Origin: Bilabrum cf. latius
Taxonomy: Eukaryota
Direction: 5' to 3'
Length of the DNA stretch: 64,000 nucleotides
NCBI GenBank assembly: GCA_965178125.1
Contig: OZ237771.1
Location: 496,001 to 560,000 of the forward strand
Positions 1-64,000 of the stretch are shown here, in pieces. The translations under genes were made by a program, and so were the position numbers. The notes under the pieces were generated by a model. It made no database searches. It saw only the letters and a program-made list of their open reading frames with translations, and had not been told where the DNA came from. Position 1 is the stretch's first letter; each line of letters starts with the position of its first letter.

Positions 1-1027
1 GATCCACGGCGTGCAGGGGGTCCAATCCACCGGCGGATCCGTTTTGCATGGCCTTGCAGAGGTAAGGCACGATGAAGCCGCGGCTGGACTGCACTGCCTG
101 GAATCCTAGAGTGATGTCGACTGCTGCTCTCCATGCGCTTGCCGCGTCTTTCTGGGACATGCTCTCACTCGTCACACCGTCACCTTGCGGACAGAGCCGC
201 AGTGCGTCCAGCAGCTTGAGCCAGTCGGCTGGGTCCGACGATGTGACGAGTGCAGAGGCTTGCCGTAGGCCTGGCAGCAGCACGTCCTCTGCGATGCCGG
301 GGCAGCCCCCCGCGGCAGTGTCCCCCATGGCCCCCTGCAGACCCTGGTGGTACCTGGGGAACAACGCGTCCAGCTGCACAGGAGCAGATGAAGCGATGAC
401 TCCGGCTAGACGGCTAGGGACCGGCGCGGGGAGGCCGGGGAGGAGGCGGCTGTCTGCGTCCAGCGCGGCTAGGCTTGCGACAATGCCGCTGTAAGAGCAT
501 CCAAGCCCCACCCATCGAGATTAGGGGGTGATCCCGTGGAGCACTGGCGATGCACTGCCGGCATTGGCTGCGTCGCTCGCCCAATCGATAAAGCGAGCAA
601 CGTCGAGCGAGGCTTGGGCAGGATCCAACGTCGCATTCATGGAATCAATAGTCAGGCTTCCTGAAGCCCCGTACGGCCTGGACTTCCCAAAGAATCTGTG
701 CTCCAGCAGGATCATGGCTGCGCCAGCAGATTTTGCGGTGCGCGCGGCCTGTCCGATCAGTATTCCCCACCACTCTTCGGCCTCGTTCTCGCCCCCAACA
801 AGCAGCACAACCGGTACAGGAGTCCCTGCTAAGTGCTTTGATGGAGCCACGAAGCTAGAGTTTACAAAAAAACGCTGTGACCACATGTTGTTTGCGGACG
901 CTGATTCTCGATGATCAATAAGCTGGCCATGGAAATATCGCTCCTCGTAGGGCAAGGCAGCCCGTGTGAGCTGCACTGAGATACACATCAATGATACACA
1001 TCCAAGCGGAAAGAAAAATTTCTACAT
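1..1027 (-). CDS. Serine carboxypeptidase S28 family peptidase, secreted; 3' end runs off the window
   Basis: ATG at 1027, then TAG as codon 2, giving a signal-like MQKFFFPLGCVSLMCISVQLTRA. S28 motifs: WSQRFFVN, LLVGGE, LEHRFFGKSRP, nucleophile elbow WVGLGCSYSG and GVIASSAPV. One in-frame TAA at 521-523; the frame stays open and S28-like after it. Confidence 0.85.
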
Positions 1028-1195
1028 TGCCGAGATAGTCTAATGAAGGTCCCAAACTCAAAGTCTGCAGCCAAGACTCGGCCAGCATTTCCGGATCCTT
1101 TCGAGTTGGTCTTGCACGGCAGCGGGTCATGCATCAATATTAGCCTTGCAACAGACCCCACTGCGCCAATACTAAGAATAGCAGCGCCAAAACCT

Positions 1196-4100
1196 TCACC
1201 CTTGTTCCCCAATGGTAGGCAGCTGCAGCGTGGCCCGTGTGGGCGGCCCCAGCAGAGCCACCTTGCGGCCAAATGTGCCGGCCTTCGCCCCGATCTTGCC
1301 CGAGCCCCCCTGGCCCCCCCACCTCGATTCGCCCTATTCCCCCGCGTCCTTTCCCTCCCCACCGTGACTGCTCCCATTCTTGCTCCCCCGTCGCGCCGCA
1401 GTGCCGTGCACAAAGGCCTGCACATACCCCTTCATCGCCTCACGCGCCACCGCCGCCACACCCCTCCCCCTGCCCCTCCCCCTGCCAGACCTCGACGCCC
1501 CCCCACTACCCCCCTTCTTCCTCTGGGCCCGCCGGCCCGCCGCAGCCAGCTGCCTCGCCCTCCTGCTCAGCGCCTCCCCCTCGCTCAATCCACCGGTGGA
1601 CAGGTCCCGCCCGGGCATCACCCCCGTGCGCCGCGCCTCCCGTCTCAGCCGCAGCATGGCATCGCTCGCCTCAGAGGGGGGGGGAGGACCCCCCCAAGGG
1701 CGGGAGAATGACACCGGGACTAGCAAGTTTGGGCCAGACGCACTCGTCACACTTGATGATCCCCTGGTACCCGCATGTGCGCTGTTTCGATCCTTGGCCC
1801 CCTTGCCTTTGATCCGATCCCTGGCTGCCTTCTTCTTGGCGCGGGTCATCATCGACACTTGGCGGTTGGCCGCCCATCGAGCGGCGGGCCCCGGGACCGT
1901 GTGACGAGTGCGCTGACCCTCACTAAGTTTCCCCCCTGTCCCCGCCTCTTCTTGCGACTACTTCGACGATGACGATGACGACGCTGGCCTGCTCCTTCCA
2001 CTCGCGCTGTTTCTGCTTCTGACCTCTAGCCGAGGCCTGCCCTTCCCAGCGAGCACGGCCCGCACTCGCGCAGCAGCATGCGATGCACCCACGGGTCCCG
2101 CCTCCCTCACCCCCTGCAGCGCGGCCTGCAGCGGCCCCTCTTGTTCCCTGACGGCGAAGGCGCTGACCTCCTTCTCCACGAAGGGGCTCGGGAGGGCGGC
2201 TTGGGGGGCTATGTGCGCCACCATGCGATGCACCCGGTCCCTGCCATGGGCCGAGATGGCTCGGTCACTGGCAGACAGCAGAGCGGAAGGGGCCCCTTTT
2301 CCTGGACCAGGGTCATCATCATTCGGGTCATCACCAAGGCCTTCGGCGTGCATCTCGCTTGTACCTGCCCTGACGCCTGCGTGCACTTTCCTATCTTCAT
2401 CTTCACCATTTGGGCCCACACGATCCACACAGTCACCTCTTTCACCCACGGCTGCATCAATGCCATCTCCATCACCAGCCGAACCCCCGGGGGATCTGCC
2501 CTTCTCTCCAGCCCCTCCACCCGACTCCCTACCCCTATGCACCTGCAGCCCCCCCGCCAAGATACCCCCGAGCACCACGCCCCTCTCGAACGATGCAGCG
2601 TCCCCTCCCCTGGGAGACCCACCCCTCCATGCCTCACCGCGACTCCGATCGAATGAGGGACCCCCAGGGGCAGCCACACGCGCCCCCTCCCCTCCAACCT
2701 CTTGCTCCTGCCCTTGCTCGCTGCCCTATGCATCCATCCCCCCCCTCCGGATCGACCCACGACTGCCCGCCCTCATGCGTGTTCCCTGGCCCACTTGTGT
2801 GCTCTGGGCGCTTTCAAATCCCCGGTACCTCTGCTGTGCCGATCGGAGCTGCAGCCGCAGCAGTGCAGCGCGATGCCTCACACCAGCACCGGTTACCCCA
2901 TCATGCGAATCAGCTGATCCAATCTCCTTCCCCCCCTCCCCCCCATGCACCCCGGGGCCCCCACTTCCCCCGTGGATTCTCCTCGCACCCGCCACGAGTG
3001 CCCTCGCCCCTGTGCTCCGTGGAGTACCCACAGCCAGCTGAGCCCCCGCCCCCAGCCCCCGCGCCATCGCAGTGGTCCCCGCCGACTGGGGCCTGGGCAC
3101 AGGGGGCTCCCACGCGCTCTCTGTCCCCCTTGTTCCCTGCCCCACCAAGGTGAAGGAAGCAGCAGAGGCACCCTTGCCGCCCCGGCCGGCCGCACCGGCG
3201 CGTGTCATACCACTGTTCCCTGCACCCAGACCCGGGCAAAGTGCAGGGCTGGCACTGCGGCTCCTGGAGGAAGATGAGCGGCCGATGCGCGCCCCTCTCC
3301 CGCGGTCGGGGGTCCGGCTCCTACTTCGGCTTCTGCTCCTGGACTTCGACGTGCGCTTGTGCTTATGCCTGTGCCTGTCGTCGCCATCCGCCCGAGTGAA
3401 GCCCAGCTGTCGGTTTCGCTGTGGCAACTGCCCCGGGGATATCGTCACCCACGAGCTGTCTACTGCACCTCCATGCCGTGCAACTGCACCTCCATGCCGT
3501 GCAACTGCACCTCCATGCCGTGCAACTGGCCCTTCAACAGATCCAGCACCAGATGCAGATCCAGCACCAGATGCAGATCCAGCACCAGATGCAGATGCAG
3601 CAACCCGCCCATCAAAGACCTGCCCACTCCCTTTAGTCCCCCTCCCCCCAGTTCCTGACCTCTCCGCCCTTCCTTTAGACCCCCTCCCCCCAGTTCCTGA
3701 CCTCTCCGCCCTCCCCTTCGCCGCCGCTGCCCCAGCAGTCCTGAGCCAAGCCGACAGCCGACCAGCCTCCGCCGAGCAGCGGCCCAGCAGCGGCGCGGGG
3801 CACGACCACAGCCGGTGCGGATCGATGACGTCACTGATGACGTCATCCACCTGGGCCCACAGAGGGTGGCCGAGCGCCGGTGGCGGAGGCGCACCCACGC
3901 ACTCGTCACACCCATCACCCCCGCTCCTGTCCCCTGACCCTCCCCCTCCCCAGCACAGCCGAACAGCCAGATCACGCACGCCCACATCCCCGAACCGGGC
4001 CCCCGCCGCGCCGCGCACCAGCTCGTAGCCTAAAGTGAACGGATACCTCCATCGGAGCACTGCCAGCGCCACCGCCTTGGTACACCATGTGACGAGTGCC

Positions 4101-6355
4101 CGCCTCAGCTGGGCGTGCCTCGCCTCCTTCCCAGGTGCAGCGCCGGGCGCCCCCCACGCCAGCCCGAGCGCCTGCCACTGGGCCGCCGCTTCGGACCGGA
4201 GCTGCGCCGCGGATCCGGAGCCGGAACTACCCCCTCGTCCCGCCCACTGCAGTGGGATGCACCTCTCCCTGCAGAGGTGCACCAGCAGCCCCGTCAGCCG
4301 CAGCACCTCCGGGGTCCTCAGCAGACGCTTGGCAAGCACACCTTGCGGGGGCGGCGACGGACGGGCGGAGGAAGATCCAGATCCAGGTGCGCCATGACCA
4401 GGGTGGACAAACCGGGAACCGGCAGCCAGCGTGGATCCGCCTCCTAGCCACGACGGCAGCGATGCCGCGAATGCCTCGGTGGCGCCGCGCACGATGGAGG
4501 GCGCCGCGACGAGGTTCCGCTGCGGAGAGAGGCACGCCTCGGCCCATGCGAGTCGCCACGCCCGGGCCATGCACCGCGCCGCAGTGGCTGGCAAGCCCGC
4601 GCCCCGGGCAGTTCCCGTCAGCCGGCGAGCCTCCTCCGCCGCTTTGGACACCCTCTGGATCCAGCGGCCCCGCTCCCCGTCCCAACCCTCTCCGTGCACG
4701 GGCAGACCCGCGGCCCGCCTGGCCCGCGCCACTTTGGCCAGGTCAGCGGCGTGCTCGAACGGCTCCAGTGCCGCTCGAAGGCTGCCCCCGGGTGGCAGCG
4801 GACGGGACGGGGCTGGACCCCCGGATGGGTGCATGGGGGCCATACCCCCCCCCACCATTGACCCCGCCCCAGCCCCCGCCTCACTGCCCCCCCCTACAAC
4901 CGACCCTGTCATGCTCCCATCATAGCCCCCTTCCCCACCAGCCCCCTGGGTCTCGCCCCCGAAGCCGGCCATCGCACTGCTGTCATGGCCCGCCAGCTCC
5001 CGGCGCAGAGCAACGCGGCTATCTGCACCACCGTGCGATGCACGCTTAACCCCCGTCCTCTCTCTCGCCTCCTCTGCCGCCCGCTGCGCCGCCTCGTCGT
5101 CGTCGCGCCTCCTCTGCGCCTCCAAAAGTGCACGCTACCTAGCAGCCCACCCCGTCCCCACGGCCTCGCCCGCCGCCTCTAGACCCAGGCACTCGAACAG
5201 GACAGGATCGTCTGCCATCGACGATGCTACATCGCCGCCGTGCACTGCACCCTTCTATTCTCCACCGCTGGCCCCACCCGCCTCTGCGCCGGCAACACCA
5301 CCGTGCAGTGCACCCTTCTGACCGTGCGCCCTCCTCCTCGCCGCGGCGAACCGGAGCCGGGCCACAGTGCCGAACGGGTGGCAGAACCAGTCCCGCAGCT
5401 GGCCCAGGGAGCAGCGCAGGGAGTGCATCATCTCGAGCGGGCGCCCCAGCGCGGGCCCCGCCTCTGCCCCCGCCCTCTCCCCCTGCCCCCCCTCCGGCCC
5501 TCCCCGCGCGTGTCCCCTCAGCACAAGCGCACTGGCCGCCTCCTCCTCCTCCTCCTCGCCCTGCAGCCGGGCCCGCAGCACCCTCTCCGATTCGGAATCA
5601 GAAACCACGCCCCCGCCCCTCCTCGAACTCCTCTCAGACGCACCCCCCATGCCCATGCCCATGCCCATGTCCATGCCACTCCCTTCCCCCAGCCGCTGCC
5701 GCACCGCCACGAGCAGTGCAGGCTCCCGCACACGCATGGCGGAAGCGAAGCGCCGCTCGTTAGCAGAAACAGGGGGTGGGATAGAAACAGTTGCCTGGGT
5801 GGAGACGGGGCGGCGGCAGCGGTCCGTGCTGCCGGGTCTGCCATTTCCAGTCCCTGCTGTTGCGGGGGGCAGGGACCAACGGGGGGCTGCACTCCCGTGC
5901 GATGCACTTTGATGGCTATCGGTCTCACGCTGCGCCTCTAGCACCTCCCGGCGAGCGCGCGGGATGCGAGGGGCCATTGAGATTCCGATCGTGCGCGCTG
6001 CACTGCCGCGGGCTCTGGGCGTGTTAGCAGGACTGTCCTGATTCGAGGATGTGGGACGGAGCCGACCTTGCGACTGAGACAAAAGCTTCTCTCGGGCTTC
6101 TTCAGTTTGCAGCTCGGCCTACGGCTCTCCCACGGAGGCCTTTCCGGGGACGCTCCACTCTGGCGTGCCGAACGGCGAGTCGGGCGGGTGTGCGATTGAG
6201 CGGCCCTGCGCAGCCCATGCCGAGGCAACTGCCCTATGCAGCTGGGATGCAGGCATTCCCTTGAGGTCTAAACTCTCGTGAGCCTGCAGGATTGCGGGTG
6301 CAAGCTGCTTATCAGCATGGCGTCGATTCGATCGCTTCAACGGTGAAGCCTGCAT
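1196..6355 (-). CDS. Large hypothetical low-complexity protein (~1,700 aa with TAG=Gln)
   Basis: Track ORFs 6119-6364, 5255-6082, 2726-5125, 1958-2677 and 1334-1858 share one frame and are separated only by TAG codons. The first TGA is at 1196-1198. The ATG at 6355 is tentative. No family recognised. Confidence 0.7.
3464..3712. repeat. Cluster of short in-frame tandem repeats (21 bp x3, 18 bp x3, 39 bp x2)
   Basis: On the minus strand they encode (HGGAVAR)3, (SGAGSA)3 and (GRAERSGTGGRG[S/T]K)2. Confidence 0.85.
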
Positions 6356-7513
6356 GCGCCTCAAGAATAACTCAATAGGGTGCTGGAACTTCGGGCCACA
6401 ACAAAAGGATACTAAAATTCAGTTCAACTCATTTTCTTAATTTGGGCTACAGCTACCACGCCTATGCCGCCGACCCAATCGCTAATTTGCACCTCCATGC
6501 AGTGCATATCGAGTTGCATTGCATTGTACTGCTCTAGCGCAGGTAACGCGGGATCTACGGAGCTGCGTTTGCGATATCTGGAGCCCCACCCGTGAGCCCT
6601 GTGTACCATGAGTCATGGCGTCTATTGGCAGGGCCAGGTGCTTGGTCCAACAGCCGGAAGGGGGAGGACTCGCGAGGGACTCTCCAATGCGGACATCAGC
6701 GAGATACACATGCCGGGCAGGGCGAATCGGTGGCTGATGCGCAAGGTAGATCAGGTTGGAAGCTTCTCGGAAATGCTCGACCAGCTGCCTCGGTCTCCTC
6801 TGCCCCTGCCGAACCCTTGGATCACTGCGGCTGCGGGCACCAGCCCCGGCGATCCGCTGACAAATGTGGAGGAAGGTCATGTGCAGGTGAAGGAAGGTCA
6901 TGTTCAGGTGGAGGAACGAGCACAAGCCTCTCGAGTCCGCAATGAAGGCCTCGTCGTACACTGCCAGTGGCAGGGATGGGAGCTCCTCAATCATGACGAA
7001 AAGCGCCCAATCGCTCTCAGACGCTCTTGCGATCCATAACGACATGCCAGCTACACCGTTCTCTGGCTACACTTGGGTCCGCAGCTCAGGTTTGACTCCT
7101 CCTAAGTGGCTGCAACGGATAAGGGGATGCAAGCTTCGCTATTTTGACCAGTTTCTATTCATTATGATAAAAATAGACAATGCACAGTGTCGTATCTTCC
7201 TTAAATACTTGTAGACGCATCGCTGCCAGTGGGCTACTAGCGCTACAGTGCACTGCAGTTGTACTTCATGGTGATCCGGGTTGCTCCAGACTGGACAAAC
7301 CACCTCCACACAAATAAACGTTCGGGTAGCACCATGGCAGCAGCAGGAGGGGCAGATTAGAAAGCATTGTGAGATATCACTGCAGAGAGCACGCTCTATG
7401 AGTAGTACATCAGAGATAGACTCATCATGAGGGCTTTTGGAAGCGCCGCGCCGAGGTTGTCCAGTCATGCGATCCAGCCGTGCGCCGTTCCAATATCAAC
7501 GGATCAGAACTAC

Positions 7514-10500
7514 ATGCAAGCGCGCATGTTGACCTGTAGTTTGTTTTAAACATACCGCTTCCGCAGGAATGAAAGACTCTATGGAGAGATCTAGGCAGCC
7601 AACGTAGATGCAGTCAACCTTATCCTACAGTAGATGACCGAGGCGCCAACAGGCCGCAGCAAGGTGAGATCAGCCCAAGCCATTCTCATGCATTGCAAGG
7701 CAATTGCCAACTGTAGGCGTCTTCAAGTTACTTTGGCATTTCTCTCTTTTGCAGCAAGCCAAGTCCCATATGACACACGCCGTGGAGCTGTGGCCATCCA
7801 AGCCGGAGCAGGCCAAGCAGTGCCTCGAAGCGCTCATCAAGAAGGGTGCCAGCTTAGACATAAACGATGCAAGCGTGAGGAGAATTGGGTCAGTTTTGCT
7901 TGTTCCTTGCTCCTCAAATCGAACAAGCGGCAACCGAGTGACAGAATACCCGGGTGGATAACCCCGACTTCGGCGCAAGCACTAGCGCAGATGACTGAGC
8001 TGCAGACTTGCCGTCCAGGTAAAAACACTTTGTATTTTGGTTTTCGCAGACCGACACAGAGTACACACCTTTCTACAAAGCGCTGGAGCTGCACGCCAAC
8101 GAGCTTGCAGAACGCATCATCGGACACCCGGAATTTGACCGAAACGAGAAGTGTCACAAGGTGAGGAGCATTAACACGCTTAGCTTGGGGTAATATCCAC
8201 ACTGTACTACTTTCCGATGTCGTTTATCACTATAAAGCCTGCAGGAAGGCGGCGGTCCATTCTACTGGGCCACGCACTTTTGCGAACCCGACAAGCCCAA
8301 AGCCGATATTTTGCGGCTTCTATGCCGAGGCTTGCAGCCAGGAAATGATGCTCCCATCAATAAACAGGCTGGGGACAGTCTAAAGAAGAACTCGGCGCTT
8401 ATGCTTGCCGCGCAAAAGAATCGCCTGGACCTCTTCACCATCCTACTCCAGTACGGGGCCAATGTGGACCTAAAGAACAGCGTAAGTCGGAGTCAACATC
8501 ATGAAACTGTAATTATGAGGGCATGACTGGATGCTAGTATTCTTGTTTCGGCACACCCTTAACCACATCCTCTGGATGCTCAGGACGGCAAAACAGCGAA
8601 GGACTTGGCACCAGAAGAGTCGAAAGTAGGGATTGAGGCGATCCTAAAGATGACGGATGTTTTAACCCGCACTATCGATGTGCATCGAACTGAGAGCTCA
8701 GGGCATGAATCGGAGATCAAAGGCGTTCAAGCGCAGCTAACCGGCATGGAGCGATAGCTGGGGATCAAAACTGCCGCATTGCAGCGTCAAGATGGCAAAG
8801 TCAGGGCCCTGGTAAACAGGGAGTAGTAGCATGAGGTTTGCTTGCGGGCCCTTAAGGCCGAGAAAGACAGTGTGAGCAAGCTCAAGCTCCTCTAGGCACC
8901 CCTCGCCATTGCGCGATCGCGGGACGAGCAAATCAAGCGTGCGACGGAGGTCGCGTGCAAGCACCAGGACCAGATTGAATCAGTAGGTTCGACCCTATGT
9001 GCAGTGGCACCAACAGAGGCAGCAGCGAGCACTGCACACGCCTGGCCTGGGCTGCCCCCGGGGGCCCCCTCAACTGCCTGGCTGGTGTCAACTGCGGAAG
9101 GCAAGGCGCTCTTGAGGACTATCGGTGTGACGGAGGAGCAAATCGCCCGCGACGCCGCAACCACGCTCAAGTGCCTGCGGAAGGTACACCACTGTGCAGT
9201 GATGTCCAGGGCTTTGGCTCCATGGGGGCACGGCGGGCAGAGCGCTCGAGGAGAGGACTGGACCCGCGAGCACCCTACCATCGTCAAGAGCACGAGCACA
9301 GACGACATGCCAGACAAGGCAGGCAGTGCGGGGCAGCAGGACGCGGCGGGTCTCAACAAGAAATTGGCCCGGCTACTCGCGCCGGGTGGAGGCACGCTTG
9401 AGGTGCTGGATGGCGGCGGAGTGCTGGATGAGAGCGGTGGGCTGCGAGCGTGCGAGCCTGGTCAAACAAGTGACGCGGCATCTTCCATTCGTCCTCTGCC
9501 GGGCGGGTCGTTTGACACCCGCTTCTTTGCACTAGAGGCCAGTGCGTCTGTAAATACTGATGCACCGCACGGTGGCGAGCCTGGCTTTGCTCCAGGCGCC
9601 CAGCTCGTGCTCACGGGTCGTCTCCCGGTAGGCCCGAGCATGGAGCCCGATCGAGACCTGGCTGTAAGGCAGGCCAACAGTGTTATGCTTCAGACGCTGG
9701 CGGGAGACCTCTTTGACTCCAAGGGGCGAGTGGTGCACGAGGGAAGCCCGTTCGTGGCGCGAGTGCTGCACTTCTGGCTGGGCTCGCCCTCGCTCATGGC
9801 CCGATGCATGGAGATTCAGAACCAGCTCGGATGTGCGCAGAAGTCCAAAGCCCTGTGGACCGTGGAGGAGCGCTGCCCTGCAAGCCTGCAGGAGGTATTT
9901 GACTAGTGCTGGGCGAAAGGGGGCAAGATCAGCGGGGCCCAAGCAGCTTTGTGGATGCAGATGGCGTTGCAAGGTGTGTTGGATCTGCTTCGACGAGGAA
10001 TCGTGCACATGGACATCACCGCAGAGAACATCGGCATGACAGAGGACGGGCGCGTTATCCTCAGGAACTTCCAGCGAGCCAAGTGCCTATACCAGAATGG
10101 CACCATCGGACGGGCTCTTCGCGCTGCCGAAAAGATCATGGGCATGCAAGTCGGAGTAGCAGGTGAGGCGCCCGGTCACTCACGGGATTCTGCCGTACCA
10201 GGGGAGGACCCCGCGGCTGATGGTCAGGCTGGCAATGGCGACACCGCGGCTACTGGTGGCGCCAATGACGAAGACGATGACCCTGCGGGTGCTGGCGCCG
10301 CAAACGAGCAACATGCAGAGGACACTCCAGCCCCTTCTTCACCTCAGCGATCGCCTGCCTAGCCCGCTTCACGGCACGAAGACTTTGGCAGGTGCATCCG
10401 CGTCGTAGATGAAATGCAGGCTTCGGTACCGCCAGCAAAAGGTACACAGGCCTACGGTTCTCTGTATGTTGGGAGCGGGAACACTGCTGAGCCTATTGCG

Positions 10501-12237
10501 TACGCCCCAGCCACGGTGAGGGTCGAGTCCCGAAGAGGCAACCCAGCGCAGCTGTCACCCGAGGCACGCAGGCTGCTGACCTCAAGTGAAGATGTGATGG
10601 ATGGTGCCGGTCGGCGCATCACCACGCTTCCCCAGGCCCTGGGTTCTGGCGATGTGTGGGCCGTAGCCGTCATTTTCTACACAATGTTCGCCAAGCAGGC
10701 CGAGCTGAGGGACAAGAACGTGCAGCTACCGCGCCTGACCAGTGCCCCCGGATCCAGCCCATTCTACGACGATGCCGAGATTCAAGACCTACCCCCTGAA
10801 GCTGGATGCCCACAGGCACTTGAGACAATCATTCGAGGCTGTCTCCAGTCCAGTCCTCAGTCCCGCATGCCCCTGGAGCACGCCATCCAGGCCCTTGAGG
10901 CACTCAGGATGGGGCCGCAGAGCGAGGACGAGCTGAGGTAGCTGGCGGGCGAGTATGCCCGATGCAGCCAAGTGCAACAAGGAGGGAGCAAAACAGCAGC
11001 AGGTGCATTACCAGGCAACGACAGGCTAGTATAGTGGGTTTGGGTCCAGCAGCAGGCTCTCTTTGAGACCGCTCTGCAGAGGCCTGTGCTTCCAATGACC
11101 GCTCTGCTTGGAGATGACCTCGCGCGAGAGATTCTCGACAACCGGGCGGAGCTAGACCAGGAGCACGGCGAGTCTCAGGGAATTCTCGTGTAGGTCATGG
11201 GAGAGGAAGATGTGGAGGCTGCGGGTGCCGATAGCTCTGCAGATGCGGACCCGGGATAGACCGGAGAGGAAGCAGAGGCTGCTCCTACCAACGGACCGGC
11301 CAGCGGGGCGGGCAGCAGTGATCCCGTGCAGAACTAGGAACCGGTTCCTGCGACGCCGCCTACTCCACCCAATAGCAGTTCTACCGCTGCCCCGATCGGT
11401 GTAGATGTCACGCTACAGATGCCTCGCCAGCTGCACGGTCACGCCCTCATCGAGGAATTTGTGGTGGGTGCGCAGCCGGGCCGTTGCGGCTCATCGGACC
11501 AGCAATCGGAGGAGAGCGAGCTGGTGCCTGCCTCAGGGGATCTCAGCTTCGGACTGGTAGGAGCCCACAAGTTCCCCGAGGGACTGGACCGTGCTGTCGG
11601 GAGCGGTGTGCTGCAATATCGCAAGGACCCCATGGAGATGCCTCGAGCCGTGATCCGGGCCGGGCCGACGGCCGCGCTGTGCCCCCCCCGGACGGGGACG
11701 AGATGCGGATTTGGCTGGGGCACAGGGCTGCACCCGTGCGACTCTCACCCCTTGGCCTGCGGGATGGTGTCTATGCATGACGCGGTGGACAGGTAGCGCG
11801 TGCTAGGGGCAGACGACGCGGTGGATCGGATCGGAAGGGGGATGGTGTCGCTGGTGAAGGCCATGGACGTCTTCGGCAGGGGTCGTGTGTCCAGTGGTGG
11901 CAAGGTGGCTGGTTGGGGGCACTAGGACCGTGACATGCGGTGGATGCCATCTATGGGTACTGTAGGTGCAGCCCAGGGTGGTGCCAGCGGGGCAAGCAGT
12001 GTCCCATCGGGTCCTCCTGCACAGGGTCCTACAACGTCGTTAGTGGCGCGGGAGACATACCATGTGGACGGTCGCGGTCTGCCAATGGGGTGGCAGGGCT
12101 GGACCGTGCTGGTGAATGGAGTTCCAGGAGGCTATAGCTATAAAGATGGCAGCTCGGGTAAAATGTGTCGCGAAATCCCTGACTGTGCGTGGGGAAAGGG
12201 AGATCCTGATGTTGGCCAGCTGTAGGAGGCTTTGTAA
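7514..12237 (+). CDS. Ankyrin-repeat / coiled-coil / degenerate protein kinase-like (PINK1-like C-lobe) protein, multi-exon
   Basis: Several short 5' exons with GT-AG introns encode ankyrin-like segments (LIKKGASLDIND; SALMLAAQKNRLDLFTILLQYGANVDLKNS|DGKTAKDLA). The last exon, 8584-12237, is one frame with 14 in-frame TAGs and ends in TAA. Kinase-like motifs: GIVHMDITAENI, GNPAQLSPE, DVWAVAVIFY, PFY, CLQSSPQSR. First exon and start are uncertain. Confidence 0.75.
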
Positions 12238-12655
12238 CGACCCCCGTGCGACGATTGAGTCTGGGCTCGAGCTTGCGGTTCTCGAGAGCGGTCAGTGACA
12301 GACCTTACCGGGTTATTGCATAACCAACTTGCGTGAGGTAATTATTTCATAAATACATAAAAAATAAATGAAAATCTAATAAGATCTAGCTCTTTGCCCC
12401 CCGCTACAGTGCGCTGCAGTTCCACGCAGCTTTTCTTGTGCACGTAATGTCCAAGCACCTAGCCAAGTTGTGAAATGAGCCCTACTTGGGCGAGATCAAC
12501 GTATCTCTCTTAACTATAACTGGCACTACTGCGCCACACAAATACAAGACGAAAGCCTAGCCTCAGGGATAGAGCATTGAATCTTGTCAAGCCAGTTCTG
12601 CACGCAATCCAACACACACGCTCTGTCACACACCTCTGTCCGCCCCTTGTTCCCC

Positions 12656-13984
12656 TCAGATGTCCCCCTTCTCCTCGGTGCTCTTGCTCTTGTCCTCCCC
12701 CTCCTCCTCCGCCGCCACCACGTCAAGCAAGTGAGCCACCTCCGCCTCGCTCAGCACGCGCTGCATCACGGACCGGGGCGCAGACGAAGCGCCGATCACC
12801 TCATCCGCCGGGGGCGCCTTCCTGCTCCCCGCCCCCTCCTCATCGTCCTCCTTCCCCTCCCCGCTTCCCGCCTCATCCCCCTCCCCGTCCTCCATGGCGG
12901 CGGCCCCAGAACCGGAGGCAGCCGCGGCTGCTGCCCCGCCTGCCGCCGCCCCACTCGCCTCGGGCACAGCCGCCACGGGCCCGCCCACCTGCCCCTCATC
13001 CCTGCTCGCGTCCTCCTTGGTCCTCAGCACCGCCACATCCAGCCGATCCGCAGTGGGCCTCGCCGTGTCCAGGGCCTTCCGGAGCACCTTGACGGCGAGC
13101 TTGAGGGCCTCCTGGGTGCTCATGCCCTCCTTGTACTCTGCCTTGAGCATGCCGGTGGCAGTCACCTGGTTCTGCCCGATGGCGGTGGCCATCCACCCTC
13201 CGTAGTTCCCGCTCGGGTCAGAGAGGTAGAGCTGATAGCCCCTGTAGGCGTCCCAGCCGGCGTACAAGAAGGACACGCCGAACGGACGGAGGCCTCCGGA
13301 CTGCGTGTAGAACTGTTTCTGGTCACAAAGCAGCCGAACGAGCTGCTCCACGGGGACGGCTTCCCCGAATTTCTTGCGGTGGCGCTACGCCACGAGCCGG
13401 GCCTGCTCCAGCAGGATGCTGGCGTCGGACGTCAGCCCAGCCACGCAGCAGCCGACGTGGGAATCTATCTTCACTAGCTTCTCGCTGCTCTTTGGGGGGG
13501 CCAACAACTTGCTAACGACCTTCTTTTCTCCAGCAATGACAACTCCGTCGCGAGCGAGCACTCCGACAGCCGGTGGGGCGTTCTGGATGGCAGCCACCGC
13601 GTACTCAACTTGCATCAACCGCCCATCAGGGGTGAACGTTGTTGTTCTTTGATCGTAACGCCTAGACTGCGAACAATAGAAGGCCATACAAAGCGCAGAG
13701 CTAGTGAGATCGCTTGAAACCAGTTTGAGTGGCTTGTCCGGAATGCTTGGGAATGGCAAATCGACCAGGACCCGCTGAGGCCACCTGGATAGGTGAAACA
13801 GCTCAGCATTAGCTGCAACCAACCCTGCAGCGCCGCAACACCACGTCTCGAAACCAAGAGGCCAAGCGTAGTCCAAGCAAGCCGAGCAAGGGGCGTGGCA
13901 ACTCCAAGTATCAACAAACCCGCATCTACGCCACAAAAACGCGACACTGCTGGTGGTAATAACTATGTTATCTCAGCTCACCAT
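12656..13984 (-). CDS. PSMA4: 20S proteasome subunit alpha-3 (alpha type-4)
   Basis: ATG-only first exon (13984-13982), intron GTGAG...GCAG 13981-13667, then SRRYDQRTTTFTPDGRLMQVEYA, YTQSGGLRPFGVSFLYAGWD and SDPSGNYGGW. In-frame TAG at 13385-13387 in ARLVA*R, where the family has AQR. Ends in TGA. Confidence 0.95.
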
Positions 13985-14065
13985 AGCAAAAGCTCAAGAA
14001 GGGCTTATCTCGAAGAAATATGGGCGAAACACTGGCCTTGCTACGGAGCTAATTCTGATTTTCTC

Positions 14066-17000
14066 GGGGGGGATCTGATATTTTGTGGACTCAACTCAAA
14101 AGCGCACGCTATCACGAAGAAACATCTGGAACGAGGGCCCGGGACCTACCAGACTTCACGCTTCAGCTGCAATGGCCTAAACCACCTAAGCTCCACCCTG
14201 GGGACCCATTTCCCCATGGAGAGCGTCAGCATTCACGTTCCCTCCGGCGCCCGCTGCCGGCACCCCGTCCTGCTGCCCGTTCTGAGCCAACCCTGCCTTG
14301 ACGTTGGCGATCGCCACGGCGAGGTTGTTGTTTTCGGCTGCCCCTACAGCCAGGCTGGCAAAGTCCTCTCGGATCGCCCTTGCGAGCGCCCGTTTGGCCT
14401 TCGCTGCAGCCCTCCTCGATCCCTTCGAGACAAAATCGAGGATCCTTGAGTGGTCCTGCATGACCCGTGAGTACATAGTGTGGTACACACGCTGTTCCCC
14501 GCGCACGTGCTGGTGCTAGGCGGCAACAGAGAGGCGAGCCTTTGCCACGGAAGACCACGAGAGGCGCGCGTTGGCCGGACGAGTCGGAACCCGCCGCCCT
14601 TTGTCCTCCTGCCTCTTCTTCCGCAGCTTATCGAGCACCTACAGGAACTCGACCGACTTCTCCCCGATCCCCCCCAACACGTCCACCACAAAGGGTACGA
14701 CCCGCACGCCACTGCGTACCGCCCCTTTCTGCGTCCTCACGGTCCCAGGACACCACTTGTCTTCTCCTCCGATCCGGACGCCGAGCGCTCCGAGGTCGAC
14801 GGGCCTGCCGTAGCTGGCCAGCTTCGTGGCATGCGCGGCCCGCAGAGCAGACCCCTCTTGCCAGTCGCTGCCAATCCTCCACGACGAGCGGTCCCACCGG
14901 TAAGTTGCCGCAGTGGAATCAACCACCGTGACATCGATGAGATAAGCCGTCCCCTCGTGCTCAAAGAATAGGTCGCCTCGTGGCACGAGCGGACCGCGCC
15001 GACCCGGCAGCCGGGCCACTTGGCCCTCTGGCTCCCGGATAGGGCGTCTGCCCGTGGCCTCGCGGACCACCTGCTCGAGCACGTTGAGCACCCGGAAGTG
15101 CCTGCGGCCTGGAAGGCCTCCGCAGACACGCTTGTCCTTGCACGTGGCACCGTGGCGAACTGACTAGATCAGTTCGACTACCTTGCCCTGCTTCCGGCAC
15201 CCCGGGCAGATCTGCGTGACGCGCCACGCCTCCCCACATGCACCGTGCGTTGCCCCAAGAGGTTGTGGGGGACAGCTGCACGGCTGTGGGATGGCGAGGC
15301 GCTGGCAGAACATGCCCCGGGCATCTTCAGGCTGGACTCGGCTCAGGACAGAGAGCGGCGCATGCAGCCAAGACCCGGCTCCTTGGGACCTGGCGGCGCG
15401 GATTGTGGCTCGCGCCACTCCTGCGTACTCTCTGGTGACTGCATCGACTGGAGCGAGTCTGTCGTGCGCAAGCGGAGATGAGGCATCCCAGAGGAGCCTC
15501 TCCACCTGCACTCGCTCAGCCAGTGCCGTCACATGGCTCTGGTTGTGCCCTCCTGCGGCACCTTCGAGAAAACGAATAACCGCCTGCGATGCGGTGGGTG
15601 CCGGCTGCTCCCCAGCCAGCTGCCTCGTCACCCATGCCCGAAGGTCCTTCACCTCCAGGCGCCAGGGTTCAGTGGCCCCACCGCACAGCTCCATACGGGC
15701 TGCCTTCTCGGCTGGGCTGCCCAGGAGTTCCGAAGTGCGGGCTGTGTCCCACACCATACCATAGCGTGGGGGGACGTCAGCCTCCGGAACAAGTGGAAGC
15801 AACGGACTCGGGAAACCAGCCATCCCGAAATTGTCTTGCTTCCCCTCTTGTACGAGTCTCCCGTACTTCGAGATTGCGGTCATCACAGTGTCCACAAGGG
15901 AGTTCAGGCGCGCGGTGCGCCCTCGCAGTGGGTTCAGCAGAGGGGGTGCCTCCCCGGCACCTGCCGCCGCACCTTCCCCGACCTCCTCCGCCGGGTCCCA
16001 CTGGTTGAGCGCCACCTGCAGGTGTGGCAGGTTGAAGTCGCGTGCTACCCTCGCCAACCAGGGCCACACATCCAACAACCCCCCGACGCACATTGCCTCC
16101 CGGGTTAAATCGGCAGGCACGAGCCCCACTCCGAGGCCCCCACGGGCAACGGATAGCGGACCCAGCACGTCCAACACCTGTCTCTGGGCCTGCGAGAGAG
16201 CGCTTACACGCATCCCTGTCAGGAACTCCAGAAACGCTCCCTACACCTCCTTCAAATGGGGTGTCACCCCGTCCTTGAGCTCGGGCAAGAGGCACCCGCT
16301 CCTGTGCACGTGCGTCCACGCCGGCACAACGCACCGGGCAAACAGTGCGCGCGCACTGATTGGGTCCAGGTAGGCCAGGCGAAAAGCCTGAACCACCGTC
16401 TCTTCCAAGCGTCCCTTCAAGACTTGTTCGGCCACTCCGACGTCGGTCCCTACCGGGACGCCCAGGATCCTCAGCCCATGCTCGTGGACCACTCCTTCGA
16501 GCCTATCCTCCTGGTCTGGCGCCAATAGGTGGACCAGGCGCTAATAGGTGGCTCGGGAGGGGGAGAAGAACGACGTTTTCTTCTAGTTGAGGGAGAGGCC
16601 GACGTCCCCCAACTTCCCCTCCAACGTGGCGATGGCTGCCCTGACATTATCTAGCTCCCCCAACAGGAACACGTCGTCAAGGTACGCTACTAGGTACACA
16701 TCCATGTGGGCAATCTTTGTCGCTTTCAGAGCGCCCTAAATGGCTGCGCAGAACAGCGCTGGAGACAATGGCGACCCCTACAGCACCCCCTCCAGGTTCT
16801 GCACAAGCTCTGTTCCATCCTCGCCAGACACAACACCATGTACTGCGTGCTGCAGACACTGGTGCACGTAAGTGCCCAGTCCGGTGGACAGCGACGCCAA
16901 AGCTTGCAAGGTCGCCTTCCGATGGATGGAGCCATATGCATCCGAGGCATCCAGCGCAGCGACCACCCACTCAGGGTTAGCGCTGAGAAGAGCCTGGATC

Positions 17001-18548
17001 GTTGCAATGGCTCCGTCCATCCCGCACTTGAGCCCCGCCCCCATCTGGTGTGGGGCGCAAGCTCGCTACACCTTCGGCAGCAATTCGGGCCGAAGGGCTC
17101 GGCTCACAAATGTATGCCACTGAGGCTGGATTGCGATGACCCTGAACTCCGAGCCCCCCTCCCCTTTCGGGATTGGGACCCCTCGAAACAGGCCCAGGCA
17201 CGCGAATAGGCACGGCGGCAGGGCTCCCTCAACCATGGACTAGCAGAAGGCATGGAAGTCGTCATAAAGCCGCTTCACATCTGCTCCCTCCCCGGTCAGC
17301 AAGGTTTTCAGCACCTCTCTCGTCACACCAAAAGCATCTGGCGCCTTGAGTCGCAGGGCCTTCTAGACCTCCTCCCCTAGTCTAGCCCCCGACAGCTCCA
17401 CCACATGCTCGCGCGCGTCTCCTCCAGTTCCCCCTCGTCGGCCTCTTCGCACCGGGCGTGTCCAGCGGAACCTGGGGATCGGCTGGGACCGCTTGGTGCG
17501 AAACTTCCCCTACACCTTCGCCTGCATTTCGGCTGCCGTGCCCCTAGCGTGGGGCCTAGCAGCCAACCGCGACATGGCCTTACGGTAGTCCCCGATCGAC
17601 AAAAACCGGAGGCAACTGCGTACTGCCTTGCGCGAAGGGGGGGAAGGAAGTCCCTTGCCACTGACGCTGGAAAGGATACCCCCCAACTTCTCCACAATCC
17701 TCCCGCGGGCTGCGAGAGACTCGGGATCATCAGATGGGGAGCTCCCACTCTTTCGGTCTACCACGGCTCCGCCAGCTATGGCTTCCTACTCAGCGGCAGC
17801 TTCGCGCGGGACACGAGAATCCGACGGCCGGCGACACAGCAAAACAAACACTTTCAGCTTATGTAAAGCCTACAGCGTGAGCTTCTCCTCCAGTTCTTTG
17901 CCTTTACCAGAATCGTTGGTCCAGGCGGAGGATACATTCATAGTCTCCTTCAGGAAGAGAGAAAGGGCGGTTCGTGCCTCCTTTTTCTAATCTAGATTCA
18001 TACTACGAAGCGCTGTCTCGCGTTCGGGCCAGAACGCACACTCAAGGATCAGCTTGCGAACGTCGTCGGGCAGTGGCACTGCCTCCAACTCAGCCGCCTA
18101 ATGCTCCGCAGGAACCCCCGCTCCGGCCCCGCCGGCAACTTGTGGGACCGCATGTGGAACATTTGCTTCACCCTGATCTGCATCTTCTTCAGCTGCGGCG
18201 ACTGCGGCATTATCTGCCCCCGGCGCCGCCTCAGCAACCACGATTGCTGCACCTCCGACCGCCGCCTCACCCACAGGCTAGGGAGGCTAAGCGTGACCGA
18301 AGTGCTAGCGTCCAATGACTCCGTCGGAATCAGAATCATTGGAATCGGGGGGGTTGGGGACTCCTGGTCCGGTCTAAGCGGCGCTGGCAGCACCGTCAGA
18401 ATCCTTGGCAAGTAACCTTCCCAAGGCGAATCTTTGCGCGACTCCCACACCCATTCTGGGCATCTTACCCTTACCGGCAACACGCCCTGAACGTAGGACG
18501 ATCTGACCCCCCCCGGGGTCATCCATTTCCCAAGGAGATTTTGTCTTG
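14066..18548 (-). mobile_element. CRE-like non-LTR retrotransposon (single ORF, RT plus C-terminal restriction-like endonuclease)
   Basis: Contains a single RT-RLE ORF. Flanked by a 10-bp direct repeat TGATTTTCTC (14056-14065 and 18549-18558), taken as a candidate target-site duplication, so the boundaries are tentative. Confidence 0.75.
14156..18526 (-). CDS. Reverse transcriptase / zinc knuckle / RLE endonuclease polyprotein (~1,456 aa with TAG=Gln)
   Basis: One frame from ATG 18526 to TGA 14156 with about 22 in-frame TAGs and no TAA or TGA found. RT motifs: PKGEGGSEFRVIAI, PHQMGAG, LDASDAYGSIHR, GVL*GSPLSPALF, AYLDD, GLSLN*KKT. A Cys/His cluster follows, then RLE motifs RH...E...RGDL...IDVTV...KLASY...PFVVDVLGG. 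Confidence 0.92.
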
Positions 18549-18650
18549 TGATTTTCTCAATGTCAATGTGTAGCGTGTATATTTGCGTTGCACTTGCACT
18601 CGTATATAACTCGACGGGATCCTTCGCACTGTGGGCTCGCAAGAGCAAGC

Positions 18651-21600
18651 ATGCAGTGGCGCAGATGCGAATTTTTTGATACATTCAATATAAAAGATCA
18701 TGATGGCGAGGCTGAGCTGCAGCCGCCTCACGCGGGCATATCAGTGAGGCCCGAACTTTTTTGTGCAATGAGTAGCATTTCGTACGGAATCACGGGATGG
18801 ATTACACTGCGAACGAAACGCTGCGACATCACTCACCATCTGTGCAGGTTCTTGACGTGACGTGTTCGCACAGTGCCGGAAGTACGCTCGCACTAGGGTG
18901 CGCAGACGGCACGGTTGCAGTCATCGCGCCGGACGGAACCATGGCTCGATTCCTCGCGCACGAGCACCGCGTCAACCAGGTGTGCCTGGTCGATCCCGCG
19001 GCGTGCTACTCCTCGGATGGCATCGCCGGCGGTTCCTCGAACGATGACGGGCTGCTCCTCGTCACGGTGGGCGATGCACCTGACGGCAGGCCGGCCCACG
19101 TGCGGGAGGCGCAGCGAGCCGTGGCGAGGTACTCGGAATCGCAATTGCGGCAGCAGTTGCATGCTGCGCAGCAGGAGGAGCAGCGGGCGCACGAGGCAGC
19201 GAACCTGCCGGTGCCCGGGAGCGGCGGTGTGGGGTCCTCTGTGGGTGGAGGGTCCGGGTCTGTGACGAGTGGTGGGGGTGGGACGGGGGGTGTCCCAGGG
19301 GATGGTGAGGGGGGTAGGGGATCCGTTGGGGGCGGGCTAGGCTCCTCTAGTCTTCAGAAGATGTTTGGGCTGGGGCTCGGGGGCGGCGGGGCGGGGCAAG
19401 GGTCGGGCGGCGGCAGCGGCGGTGCGGGGGGCTCCAGGGTGGGGCCCAGGGGTCGTCGGGGGACCACCCAGGGGAGGGAACAACCCCGTGGTGGGGACCA
19501 AGGGTCTGGCCTGGGGTTCTTGTCCATGGTTTCACGAACGTTTGGCAGCGGAGATGCGGGCCCTGGGTCGAGAGCGGGGGCAGGGGGGTCGGGCGGTGTC
19601 CAGGACGGATGGAGGCAGGCTGAGAGGGGGTGGGCCTGGGCCCCGGGGGAGGGGCCTAAGGCCGGCGGAGGGGACAAGGAGAGGGAGGGGGCCACAGGAC
19701 GCGCATCGGCGTCTGCCCGGGGAGGCAGTTCCGGCTCCGAGTCAGATCCCTGCCCCCCCGTGCTTCAGGTGTGGTGCCTGGGGGAGTGGGGCGGGCTGCA
19801 GGCGGCTCTGCGGCAGGCGCGGGAGGAAGCGGCGCAGGCGGAGGCGGACGCCGCTGGGGAACAAGAGGACGAGGAGGCGCGGGCGAGGGAGGCGGGAGGA
19901 GGGGGTGCCCTAGGGCTGGATGACGAGGACGAGATGGACGAGTTCGGGCGCAGGGGGGGGGAGGACCCCGATGCGGACGGGTCCACCCCCGAGGAGAGGG
20001 AGGAGCAGAGGGGGAGGCGGGCGCTGGAGAGGGCGGCGAGGGGGACCTTCAGGAGGGCGAGCAGGTTCCGCAGGGCGCTGGAGATTTGCGCGGCGCCTCC
20101 CTCGGCTGCCTCCTTCAAGTATCCGTTGACTTTGCCCGGGGACTCGCTGCGGGCGGGCAGGGCAGCTTCCCCCGTGCCTGGCGTGTACGTGACAGCACTG
20201 GCTGCTTGTCCCCCCGAGCCCATGGACGTGCAGGCGGGGCACGGTGGGGGTGGGGGGGCATTCGGGCTGCTGCTGGGCACGGGCATGGGCGGGGGCGGCG
20301 CTTCCACGGTCCCTGGGCTAGGCATCCCGACCGGCATGGGCCTTTGCGTTGGCATCGGCCTATCCACAGGCCACGTGGTGGTGATGGACGGTCCCCTGAA
20401 CAACGGGAGGTCCAGGCTCAGATCAAGGGTGTTCGCGGCGCCCCGGCCACCGCTCCCTGCGGAACTTCAGAGCGCGGCGCCGTCCGCATCCGCGGCGGCA
20501 GGCGGTGCATCGACCTCCCTGACCGCCTCCCGAGGCGCGGCTCCCCCGGTCCCCCCCAAGGGACAGGGACAGGGACAGGGGGGCTCCTCCTCGGGGGCGG
20601 GGCAACGGGAGGGGCAGGAGAGCCCGGCCTGGCAGAGGGCTCTGCTCGCGGGGGGTGCGGGCTGCAGGGCCGCAGTGACGTCAGTGGTGCTGGCCAACTT
20701 GGTGGGGGCGGGGGACGGCGGGGCAGGGGCAGACGAGGGACCCGCGGGGGAGGCTTCCGGCTCCGGATCGTTGCTGGTCGGGTTTGCGACCACCCGCGAC
20801 ACCGTGTGTTCCTTCTTCCCCTCGCTGGGCCCCGACCGCGCCCGCTGGCCCCCTGAGGTGCAGGAGGCCAGGGGCAGGCCAGAGGCAAGAGAGGTGCCCA
20901 CCATGGGACTCACGGACCACAGGGACGGCCCATGGCAGGGGTGTGCGCCGGGGTGCGGGGTGCTGACGGGGGACGGGCGTCTGGCCGCCGTGGGGCATCG
21001 TGCAGTGCACCTGTACTGGCCCTGGTCCCGCGGGGAGGTCTTTGTGGTGGTGAGCTCCAGGGCGCCCTGCCTGCGAGCCGCGTGGGTGGGGGCCTCGGGG
21101 GGGCTCGCACTCGTCACAGCCGACTCGGACGGGAGGCAGACGGTGCAGGTGTACGACCTGCGGAACCGGCTGCAGAGCGGGGCGCTGCGCATGCCCCTGG
21201 TGCCCGCCTCCTCGGCCCAGGCGCACACCAACGCCGTGTGGACGGCGGCCAAGCAGGAGGCGGCGCGGGAGGGTGCACTGCACGCTGCTGCTCTGCGCAG
21301 GGAACAAGGGGGTGCGGACGGGGGACAGGAGGAGGACGGTCGCAGGGGCGGCGGCAGGAAGGGGGGCGCAGGTGTGATGAGTGCGCTGGAGCTGGCAGAG
21401 GTGTTCAAGGCGGCAGGGGCCGTGGAGTCGGGCGCCAGTGCCGGTGTGATGAGTGCGCTGGATGGATCCGCGGGCGGTGGTTCCCGTGCCGCGGCCCGCA
21501 CAGCGGCTCCCCCCTCCCACCTTGTGCTGCACCTGTCGTGCGCCCGGGGGGACCGGCTGGTGGCGCTCACGACGAGGGGGGTGGCGGTGGCGCTGCAGGA

Positions 21601-24600
21601 GCGGCCCATCCGGACCAAGATCAACACTCTCTTCGAGACGCGGCAGTTTCTCCCCGCCATCCGCCTGGCCGAGCGAGAGCCTGACGTCGATGACGCTCAC
21701 GTGGCGCACATGCGGGCCATATACGCCCAGTGGCTGCTGGACTCTCGCCAGCTGGACGACGCAGTGGAGCAGTTCTCCAGGACCATAGGGCACTACGATC
21801 CATCGGCAGTGGTCAGGAGGTTCCTGGGGGCCCGCAGGACACAGTACCTCATCCGGTACCTGGAGGAGCTGCACGAGGCCGGCGCCGCGCGTGCGGAACA
21901 CACCAGCCTGCTGCTCAACTGCTACGCGCAGGCCAGGCAGGCCCCCGCCCTGGCTGCATTCTTGCTGGGCAAAGGCGCGGGGGGAGAGCAGCACAAGCAC
22001 CAGCATCTTACTCCGGATCCTCAGGGGACAAGCGGTGGTCAAACCGACGCAGACCCCGCTGCTGCGCTCCCCTTCGACGCCCGGCAGGCGGTGGGCACCC
22101 TCCGGGAGGCCGGCTTCCTGGCCTTCGCGAGGGACGTGGCGGCGCTGGCGGGGGACTCGGAGTCGTATCTCGAGGTGCAGGTGGGCGCGCGGGCGGCTCC
22201 CGACGAGGCCATCGTGTTCCTCAGGAGGCTCCCCGCGGAAGACGCCAGGCGGGCCCTGGCCGTGCACGGGCCCGCGCTGCTGGCCCAGCGGCCTGGGGCG
22301 GCGGCGGCGCTGGCGGCGAGTCTGAGCGGGGGCTCGTATGTTCCGCTGGGGGCGCCGCGCATTCCCCCACCCGGAGGCGTGGCTCCAGCACTGTGGGCAG
22401 TGTCGGAGGGTGCGTCGGGGGAGGAGGCGGGGCTGTCGGGGGCTGGGCTAGAAGAGGGCGATGGGGCTTCAGGGGCAGGGGCAGGGGCTGGGGCTGGGGC
22501 AGGGGCTGGGGCTGGGGCTGGGGCTGGGGCTGGGGCAGGGGCAGGGGCTGGTGCGATGACGGGAGCGGCCCGGCGGTCGACAGAGCTAGAGCTGCGCGCA
22601 GCAGCAATGGCGGGGCACAGGGCCCGGGTGGCGATGGAGGGGAGCTAGCACGGGGATGCATCGCACGGTGGTGCATAGGGGGGCGAGGGCACGCTGGTGT
22701 CCCGGGCTGCGGTGGCGCCGCACCTCTCTGGGTTTGCAGCACATCCCCGGGAGCTGCTGGTGCTGCTGCGGGAGGTGCTGCTGGGCGAGAAGCAGGAGGT
22801 GCTGGCCCGGCAGCTGCAGGCGCTGGAAGAGCATGTGGGCGAGTGCCAGGCACCGCCGGGGGGTACCGGTTCGGTGGGTGCCGGTGCGTAGGGGCGTGGC
22901 GGGCCCCCGGCTGCCTGGGCGGCGCTGCTTGAGCTGGAGCTGGAGGGGTTCCGCAGGAGGGAGGTGGCGCTGCTTGAGGGTGTGACGAGTGAATCGGGGG
23001 GGCTGGGGAGTGGTGGTGCGTCGGAGAGCAAGGAGTCGGGTGGTAATCAAACCGGGGGACGTGGCCAAACTCGCGGGGTGCTGCGGGACGACCCCCGTCT
23101 GCAGAGGGCCCTCGCGGCTCTGCACAGAGAGCGGTCGGATCGGATCAGTCTGCTGCTGGCGAGGGCGGGCGCCGACGTGCCGGACGCATCGCTCTCTTTG
23201 TTGACTCGCGGGATGCGGCGATACCTTCGTGTGGAGGGGGAGGGGGAGGGGGAGGGGGAGGGGGAGGGGGACGAAGGGGAGGTAGGGGGGATGGAAGGGG
23301 AGGGCGCTGCCAGTGGTGCGGGGACAGATGCATTGCATGGTAGTGCAGTAGCCACAGCGCGGAGCGGGGCCCTAGACGCGCGAGTGACGTACTCGCTGGC
23401 TCCCCAGCGAGTCATGGCGGCAGCGCATGCCCTGGGGGCAGAGGACGTGGGGGCACATGCGGCTGCCACCAGCGGCCTTCCGGAAGCAGAGCTGGAGTTG
23501 CACCTGGCCCGGGCGCGGCAGGCTGCATTCCTTGGTCGGGGCCAGCAGGCCAAGAGGTGTCGCGAGCAGGCTCTCAAGGTGTGTGAGGCGCATGTGGCCA
23601 CCAGGCCCAGGCTATATGAAAGGGCGCTGCAGTCGCTGGCATACTCGCTGGGCAAGGAGGCGAGTGTCATAGGTGGGGCGAGTGGAAGCAGTGGAGGCAA
23701 CGGGACTCCTTCTGCCACTGCCGCTGGTGCCTCGGCTGGTGCTGGGGTCGGTGGCATTACGGGAGGGAGGCCGGCGACAGCGGAGGAGAGGGCGAGGGAG
23801 CGGCGCTTCAGGGAACACGAGCTGGACCTGGCACGGTGCGTGGGCAAAGTGGCGGATCTAGGGCTGCTGTCCCCCGTGCAGCTGGCAGAGCTGCTTGGTC
23901 GCAACCCCGTGGTTCCTCTCGGCACGATCAAGGGAGTGCTCGTGGCGCGGCTCCGGGAGGACCAGGCGGTGGCCGCTGCAGGACGAGAGGCGGCGCGGCG
24001 GGCGCAGGAAGAGGCAGAGGCGGCGCGAGAGCAGCTGGAGCGGCTGCGCTCCCGCGGTCGGGTGTTCGAGCGTCGAGTGGACCGCAGCACGCGACACCCG
24101 CTAGGGCCCGTATCTGTGCACTTTTTGTGCGGCGGGCACGGGCTGGCGCAGGGGCTGGGGAGGAGAGAGGGGGGCAGCGGGGGCGGGGCGGGCGCCAGGA
24201 ACGGGCGTGGCCGGGGTGGAGCGGGTGGGTTCGGGGTGGATGACGAGGACGAAGACGAGCATGCGTTCGCGCCTACCTCGGTGCAGTCGGCTCTGGATGC
24301 CGATGCAGGTGCCTAGCTTGCGAATGCCGGTGCGCTTGGGTACGAGGGCAAGGGTCGCGGGCTGGAGTGCCCAATCTGCGGCGACGAGCAGCTGCAGGCG
24401 CTGAGGGAACAGGCAGACGGGCAGCGAGCGGCGCTGCTGCCGGGCCGTTTCTAGGCGTCTCTCAAGCGAGCACGGGGAGTGGAGGGGCTCGCTGTGATGG
24501 CGGACGAGCTGGGGCTGGGCGTGATGGACGACCGGGTGCTGCGGGAGGAGAAGGAGGCATGGGACAGGGAGCAGGCGAGCAAGGCCGAAGCCGAAGAGGG

Positions 24601-24736
24601 GTAGGGCAAGGATGCTGAAAGTGATGCCGGAGGGGGGAGTGGAGCGGCACTGGGTGGCAGTGGCACTGCCGTGCCTGGGCGCGAGCTTGGGTTTGACCCA
24701 AGTGATGATCCATCTAGAGCCGCATTGTTTGGCTAA
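18651..24736 (+). CDS. VPS11: Vacuolar protein sorting 11 (HOPS/CORVET core subunit), expanded by low-complexity inserts
   Basis: Exon 1 MQWRRCEFFD (18651-18743), intron 18744-18847. Clathrin-repeat region LQERPIRTKINTLF...AVEQFSRTIGHYDPSAVVRRFL...YLEELH...HTSLLLNCY; C-terminal VHFLC...ECPIC. In-frame TAGs at 22646, 22889, 24314, 24452 and 24602. Ends in TAA. Confidence 0.9.
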
Positions 24737-24760
24737 ATATGTTTTGTCCTGGTTGGAGTT

Positions 24761-24790
24761 ATCCGTGACCCCACAGATCTTGTCGTGTAG
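24761..24790. repeat. Left terminal inverted repeat (30 bp, including the outer AT)
   Basis: 30/30 inverted match to 28013-28042. Confidence 0.95.
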
Positions 24791-25088
24791 TTGACTCGGA
24801 ATATTTAAAAAAGGAAGCGCTCAGGAACGTTCATTAACATGTCTGAATTGGGGTATCATGTATCGTGTATGACAGTCTAATACTTGAATTTTCTGGATCA
24901 AAAAAAAGCTGATCGATACTGTATATACTATAGAAGATATGTGCGGTTGAAATCAGCGGATTTGAAGGTCAACTGGCCACGTGATCGTGACGAGTGCACC
25001 CACACATCTTGACGTGTAGTTTTGGGCGCGAATATTGAGAGTACTATTGAGATTTTGAAAGAACGAAAGATGCTTGTAGAATAAATAC

Positions 25089-28004
25089 TTAATCAACGCC
25101 ATGATGGGCGCAAATCGAGTCGAGGATAGATTGGCCAAATCCAGCAGGAGCACCCCGAGGTGCATGCTTCTAGACGACGTCTGCCATCTCCTTTGCAACC
25201 TCCTTCCAGCTGTCAACCTCATTCTAATCTTCAAGCCGCCGCCGCTTCTGCTCTTTACAAGACTCACATTGCCCACTGGCGGATGCAGCTTGGGCTGCTG
25301 GGTTTTCGCTTGCCTCAATCGTCGTGACAATGCCTTCGGCTGCAAATCGCTCCTCCAAGCGAGCTACCGATCCACCGACGCCTGCTGGTCTTTGCGCCCG
25401 GACTCGCTTCCGCTTTCGCTTTCCATTATGACCAATAATAACTGCTGTCTATCGCCCCGTAGAATGCACTGCAGCAAGCTCAGCAATGCGCGATCGTGAC
25501 TACTGCATCGATGCCACAGTTGGTGTACCACGCACCCGTTCACCCATCGCAGCCCGCTTTTTGCCTTCTGTGAAAGCATTCCTGCTGTCTTCAGCCTCAC
25601 TCCGAAGTGCTTTCAATGCGATCAGCTCAAGGGAATTCTCTGCGTTGGGGTGCTGCGCTGCCGCTGCAGCTGCTGTAGCGCTGCCCTCGGCAGTTGCTGG
25701 GCCCAACGTTGATGCTGTCGATGCAGAGACTGCGTACGATGATGGTAGTTGCGGCTGCGATGATGGACCGCCTACAGAATAGGATGCAAGTGCATGCAAA
25801 AGTGGGGCCTCTTCTCGGTTTAAACTCCACTGGAACGGAGACTAGTCGCACATGTACCTGATAGGCTGCGCAATGGTAGCAGGTCGGGCTGAGGACGTCT
25901 TGTACGCACTGTACGTTTCTCGCGGCAGTATCTTCTCAGGACATGGAGGAAACAGGCCATTGTCTGCGAATCCTCGTCGGATGTTTCCACGACCGATTAG
26001 CGCACCCCTCATGACGCTTGCGACCAGCCCCGGCAGGTAGCCCTCACCGGGGCCAGCATCACCCTCTAAGTCCTCCCACTCTGTGGGCTTTCCCTCTGCA
26101 GTATCTTTCTCCATTTGCTTTATATTGTTTAAAACACGCTATTCCTTTATCAGATCTGACACGTGGCGAACCTGCTCTCGCATGAATGCCTTCACCCCTG
26201 CGAAACCGTGGGTGTCAAGGGGCTGCTAGATGTCCGTCTAGTTCGGCGCAAGGAACAACAGCTCCATTCCGAAATGGTCTGCAATAGACTTCGCCAAGAC
26301 CTACTTATGAATACTTAAGTTGTCCATAACCACTACGAACGGGCATCGCCAAGTATCAAGGTATATCTCGGGGTCTGCAAACGGGGGCTCAGTTCCATTC
26401 GTCACAGCAAGCAGATTTGCCGCGACTGCGGCACTACGCTTCTCCTTGCGAAGCTCCCACGACCGGGCTCCTAACCTAAACATTAGATCAGCAAAGGTTC
26501 CACTATTTGAAAAGCATGAGTAGGTCGAAAAAAAGGAGGTATGCGGGAGCGTCGACCAGGCTCGTACGGCTGGGTCTTTGTGCAGGGTCAGACTCAGCTG
26601 CTGCGATGTTGGGATAGCTGCAACGCCTTCACTAACAAGAGCTCGTAGTTTGCACTTCAGTTCCCGAAGCTTATCTTTCCAATCTTGAACTTCATCGTCC
26701 TCATCTGAGTCCTCATCTTCATCACTGTCGTCAACATCGCTCGGGCTTCCAGCGTCTAGTTCTGCGACCAATCGGGACGCGATCCTGCTGCTACGACGAG
26801 GTCCACTCTGGGGTGCCTCCATACCGCTAGATGACGATGCAGCTGTTGATGCTCCAGCAGTTGATGCCGAAGGTGAAATTGCAGCATCCGAAGGGTTCTC
26901 ATCTTCTTCATCGCCTGAGACAACAGCTGAGTCTTCCCAAGACTCGATCTCCTCTGCAAGTGCATTTGCCCCCTCTGCCATAGCCTTCATTTCAGCCGTC
27001 ATTTTCTTGCCATTTTTGGTGTGAGAAAAGATAAACATTGAGCAAATCATTTTGTCACTTGATGAGACCACTGGAGTGTACGAACAATGCCTACCAGCAA
27101 ATTTAAGCGTGGATGTTCGATGCAGCCTCTTCAGGTAGTGGGGTCCGAACACCCGCACCAGTTTCTGCTCGAATTCAAAAATGGTCTCATCGAGGTTAAC
27201 AATGAAATCTGGATCCCATAATATATCATCGGGCTGCGGTATCTGCCACGATTCCTCGTTAAACGTGGTGTGCAGGGCTGCTGCAAGGGCAAGCAGCAAC
27301 TGGTAGTCGTTCAGCACCGTCGCGTTCGCTTGTCGAGTCGCAGAACGATTCTCCTCACGGCGTCGATGTATTCCAAACTTTCGCAAAGACTTCTTCTTAT
27401 ATCTGCGAACATACTCTGTCGATGCCGGTGCTGCTGCGTTGTCACCACGCTCGAACTGGGCAACGCGGCCGAACACTTCCTTCAACTCCTAGGTCGTGCA
27501 ACTGTCGTTTCCTATCGCTCGAGCCGAAATTACTTCAGATACAGCCGCTTCATGCCCGCGCTAGATAAGCAGCCGTCTATCCGGCACGTTGTTGCCAGTG
27601 GCTATGTCACTGGCTTTCTTTGCCCACCGGCCCAATGTACGATCAACGGGAATTTCGTCGGATTCAAACACTTCGCGAGCAATCTGCCGCATTTTACGAC
27701 TCTTTCTGCCTTCCACCTCATGGAAACGCTTTGCAAATGTCCAAGCTTTGGTTCTATCGGTTGTTTTGAGAACAGTAAACTCTGGCGGGGCCTCACTAGG
27801 CAGCACCGTGTGCTTTTTGTCGTGAACCAAAGCTTGCAGCCCAGACTCCCCCAATCGTAGTGATTTTTGAACGGTCTTTGCGGCCTGTGTTAGCATATGT
27901 ACCTTAGCATAGCTTCCATGCTCATTTCTAGCCTGATCCATACCTAATTCCACTGCAATCAACTGGTTTATAGCTAACACGACAAGATGTGTGGGTACAC
28001 TCAT
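25089..28004 (-). CDS. DDE_1 / pogo-type transposase, DD35D (~971 aa with TAG=Gln)
   Basis: One frame from ATG 28004 to TAA 25089 with at least 11 in-frame TAGs. CENP-B-like HTH end (ASTEYVRRYKKK), NLDET, VVVMDNLSIH and FLAPN*TDI*QPLD, with 35 residues between the last two Asp. Also RRGFADNGLFP and a KRKRKR NLS-like run. Confidence 0.9.
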
Positions 28005-28012
28005 CACACTTG

Positions 28013-28042
28013 CTACACGACAAGATCTGTGGGGTCACGGAT
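28013..28042. repeat. Right terminal inverted repeat
   Basis: CTACACGACAAGATCTGTGGGGTCACGGAT, the reverse complement of 24761-24790. Confidence 0.95.
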
Positions 28043-28229
28043 CGTGCTTGTGACCCCCCGTTCAGCGGCTACGACAAATTTAAATAAACTCAAGCGAGCA
28101 AATATGAACAACTGCCTTCCTGTCTGCGCGGCACGGTTGGATCCCATGGGATCCGAGACTGGTCATGAGAAAGCATCCACAATCCGGCTATAGCCTATAC
28201 TGGGTACGAGAGCTAGACAAGCAAACAAT

Positions 28230-31200
28230 TCACAGCTGCGGCTCCGTCGGCAGAGTCACCCGCACGTCGCTCCCCACCACGAGCTTCTCCTCGCCCCTCT
28301 CCTCCCCCACCGCCTGCAGAGCGAGGCCGTGCTCGTTGGCCAGGTGCAGCAGGGACAGAAAGAAGAAGTGCACGCCCACCTGTCCCCCCACCCGAGGCTC
28401 CAGCGCCTCCATGGCCCCGTGCAGAGACACTTCCTGCCCCTCCTGCCCCGCCTTGACCTTGGCCACGTGCTGCGTCCCCATCACGCTGTCACTCGACTGC
28501 GCCTCCAGGTCCCCACCCGCCCCCAGCTCGGAGCCAACGTGACCCCACACCTCCTCCTTCAGCCGCCGCACGTCCACCCGCTTCGCTCGGCGGGCATACC
28601 CCACCTTGACGTCAGCCACGTCACGGTCGGGAGCCAGCAGAGCCGCCCCACCCACCGTGAGACCGTTGCCGGCTTCGTCACCGCCAAAAGCAGCCCCGCC
28701 GAAACCAACGCCACCGCCGCTCCCCGCGGCTCCGAAGCCTGCGCCCACGTCGTCCTCGAATCCGCCCCCGATCCCGCCCATGTCGGCATCCCCAAAGCCC
28801 CCGCCGAACCCACCGTCATCATCCTCCTCCCCACCACCACCACCGCCTCCAAAGGAAGCCGCAGCGGCACGCGGCACCACTGCAACGAGACCACCGAACG
28901 CACGGGCCCCCGCCCCCACACCCCCTGAGGGACCCCCGCCCGCGAGGACAGCCCAGTGCGCCAGCGGCCACACCCGCACCACGGGCCGCAGGGCCAGCCG
29001 CCACAGCCGGGCCGCCGCCGCCCGCGCCGCATGTGCCGCCGCCCCACCAGACATCCACTCGGCCCCCATGCCAGCGTCGCCTCCCCCATCTAAATCCGCG
29101 CCGTCCCCCGCACCCCCTCCCGCCGCGATCAGCACCGGCGCAGGGGGCAGGCAGTGGGCACTGGGGCCCAGCTCCAGGGCGCGGCGGAGGGACGGGCCAG
29201 ACAGCTAAGTTCCGCTAGCGCGCGGCGCCAGAGCAAGCCGTGGGTCGTCCGCAGCGGGCGCTTCCTCTGAGAAATCCAAGTAGAACTTCTCCCGGGTTCG
29301 AGACCCGGTGCTGCTCTTTTTCTCCTAGCCCATCGCACCGTCCCCTGCCCCCGCGCCTGCCTGGGTCCCCTTGCCTTTGCCCCTGCCTCTGCCTCGCATC
29401 CTCCACTGCGCCGCCCCCCCAGCTGCCCACCCCTGCAGCGACGCCACCGCCGCCAGCCTGGCAGGATCCAGGTATCCATACTCGCCGGCGCTCACCATCT
29501 GCTGCCCCTGCTGCTGCTGCCCCTGTTGCCCCACTGCCTGTCCTGAGGGGCCGCCCATCGAGGTTGCAGCCGCAAAGTCCGCACCCCCTCCCGCCGGCAT
29601 GGCAGCTGCGTCGAATGCCGCCTGCAGCTTGAGCCCCATCGCACCGCCCACCCCCGACCCCGCCCCTGATCCCATACCATCGCCCCCACCCTCCTCCCCA
29701 TCGATGCCACCTTGACTTCCAGCGCCTGAAGCACCTGTTCCCTCCTCATCGAAGCCCACATCGTCCTCGAATCCGCCCCCGATCCCGCCCATGTCGGCAT
29801 CCCCGAAGCCCCCGCCGAACCCACCGTCATCATCGTCCTCCCCACCACCACTCCCGCCTCCAAAGGACACCGCTGCCACGCCCTCCGTCGGCCCAGCCCC
29901 GGCCCTAGCCCCGCTCCCCGGCGCCTGCAACCCCCCGTCAGCCCCGGCCCCCGGCCCCACCCTCGGCATGCGAGACCTGCTTCGCCTCGAGGTGCGGGCC
30001 GTGAGAGCCCCGGTGAGGGCACCCTTGCGGCGGCCAGTGGTGGGGCGGTTCGGGGCCACACCGGCGATGACCCCATGCTGGGGGGTGGTCGCGGAGGGGG
30101 TCCCGGGGACACCCCCCCCAATCCCCGCCCCTCCTGTCCCAGCCGCAGCTGAAACTGGAGGGGCGGGGGCCTCGATGGAGGCTGAGAGCGAGTCCAGCAC
30201 ACCACCACCACCGCCGCCACCCATCCCCATCCCCATGTCGTCGTCCTCGAAGCCGTCGTACCCGAATTCGTCCTCATCACACCCAAAGCAGCCGCCGCCA
30301 CTACCGCCATCTTCCTCTGCACCATCTGCCTTGTCCTAAGCGCCGTCTTGGCCCGATGGCCCCCCAGCACCAGCCCCACCCCCCTCGCCCTTGTCCCCTT
30401 TCCCAGGCCCCTCCAGCCCCAGCGCGAACTGCACCCCCTGCTCCCTGTCCTCCTCGCCGAACACGCCGCCCTCACCGGCATCTGCACCACCGTGCGATGC
30501 ACCACCCTTCCCCCTCCCGGCCCCAGCGGCAGCCCTTGCTCCACCCCCGGCGCCGATCCCAGCTCCGTCCAGCGCGTCGTCACGCGCGCACAGCCGCCTT
30601 AGCGACCCCCCCGCCCGCCGCAGATCCACGTACAAAGCCCCGATCCCGGGGGCGACCTTTAGGCTCCGGATGGCCGCCTCGGCCCCCTCGGCCGTGAGAT
30701 CGTCGTCGTCCCCTGCACCGACGTGCACTGCACCTCCCTGGGCAGAGTCACACAGCTCCTCGGTCTCGGCGTCTGCTTGCGCGGCGCCGGCTGCGGAACC
30801 CTCTCTCGCAGCCCGCAAGATCTCCTTCACGGCGTCGTCCACGGGCACGGGGGCGCCCCACGCCTCCGTCATCGCACTCGTCACGCGGGCAGCCCCCTCC
30901 CCCTGGGCGTCGAAGGCTGGGGCGCCCCCCTCGCTGGCCCTCAGCTGCGCCGCCAGCAGCCCCCTGGCCCCTCCCTCGTCGAAACTCCTCGCCATGCGGT
31001 GGAACTGGGGGCCCACCGCGGCCTCCAGGTCCAGCGCATCGGCTGTGATGGCTCGCGCCTGTGCCAGCGTCGAGGCCCCGCCCCTTCGGACCCGGAGCCT
31101 GCGCCTGCGGGCGGCCTCCCTGTCCCCCTCCTCCTCCTCGTCCCCGCTGTCCCCTGCCCCTCCCCCCGGCTGCATGCTCTTGCCCGCCCTGGCCCTGGCG

Positions 31201-32069
31201 AGTGCCTCCAGCACCCTGAACGAGGAGGACCAGGTGTCGTCCACCCGGTGAGAGTAGATCTGCACTGAGGCGTCCAGCGTGCACGAGGCCCGCTGGAAAT
31301 CAGTCCCCAGGATGCTGCTCGCCTGGGCCCCCGCGGCGCCGCCGATGCCCACCGTGGGCTATGTCTGGTCACTGATCGCCTGACCTTGGCCGCCACTGGG
31401 TGTCTGATTCTTCTGCGGCTCGTCCCCGGCCCCCCCGATGATGGAGTCCATGTGGTCGATGAGCGGCAGGCTCCACGTGTTCTTCGCGTTGATTTTCTGC
31501 GGGTGCAACACGGCAAGTCTTTACATATGAAGACAGTGCAGATGATTAGCGCGTAGTAAACGTCGCGATAGAGGACATGAGGCGACGGCAACACAGAGGA
31601 TGCAGGCAGGTGCTGGTTGCGAGAGTTGCACGGCTCCCAGGGCCCTCACATTTTCTGTGGACAGCTTGAGAACGCGAGAATACATGTCTTGCAGCTCAGC
31701 TGAATTTACAGCAGGCGCTGCGCTGTTCGCACCACCCATGGAGGCCCGAAGCTTCCTGCGCGGGCTGCTGCCTGGGACGCGCTTGCCAGACTGTCTCCGA
31801 GCCGGACTTCTGGATGCCGCGGCAGCCTGGTCCGCTGCCTCCAGGAGTGACCGTTTCGTAGCTCCAAGCAGACTCTTTCGCTTGCGAGATCCGCCCAGAC
31901 CCCCTCCGATTAGGCTAGATTCACGGCGGTTGCCTTTGGTGACCGGAGCCGGACTCAGAGCCATCGAGCCGTCGTCAAAGTCGCTATCTGAATCATCCGC
32001 ACTTGCAAGCAGAGGGCCTCGTTTAGAAATTGCAAGACTTTTGCGTCCTTTACCGCCCCGGGACGGCAT
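28230..32069 (-). CDS. NCAPH: Condensin I kleisin subunit (CAP-H / Barren / Brn1)
   Basis: MYSRVLKLSTEN|KINAKNTWSLPLIDHM (intron 31649-31497), DFQRASCTLDASVQIYSHRVDD, FDEGGARGLL, and C-terminal YARRAKRVDVRRLK...FLSLLHLANEHGL. In-frame TAGs at 31359, 30336, 29325 and 29205. Ends in TGA. Confidence 0.93.
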
Positions 32070-32374
32070 TTCGGTGGTATACTGTACTTGCAAACGGTCG
32101 TGAACCGGCGTATGTCGGATTTCGATAGGAATAGCACGTTACACGTTTCAGACGTGTGGATTCGTTTAGATTGCTCCATTTAACGGGCCTCCACCGCAAT
32201 AATCCTTCTAAAGCATCAACGGTGTGCTCATAGTGTCGTACACGCCACGTTTTGACTCTTGTGTAGGTGCTCTTAATTGCTCTTGACTGCTTGAAGGGGA
32301 CAAGAAGAGCAAGCGGACTGCTCCTCACGGCAGCGGATTGGACAAACTGATTCAATTGCGTTCAGTTGGCAAGT

Positions 32375-34805
32375 ATGGCTGTTCCAGGGCTAGATATGGA
32401 CGATGGCGTCGGTGGCTTGCCACCTGGCCTGGATGGAGGCGCAGGTGGCGGCATCCCTGGCCTGGATGCTGGGGGCCAGCAAACAGGTGCCGTGGATGAG
32501 GGCTACGGGCGCATCGAAGGCGCGCCTGCATCCAATGGATCCGCTCCTATGTATTCTTCCTCATCGTCGTCCGGCGGCATCCCGGGCCTGGCTCCCCCAG
32601 GAGGCGAGCATCCGCACGATTCTCAGCAGAGCGCCATGGACCAGCTTGCCGCCATGGGCTTCGGGGGGGCAGCGGCTGCCTCGGGGGCAGACGATGGCGG
32701 CGTGCAGGTGGAACTGGGCGGACGCTCCATGACGGCGCGCAGGTACGCCCAGCAGGCACAGGCGCGGCAGGCCGCTGCCCAGCAGCAGGCAATGGACCAG
32801 GCCGCGGCAGGGGACGCCGGAGCGGCTGCCATGCTGGCGCAGGCACAGGGGGGCGCCGCGCATTACGGTTCCGCACAGGGTGCTCTCATGGGCCGCGGGC
32901 TGATGATGGGCGGCCCGGGGCAGCCTGGTGGGCCTGGCGCCGCCATGGGCGGGATGATGATGATGGGGGCGGGGGTGGGGGCCTACGGTGCGGGGGGCGG
33001 GTTTCTGCGCGCTGGGCCGGGGGAGGTGCCCGACGAACGTTCGGTGGATCTGCAGGCCGCCGCGACGGAGATGCCGAACGCCGCGGGGCCCTACCGCCGG
33101 CCCCGGGACGGCCAGTGGGTGACGAGGGGCGGATTGCTGCTGCAGAAGGGGGCTGTGCTGCCCGCCCCCAGCAGAGGGAGCGCCTTTGACGCCTATGCAG
33201 AGCCCAGGGACGTGGCGGGTCAGGCCCCCTGGAGACCGGTGGGTGCCCCTGAGGGTGGTCGGGGTCAGGCCCCCGGCTCGTTCTTCAACTACGGGATGGA
33301 GGAGGACACGTGGAGGTACTACGCCGCCTAGCAGAGGAGGGTCCGCGGGGAGCTCGAGGAGGCGGTGGAGGCGAGGAGGAGGCTGGCCCTGGGGCAGGCC
33401 CCTCAGAGGAGGAGGGCGGCAGCCCGCGGGGTGGAGGCCGCCATGCGTTGGTGGGCCGAGGAGGCTGGGCACGAGGGGGCGAGGGGGGCTCTGGAGGAGG
33501 CGGAGATGGGGCTGCCGGTGCTGCCCCCGAGGCTGCAGGGGTGGACGGAGCCGCCCCCTGACCCCAAAATGGGGGAAGGACATGCCAAGGGTGTGGGGTC
33601 GGGCGTGGGCGCGGGTCAGGGTCCCATGGAGGGGGGTGGCTCGACCCCGACCCCGACCCCAGCGCCTGTGCCTGTGCCGGCGAGCGGGCTTGTGGCCGAG
33701 ATGCTGGCGGTGGCACGGGGGGAGGAGGTGCCGGGTGGGCGGGGGAGGGGGAGGGGGAGGGGGCGAGGGCAGGGAAGGGGCAGGGATCGGTGGCAGGAGG
33801 ATGAGTTTGGTGGCAGGGGCAGGGGCAGGGGGGGCGGTAGGGGGCGGAGAGGGGGTGGGCTCGTGGTGGAGATCGGAGGGGGGGTTGGGGGGGGAGATGG
33901 GGCGGAGAGGGAGGGGGGGGCAGGGGGAGTGGGGGGGCAGAGCAATTCACCTGCAACGTACGGGGGCAGGGGCGCTCCAGATGGTTCCCCGCGGACATAT
34001 GGGGGCACGGAGGCTCCCGGGGCGGGGTCAAGCACGTACGGGGGGGGCGATGCGCCACCCCGCTCGTGGAGCAGGAATGATTCCGAGTCCACGCCGCGTG
34101 CGGGTTAGCCCCGAGGGGCAAATAGGGGTCCGGCTGTCCGTCACTCGCGGTCCCCTAGCGAGGGGGGTGGGGGACCCCCGGGTGGGGGCAGGGACTGGGA
34201 TAGGGGACCAACTTCTAGGAACGAGCGGTCGCGGGACGGGGGCCGGGGGGCGAGCCGGGATCGTGCGGAGAGGGGGGAGCGCTGGGAGGAGCGGCGGGGC
34301 CCGAGCCGGGATCGTGCGGAGAGGGGGGAGCGCTGGGAGGAGCGGCGGGGCCCGAGCCGGGATCGTGCGGAGAGGGGGGAGCGCTGGGAGGAGCGGCGGG
34401 GCCCGAGCCGGGATCGTGCGGAGAGGGGGGAGCGCTGGGAGGAGCGGCAGGGCCCAAGCCGGGATCGTGCGGAGAGGGGGGAGCGCTTGGAGGAGCGGCG
34501 GGGCCCGAGCCGGGATCGTGCGGAGAGGGGGGAGCGCTGGGAGGAGCGGCGGGGCCCGAGCCGGGATCGTGCGGAGAGGGGGGAGCGCTGGGAGGAGCGG
34601 CGGGGAGATGTGGGGGCGGGTCGCGACCGTTCGGCTGGTAGGCGAGGCGGGGGAGGGGGCGAGGGGCGGTCTCGTGGCGGGGGGTTGCGGGTGGAGATGG
34701 ACGACGATGATAGGCCGCGGCGGGGGGGGGGTGGGGGTGGGGGTGAGAGGCATGGGGGAGGGCGGTCGAGGGGGGGGGGGGCGCCGCAAACGGAGGCGGA
34801 GGTGA
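32375..34805 (+). CDS. FIP1: Pre-mRNA 3'-end processing factor FIP1-like protein with Arg/Asp/Glu-rich tail
   Basis: Fip1 motif PWR...SFFNYGMEEDTWRYYAA*QRR, with TAG at 33329 and a second TAG at 34106, then an RD/RE-rich repeat tail. The end is either TGA 34803-34805 (needs an indel in the G-run near 34770-34781) or TGA at 34955-34957 in the literal frame. Confidence 0.8.
34251..34604 (+). repeat. 51-bp coding minisatellite, about 7 copies
   Basis: Units start at 34251, 34302, 34353 and so on, and encode SRDRAERGERWEERRGP in the FIP1 frame. Confidence 0.95.
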
Positions 34806-35315
34806 TATTGGCAACAGTTGGATATTGGCGACGGTTGGATACCGCAGTCTGGTTTCGTCCGGCATTTTGTTCCAACCAATGGGACGCGAACGAACGAACA
34901 AGCCGAGCACGCGCACCCCGATTTCCGAGCCATCATCACACCCAGATCATCAGATGATCATCCCTTTGGCCATGCCCACCCAGACGGTGAAAACAAAAGA
35001 AACTCCCTCCAGATTCAAGGAAATTAAAAGAACGGTTGAGAATTTCGGATCAGAGCTGAAGCTTCGGCAGCCACAGCAATGCAGCGGCTTCGTTGGCTCC
35101 ATCAAATCCAGTTGAAGGCGAAGACACAGGGAGTATGTGAAAGGGCAGTGTTCCTCTCTGTGCGAGCATTGGTGCAAGCCCACCATGCTCCACTAGCATC
35201 GTCTCGTCATCTCGCAAGTTTGCAGTTGCGACGCTGTGTTACTCCGACTCGGAGTGCCAGATCGATTGCCTATCAAGCACGAGTCTACATTCATAAATCA
35301 TTTTGCACGAGTAGT

Positions 35316-36228
35316 ATGGCCGCCGTGAGAACATAGATGGCTGTCATTGTCTTCTTTCATAAAATATGCAGCTTTTATCTATTATCCGAGTTGACTTTAA
35401 GTGCGTTGTGACTACCTCGCGCAGGCAGGTAGCGATGTTACAGCACTGGAAGCAATGTACAGCTCGGATGTTGCCACTGAATACAACAAGATGATGTCCA
35501 AAGGGAAAGAATGGGAAGACATCAAAGCGGCAGCTGCTCAGATGACCAAGCACGCCCCAAAGGAAGGAGTGTTTGTCGATACAAGCACTGGGACGGGACA
35601 GCTGCTGCAGGCTCTGAGAGCATTGGACAAGACGCGTGTGCTGATCGGCGCGGACATCTCAGCAGATATGCTGAGAGCAGCCAAGTCGAACTGCTCCACA
35701 GCGTTTACGATTCAAGGCGACATGCGAGCGCTCAGTCTGGCCGAGATCCGCTCAGCTGCTTCGGACGAGGAGGCGCGAGTGGCCGGGATCGTATCGATGT
35801 TTGCGCTGCATCACGTGTCAGAAGCAGAGGCAAAATCGTGCATTATCAGCTGGGGCGGCATGCTGGCGGAGGGAGGTGTGCTGCTGCTGGGTCTATGGGA
35901 GGGCGAGGGGCAGATGTCCAGCTGGGAGGAGGAAGGCGGGACGGAGGCTCTAAAGGGGGCGGGCCAAGACGGGGATGCGGGAAACAGCGAGCACACAGGG
36001 CCTAAGGTGGATGGAGATGACAGGGCAGCGAGCAGTGGTGCATCAGGATCAGGTGCAGGCGACGGGTCATCCGAAGCGGCACCCGCACAGCCACCCATGT
36101 TCAAGTGGCCCGAGGCATCCGTCCGCGCTTGGGTGGCGGAGGCCGGACTGGAGGTCGTGGAGGCGAAGCAGAAGGACGACGAGTTCGGCAACACGTTGAA
36201 GCTGGTAGCACGGAAGCCAATTGTATAA
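35316..36228 (+). CDS. Class I SAM-dependent methyltransferase
   Basis: Probable exon 1 MAA (35316-35324) and intron 35325-35424. Motif I VFVDTSTGTG, then LIGADISADML, QGDMRAL, FALHH and LAEGGVLLL. Ends in TAA. Confidence 0.85.
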
Positions 36229-36410
36229 AAGTTTGGGCCAATTGGGCGGGGGATCCGATACTTTGTGAAATTAGCTTGGGCCAGTTTTTGCGATTGTACC
36301 GTGTTAAAATTGGTTTCTTCTCACCCCGCCCGTTTGAAACCAAGTAGCCAGCCTACACCAAGCATCTTTGTGTGTTGCCACGAGTTCTTGGCTGACGAGA
36401 TTGTCAAGTC

Positions 36411-39400
36411 ATGTCTAGTAAGCCACGGCGTATGAGCCTTAGGGTTCGCGGCAAAGAGCCCGCGATGGCACCGCCTTCTCCATCAAGGCTGGTGAGGCGG
36501 CATAGGTCAGTATCGCAGACCCCGCAACGAAATACGGCTGCATCCGCTAAGCGACGCCGAAACACTCGGAAGAGTGCGCGGCGAAAGTCAGCAGGAGTGA
36601 GCGGAAATGATTCAGATGAGGCGCTATCGGATACAGACAAGCCAGCTTCTCACGCCGCTCTTGCCGCCATGCGGGAGGGCGACGAGATGATGCGAAGGAG
36701 GAACGATGAATCCGACGAATCGAGTGACGAAGAAACAGATGCCCAGAAACGATCGCCCCCCGTGACACGGAGCGGTAAGGCAACTCGCAGGCAAAGCCGC
36801 ACGGGGCTTCGAACCGGCGATTCCAATGCCCCGCCGTCGACGGGCAGACGAAAGCGAGCAGCCAGTCGAGGTAGAGGCGCCTCTCGCAGTATTGCTCGCA
36901 CGTCTCGCCGGTTCCCATTCGCAGGGGAGGAGGACGGGCTGGCGAGTGATGCCGAGAAGGACGGGGATCAGGATCAAGAGGGGGATCAAGAAGACGAGGA
37001 GGAGGAGGATGAGGTGGGCGGGGCGAACTTGGACAGAGCCGCTGACCGTCTGCGGTCCGTGGCCAAGCAGGGTGTGCGAGCCATCCTGGGTGGGGGCGAG
37101 GAAGAAGAGGAGAAGGACGACGAAGAGGAGGAGGAAAAGCGGGAGGGGGAGGGGAGGGTGGGCCGTCGGCTGAGCCTGGGCGCGCTGGGGATGGGACGAT
37201 CCCCTGGGGGTGTGTCTGGGGGAACAATGAATGGAGGGGATCGCGATGAGGACGACGAGGACGGTGGGTTCGGCGGGGGCTTCGGGGATGCCGACATGGG
37301 CGGGATCGGGGGCGGATTCGAGGACGATGTCGATATCGGGCTGGATCACATAGAGGAAGAGGAGGAGGAGGAGGAGGAGGATGCAGAGAACAAGGAGGAG
37401 GAAAGCGATGGTGATTTCGAAGGGCATAGACATGAAGACGAAGACGGGTACACCGGCACTGACGGCGGCCTGTCCTCGTCCTCATCCTCGTCGTCCTCCT
37501 CAGGCGGACCGGGCACCCCGGAGTCCGGATCGTTTCCCGGCTCCGGATCTAGGGCGCGCATGGGTAGGCGTGGGTCTAGGGTCCGTGTGACGAGTCCCTT
37601 CCGCCAGCCGCTGGTGATCGACGAGGACCACGTGAAGCCGCACAGGAGCATGCTGCAGCGGCTGTGCCTGTGCTGCGGGCAGGCCACGTGCGGTGCCTGT
37701 GGGGGCGCGCTTCGGGAGTGCGGCGGCTCGCTGGCGGGGCTGCGGGGGAGGGACGCAGCGGATCGGCGGCGGAGGTGCGGCGCGTCGTGGGTGCTTCTGG
37801 CCGGGCTGGTGGGGCTCTTGTATGCCGGTCTGGTGCTGTGGCGGGGGGGCACTGTTGGGGGGGAGCTGAGGAGGGCGGGGCAGGCGGCGAGGGGATGGGT
37901 GGGGGTGGGGGGGTCATGGTGGGGAGGGGGTGCAGGAGGGAGCAGCGGAGGGGGAGAGCCCCCCGCATTGGGGGATCTGGAGGGTGATCTGCAGGGGGGG
38001 GATGAGGGGTCAACCGCCATTGGGACCAGCGGGGCCATGCGGCGGCTGGCAGCCCACCAGGAAGCGCTGAGAGAGTGGGTGGGTGCCCAGGTGAATGGGG
38101 CCCTGCAGGAGAACACCCAGCTCAAGGAACAGATCGAAGGCCTCAGGGAGCGAGTGGGCGGGCTTGCCACTGAGCTGGCAGGCGCCAGGGAACAAGCAGA
38201 GGGGGCCAGGGAACAAGCAGAGGGGGCCTCATCCCTGCGCCGCGAGGTGGACGTCCTCAGGAGGGAGCTCGAGGAGGCGCGCACAGAGGCGAAGGGAGCC
38301 AGGGAACAGGCAGAGCTGGCGAGCAGCGCCGGAAAAGAGGCTCTGCAGCTGGCCAAGGGGGCGCACGAGGCCGCTCGCAGTGCCAAAGAGGCGGCAGCGG
38401 CGGCGGCTGCAGCGGGCAGGGAGGGCGGCCAGGAGGGCGGCCAGGAGGGCCAGGGGTAGGGGGGGGCAGTGGATGCTGCGGAGGTGCAGGCCAGTGTGAC
38501 GGAGGCGGTGACTCGCGCTGAGTCAGCCGCGGGGCGGGCTGAGTCGGCAGCGAGTGCCGCCAGCGAGTCGGCCGCTCAGGCAGCCGAGCAAGCAGCAGCT
38601 GGATCCAAGGACAGGGGCAGGGACAGCGGTGCTCCACCGGGTGACCATGAGGCGGAGGGCGCACCGAGTCATGGTGTGACGAGTGAGCAGGTGGCCGAGG
38701 TGCTCGAGGCTGCGGCTGCTGCTGCGGAGAGTGCCCGCTTGGCGCAAGAGGTGGTGGCTCGCCTGGAGCCCCTGGGCGAGGCGGTGGACGGCAAGGCGGA
38801 GAAGGAGCAGGAGCAGGAGGAGGGGGCGCGGGTGGAAGGCCTCTCTGCCCTCGATCTGTGGCTGGAGCTTGCACCCGCCTCCCCGCAGCTGTGGGCCGCC
38901 GGGCTGCGGTCGGCAGGGCTGCTGGACCTATCCCAGGGCTCTGCGGGGGCAGCGCTGGCCAATCGGGAGGCGCTGGTGGAGGCGGGCGAGCGGGCGGGCT
39001 GGGGACTCGGAGCCGGAACGGGGGACGGGGAGGAGGCGGGCGGCGCATGGAATTAGACGGAGATGGGTGTGACGAGTGAGGGCGGTCGGCAGGGCGACTC
39101 GGATCATGCCCGGATCCGCGGTGAGGTGGCCAATGCGGCGCGGGCGGCGAGCGAGGGCGCAGCCGGGGAGGTGCTGCGGGAGGCTGAGGCGGCTGAGAAG
39201 GTGCAGCCCACGACGGTGCGGCAGGGTGTGTGCACTGCCATGGGCTGCATCCCGGAGGTGTTCCCCGTGTCGGCCAAGGGATGTGCCCCCGCGGTGAGGG
39301 AGGGAGCGGCGCGAGCCGCTGCAGCCGCCGCCGCCGCCGCCGCCGAAGCTGCCAAGGGCGGGGGCGGGGCTGAGCTTGCGCGGGCTGCGGAGGCGGCAGC

Positions 39401-40031
39401 AGCGGCCGCTCGAGAGGCTGCTTCTGCTGCGGCTGCCTGCACTCGGGGGCAAGAGTCCCTGCGGGGCGCGGCCAGGGAGGCGGCGCTGGCAACCGGTCCC
39501 GAAGCGGCGCTGCTGGGGCGGTCGGACGGCGGGCCTGCGGTGCCCGTGTGGTGCGGGGCAGCGGGTCCGGGGGGCGCGCTGGAGGTCGGTGTGAGGTTGG
39601 CGGGTGCATCGCATGGTGGTGTGCCGGGTCTGGCCGTGGTGCTGCCCGCCCCCATGGTGGGGTCGGGGGTCGAGTCGGGGGTCCCCTCGAGGCTCGAGCT
39701 GCTGGAGGGGCCCGGGGGGAGGGCGGTTGCAACCGCTAATGTGGAGGTGGGGCGTGTCGTAGGTGCTGCAGCGGTGCTGGTGAGGAGGGTGCAGGGAACG
39801 GAGGTGCATGGCGAGGCTGCGGCGGGTGCGGGCGGTGGCGAGGCGTGGCTGCGAGCGTGGGCGAGAGGAGGGGCAGGGGCGAGGGTGTGCCTCGGGCGGG
39901 TGTCGGTGCTGCAGGTGCGAGAAGAAGAGCAGGGGTCGGTCAGTGGTGAGGCATCAAGGGGCCCGATCGGAGTTGCGGTGCGTTCTTGGGCGGACGGAGC
40001 CGCAGTAGATGGAGAGGCTGAGGGTGCCTGA
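36411..40031 (+). CDS. Membrane-anchored coiled-coil protein with a possible divergent C-terminal SUN domain
   Basis: Three same-frame ORFs joined by TAGs at 38457 and 39054; ends in TGA. Basic/acidic N-terminus, one TM helix (WVLLAGLVGLLYAGLVLW), coiled coil, and a C-terminal beta-rich region ending VCLGRVSVLQ (compare SUN TCLYRxRVHG). The SUN call is inference. Confidence 0.65.
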
Positions 40032-40243
40032 GGTGGCGGCATTTGAGAGCTGGGCGGCGGCATGCGGTGTGTAACGGGACGCAATGTAGTTTGGCTGTTG
40101 CAATTATTACAGTTGAACATAAGTTTGCAGTCAGTTTGCGTGTGTGTGTTACTCGTCACATGGATCCCTCGATCGCGGCGATCCAAAACACGTGCATGCG
40201 ACCAGCAGAGCGCAATACAAGGTCACATCAAGGAAAATACTTC

Positions 40244-42253
40244 ATGAGGGCTGTTTCCAACCAATGTTCACGCAGATTAGGAACACAATCGGGCCGGAGA
40301 CTACGCTCTAGATTGCAGACTTTGGTCCAAGTTCCACGTCACCATAGAATACTTGCCGCTAAGTCATTCATGTCAGCATTAATGCAGCCGCGCAAGCAGG
40401 TCTATCTACAACGAATCGTAGTGTCCATGTCTCAGTCCGGGGTTTCCCTATATTTCTTTCTTGATTCGCAGCAGGCGTGAGGCAGGAGCAGCTGCAAGGC
40501 AAGGTGCGAGCACACGAGAAGCACTCGATGCTGAGGTTCCACCACCGAGCAGTCCAGTGTATGATGCGGATGCAGAGATGTGGCCGAGAACCTAGAAGCT
40601 TGCTGACGGGCTTTTGTCGGGGAACCGTTCGAGCTTGTCGAAGGCAATCACTTTGAGTGAGGCAAGCGAAAACCGCTCCAAAGCACATGAGAGTGAATGA
40701 GCCTATGAATCAAAGGACATATATTGTTTATATGTACGCATCCCATTTCATGAGCTGCCTTCGCAGTCGAAAGCAGCAGACCGGATCACAGGCGGCAGGC
40801 AGAGCTGCTGCTAGACGCCGTGCTCGCTCGCAGACGGGAGGGCGGGCACGGGGCGGGGGTGCAATCGGACCAGCGAACGTTCGTGGGATCCTCGATGGTC
40901 CCTGATCCGCTGCTAGACCCGGCTCTGTACCCGCCTCCTCCTCGAGCCCCCGCCTCGCTGCCCACGCTTCGAGTGGGCGTGGCCGGGCCCCCTGGTGCGG
41001 GCAAGAGCACGCTCATCGAGGCCCTTGGGATGTTCCTGGTGGCCTCTGGGCACAAGGTGGCGGTGCTGGCGGTGGATCCCTCTAGTTCCATGACGGGGGG
41101 CAGCATCCTGGGGGACAAGACGAGGATGGCAGAGCTGAGCAGACACCCGCGGGCCTTCGTGCGGCCCTCCCCCACGAGGGGGGCACTGGGGGGGGTGGCC
41201 GAGCACACGAACGATGTGGTGCTGCTGTGCGAGGGGGCGGGGCACGACGTGGTGCTGGTGGAGACCGTGGGGGTGGGCTAGTCGGAGGTGGCGGTGGATG
41301 GCGCGGTGGATTGCACGGTGCTGGTGCTGCCCCCAGGGGGGGGGGACGAGCTGCAGGGGGTCAAGAAGGGGATCATGGAGGTGGCGGACATTTGCGTGGT
41401 CAACAAGGCGGACGGAGATTTGGCCAGACCGGCGCGGCATGCGGCGGCCGAGGTGCGCCGTGCCCTGCAGCTGGTGCGCTGGAAGCACGGGATGGCCTGG
41501 CAGCCCCCGGTGCAGCGCGCCTCGGCTGCGGAGTGCAGGGGCATCCGGGGGTTGTGGCAGACCGTGCTGCGGCTGAGGGGGCAGTGCGAGGAGGGTTGCA
41601 GGGGGGCAGCGGCGGAGGGTGTGTGGCAGGAGTGGGAGGAGGGACAAAGGGAGTGGGCAAAGGGGATGCTGCAAGGAGCGAGGGAGGCGTGGGAGGAGAG
41701 GCAGGCAGCGGAACAGGGGCAAGGCCGTGGGAAGAGCTCCGCGGCATGGCTTGAGTCCAGGTGGAGGACCCACGGGGAGCTCATGAAAGTTCTCTAGAAG
41801 GATTTACCCCTCGGTGGGGAGGGCGAGGGCGAGGTCGATGGACAGGAGGGTGGGGGCGGGGGCGAGAAGCATCGGGGAGAGTCTGCTGCTAGGGACGAAA
41901 TCGAGGAGGAGAGGAAGAGGCATTTGACGAGGAGGCTGCAGGACCCCCATGCAAATTGGGAGTCGGAGGGTGGGCGCGGGGGGCCGGTGAAGGGGCTGCT
42001 TTCACAGCGGCGCGCACAGCAGGGGCTCCACTGGATGTGGGCGCAGGCCGAGGCTCAGCTGGTGGGGCTGCTGCGGGGGTGCGAGGGAGCGCGTGGGCGT
42101 GCCACCGAGCTGGCGGAGGGAGTGGGGGCGGGCCGCATGGCACCGCGGAGGGCGGGTCACGAAGTGGTGCGGGCTTTCTTGTGGCAGGAAGCATAGGAGG
42201 AGGACAGGGAGATGCAGACGCGTGCCCGTGGGGGGGGAGGTGGGAGGAGATGA
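40244..42253 (+). CDS. MMAA: Methylmalonic aciduria type A / MeaB-ArgK family GTPase (mitochondrial)
   Basis: [23 protein letters not shown] (intron about 40657-40767), [46 protein letters not shown] (TAG 41279-41281), [18 protein letters not shown] and VNKADG. Further TAGs at 41795 and 42194; ends in TGA 42251-42253. The start at 40244 (Arg/Ser-rich presequence-like) is tentative. Confidence 0.92.
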
Positions 42254-42384
42254 GGGGCGGTGGTGCGCGTGCTTGTTCCCGGCGAGCTTCTCAGCTCTCT
42301 TTCGTGAAACCATGGGAGGAGATGAGGGGCGGTGGTGCGCGTGCTTGTTCCCGGCGAGCTTCTCAGCTCTCTTTCGTGAAACCA
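42241..42384. repeat. Perfect 72-bp tandem duplication spanning the MMAA stop codon
   Basis: 42241-42312 is identical to 42313-42384. Confidence 0.92.
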
Positions 42385-42945
42385 TCGGATATGATATGCG
42401 GCGTACTATTCGTATCTAGCATTCACGAGAACGCCCCAGATCTCACTGGGGCCAAATCAATCCCCAGATTGTTCCAGACTTCCCCTGGAAGGTGCCCCTC
42501 CGATGCCTTGCATCAACCGCGATCTAAGCATTAGCTGCAGCACACAACCCTCGTCATGTTCAAACGGCTTGCGATATTGGCTCAACCTATTCGACTCTAT
42601 CGGGTCATTCAGACCAGTGCGGGCTAACTAGCATCCCAAGTATCGTCCCAAGCATGCCATCGGTGCCTCATCGGAGCCATGCTAGACCGGAGAGTTCATC
42701 ACACATGAGCCTGGTGTGTCAGATCACCCTCAAATGACCACTATACCGGCATACGCATCATATGCCAGTGGTAGTGGTTCTCGTTCAGGCCTCCTGTACC
42801 GCGGCTAGACTTGCAGCATTCGTCTCGCACCACCACGGCCTAGCAGCGGTAGTACTTTGACAATGAACATTCAATTCTTTTCTAGGGTGGGGAGACGCAT
42901 TTGTTCTACATCTTCCGAATCAAGTAGCAAAGATCGCTAGAAGAT

Positions 42946-43200
42946 TCAGTCGCCCTTTGCTGCAGCCTTGGCACCAGTAATGCTCAGCACGTACTATCTA
43001 GCAAATTTAACTGGATCGTCAGGCTTTTCCCTTAGGATTGCGGCAACGAGATCTTGCATAAGGCGACCTGCGTCAGGATGGGATCGCATGTAGGCCTCAG
43101 CCTCCTACCTTGCTGCTTCCACAGCATCAATTTGCTATGGCTCGCTCGACGAAGCAGCAACTGCCTATTCAGCTGGTGCTTTTGATCCAGAGGCTGCCAT
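42946..43200 (-). CDS. RIIa / Dpy-30-type dimerisation-docking domain protein (RIIAD1-like), 84 aa
   Basis: Absent from the ORF track. MAASGSKAPAE*AVAASSSEP*QIDAVEAAR*EAEAYMRSHPDAGRLMQDLVAAILREKPDDPVKFAR*YVLSITGAKAAAKGD then TGA, with four in-frame TAGs. The Y..SHP...L..DL...IL.EKPDDP..FA..Y pattern is typical of RIIa domains. Confidence 0.85.
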
Positions 43201-43296
43201 GACGAGCCGCCACGAGAAAGACAGGTGACAATGGTCGCGCGATCAACGGATCAACAAAGTACACTATACATTCAAATGAAATAAGATTTTGTATGC

Positions 43297-46200
43297 GTGC
43301 TCGCCTCCATTTTCTTTTGGAGTTGGACCGCCGAAGGGCGCTCCTCTCTTCTTGAAAATCCTTTAGACATCTTCAGTATTGACGGGAGTTTGTCATCGCA
43401 ACCAGCACAGTGCCCCTCACGGAGTACGAGTGCGAAAGGCAACGCTTCTGGCAGAGTCGCAAGCTGGCACTATTGCGAGACAGTCAAGGAAATGGATCAT
43501 ACCAAGGGTAAACAAGCTATAGATAGTATGCATGATAGAGCACGGTCAGTGTATGACAAGCTCAAGGGTCAGGAGGGCGGGAGGGGAAGCGACAGGTGCC
43601 TACTCGTTGCGTTTGCGTGGGACCTGGTCGCTGATTGGATTGTGCGTGCAAGCCTTGCAACCGTGAGCGCTACTGCCCCACAGTTGCCACTAGAAAGCAT
43701 GATACAACTACCCGAGGGGACTGGTGGCCTTGAGTCGGTTGCGGGTGTTGCTTAGCAGATGGGACTAGACGTTGTGCTTAACGGCGCGGACCCTGAGCAG
43801 AGCGCTGGGGCGAGCGGGAACGGAGTCAAGGCATGCCTCTGCGATCTGTGTGTGATCTTACTCTCCAGCAAATGGAAAGCTGGTGGAACACCTGAGACTA
43901 GCAGCAGCGCCCACCAGCGCGTGCTGACACGCCCGGACCTGCTTGCAACTGTCTACAGGTCCGGTGCAAAGTCTGGTAGAGGCCCGACCAGTGCGGAAGC
44001 TTTACCAACTAATGATACACAGCGGTATAATGCACTCGCGCTTCGCTGGGCCCTGCGTCAAGCCTGTGAATCCAGTGCGGCCGTTGATCATGCGCCGCAC
44101 CCGGAACACTATTCACCCGACTGGGATGATGGCCTGCATTTGACCAGAAATGTGCTGCCGGATATGTGCACCCTCGCGGGACTGATGGCAGGCCCCGATG
44201 CTCCCAGCTGGGTCCACACGCATTGCCCCTCTGCCGCCCTCCGCGCTGCCATGGGTGCCGTGCGAGACACGGCCCGCTCGCTTGTGCGGGCCGTGCTGCG
44301 GCCCTCGAGGCACAGACCGGGGACCAACCCGGGGGAATTCGTGGTGATGCACCCAGTGCTGCGGTTCTTGCGACTGCAGTGGCACGTCGCAGCGGGCTCC
44401 GTCCCGGCTGCGGGGCACGCCCCCCCCGGGTCGGGGGCTCCCGCGGCAGGAAGCGGCCCTGCACACGCCCTGCCGCTGCGCTACACGCACAGCTCCGTGG
44501 CCCGGCGCGGCCTCGCGTTCACGCTGCTGAGCCACCTCGCGTACGATGGGGTGCGGGAGGCTCCTTCTGCCATGGTGGTGGAGCGGGCGCTGCTGTCGCT
44601 GAGAGACTTCGAGACGGGGGCGCAGCAGCTGGCGGGGGCGGCGAGGGACCTGGCCGGGGTGGGGGTGGGCGCGGTGGCAGGGAGTGGGAGTGGTGCAGGC
44701 AGTGGGCACGGAGGAGATGGGTGGTATGGGGGCAAGAGGGGGAGGGCGCTCCCCCTGCCTCGCCATGCGGTGTACCGACGGGCAGTGGCCGTCAGGCAGC
44801 TGCTCACTGAGGCAGACTCTGCGCTTAAGGGAGCTGCAGGGGGAGGGGAGGTCGGGGGCATTGCACGTGCGGGGGCAGGGGGCCGCCGACGGTCTAGTGG
44901 CGGGGCCAGGACTAGGGGCGCGCGCGGGAAGGGCAGGGGCAAGGGCAAGGCGCCCAAGCCAGAGGGGCCGCAGGGTGGTGGACCGAAAGGAGCCACCCAA
45001 GGTGCATTGAACTGTGATGCTGGAAAGGGCGGCCAGTCCTCCGGTGGTGCTGATGCCAAGCCCGGCCCTCTGGGAGGCGGAGCGGCGGCAGAGCTCTCCA
45101 GTCGACTGGCCCAGGTGGCGCATGCCCATGAATAGAGAGGGATCCTCCAAGTGCTAGAGCAGCCGTTTCATGTCATGGCTGCTGGGGACGGGGGGGCGGT
45201 GCTGCGCTCGCAGGCCCGTGGGCTCGAGGACGGGTCCATCGGCTTCGGGGCCGGGCTCGACGCGGCCACATTGCTGGTGCTTTCTGCTGTGCTCGTGCGG
45301 GAGCTCGGGTCGCAGGGCAAGCAGGCACCCGGCAAGGGCAAGCATGGGAGCAGCTCTGGAGCCAACGCGAGCTCCGGGGCGCGGGACCGAGGCAGGCGAA
45401 GCAAGCCTGCGGGATAGGGGCAGGAAACACACGGAGAGCAAGCGAAGGGCGGGCGGCGCTCGCGGCGAAGCAAGCCGAGGGCCAGGGACCGGGATAGGGG
45501 CAGGGACGCTGCAGGATCGAAGGGCTGTGAAACTGATGGCCGTGCGGCAGGCGGCAGGCAGCAGACCGCAACTTGGCGCTTGGAGCGCTCGTTCCTGCTC
45601 GAGGTCCTGCTCATGGGTCCCTTGGAGCCGTGGGCACCTGGAACTGGAGCCGTCACCACCGGCGGAATGCCGCGGGTAGGCCCTGGCTCTCTCTCTGCTG
45701 CTCTTCATGCTTCCCATCTGTCGAGGCTGGTATCGCTGCTGTGGCCCTTGTCCCGAGGCCAGACTCCCATGACCATGGAGGCTCTGTTGAGTATCGCGCG
45801 GGACAAGAGCAAGAGCACTCCCGTGGGCAGATCGCCGGGCCAGGGGGCATGGCGCGCGGGCGGTCCTTGCGGCTCTGGTGGCGAGGCACTGCCAGTGGCA
45901 GAAACGGCAAGACCTCTGCCTGGGGCACAGGCTGGCGCTCACAGCAATGGTGGCACGTGGCGCATGCTCCGGCAACGGCTGCAGGAAGGCGAGGCCATGC
46001 TTGGTGCAGGCTCTGCCGTGCAGGGGCGAGTGCGGGAGATCGTGGCCGCCATGTCTGGGGCCCTGCGTGCAGGGGATGACACTGGGATCGTGGCTGCTGC
46101 TGTAGACACTATTCTTTGTCAGCGACTGGAGCTTGTAAGGGAGCCGCAAGTACCTGAAATACCGGCAGGTAGCTTTGCGAGCCTCCTTGGTGCACATGCA

Positions 46201-47757
46201 GGGCTCATGGAGCCTTCTCGTCTGCTTGACCTTTTCATGGCTGACTGGATCCAGATGACTCCCACGGTGAGTCTGAGGAAAAAACCATCAGGCGAGGTTG
46301 CAGGTACAGGTGGCTCTAAGAGTCAGGTGGGGTAGGTACCGGTCACCAAGCAAGCCGAGGAACCGCCCGTCCGGTAGCGACAGCAGGCTGGCGCACAGGT
46401 TGGCCATGCTGGCGCTCAGCCAGGACAGAATCTGCCACACTCCAGGGGGGTGCAGGGCTCCTCACAGGGACTAGCACATCGTGAGGCGGGCTCAGGCACT
46501 GCCTCTGCCGGATTTGCTCCCGAACAGGCCTCGGTACCTGGTACTGACAGGGAGGCATCAGTACGCGCTATGCGCCGCGCTCAAGGGCTGTCTCTACGGC
46601 AGGCTGTAGAGCAAAGTGCAGATTCGACAGGGTTTGGCCCAGCGCTAGCGACTGACTCTACCGTGTTCTCCAGCGAACTCGCGGGGGCCCTCCCCAGCAC
46701 GACCTCCGGGAGCATCCTGGGCAAGTATCCGTACGAGGCAGACGAGCAGGGCGCACAGCAACCGCATGGCAGTAGTGGTGGAGCAGTAAGCTACGGCTGG
46801 CAGAGTCGCGCGCCTTCCCGTCTCGGGGAGCCATCGGCCCGCTGGCCACCGGTCGCTGGCGGGAGCTTGCCGCCCGCGGCAGGTCTGCATGCCCCTCGTG
46901 CTGGCCTTGAACTCGGCAGGCAGGGGGCAGGAACCAGCGAGCTGAAGTATACGGGTTTGGGCTAGGGTTCGGGCTTCGGGTGGCAGGGGTCCCAAGCCAG
47001 GATCCAGCCCGGTGTGTAGTCCTTGCCCGTTCCAAATTCTCCGTTGCTCCCCCGAGCGACCGGGACCATGGTCCTTCCCCCGCCCGGACTGGGGCAGGGG
47101 CAAACAGGCGCGGGCTCCGGCTAGATCGCCGGAAGCATGTCATTGCCTGTGCCACACGCGGGCGCGGGGCCATTCCCGATGGGAGGAGAGGGAACACGCC
47201 CCCAGGTACTAGGAGGGACAGGAACAGGAACAGGAACAGGAATAGGGGCAGGCGGCGGAGTAAGTCGGCCGCAGGGAGAGCACACTTCGATGGATTTCGC
47301 TATATTCCAGGCTGACTAGTCATTGACCGGGCGTGTTGCAGCGACTAAGCACGCCGGCATGCATGCATCTGCACCTGCACCTGCGCCTGCGCCTGCACCT
47401 GCGCCTGCACCTGCGCCTGCATCTGCACCTGTCGGGCTTGGGCTCGGGCTGCCTGTGGGCCCTGCTCACGGCCCTTGTCATGCAGCCTTTCTAATGCCGC
47501 AGCAACCGCTGCAGCAAGCCGACTGGAGGCAGATGTACGGTGGGCAGAGTCAGGTCACCACGGAGCAGATATCGGGTGCATCGACCAGCAGCGCCCCCAC
47601 AGCAGGCAATATGGAGGCTGCTGGTGCTGCTGGTGCTGCTGATTCCAGTACCGGTGCTGGTGCTTGTGCTGATCAACCACCTGGCGCCGCAGGGGCCACG
47701 CACAATTCTATGTTCGGCCTCGGTATGGAAGGCCCATCAGCTGACTGGTTACAGTGA
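43297..47757 (+). CDS. Large hypothetical protein (~1,450 aa with TAG=Gln)
   Basis: Seven track ORFs in frame +1 are separated only by TAGs; the first TGA is at 47755-47757. The true start is uncertain and there may be an upstream exon. Confidence 0.7.
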
Positions 47758-48273
47758 TTTTGTTGCTTTTGGGTGAGCTTCCTCCGCGGACGCAAATTCA
47801 ACCTGGACCATCCCAGGATGCGGTAAGGTGTACATTTGAAAATATACCAGTCTCGTTGAAACCTGAACAAGGAATCGCACGCGTACAGCAGTAGCTGCCT
47901 TTGGTCTGGCTACTACTTGCATACGTTTTATTCCGATATATTGTGAGCAACACCGTGATCGAATCTCCGCGCTTGCTCGTTAGCCTGTGTCCTGTACTTC
48001 CAATCGATGCCTGGAAATAGTTCTTGCCGGCGTGTTTCCCTGTTTGTCACTGGTATCGCGGTACTGGGTGGGCACACGTCCTTCTGTGCATGTATCTTGC
48101 AAGCATCAGCTTTGCATCGTCTGCAGGGGGCAATGTTCGGTCACGGCAAGCCTCAACCAGCATGAAGCAAGTCAAGTTGTTGCTTCTCTACAGTTCCACA
48201 AGTATATCAATGGCACAAAATGCGAATTCCTTATTTTAAACGCAGTACGGATTCCGTTTTGTCTCTTGCAGGG

Positions 48274-51200
48274 ATGAGTGGCAGCGCGGGGAAGCGCGGT
48301 GGCGAGGCAAATTTTGGAACTGCTGACAAGCGCCAGTCCGGCAGCGCTGCGGGCGGGCTGGGCGGCATGCTGGCCGGTCTGCCCAAGGGAAAACTATTGC
48401 AGGGTCTTCGTGGCGCCCCGCCCCAGTCTCCCTCTCAGAGTGGCACCGGCACTGGCACTGGCACTGGCACTGGCACTGGGACTGGCACTGGCACTGGGAC
48501 TGGCACTGGGACAGGGAGCACCCGGGCCCCTGCACCAGCCCCAGCCGCTGGGCCAACGATGGGCCCCCAGCCCCCTTCCACAGGAAACGGGGCTGATCAA
48601 AATCTGCAGCCCGTCATCTAGTGGCTGCAGAACACATTGGCTACAGCTGCAGGGCCGGGCATGGCACGCGCTGCTCAACAGCAGCAGCAGCAGGCCGGCG
48701 GCATGGACCTGCAGCAGCAGCTGCAGCAGCAGAGGGGGGCACAGGCCGCAGCTCTCAGCGGCTTTGGTCTGGATGCGCAGGGTGCACTGCACGGCGCTGC
48801 ACATGCAGGCAATGATGCGGCGGCCGCCGCCGCCCTCGAGGGCGCAGTCTCCCAGATGCAGCCGCAGATGAGGAGGTATCTGGAGCAGGCCGCCCGCGCG
48901 CTGAGGGAGCGCCTGCTGCAGGTGGTGCGGCAGGGGGGGGCGGGGGGTGCGGGGGGGCCGGCGGTGTCTGTGGATGTGGAGCTGGACCCAGGGGGGGGAC
49001 AGTCCATTGGGGGGTGGGGGGCAGATCGGGGGAACCAGGGGGGGGGCGAGGGGGGGGGCGAGGGGGGGAGCGAGGGGGGGGGCGAGGGGGGGGGTGATCC
49101 CGACGCCGAGGCAGCGATCATGGCGTCTCTATTCGGGGGTGCATTGCCTGGTGGTGCGGGGGGCTCCGACGCGCAGGGGGCCCAGGCTGCATGGAACGGT
49201 CTGCAGCTGACTCTGGGGGCGGGGCTGGGGCTGGGCATGGGCATGGGCATGGGCATGGGGATGCAGGGGGCGGCCGCTGCGGCTGGGCTGGGTGGAGCAA
49301 CGGGTGCCCAGCTGCCGAATGCTGGTGGTGTCCAGGGTGCCCAGGGTGCGGGCAACCTGACCCCCGCCCAGGCCCAGCGGCAGCTCCGTCAGGCGATGGA
49401 GGCTGCTCTGGAGGCGCAGGCGGGGCTGGGGGGCGATGCCGCGGCTGCGTCTGCCTCTGCGGGAGGACCCTGGGAGGGGGAAGGAGTGGCTCCGATCGCG
49501 GCATTCAGGGCCACTCGGCCCGTGGAGGCGGGGGCGTGCGGGCCGTGCCGCTGCGGGAGGCGGTGGATGGGGAGGCAGCAGCAGCGGCTGGTGCGGCTGC
49601 TGGGGGCGGGGCCAGGGGATGAGGGGGCGAGGAGGGAAGCGTGCGCGGTGACTCCGGCGGAGGTGCTGCGTGTGCTAGAGCAAGCCGGCAGCTGTGCTGG
49701 GTGCCTGGGCCGCGTGCGGCGGATGGCCGAGGTGGCTGCCCTGGGGCAGGGCTGGCCGGATTTCGTGCGGCGGGTGTTTGACGTGCCTGGGGGGAAGGGT
49801 GCTCTCTCGTCCATCTTCGGGCAGGGGCCGGCGGAGGGGCTGGCGGAGCAGGGATTCGGAGCCGGGGTGGGCCCGGGGAACATGGGCACGGTGGCGTCCT
49901 CTGGAGGTAGCAGCGGGGGCGGGGGCGGCGGGGGGCGCAAGCGTGGTGGGGGCAGGCGCAGGGGCCGCAAGAAGTCGTCCAACCCTTCGTCTCAGTAGCA
50001 AGGCGGCGGGAATGCAGCGGGTGCCGGGACAGACGGGGCCGCATCGTCGGGTGCGCCCATCGACTCGAGATGCATTGCGTTGCGGCGCGACGTGCTGACG
50101 CACCCCCGTAACGTGGACCTGGTGGCTCGGCTGTTCGACCTCAAGGCACTGCTGGCGAGGCAGAGCGGCGAGAGTCCGCAGGGGGGACAGGGGGCCTTGC
50201 CGGGGGCGCAGGGGGGGGAGGGGAGTGGAAGTGGGGGGGGGGCATCGGGGTCCGGGGGCGGGGCAAGGAAGGGCGGGGGGAGGAAGGGGAAGCGCCGTGG
50301 ACGAGGGGGCGGCTCTGCCAGCTCCAGCGGGGCGGGGGGCGCCTCGACCCGGCTGCGGCGGTGCGCCCTTCACGCGAGTGTGGCCGTGGATGCCCTGACG
50401 CTGCTGCGGAGCGAGGAGGACGACGCGTGGATCGAGTGGTGGGACGTCCTGAGCACCCCCAGGAGGGCAGCGGCGCTGTGTGTGAGCATGGACGCGGTGC
50501 GGCAGGAGCTGCAGGACCACCTGCACGTGTACAGGTTCTGCCCGCACTGCGTGGTGAACGTGAAGCAGGCCTCTAGGCTGCTGGCGCACGGGCGGTTCCA
50601 CTACCCCGAGGAAGCGGCAGAGGCACGTGTGCTGGCGGAGGGGGGCTCGCGGGAGGAGGCGGCGCGGGTGTACGTGAAGGCGGCGCGGGCGCACGGGGTG
50701 TGGGGCGGGGGTGCTGCGGGTGACGGTGCGGCTGTGCGGGGCATGCCTTGGCTGATGCGGGGGGATGCGCCCGGTGTGCGGGAGGACGCGGGGAACAAAG
50801 ACAAGGGGAAAAGTAAGGGAGGGGGCGGTGGGTCCGAGTCGCATCCGTCGAGCACCGGTGGCATGCCGTTCCGCCGAGACCACTTCGCCTGCATGTCGAT
50901 GGGCGTGCCTCCCCCTAGCGCGCTGAGGCGATGGACCCGCTGGGCCAAGGCGGCCGCGGGGGGTGACAGGGGGCAGCAGGACGGGAGCCAGGGGGAGGGC
51001 GGGGCGCAGGAGGGCGATAATGTGACGAGTGTGACGGCGCACGCCCGCGCCGAGGACGCCTCCGAGGACGGCATGTACATCGAAGCGGCGCAGATCCTGG
51101 TGGACGAGGGGTGGGACCCGGAGTCTGTTCCCCGGGAGGAGCGGGAGGCCCTGGGGCTGGGCGAGGAGGGGGAGGAAGGGGGGGCGCAGGGGCACGAGGG

Positions 51201-54090
51201 GGCGCTGGTGGAGGGCGACCTGGCTCGCGATGATGAGGCGCCTCTGCTGCCACCGCCCCCTCTGGACCTGACCCCAGAGGAAAGCCTCACGCGGCTGATG
51301 CGCAAGGCTCTGTACCCTGACGGTGGTGGGCATCCGGAGAGAGATGCGGACCCTGAGGCGGAGCGTGCGGCTGAGGTGCAGGGGGCGGGCTGGGACATTG
51401 GGAGTCGGGCCGCGTTCGGGCAGCACGCGCACTCGCTTCTTCGCAAGCGGGGCCAGCTGCTGGTGAGTCCTGTGCACGCGCTGAGCGTGGTGCAGCTAGC
51501 CGTGCAGAGCTGTGCGCGCGATGCCCAGATGGTGGAGATGGGGCGCGGCGTGGACGAGAGGCATGCCACGACGGTGGAGAAGGCGCAGGTGGAGGTGGTG
51601 GTTTGCGTGGGGAAGGTGCTCCTGCGGCAGCTGAGGCGGCAGTGGCTCGAGCAGCGGCTGGAGAACAGGTGCCACGACCTCTTCGTGGCGGGGGCCCTGG
51701 GGGCGTTGGAGGCGCGGCTGGCAGGTGACCCTGCCTATGCCCGGGGGCTGGCGGGGGCAGGCGGGGTCCGTGGTGCAGGTGGGGGTCGGTTGCGGCTTGC
51801 GGATGGGGGCAGGCAGGGCCCGGGAGGTCGGGGGGCGGGGGGAGGGCCTAAAGGGGGAAGTGGCAAGGGGGGCGCCATGACGGCCTCTGAGCTGGCGGCC
51901 CAGCTGGCTGCTGCAGATGCTGGCGGTGAGGAGAGCGGGGGGGCTGGGGGCGCGTCTGGGGGCAAGGGCAAGGGGAAAGGGAAGGGGGGAGGGAGGAGCA
52001 AGAGCAAGAGCAAGAAAGGGGGTGGGGGTATCACGCATGGTGACAGTGCTGCAAGCGGTGTGCCTCAGGACCCCGTGGGCTCAATGACGTCAAAACACGG
52101 GGATGGAGATGGAGATGGAGATGGGGCGTGGTCCGAGGAGGCAGAGGCTAGGCTGCTGGCGGCTATGGGTTGGAACGAGGGGGCCACGGGAGCTGGGCCT
52201 GGGTCTGGACTTGGAGAGGGTGTGGAGTTGTCTGAGCGTCTCAAGTCCCGCGCGAGTCGATTCCTGGAGAGAAGGAAGCTCGAAGATGGGGATGGGGATG
52301 GGGATGGGGATGGGGACGGGGACGGGGCCTCGATGCCGATGGAGGAGGGCAAGGGAGAGGAGATGGAGGACGAGGCCGGGCTAGGGAACAGGGGCAAGGG
52401 CAAGGGGTCGAGCAAAGCCGGCAATGGCAAGGACAGGGACAAGGACAAGGGCAAGGCCACTGGTGGGGGCAAGCTTGCGGGAAGTGGCAAAGGTAAGGCC
52501 ATCAAGCCGAGGGTCCCTTGTTCATCCCCTTGCTGCGTGCGACGTGCCTCGGCCTGGAGGCGGGTGCCAGCCCCCGGGGAGATGTCGCTGCTGCCCGCGC
52601 TGCTGCCTGGACTGAATGGGCTGAACGACGCGCTGTAGGCAGTCGGGTGGGTCGACGATGACGAAGAGGAGGGTGAGGAGGGCGAGGATGAATCGGGATC
52701 AGTGGGTGGTGAGGACGGGGTCTCCTTGGAGAGTGACTCGACCAAGCACCGGCTGCAGCCCGGCGGGGTGCGTGCAGGGTCGGGTGCAAGGGGGGAAGAA
52801 GCCCCCGAGGACATCGATGAGGAAGAGGAAGGGGAAGGGGAAGGGAACGAGGTAGAGAGATAGGACAGGCAGCAAGGAGCACCCGGTGGAGTCAGGGGCA
52901 AAGCCAGAGGCACTGCCAGAGGAAAGGGGGCAGGCGAAGCAGTGGGCAAGGGTGCAGGTGACCTTGCCGAGCTAGCAGCTGCAGCCCGCATGAGTCAGGG
53001 GACATCGCCAGCGCAGGAGTAGGCCAGGCGGAAGCAGAGGGAGGCCCTGCGGGAGAGGCTCAAGAGGCAGTTCGAGGCCACTGTGGGGAAAGGGGACAGG
53101 GTGGGCAAAGGGGGAGATGCCACCGATACGACGTCAGCCGGCGGAGCCACTCGCGAAACAGCCTAGGGGTAGAGCGGGGGTAAGCGTAAGGGGCAGGGAC
53201 AGGGACAGGGTGAGTCCAGCCCCGTGTCTTCCCCTCTGCTGCAGGGGGTCACTGGTCCTGGGCCATCCACTGGCACTGGCACTGGCACTGGCGGCAGCCT
53301 GAAGGGAGGTCCGGAGGGTCCACCCGGCCTCTCCCTTGGGGTTGGGGCAGGGCAGGGGGTGGGGTCTGGAGGTCTTCACGGTGGGGGGTTGCCCTCTGGA
53401 GGTCTTGGGGGCGGACTGGGGGGTCTGCTGGGACAGGCCAGCTATGGAGAGGGTGGGCTCGGTGTGACGAGTGCGCCTGGTGTTACGGGCGGCTTGCTCG
53501 GATCAGGAGGAGACGTGCAGTCTAGCGCCCATGCTGGTGGTGTGACGAGTGTCCATGCTGGTGGTGTGACGAGTGTCCATGCTGGTGGTGGAGACAGGCG
53601 TATTGCTGTTGGGGGGAGCGGGAGTGCAACAGGTGCCGGTGCCGGTGCTGGTGCTGGTGCTGGTGCTGGTGCTGGTGCTGGTGCACCGAGCCAGGTGCCG
53701 TCTGGGTCTGGTGGTGTGCTTGCTGCCAGTGGAGGTCCGCTGGGGCTCGGCATGGGCATGGGCGTGGGTGTGGGTGGAGGGCACGGGCACGGACCTCTGG
53801 GGCTGGGCATGGGCAGCGCGGGGGATGGGCTTGGGCTTGGGCTCGGGGGCGGGGGGAGCTTGGACGGCATGTCCATGGGGGCCATGGGGCTGCAGGGACT
53901 GGGGCTTGAGGGGGGCTCTAACGCACTGTCAATGAGTGTAAGTGCGAGTGGTGGGCAGCAGGGGGATGGTGCCGGTTAGGGGAAGGATGCGGATAAGGGT
54001 GCTCCCAAAGAAAAGGGCAAGAGCAAGGGCAAGGGAAAACCGAAGGGCAAAGGAAAGGGCAAGGGCAAGGGGAAGAAGGGCAAGCGCTGA
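48274..54090 (+). CDS. GGNBP2: Gametogenetin-binding protein 2 (ZNF403)-like protein, expanded
   Basis: One frame with TAG read-through to TGA 54088-54090. Blocks CAGCLGRV, HLHVYRFCPHCVVNV, ERHATTVEKAQVEVVVCVG..L...LRRQW and REALRERLKRQF resemble GGNBP2 blocks as I recall them (CVGCRRSV, RFCTDCK, ERHAKTIDIAQEEVLTCLG). Confidence 0.78.
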
Positions 54091-54307
54091 GCAACATGCC
54101 AACAGAAGTTCACCTATTAACTTGATCTACGCAAAAACTAACGATGATGCCGCCGCAGTACCATTGTGGCTTGGAACATTGCAGCCGGCTTGCCATCATC
54201 ACATGATGCCAGTGGAGCCACGAACCCACCGGTGGCCCGCCGGTGGATACTCTCAATTTAGAAGTTCTTGGAACTGAAAAGAGCAGAAACATACACAACG
54301 TTGTGCC

Positions 54308-55831
54308 ATGCAAATAGCAGGTGGTATACTAAGGACCGATAGGTAGACCGAAACGGCTTCAGCCTATGCCTCGAGCGGCTCGGGTGCAATTCACGGGACT
54401 ACCGTTGGGAGCAGCACAAATATGCTGGCATCGACGCCTACCGCGAACCAGGAACGAGATGGCGCACCAATGAAGGTCCAACCTCGCCCTGCTATTCCGC
54501 TTACTAGTCCGCTATCGCTCTCTAGGCGCGGTTACCGGCAGCCACACCGGAAGGTCGGCCTGTCAATTGCTGTTCGTGGCGACTACATCCGGAATCCAGC
54601 AATGTTACAGCATCAAGGTAATTCGAGTAGCCTGCTCAATGATTTTTAGACTCACAGTCTCAATAGTAGTAGGATCAGTGTCATGGATCCGTTTTCCAAA
54701 CGGAAAGAAATTACAAATTTGTCGAGAAGAGGTGCAAGGGCCACACCGCATTGCATGCCAGTGGCACTGGTGAGTCCATCCTTGCCTGACCACACGAAGG
54801 CAGTGCTGATGCGGGGGGATCTTGCGGGCGAGGCCAAGCCCCAGGGACAGCTGCGACTGGTATCCCGTTTAGACGACCACCCAGCTCCCCCTGGACACGG
54901 CGGCCAGCGCACTAGCACTAGTGCTACCACTACCACTGGTGGCACTGGCAGTGGCTATGCACGCCACAGCCAGGATAATTTTGTGGCAGAGCCGTCTGCA
55001 TCCAGCACTGACTCTGCAAATGGCAGTGTCGATGGTTCAAGTGCCACTGCACCCTCATGTGGTCCAGCCCAGGACCCCGATCGCCGGGCCGGGCTGCCCC
55101 CCCCTCCAGGCCGACGGGGGGGCGGGGGCGAGGGGACAGCTAGTGGACTGGCCGATGCAATCGACGCGCGATCTCGGGCCCGCCGCCGCTCCGTGGTTTT
55201 GTTTGCGATTGAAGAGGCTGGTCAACAGCGGGCCTGGGAGGGTACAGGGAACGGTGGTGCAGCTGGACCACCAAAAGGGGGTACGCATGCTTCGGACTCG
55301 CTCGATCCCGACCCACGTGCACTACCAGTGCGTGGTGGTGGTGGCGGTGGTGGTGCATTCGCGCTGGGCCAGGCCGCCCAGGAGGACGGTACACAGCGGG
55401 CCCGGCGGGAGGGGAGGAGGATCCTGGCTGGGATCGAGGCGGAGCGTGTGACGAGTGCGGGCTCATCCCCAGCCGCTGCCGCAGCGCTCGAGTGCCGCCC
55501 CCTGGCCATGGCACGGGAGGCACTCCTGCGGCCAGCGGGTGCATCGCACTGCAGCGCATCCACCGAGCGCCTCCTCCGATCTCTCCGGCGGAGGGGAGGG
55601 GGGGACCCCGAGGGATGGGGGTGGGGGGCTCGCCCTGTGCAGCTGCAAGATCTGGCACTGCTGCCTGATGGCGCACTCGTCACACCATCGGAATCAGGGT
55701 CGGTCGGAGCTGCAGCTGCGACGACGGGTGGAGCTGTGACCGGGGAGCGCGGGCGTGTGATGGAGGCAGTCAGGGGGCTGGCTGACGTGGTGAGTGCGGT
55801 GCGGCGGGCTGCGGTGCTGGCACAGGGGTGA
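54308..55831 (+). CDS. Hypothetical protein
   Basis: ORFs 54422-54649 and 54683-55831 share a frame joined by TAG. The frame extends up to ATG 54308 through one more TAG and ends in TGA. Confidence 0.55.
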
Positions 55832-55992
55832 TGGAGGCAGTCGGGGGTGGTCAAGCAAGCAGCAAGTAGTTGTGTACTATAGTGGTCATTAGTTGGAGCT
55901 GGGTGATTTGCGATGGGGATTACTGGGTCATCGCGGACCAGACCATCAAGCAGCCGAGAAATGGTTCTTTCATGCGAATCATTTTTTATTCT

Positions 55993-57069
55993 TCACATGC
56001 CCCCGCGCACAGTCGGCACGGCCCCGAGTAGAAACCCCCTGACCTGCGCGCTCCAGTCTCTGGCCCCGCGCTGGGACCACGCGGGCAGCGCCACAATGCC
56101 CTGCACCTCGGCCCCCTCCGCACGCATCACTGCGTCCTGACCCCCCTGCTGCCCCTGTCCGACATTATCGGCTCCGAGTCCAGTCCATCCTTCGTCGTTC
56201 TGCGCCGCCGCCGCAGCCCCTGATGACTACGACCCCGCCCCCGCCCCCGCCCCCGCCCCCTGGGCCCCCACCACGAGCACCAGCCACCATGCAGCGTCCT
56301 CGTCCTGGCGGCGCTCAGTCGCACTCGTCACAACTACATCAGTTCGATCGCTACCCACCTTGTATCGACCAGCAGTTGCCCCTCCTTGGCCCCCATCGTC
56401 TCCTTCACTCGTCACACCCATCCTCTGCAGATCCTTGCGCCCGAGCCGCGCCCCTGCCGCCGTGGCCAGTCCCAGCCCTGCGCCCCGCGCCGTCACCACC
56501 TCCACCAAGTCAGTACGCAGCAGCACCTCCCCGCACTCGTCAGTACCCTCCCCACATGCCACCCTCATCGAGTCCAAAGCCGTGCCTGTCCACAGCACTA
56601 CCTACCCCGCTCCCTATCCCTGGCCGTGTCCCTATTGGCCTCTGGCGAGCACCAAGGAGGTCACCTTGGTCCAGAGGCACAGACCTAGTCCAAGCAGCAG
56701 GGAAACGACCGCTCCTACCGGGATGCCCCAGGATCGTGCCCTCCCCGGGCTCTTGGGAAACACAGCGCGACCCGCCGAATCTGGTGCAGAGGCAACCACG
56801 ACAAGAAGAACTCCTACAGCCAGCAGAATAATACCCACCGCCACTTGGCCCCACTGAGCCGTCCACAACCTCAATTCACTAGTTCCTGAATTGACCAAGA
56901 CGCCTTGCGTGGTAGTTGCTGCCGCTCGCAGCTCTGCATGCTCTCTGTCTTGCTCGCCGTGCTCCGTCGCTGCGGCCGCCAACCGCTACTGGTCATGCTC
57001 CCCTGCTCGCTGGCCACGCCGACCCATACGGGTTGCACCGAATCGAGCACCTGCAAATGCCGATGCCAT
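55993..57069 (-). CDS. Hypothetical membrane protein with two predicted TM helices
   Basis: One frame from ATG 57069 to TGA 55993 with four TAGs. Hydrophobic stretches: VAVGIILLAVGVLLVVVA and WGIPVGAVVSLLLGLGLCLW. Confidence 0.7.
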
Positions 57070-57365
57070 GTCAAACGATCAGAGCTCACTCCTTGTCACT
57101 GCAACAGGACTTTCCCAATCGACCCACCAGTGGACCAAGTGCTTTGTTTTGTGAATTGCGCGGCAGAAAATAACGTGTTAGGTTAGCTAGGGTACAAAAT
57201 TTCCTTCTCTGAAGCCAAGCCCTTCAATTATGTCTGATATTGTGTGGATTCGAGCTGCTTCGGATTGAGCAACGGCTCGCAGGGTGATGACGAGAGCAGT
57301 ATTGTGCTGCGCGCAGCACAGTGCGTCGCCAAGAAACTGATTTTATGCGCAACCGAGGTTGATCA

Positions 57366-58216
57366 TTAGTATCGCCTGCCCATGCGCGCGGCTACCTGCC
57401 TCATTTGGTTGTAGACCTTGCCCGGGGGCGCCCCGAGGATGAGCGAGCAGATCGCATCCCTGGCCACCTGGATGTTCCCGTGTGCGCCCATCACGTGGAA
57501 CCGAGTGCCCGCCACCACAATCCTAGTACGCGTGGCATTTTCAATGGCCACCCTGGTCTTGCCCCCTGTGCCCGCCACCCTCCCCACAGCCCTGCTCAGG
57601 TGCTCCCCCTTGAGCATCCTCACGTCCTGCACGTCGAACGACTCCACGTACAGGTCGTCCACCCGCAGCAGCGCCACCGCGTCCGCCACGTCAAAGCCCG
57701 CCATGAAGGCACGCACGAAGTCCTCCGCCTTCTGCAGCGCCCCGCTGTCCTTGGTCGCAGGTCCCCGTCGCATCTCCACAGACCTCGTCTTGGTGTTGAA
57801 GCGTACCTGCAGGCCCAGAGCGTCCACCAATGGACGCATTATCTTAGGCCAGCACTCGCGGAGAGGCGTGTATCGATGTGGCGGGCACCGAATGCTCCTA
57901 GTAGCAGTCACGGCAGAAGATGGGCCCGCAGTCTGCGCGACATGACTAGTTGTGCGAGTAGGCAGTATTGTTCATGCGCAATCGGCTGAATCGCAAGACA
58001 CAAAGGCACACCACGCATAGCAATTCTACTTACGGCTGCAGCAACGGATGCTTTGGAAGCTGGACTGAAGGATGGCGCAGCTCCTGCTGGGGTTGTCGAG
58101 GCAGAACTGCTGATAGGAATGTCATCGGAATCCATAGCCGCTGCCCCACCACTTGCAGCTGCTCGAGAGCCAGCATCCATAGGAAGCGAAGGTAGTGCAC
58201 TTCCAGAGCTAGCCAT
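57366..58216 (-). CDS. PNO1: Pre-rRNA processing KH-domain protein PNO1/Dim2
   Basis: Exon 1 58216-58034, intron GTAAGT...GCAG 58033-57933. Motifs PPHRYTPLRECWPKI, LLRVDDLYVESF, HLSRAVGRVAGTGGKT, IENATRTRIV and LILGAPPGKVY. Ends in TAA followed directly by TGA. Confidence 0.95.
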
Positions 58217-58350
58217 AAGTAGTAGAGTTTATACTGTTGCTAATTCTTGCAGTTGCTGTTCCCAGCTAACGGAACCACGAACCAATGAATGCGCGGCGCC
58301 ACCAGAGGCAACGCGAGCGGAGCCCCGATCTCGGCCAGTCGTACCTAAGC

Positions 58351-61300
58351 ATGGGTTGCGGGCAGTCCTTAGATCAGTCTCAGCATGAACCTGCAAGGCG
58401 ATCAGAAAGAAACAACGATAGTGACGTAGTCCTCCTGCAGTAGCCGGCGAACGTCCTGCGGTACGTACGCCACGATGAACGTGGCGTATCCGGTGGGACG
58501 TTCATCGTAGACCGGACACAAGGAGTGAGGCATACCAAAGGATGGTGTGACTCCGACTCTCATTATTCTCATCTTCCTGCGGTCTTCAAGTTTCTTTGCA
58601 CGTATCTCAGACGCAGAGTGCTGCGCTTCTCGAGTTGGGCGCACACCGTCAAGGAGTCGAAAAACCATGCACCATCTTCGCCATAAATCGCGACATGTAG
58701 CACAAAGATACCATATCGAGTTAGAATATCATTTCAAGGTGGAAAACGGTGGTATCCTGCGTGTAGAAGTGAGATTCTGTCATTTGCAAGTCACAGTGAC
58801 GAGGCAAGCTACCCTCACGTCACGTCAGCTTTACAACCGTTCAAGGAGTCATTCGCACCTCGCAGAATCCCTTCGTCGGAACCTAGCATATTGCCTACGG
58901 AGGTACTTGTGGCAGACCCTGCGTCACCTCAAGGGCTGGCCCAGCACAGTCCAGAAAACCAAGCCATAGCGGTGCTGTCGGATGGAGGGCTCACAGTAAG
59001 TCAGCTCCTGCAAGCCACAGGGCCCCTGGCAGAGGTAAAGGCCCGGTCCATGGCATGTCGAGTGCTCGTGGCACTCACTCGCCTGCAGGAAATCACGGGC
59101 CGCAGATGGCACTCCCAGGTGGCCCCATGCTCAGTGCACGCGAGCGCATCCAGCGGATTCAGACTGAGGCCATTCATAGGGACAGAAACAGCGCTCGAGG
59201 CAGCTACACGTGACCCTGAAGGCGGATCTTCGCGAGGCTCCATGGCACTCTACCGCTCCCACATGGCCCCCGAGCTGGCGGCGAGCGTCCTCGGCGGTGG
59301 GGGGGCCCACACGACACTGTCCCCGGGGTTTGTGCAAGACTGCTTCAGCCTGGGTATGCTGCTGTTCAATGCGCTCACTGGAGAGATGCCCTGGAGTACG
59401 GGAATGTGGGCACTGGCTGCACTGCACGATGGTGCGACTGTCCTGCGCTCCTGGGCCGAGAGGCGCCTGAGAGCTGGGGGGCCGAGGGCGAGGGCGAGGG
59501 CGAGGGCGGTGCGGATGGACGGCGGTAAAAGACTGCCCACCGTGACTGAGCTGGTGGGCTAGATCCAATATACTGCGGTGCTATCGAGTGAGTTTGGGTT
59601 TGACGTCGATGCAGGGCCACAGTCCAGGCTTCCTCACGAGCAGGGGGGTGGGGAGGAAGCCGAGAGGGCGCACATGGCCGGCCAGACTGGGGTGCATGTG
59701 ATGAGTCGAATCTCGGAGCAGTCTCCAAGCCAAAGGGCAAGTCGGGTGTCCGTTAATTTCAAGAGAAGCCAGGTATCCGATGTGCCCGGGCTAGTATCTG
59801 ATGGCAGTGAGCACTCGAGCGGGGAAGAGCCGGAGGTAGGATCTGTGATTCTTGGAGATGCGGGTGAGGCAGCATCCCTTGTGGGTGGGCCCTCGGGCGA
59901 TGGTCCTGGTCTGTAGCACCGCGACTCGAGGGGAAGCATGGGCAGCGTGGGGTCATTCGCATCTGTCAAGCTGATGAGGCCCGTGGGCGGGTCTAGGGGT
60001 AGAATTGGGGAGGAGAGGCAGGAGCAAGGCGTAGAGGATGGGCGGGATATGGACGCATAGAGCGAGTCGAGCGGGGAAGAGCCGGAGGTAGGATCTGTGA
60101 TTCTTGGAGATGCGGGTGAGGCAGCATCCCTTGTGGGTGGGCCCTCGGGCGATGGTCCTGGTCTGTAGCACCGCGACTCGAGGGGAAGCATGGGCAGCGT
60201 GGGGTCATTCGCATCTGTCAAGCTGATGCGGCCCGTGGGCGGGTCTAGGGGTAGAATTGGGGAGGAGAGGCAGGAGCAAGGCGTAGAGGATGGGCGGGAT
60301 ATGGACGCATAGAGCGAGTCGAGCGGGGAAGAGCCGGAGGTAGGATCTGTGATTCTTGGAGATGCGGGTGAGGCAGCATCCCTTGTGGGTGGGCCCTCGG
60401 GCGATGGTCCTGGTCTGTAGCACCGCGACTCGAGGGGAAGCATGGGCAGCGTGGGGTCATTCGCATCTGTCAAGCTGATGCGGCCCGTGGGCGGGTCTAG
60501 GGGTAGAATTGGGGAGGAGAGGCAGGAGCAAGGCGTAGAGGATGGGCGGGATATGGACGCATAGAGCGAGTCGAGCGGGGAAGAGCCGGAGGTAGGATCT
60601 GTGATTCTTGGAGATGCGGGTGAGGCAGCATCCCTTGTGGGTGGGCCCTCGGGCGATGGTCCTGGTCTGTAGCACCGCGACTCGAGGGGAAGCATGGGCA
60701 GCGTGGGGTCATTCGCATCTGTCAAGCTGATGCGGCCCGTGGGCGGGTCTAGGGGTAGAATTGGGGAGGAGAGGCAGGAGCAAGGCGTAGAGGATGGGCG
60801 GGATATGGACGCATAGAGCGAGTCGAGCGGGGAAGAGCCGGAGGTAGGATCTGTGATTCTTGGAGATGCGGGTGAGGCAGCATCCCTTGTGGGTGGGCCC
60901 TCGGGCGATGGTCCTGGTCTGTAGCACCGCGACTCGAGGGGAAGCATGGGCAGCGTGGGGTCATTCGCATCTGTCAAGCTGATGCGGCCCGTGGGCGGGT
61001 CTAGGGGTAGAATTGGGGAGGAGAGGCAGGAGCAAGGCGTAGAGGATGGGCGGGATATGGACGCATAGAGCGAGTCGAGCGGGGAAGAGCCGGAGGTAGG
61101 ATCTGTGATTCTTGGAGATGCGGGTGAGGCAGCATCAGTGGTGGGAGCTGAAGAGGGTCGTTCTGTCTTAACAATGGGTGGCCCCAGCCTAGAGTCTCCC
61201 GCCGGATCAGTCAAGCTCATGTTGCCTCCAGCAGCCGGGCGCCTGTCTCGGCCCCGGAAGAAGCCCGCATGGGAGGTTGCAGCAGCAGAGGCCCGCAACA

Positions 61301-61887
61301 GGCTTGCCAGCTCGGCTGTGCAGATGGAAGACGAGAGCGAGGCCAATGGCGAGATACCGCGTGGGGGGGCAGGCATGGATGCGGAGGCCGGCATGGACAT
61401 GGAGGTGGCGCGGGGGTCCAGAGGACTGGGAGGAAGTGGGAGGGCAAGCATGCCTCGGGCCCCCGAGGGACCGGCTGAGGGGCTGGCCTCTGGTGCTGCA
61501 GCTAGGAGGGGGGTGCGAGTGCACTCGTACCGGGGAGGGGTGGGTGCTACTCCAGCCGTGAGCCGCGGCCTATCGCTTGAGTCGCACGGGATGCGCGTGG
61601 GTGCACTGACCCCTGCCCACTCGCTGATGGTGAGTCGGACCATGAGCACGAGGAGCCCGAGGGGGGGGGCAGAGGGGGGGGGTACAGTGGCAGTGGGGCT
61701 AATGCATGGAGAGGTGCGGCCGAATGTGGCGGCGTGGGACAGGCTGGAGAGGACGTGCAGCAAGGAGTGCGTCAGTTTTGTGTGCCAGCTTCTCATCGGG
61801 GATCCCATCGCGAGGCTGGGCTGTGGGGGCATCAACGAGGTCCTGCAGCACGAGTGGCTGCAAGACGTGGATGCATGGGAGATATGA
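58351..61887 (+). CDS. AGC-like pseudokinase with N-terminal MGC acylation motif and large internal repeat insert
   Basis: Probable start MGCGQS at 58351; the 5' intron structure is unresolved. HMAPELA and QDCFSLGMLLFNALTGEMPW precede the insert, and LLIGDPIARLGCGGINEVLQHEWL follows it, ending in TGA. No HRD or DFG recognisable. Many in-frame TAGs. Confidence 0.72.
59815..61136 (+). repeat. 252-bp coding tandem repeat, 5 full copies plus a 62-bp partial
   Basis: Units start at 59815, 60067, 60319, 60571, 60823 and 61075. They are near-identical, with one A/C variant seen at 59977. Each 84-codon unit has two in-frame TAGs. Confidence 0.97.
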
Positions 61888-62173
61888 CTGGACCTTTGGT
61901 ACTGCACGAAGCTCGCGTTTCGCATATTGCAACCAGCCAGCAAATGCCAAGCAAATATCGAAGATGACGCACAAAAGACGGTATCGTACACAGCGAAGAT
62001 GCAGTGTGGGAAACTACCAGACGTGCTGCGTCCGAAGGCTATACGTTGTGTTACTATTGAACTAGAAAATTGAAAGCCTTTTGGGACAATTACACTGGGA
62101 TCGACAACTCTCATAGCACACAGCAAGCAGGAAGAGACACGTCCCCAGCTGCCTGTTCCTGGCTTGAACTTGC

Positions 62174-63277
62174 ATGCGAAGCAGTGCTGCCAGTGCAGCA
62201 TGCAGCAAATCTCTTGCTCGAGTTGCAGCAAAGAGAAGGGATGCGCGGCATAGAGGAGAACTCCTCGAAAAGCGGGTGGCGTTGCTCTTCACTCGCCTGG
62301 GATACTGGAATGTTCGACGTAACGTTCGTGTGAAGGACAACTTTGGCAACTGGAGCGAAGTGGACGTAGTTGCTGGTGCGATTCCATGGCTGCGCGTGTA
62401 CGTGGAATGCAAGGCTCATTCGCCGCATCGACCAATCCAGTTGTAGCAAGTTGCGAAGTTCAAAGAAGTGCTCCGGTTGCTGGGCATTCCGATTCGCAGG
62501 GGACTTGTGGTCGGCACGGCCAGGTTTAGTCCTAGATGTTCATCTGTTGGATTGTAGCTATGGACAGAATCTGACCTGGAGAGCTGGGAGCACCGGGCAG
62601 ACAGGCTGCAGAACATAGTTCGGGCGCCCAAATGGCTGCTCCTGCTGCTCGTCGTCCTCTGCACGATGGCCGAGTGGGCCGATGAAATTGGAGATGGATT
62701 AGATCACGGAGTCGAGGTTCTTAGAGCAGCCGCCCCCGGACAGGACGTAGAGCGCTCCTGGTGGGAGACAGGGGCGCGGGCGGCTAGCGAGACGGTACGG
62801 CGGGCGGGAGCGTGGAGCCGCTCTGCCGTGAGAAGGGGGCTGCGGGTGGGAGCTGAGGCCCTGCCTGGCGGGGAGAAGGCATTGGATCGGATCAGCAAGG
62901 CGCTTGATGCGCTCAAAGAGGCCCTTGGGCTGCGTGTGGCGGGGGCTGGTGATGACGGGGGCAAGGGGGGCTCGCTGGGGGTTCTGGGTGAGGCTGTGGA
63001 GCGGGCGGATCTGGAGGCCCGACAGGGCCTGGCTGTGCTGCAGGCGGTGCTGGAGCAATTTACGCAATGGAGATAGGGTAATGGGGGCGACGGTGGTGGA
63101 TATGAGAGGGGCTATGATGGAGTTGATCGGGGGGATGTCCGGGAAGCTGCCGGTGGGCAGAAGACATCGCCAGGACCAGGACCAGGACCAGGGGAGGGGG
63201 CGGGAGGGCTTGACATGGACATGGGTAGAGCCGATGATTGCAACAGCGGGGCAGAGTGCGATAGGGGAAGATGTTAA
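62174..63277 (+). CDS. PD-(D/E)XK restriction-endonuclease-like (Mrr-type) domain protein with a TM segment
   Basis: GELLEKRVALLFTRLGY...SEVDVVA...VYVECK...L*QVAKFKEVL...GLVVGTARFSPR, then WLLLLLVVLC. TAGs at 62444, about 62554 and 63074. Ends in TAA. Confidence 0.78.
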
Positions 63278-64000
63278 CATCAATCTGTCTGTTTTGTGCG
63301 ACCCATCTGAATTCAAGGCAGCTGCAACCCAAGCAAAGCATGCTTGCACGAAAGTTGGTCCATTCGTCACATGATGAGCACCCGTGATGACTTGGCCGAA
63401 AATCCAGAAACGCTGCTCCACGTCACACGTACACTTCAGCAGTATCGGACTCGTTTCTGTCGCATCTAGCATCGGCATTAAATTCGTATTGATTTTGTAT
63501 TGAATCCATCTAATGGTGCTCCCAAACTGTGTCTCTCATGCGTGTGGGGCAGTATTTGCAGTGGCTGCCACCTGTGGACTGGTCTGGTTCGGACTCCACG
63601 CTTACTACTAGGACAGAATGAGTGAGCATAGCCACTCCATGCCAATATCTCTACCACTTTTATAATCTGGCTCCGGCCAATGGGGGGTTTTATGCCTTAT
63701 TGAAGCTTGCACTTACACCTGAATCCTAGTTTTTTTAACCGCAGCAACATGGCTCGGCTTTGCCGCAACATGTGCTCTTTTCGCAATGTGTACGACGTGG
63801 CTTATATTGGTTTGGTTTCAATAGGCTGAGTCTCGTGGTGTATCACCGTGCTGCTGCTCCACGGGCGAATCAAAGGCAAAAGTAGTCCCGCGTCAGCCAG
63901 TGTCAGCGCCCTCAGCAACTAGTGGCCGCGGTCGCATCGGGCTGGCAGGGCCCACGGATCAGATGCATAGCCCCCAGGAAGCTTCATCATCGTCGATTTC

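Follow-up and report, generated by a model that had tools for sequence, protein, structure and literature searches.

Genes and mobile elements in the window

The window, by which we mean the whole stretch of 64,000 nucleotides that was analysed, carries a set of cellular genes together with a retroelement and a DNA transposon, and the triplet TAG recurs within many of their reading frames (Table 1). PSMA4, the gene for proteasome subunit alpha type-4, has its start codon at 13982-13984, directly followed by a GT..AG intron with the borders ATG/GTGAGC...CGCAG/TCT. Translation of PSMA4 with NCBI table 15 gave an unbroken protein whose best PDB match was a proteasome alpha-type subunit chain (2.2e-82), and the best PDB match of the MeaB/MMAA GTPase was human MMAA (2.2e-73). 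A PDB search with VPS11 returned no match. In case of the condensin subunit Cnd2, PDB matches to Brn1 were obtained at the N and C ends and do not reach the TAGs, and the kinase PDB matches stop short of the TAG at residue 448. No Pfam family was found for the open reading frames at 1196-6418, 36396-40031, 43285-47757, 48166-54090 and 54278-55831.

Table 1. Positions of the genes, elements and in-frame TAG sites described in the window
Feature	Coordinates	Strand	Details
Protein kinase (kinase 1) frame	8563..12237	+	14 in-frame TAG; TAA stop; Pfam Pkinase 2.2e-10
PSMA4 exon 2	12656..13666	-	336 codons + TGA stop 12656-12658; one in-frame TAG; Pfam Proteasome 4.7e-50
PSMA4 in-frame TAG at conserved Gln	13385..13387	-	forward-strand CTA
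PSMA4 intron	13667..13981	-	GT..AG
Reverse transcriptase ORF, repeated retroelement	14156..18556	-	1466 codons; 22 in-frame TAG; TGA stop; Pfam RVT_1 3.7e-15
RT in-frame TAG at invariant Gln before GSPLSP	16778..16780	-	forward-strand CTA
VPS11	18651..24736	+	exon 1 18651-18743, intron 18744-18847, exon 2 to TAA stop; 6 exonic TAG; Pfam TPR_PEP5_VPS11 3.9e-22
DNA transposon ORF with terminal inverted repeats	25089..28034	-	981 codons; 11 in-frame TAG; TAA stop
Condensin subunit 2 (Cnd2/NCAPH) main frame	28230..31520	-	4 in-frame TAG; TGA stop; Pfam Cnd2 3.5e-50
Fip1-motif in-frame TAG	33329..33331	+	frame 32351-34957, TGA stop; Pfam Fip1 match aa 306-332, TAG = aa 327
Methyltransferase frame	35401..36228	+	0 TAG; TAA stop; Pfam Methyltransf_25 1.4e-08
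MeaB/MMAA GTPase frame	40754..42253	+	in-frame TAG 41279, 41795, 42194; TGA end; Pfam MeaB 9.7e-87
MeaB in-frame TAG at Gln of GVGQSE	41279..41281	+	
PNO1 last exon	57366..57971	-	0 TAG; TAA stop 57366-57368; Pfam KH_PNO1_2nd 2.2e-35, matched to last position
Mrr_cat-domain frame	62168..63277	+	3 in-frame TAG; TAA stop; Pfam Mrr_cat 3.2e-05 at aa 31-125, TAG at aa 93

The reverse transcriptase (RT) frame is overlaid by many variant contigs. The DNA transposon is marked by inverted repeats of 31 nt (90%) at 24987-25017 and 27977-28007, and its transposase ORF matches no Pfam family, whether X or Q is placed at the TAGs; since no family is matched, the claim made from the sequence alone that a TAG falls inside a transposase core motif lacks confirmation.

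Besides the 64-kb window, the sequence base of this study comprises 3.3 kb of L001, a metagenome contig from a related species that covers the orthologue of the PSMA4-VPS11 locus. The head-to-head arrangement of the two genes matches that of the window, as do the PSMA4 structure, the VPS11 exon and intron layout and the two introns; the RT frame is absent between them. No tRNA gene was found by ARAGORN in the window or in L001, no Rfam family matched, and the window does not contain the eRF1 gene.

Codon usage and the ends of the reading frames

The counts given here refer to a final set of 17 frames taken to be genes or ORFs of elements. Two frames, 6437-7495 and 55993-57078 (-), were left out of this set, as neither shows homology and the second is antisense to other open frames. 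These 17 frames comprise 17,275 codons with 104 in-frame TAG, i.e. about 6.0 per 1000, and the two off-frames of the same stretches hold TAG, TAA and TGA at 6.3, 2.7 and 16.2 per 1000, so that TAG is not avoided in frame. Within the window, UAG makes up about 13% of the glutamine codons. In-frame TAA and TGA are necessarily zero, as these triplets were used to delimit the frames; this procedure does not, however, account for frames of 1000-2000 codons that remain open against an off-frame TAA plus TGA density of about 1.9% per codon. Frame length by itself was rejected as an argument, since in DNA as GC-rich as this the reading of TGA as sense lengthens frames as much. The TAGTAG noted earlier at 8824-8829 does lie in frame, in kinase 1, but the description of frames holding dozens of TAGs was too high, the maximum being 22 in the reverse transcriptase and the range in cellular genes 0-14.

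An earlier tally of gene ends had given 13 TGA, 6 TAA and no TAG. Our recount over the 17 frames left the TAA and TAG figures as they were and lowered the TGA figure to 11, and the absence of TAG ends (0/17) is again by construction. The TAA of PNO1 coincides with the alignment column at which 113 of 119 homologues terminate, and the final residue of PNO1 is aligned with that of yeast Pno1. This end and the others in the sample of six TAA ends indicate that UAA still terminates translation. UGA has likewise been kept as a stop, as indicated by the 11 TGA ends and by the PSMA4 TGA, which occupies the same alignment position in both the window and L001; moreover, no in-frame TGA was found inside the domain matches.

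Stops that depend on context are known from Blastocrithidia (UAA in that case) and some ciliates. A dual UAG, glutamine within genes and a terminator towards the 3' ends of certain transcripts, was weighed against the frame ends. TAG is present within the last 20 codons of three of the 17 frames, namely at 4 codons before TAA in kinase 1, at 8 and 11 before TGA in the reverse transcriptase and at 18 before TGA in MeaB, where it lies about at the end of the Cafeteria protein. About two of the 17 frames would, however, be expected to show this by chance at one TAG per 166 codons, and every C-terminus that could be checked ends at TAA or TGA (PNO1, and PSMA4 in both species), the low-complexity tail of PSMA4 being conserved as far as TGA in both. 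A dual UAG is thus unlikely.

It is less likely still that both UAR codons are sense, as in table 6 type codes, with UAA merely rare through the high GC content. TAA is indeed the rarest stop triplet in the whole window (186, as against 422 TAG and 675 TGA), and two same-frame pairs are split by TAA, one of them Cnd2 and the other situated upstream of kinase 2 in a stretch without any Pfam family. A-ending codons, however, make up 17-22% of the two-fold pairs; were TAA related to TAG in the proportion of CAA to CAG, the 104 TAG should be accompanied by about 25 in-frame TAA, whereas none was observed in frame. Further, behind the four TAA ends tested (kinase 1, VPS11, the transposase ORF and Mrr) the next stop follows within 6-39 codons, and GC drops in the read-on where this is long enough to be measured (VPS11 and transposase), and the PNO1 end given above argues in the same direction. 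The TAA that splits Cnd2 is explained only by a putative in-frame intron of 153 nt at 31497-31649, with the borders GTGAGG..GCAG, the excision of which links two conserved pieces.

Identity of the UAG residue and the spliced contigs

Three in-frame TAGs, in PSMA4, the reverse transcriptase and MMAA, had been cited in the sequence-only reading as standing at conserved glutamine positions. All three were found to be in frame, and glutamine occupies the corresponding column in 111 of 120 homologues of PSMA4 (including Cafeteria), in 150 of 150 aligned RT homologue domains and in 120 of 120 homologues of MeaB, as well as in all three PDB alignments listed for PSMA4 and all three listed for MeaB. 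The segments matched in Pfam or PDB also include single TAGs in PSMA4, MeaB, RT, Fip1, Pkinase and Mrr_cat. The claim that TAG occurs in core motifs of FIP1, VPS11 and NCAPH stood for FIP1, where the TAG is inside the Pfam match, and fell for the other two: the first TAG of VPS11, at 18773, lies in the spliced-out intron, and the remaining VPS11 TAGs and all those of NCAPH/Cnd2 are outside the segments matched in Pfam or PDB. The Codetta-type scoring of TAG that the same reading had proposed was run on a small scale with the sites of the window. Log-odds were summed over the nine TAG columns in which 50 or more residues were aligned; glutamine was favoured with +14.3 nats, and the next residue, histidine, received -10.3 nats. 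The same procedure gave 12 of 12 control codons their standard meaning.

Replacement of TAG between copies and orthologues was analysed in the retroelement and in L001. Among 38 variant positions of the RT frame there are three CAG/TAG swaps and one replacement of TAG by AAG; TAA or TGA arises at none of the 38. The paralogous RT fragment P0242 has Gln, Glu and Gln at TAG sites of the window, and the RT fragment P0310 (73% identical) has Lys and Glu at two such sites. L001 contains seven in-frame TAGs. The codon aligned with them in the window is TAG once, CAG four times and CTG once, and the seventh could not be aligned; the TAG shared by both is the PSMA4 site. The PSMA4 proteins of the two species are 95% identical and the DNA 81%, with 118 of 224 codons differing, 108 of them without change of residue. 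The trait is shared by the related species.

A reading of UAG as sense for a different amino acid (Glu, Lys, Leu or Tyr), or as ambiguous, draws on those TAG sites that stand opposite Lys, Glu or Leu in relatives. The Fip1 TAG faces Lys in both human FIP1 chains (2/2), and the commonest residue in four of the seven RT-domain TAG columns is Asn, Ala, Pro and Ala, respectively; at two further RT sites it is Gln (63/150 and 7/50). Against this reading stand the three invariant or near-invariant glutamine columns, a log-odds for glutamine about 25 nats above the next residue, and the exchanges between copies or orthologues, 9 of 14 of which involve Gln or CAG. Another or an ambiguous residue is thus highly improbable.

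The fate of TAG in transcripts was followed in contigs of sequencing runs. The PSMA4 joint 13666/13982 is present in X5, X6 and X7, three further runs from two studies, and not in X1, a DNA-like run; the GT..AG joint 18743/18848 of VPS11 is present in X5 and X6. Contigs joining canonical GT..AG introns are taken to come from spliced RNA, so the RNA nature of X5-X7 is deduced from the splice joints, the run records not being labelled RNA and X5 being rated probably DNA. Joints that had a short side (20-21 letters) and fell in low-complexity sequence of VPS11 were set aside as artefacts of repeats. Low or absent cover by X5-X7, as in the transposon region 25175-28499, was not used as evidence, and depth was not read as copy number or expression.

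The X5 contig with the PSMA4 joint continues through 12887-13666 with 0 differences and therefore contains the TAG. Editing or splicing at the TAGs, for which the sequence-only reading had wanted a check, was examined in PSMA4, where the TAG is kept in the spliced contigs of X5, X6 and X7 with 0 differences; the triplet at 13385-13387 is also unchanged in X1, the letters at the site thus being identical in four runs from three studies. An X5 contig spans 8584-12368, i.e. kinase 1, with 0 differences. It is hardly conceivable that the TAGs are untranslated, be it as assembly errors, pseudogene lesions, RNA-edited or intronic triplets: the intronic TAG 18773, the TAG 41795 within some 150 residues absent from MeaB homologues, and a single inserted G at three VPS11 places in X1 contigs (depth about 4) are set against frames broken by TAG alone and never by TAA or TGA, against the agreement of the runs and the retention of TAG in a spliced contig, and against a second species with TAG at the same PSMA4 codon under strong purifying selection.

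Affiliation, comparison with known codes and possible mechanism

The earlier impression that the organism does not look like a typical ciliate is borne out by PSMA4, MeaB and PNO1, all of which point to a stramenopile near Cafeteria. Cafeteria is the best or near-best named match of the three proteins (71%, 64% and 71%, respectively). In single-gene quick trees PSMA4 is sister to Cafeteria (SH-aLRT 98, with a warning of long-branch joining) and MeaB falls in a clade of five rows with Cafeteria (support 85); among the PNO1 matches listed, those named are stramenopiles, i.e. Cafeteria, diatoms, Parmales, Ectocarpus and Heterosigma. Cafeteria roenbergensis is a bicosoecid whose genome is described as having about 70% GC and few checked introns (10.1101/751586), and a non-standard code is named there for the mitochondrion only (10.1101/751586). 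It is GC-rich like the organism of the window but differs in that its annotated proteins are full-length and show Gln at the TAG sites of PSMA4 and MeaB.

The window is very probably nuclear DNA of a GC-rich stramenopile flagellate, with the bicosoecid Cafeteria as nearest named relative, in which UAG encodes glutamine and UAA and UGA are stops, a code that corresponds to NCBI table 15. The sequence-only reading had proposed this same assignment, and it is supported by every test run, namely the conserved glutamine columns, the spliced contigs, the TAG/CAG exchanges and the TAA end of PNO1.

UAA and UAG are nearly always reassigned together. Lineages that split the two codons are natural experiments on the discrimination of stop codons by eRF1 and on the capture of a stop by a single tRNA mutation. 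The earlier list of such cases was right in part: the uncultured rhizarian named in it reads UAG as Leu and not as Gln, and Protocruzia tuzeti (Gln) and Scotinosphaera (Ser) were missing (PMC11687900). In the fornicate Iotanema spirale, UAG is Gln and UAA a stop (PMC5304391), and the predicted mechanism is a tRNA-Gln(CUA) derived from tRNA-Gln(CUG) together with a changed eRF1, which carries T32G in the GTS motif (PMC5304391). The meaning of UAG and its uncoupling from UAA are the same here, as would be the mechanism, but Iotanema belongs to Metamonada and is represented by transcripts only, whereas genomic DNA, introns and a second species are available in the present case. Two lineages of phyllopharyngean ciliates and Protocruzia tuzeti are listed with only UAG changed to Gln (PMC11687900); they share the table 15 code but are ciliates, where code changes are common, in contrast to the GC-rich stramenopile described here. 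In codes of table 6 type, recorded for many ciliates, Ulvophyceae, Hexamita, Streblomastix and Amoeboaphelidium (PMC11687900), stops have become Gln as here but UAA is reassigned too, whereas in the window TAA ends PNO1 and is absent from the 17,275 in-frame codons. The rhizarian exLh (UAG = Leu) and Scotinosphaera (UAG = Ser) (PMC11687900, PMC5304391) have UAG alone reassigned and UAA as a stop, as here, but the amino acid differs. Code 15 with TAG as Gln is also given for crAss-like phages (PMC9523058); these are a viral system in bacteria, whereas the window holds spliceosomal introns and eukaryotic housekeeping genes.

A tRNA-Gln with the anticodon CUA, which pairs with UAG and not with UAA, would be able to decode UAG as glutamine, and its simplest source would be a tRNA-Gln(CUG) copy with a mutated anticodon. 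The release factor eRF1 would have lost or weakened its grip on UAG while recognition of UAA and UGA was kept.

The reassignment of UAG alone to glutamine in this organism is probably of independent origin. Moreover, we lean towards the view that it is the first nuclear stop-codon reassignment in Stramenopiles, an independent origin of the UAG-only change in a GC-rich, free-living, apparently culturable bicosoecid-like lineage, in which at least two species share it and which acquired it after its divergence from Cafeteria. The literature searched, subscription papers and supplements lying outside it, yielded no bicosoecid or other stramenopile with a variant nuclear code. The known split cases are mostly ciliates or organisms represented by transcripts only; a GC-rich stramenopile with DNA, spliced transcripts, a second species and the standard-code Cafeteria would offer a clean comparison. 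With its genomic and transcript data and a sister group that uses the standard code, the lineage would, if this reading is true, be suited to asking how UAG is uncoupled from UAA, with regard to the tRNA-Gln copy whose anticodon changed and the eRF1 residues that changed.

Gene callers using the standard code truncate the proteins of this organism at TAG, and without table 15 the annotation, orthology and phylogenomic data sets for the lineage will be wrong. Public protein pieces cut in this manner are already present: the end of P0242 immediately precedes a TAG, and P0246 starts at an internal Met and extends as far as the next TAG.

Meaning of UAG in the conserved frames

Reading through TAG in the window (54-72% GC per 4-kb bin) gave long frames matching eukaryotic housekeeping families, and 17 frames with a total of 17,275 codons were accepted. 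These contain 104 in-frame TAG codons (6.0 per 1000), and the off-frames of the same 17 carry 6.3 TAG, 2.7 TAA and 16.2 TGA per 1000. In-frame TAA and TGA are absent because the frames were cut at these codons, and frame length was rejected as an argument, as frames in such GC-rich DNA become longer with TGA as a sense codon, too. The case therefore rests on homology.

Features with traced frames in the window
Feature	Position	Strand	Basis
Proteasome alpha type-4 (PSMA4) frame	12656-13972	minus	family match
Reverse transcriptase (RT) ORF	14156-18556	minus	family match, RVT_1
VPS11 frame	18716-24736	plus	family match
Transposon ORF	25089-28034	minus	no family match
Condensin subunit 2 (Cnd2) frame	28230-31520	minus	family match
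Fip1 frame	32351-34957	plus	family match
MeaB/MMAA frame	40754-42253	plus	family match
PNO1 frame	57366-57971	minus	family match
Two protein kinases, one methyltransferase, one Mrr_cat protein			family match

The TAG codons cited by the sequence-only reading in PSMA4 (13385), RT (16778) and MeaB (41279), as well as TAGTAG at 8824, were all found to be present and in frame. Gln occupies the corresponding column in 111 of 120 PSMA4 homologues, in all 120 MeaB homologues and in all 150 aligned RT domains. Two further RT sites also have Gln as the commonest residue, and four are variable, the commonest residue being Asn, Ala, Pro or Ala. A Codetta-like sum over nine TAG columns, each of at least 50 residues, scored Gln at +14.3 nats and the runner-up His at -10.3, and the same script correctly decoded 12 of 12 control codons. 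These Gln columns and the score show that UAG is a sense codon meaning Gln, as had been proposed. The TAG reported within the Fip1 motif is indeed there, but it stands opposite Lys in human FIP1, so not all TAG sites are conserved Gln positions.

Exchanges at TAG were also seen among copies of the retroelement, whose 1466-codon RVT_1 ORF lies between PSMA4 and VPS11. Many variant contigs match it, which indicates several diverged copies, and contigs of RNA-like runs span most of it. At 38 variant positions of the RT frame in other contigs, three CAG/TAG swaps and one change of TAG to AAG were observed, and none creates TAA or TGA. A public protein collection holds retroelement pieces called with the standard code: P0242 stops just before a TAG, and P0246 starts at an internal Met and extends to the following TAG. 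At TAG sites of the window, the residues are Gln, Glu and Gln in P0242 and Lys and Glu in P0310 (73% identity); all exchange comparisons pooled, Gln is the counterpart in 9 of 14. Standard-code gene calls of the organism are public (P0242, P0246 and P0391), two of them truncated at TAG; P0391 represents PNO1 of the window itself, the call beginning at an internal Met.

Termination codons

The 17 frames end in TGA (11) or TAA (6); the six TAA ends given previously stood, whereas the 13 TGA ends did not. UAA is still a stop, as PNO1 ends with TAA at its conserved C-terminus: in the alignment its final amino acid pairs with that of yeast Pno1, in a column where 113 of 119 homologues end. Downstream of the four TAA ends tested, the distance to a further stop is 6-39 codons, and GC drops where the read-on is long enough to be measured. 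If TAA:TAG followed CAA:CAG, the frames, which are cut at TAA by construction, should contain about 25 in-frame TAA. Two same-frame pairs are split by TAA. The one in Cnd2 falls within a 153-nt stretch (31497-31649) bounded by GTGAGG and GCAG, whose removal unites two conserved pieces; the stretch is probably an intron. The other lies within 58600-58700, upstream of kinase 2, in a region having no homology. UGA also remains a stop, since the PSMA4 TGA stands at the same aligned place in the window and in a second species.

UAG might in addition act as a stop near some gene ends. Three of the 17 frames have a TAG within their last 20 codons, where about two such frames are expected by chance. 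Late TAGs stand at 12223 in a kinase and at 42194 in MeaB, the latter close to where the Cafeteria protein ends. On the 64 kb covered, this dual role is considered unlikely.

Transcripts and a second species

Among the sequencing runs searched, X1-X4 contain all sampled words of the window and X5-X7, from two other studies, contain 62-87%. Contigs of X1, X5, X6 and X7 were compared over 8500-28499. Joint 13666/13982, skipping a GT..AG stretch on the PSMA4 strand, occurs in contigs of X5, X6 and X7, and joint 18743/18848 (GT..AG) in those of X5 and X6. X1 contigs have neither joint. On record none of the seven runs is RNA; from the GT..AG joints, X5-X7 contigs were taken to be spliced RNA. The PSMA4 joint removes an intron immediately 3' of the start codon, and the protein then starts MSRRYD. 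The X5 contig with this joint covers 12887-13666 at 0 differences, as do those of X6 and X7; the TAG at 13385 is thus retained unchanged in spliced transcripts, and editing, splicing and assembly error are ruled out for it. The first seemingly in-frame TAG of the VPS11 frame lies inside the intron removed by joint 18743/18848.

The three introns seen or inferred (PSMA4; VPS11, 18744-18847; Cnd2) are near gene 5' ends, and all start GTGAG and finish CAG. X1 contigs (depth about 4) carry one extra G each at 19952, 20709 and 24168 in VPS11, which are either low-depth contig errors or homopolymer errors of the window; the Pfam VPS11 match in the window's frame lies between the second and third of these places. 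X1-X7 bear three coded organism labels with the window stretch at 0 differences in long pieces, and a label may not necessarily name the organism carrying the window DNA.

Scanning metagenomes with PSMA4 gave L001, a 3313-base contig of a related species with PSMA4 and VPS11 head to head as in the window, the intervening 4.4-kb retroelement being absent. Both introns are kept, the PSMA4 one directly after the start codon in both species. The two PSMA4 genes share 95% protein and 81% DNA identity, and 108 of the 118 differing codons (among 224) are synonymous, demonstrating purifying selection. Of the three in-frame TAGs in L001 PSMA4, one coincides with the TAG of the window gene and two stand opposite CAG. 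Its VPS11 has TAG-TAG opposite CTG-CAG, one TAG opposite CAG and one in a non-aligning stretch. In-frame TAGs are hence a trait of a lineage and not of one assembly.

Placement, known codes and other features

The earlier guess of a non-ciliate agrees with PSMA4, MeaB and PNO1, which point to stramenopiles. Cafeteria roenbergensis is the best PSMA4 match (71%), and a quick tree places the two as sisters (SH-aLRT 98, with a warning of a long-branch join). The MeaB quick tree gives a five-row clade including Cafeteria (support 85), and the named PNO1 matches inspected are stramenopiles. Cafeteria has full-length proteins with Gln at the TAG sites, and in the accessible text of its genome paper only the mitochondrion is credited with a non-standard code (10.1101/751586).

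TAG as Gln corresponds to translation table 15. The available text of one paper lists UAG-only reassignment to Gln in Iotanema spirale, two phyllopharyngean ciliate lineages and Protocruzia tuzeti, UAG to Leu in a rhizarian and UAG to Ser in Scotinosphaera (PMC11687900). The literature searched, subscription journals and supplements being outside reach, contained no report of an altered nuclear code in bicosoecids or other stramenopiles. The observation is confirmed, and its interpretation as a UAG = Gln code of a known kind, in a group without prior report, is supported.

According to the accessible part of the Iotanema study, anticodon CUA alone reads UAG without UAA and arises from a tRNA-Gln(CUG) copy by one base change, and eRF1 T32G was proposed as the cause of lost UAG recognition (PMC5304391). 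By analogy, UAG may be read here by a CUA-anticodon tRNA derived from such a copy, and eRF1 would have lost UAG recognition. The 64-kb window contains no tRNA genes and no Rfam matches.

The transposon ORF (981 codons, no Pfam family) belongs to a DNA transposon whose terminal inverted repeats are 31 nt long (24987-25017 / 27977-28007) and which is enclosed by an outer perfect 30-nt inverted pair (24761-24790 / 28013-28042). An X1 contig joint at 25022/28000, skipping 2977 bases which start TG and finish CA, resembles what an unoccupied site would give in a different copy of the repeat that flanks the element. An in-frame block of some 84 nt, near-identical in DNA, occurs twice in Cnd2 (28743-28865 and 29754-29876, minus) and once in an unrelated ORF (37233-37330, plus). 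It encodes an acidic Gly/Phe-rich peptide, lacks GT..AG borders and could have spread by gene conversion or represent a small mobile insert that is coding. The MeaB frame has about 150 extra residues (41600-42050, aa ~283-430), including the TAG at 41795, which are absent from Cafeteria and the other 119 homologues; either an insertion or an in-frame intron left unspliced may account for them. Tandem coding repeats are present in the second kinase (59900-61100; TAG pairs every 84 codons, about five units) and in the Fip1 frame (34182-34656; seven 51-nt units).
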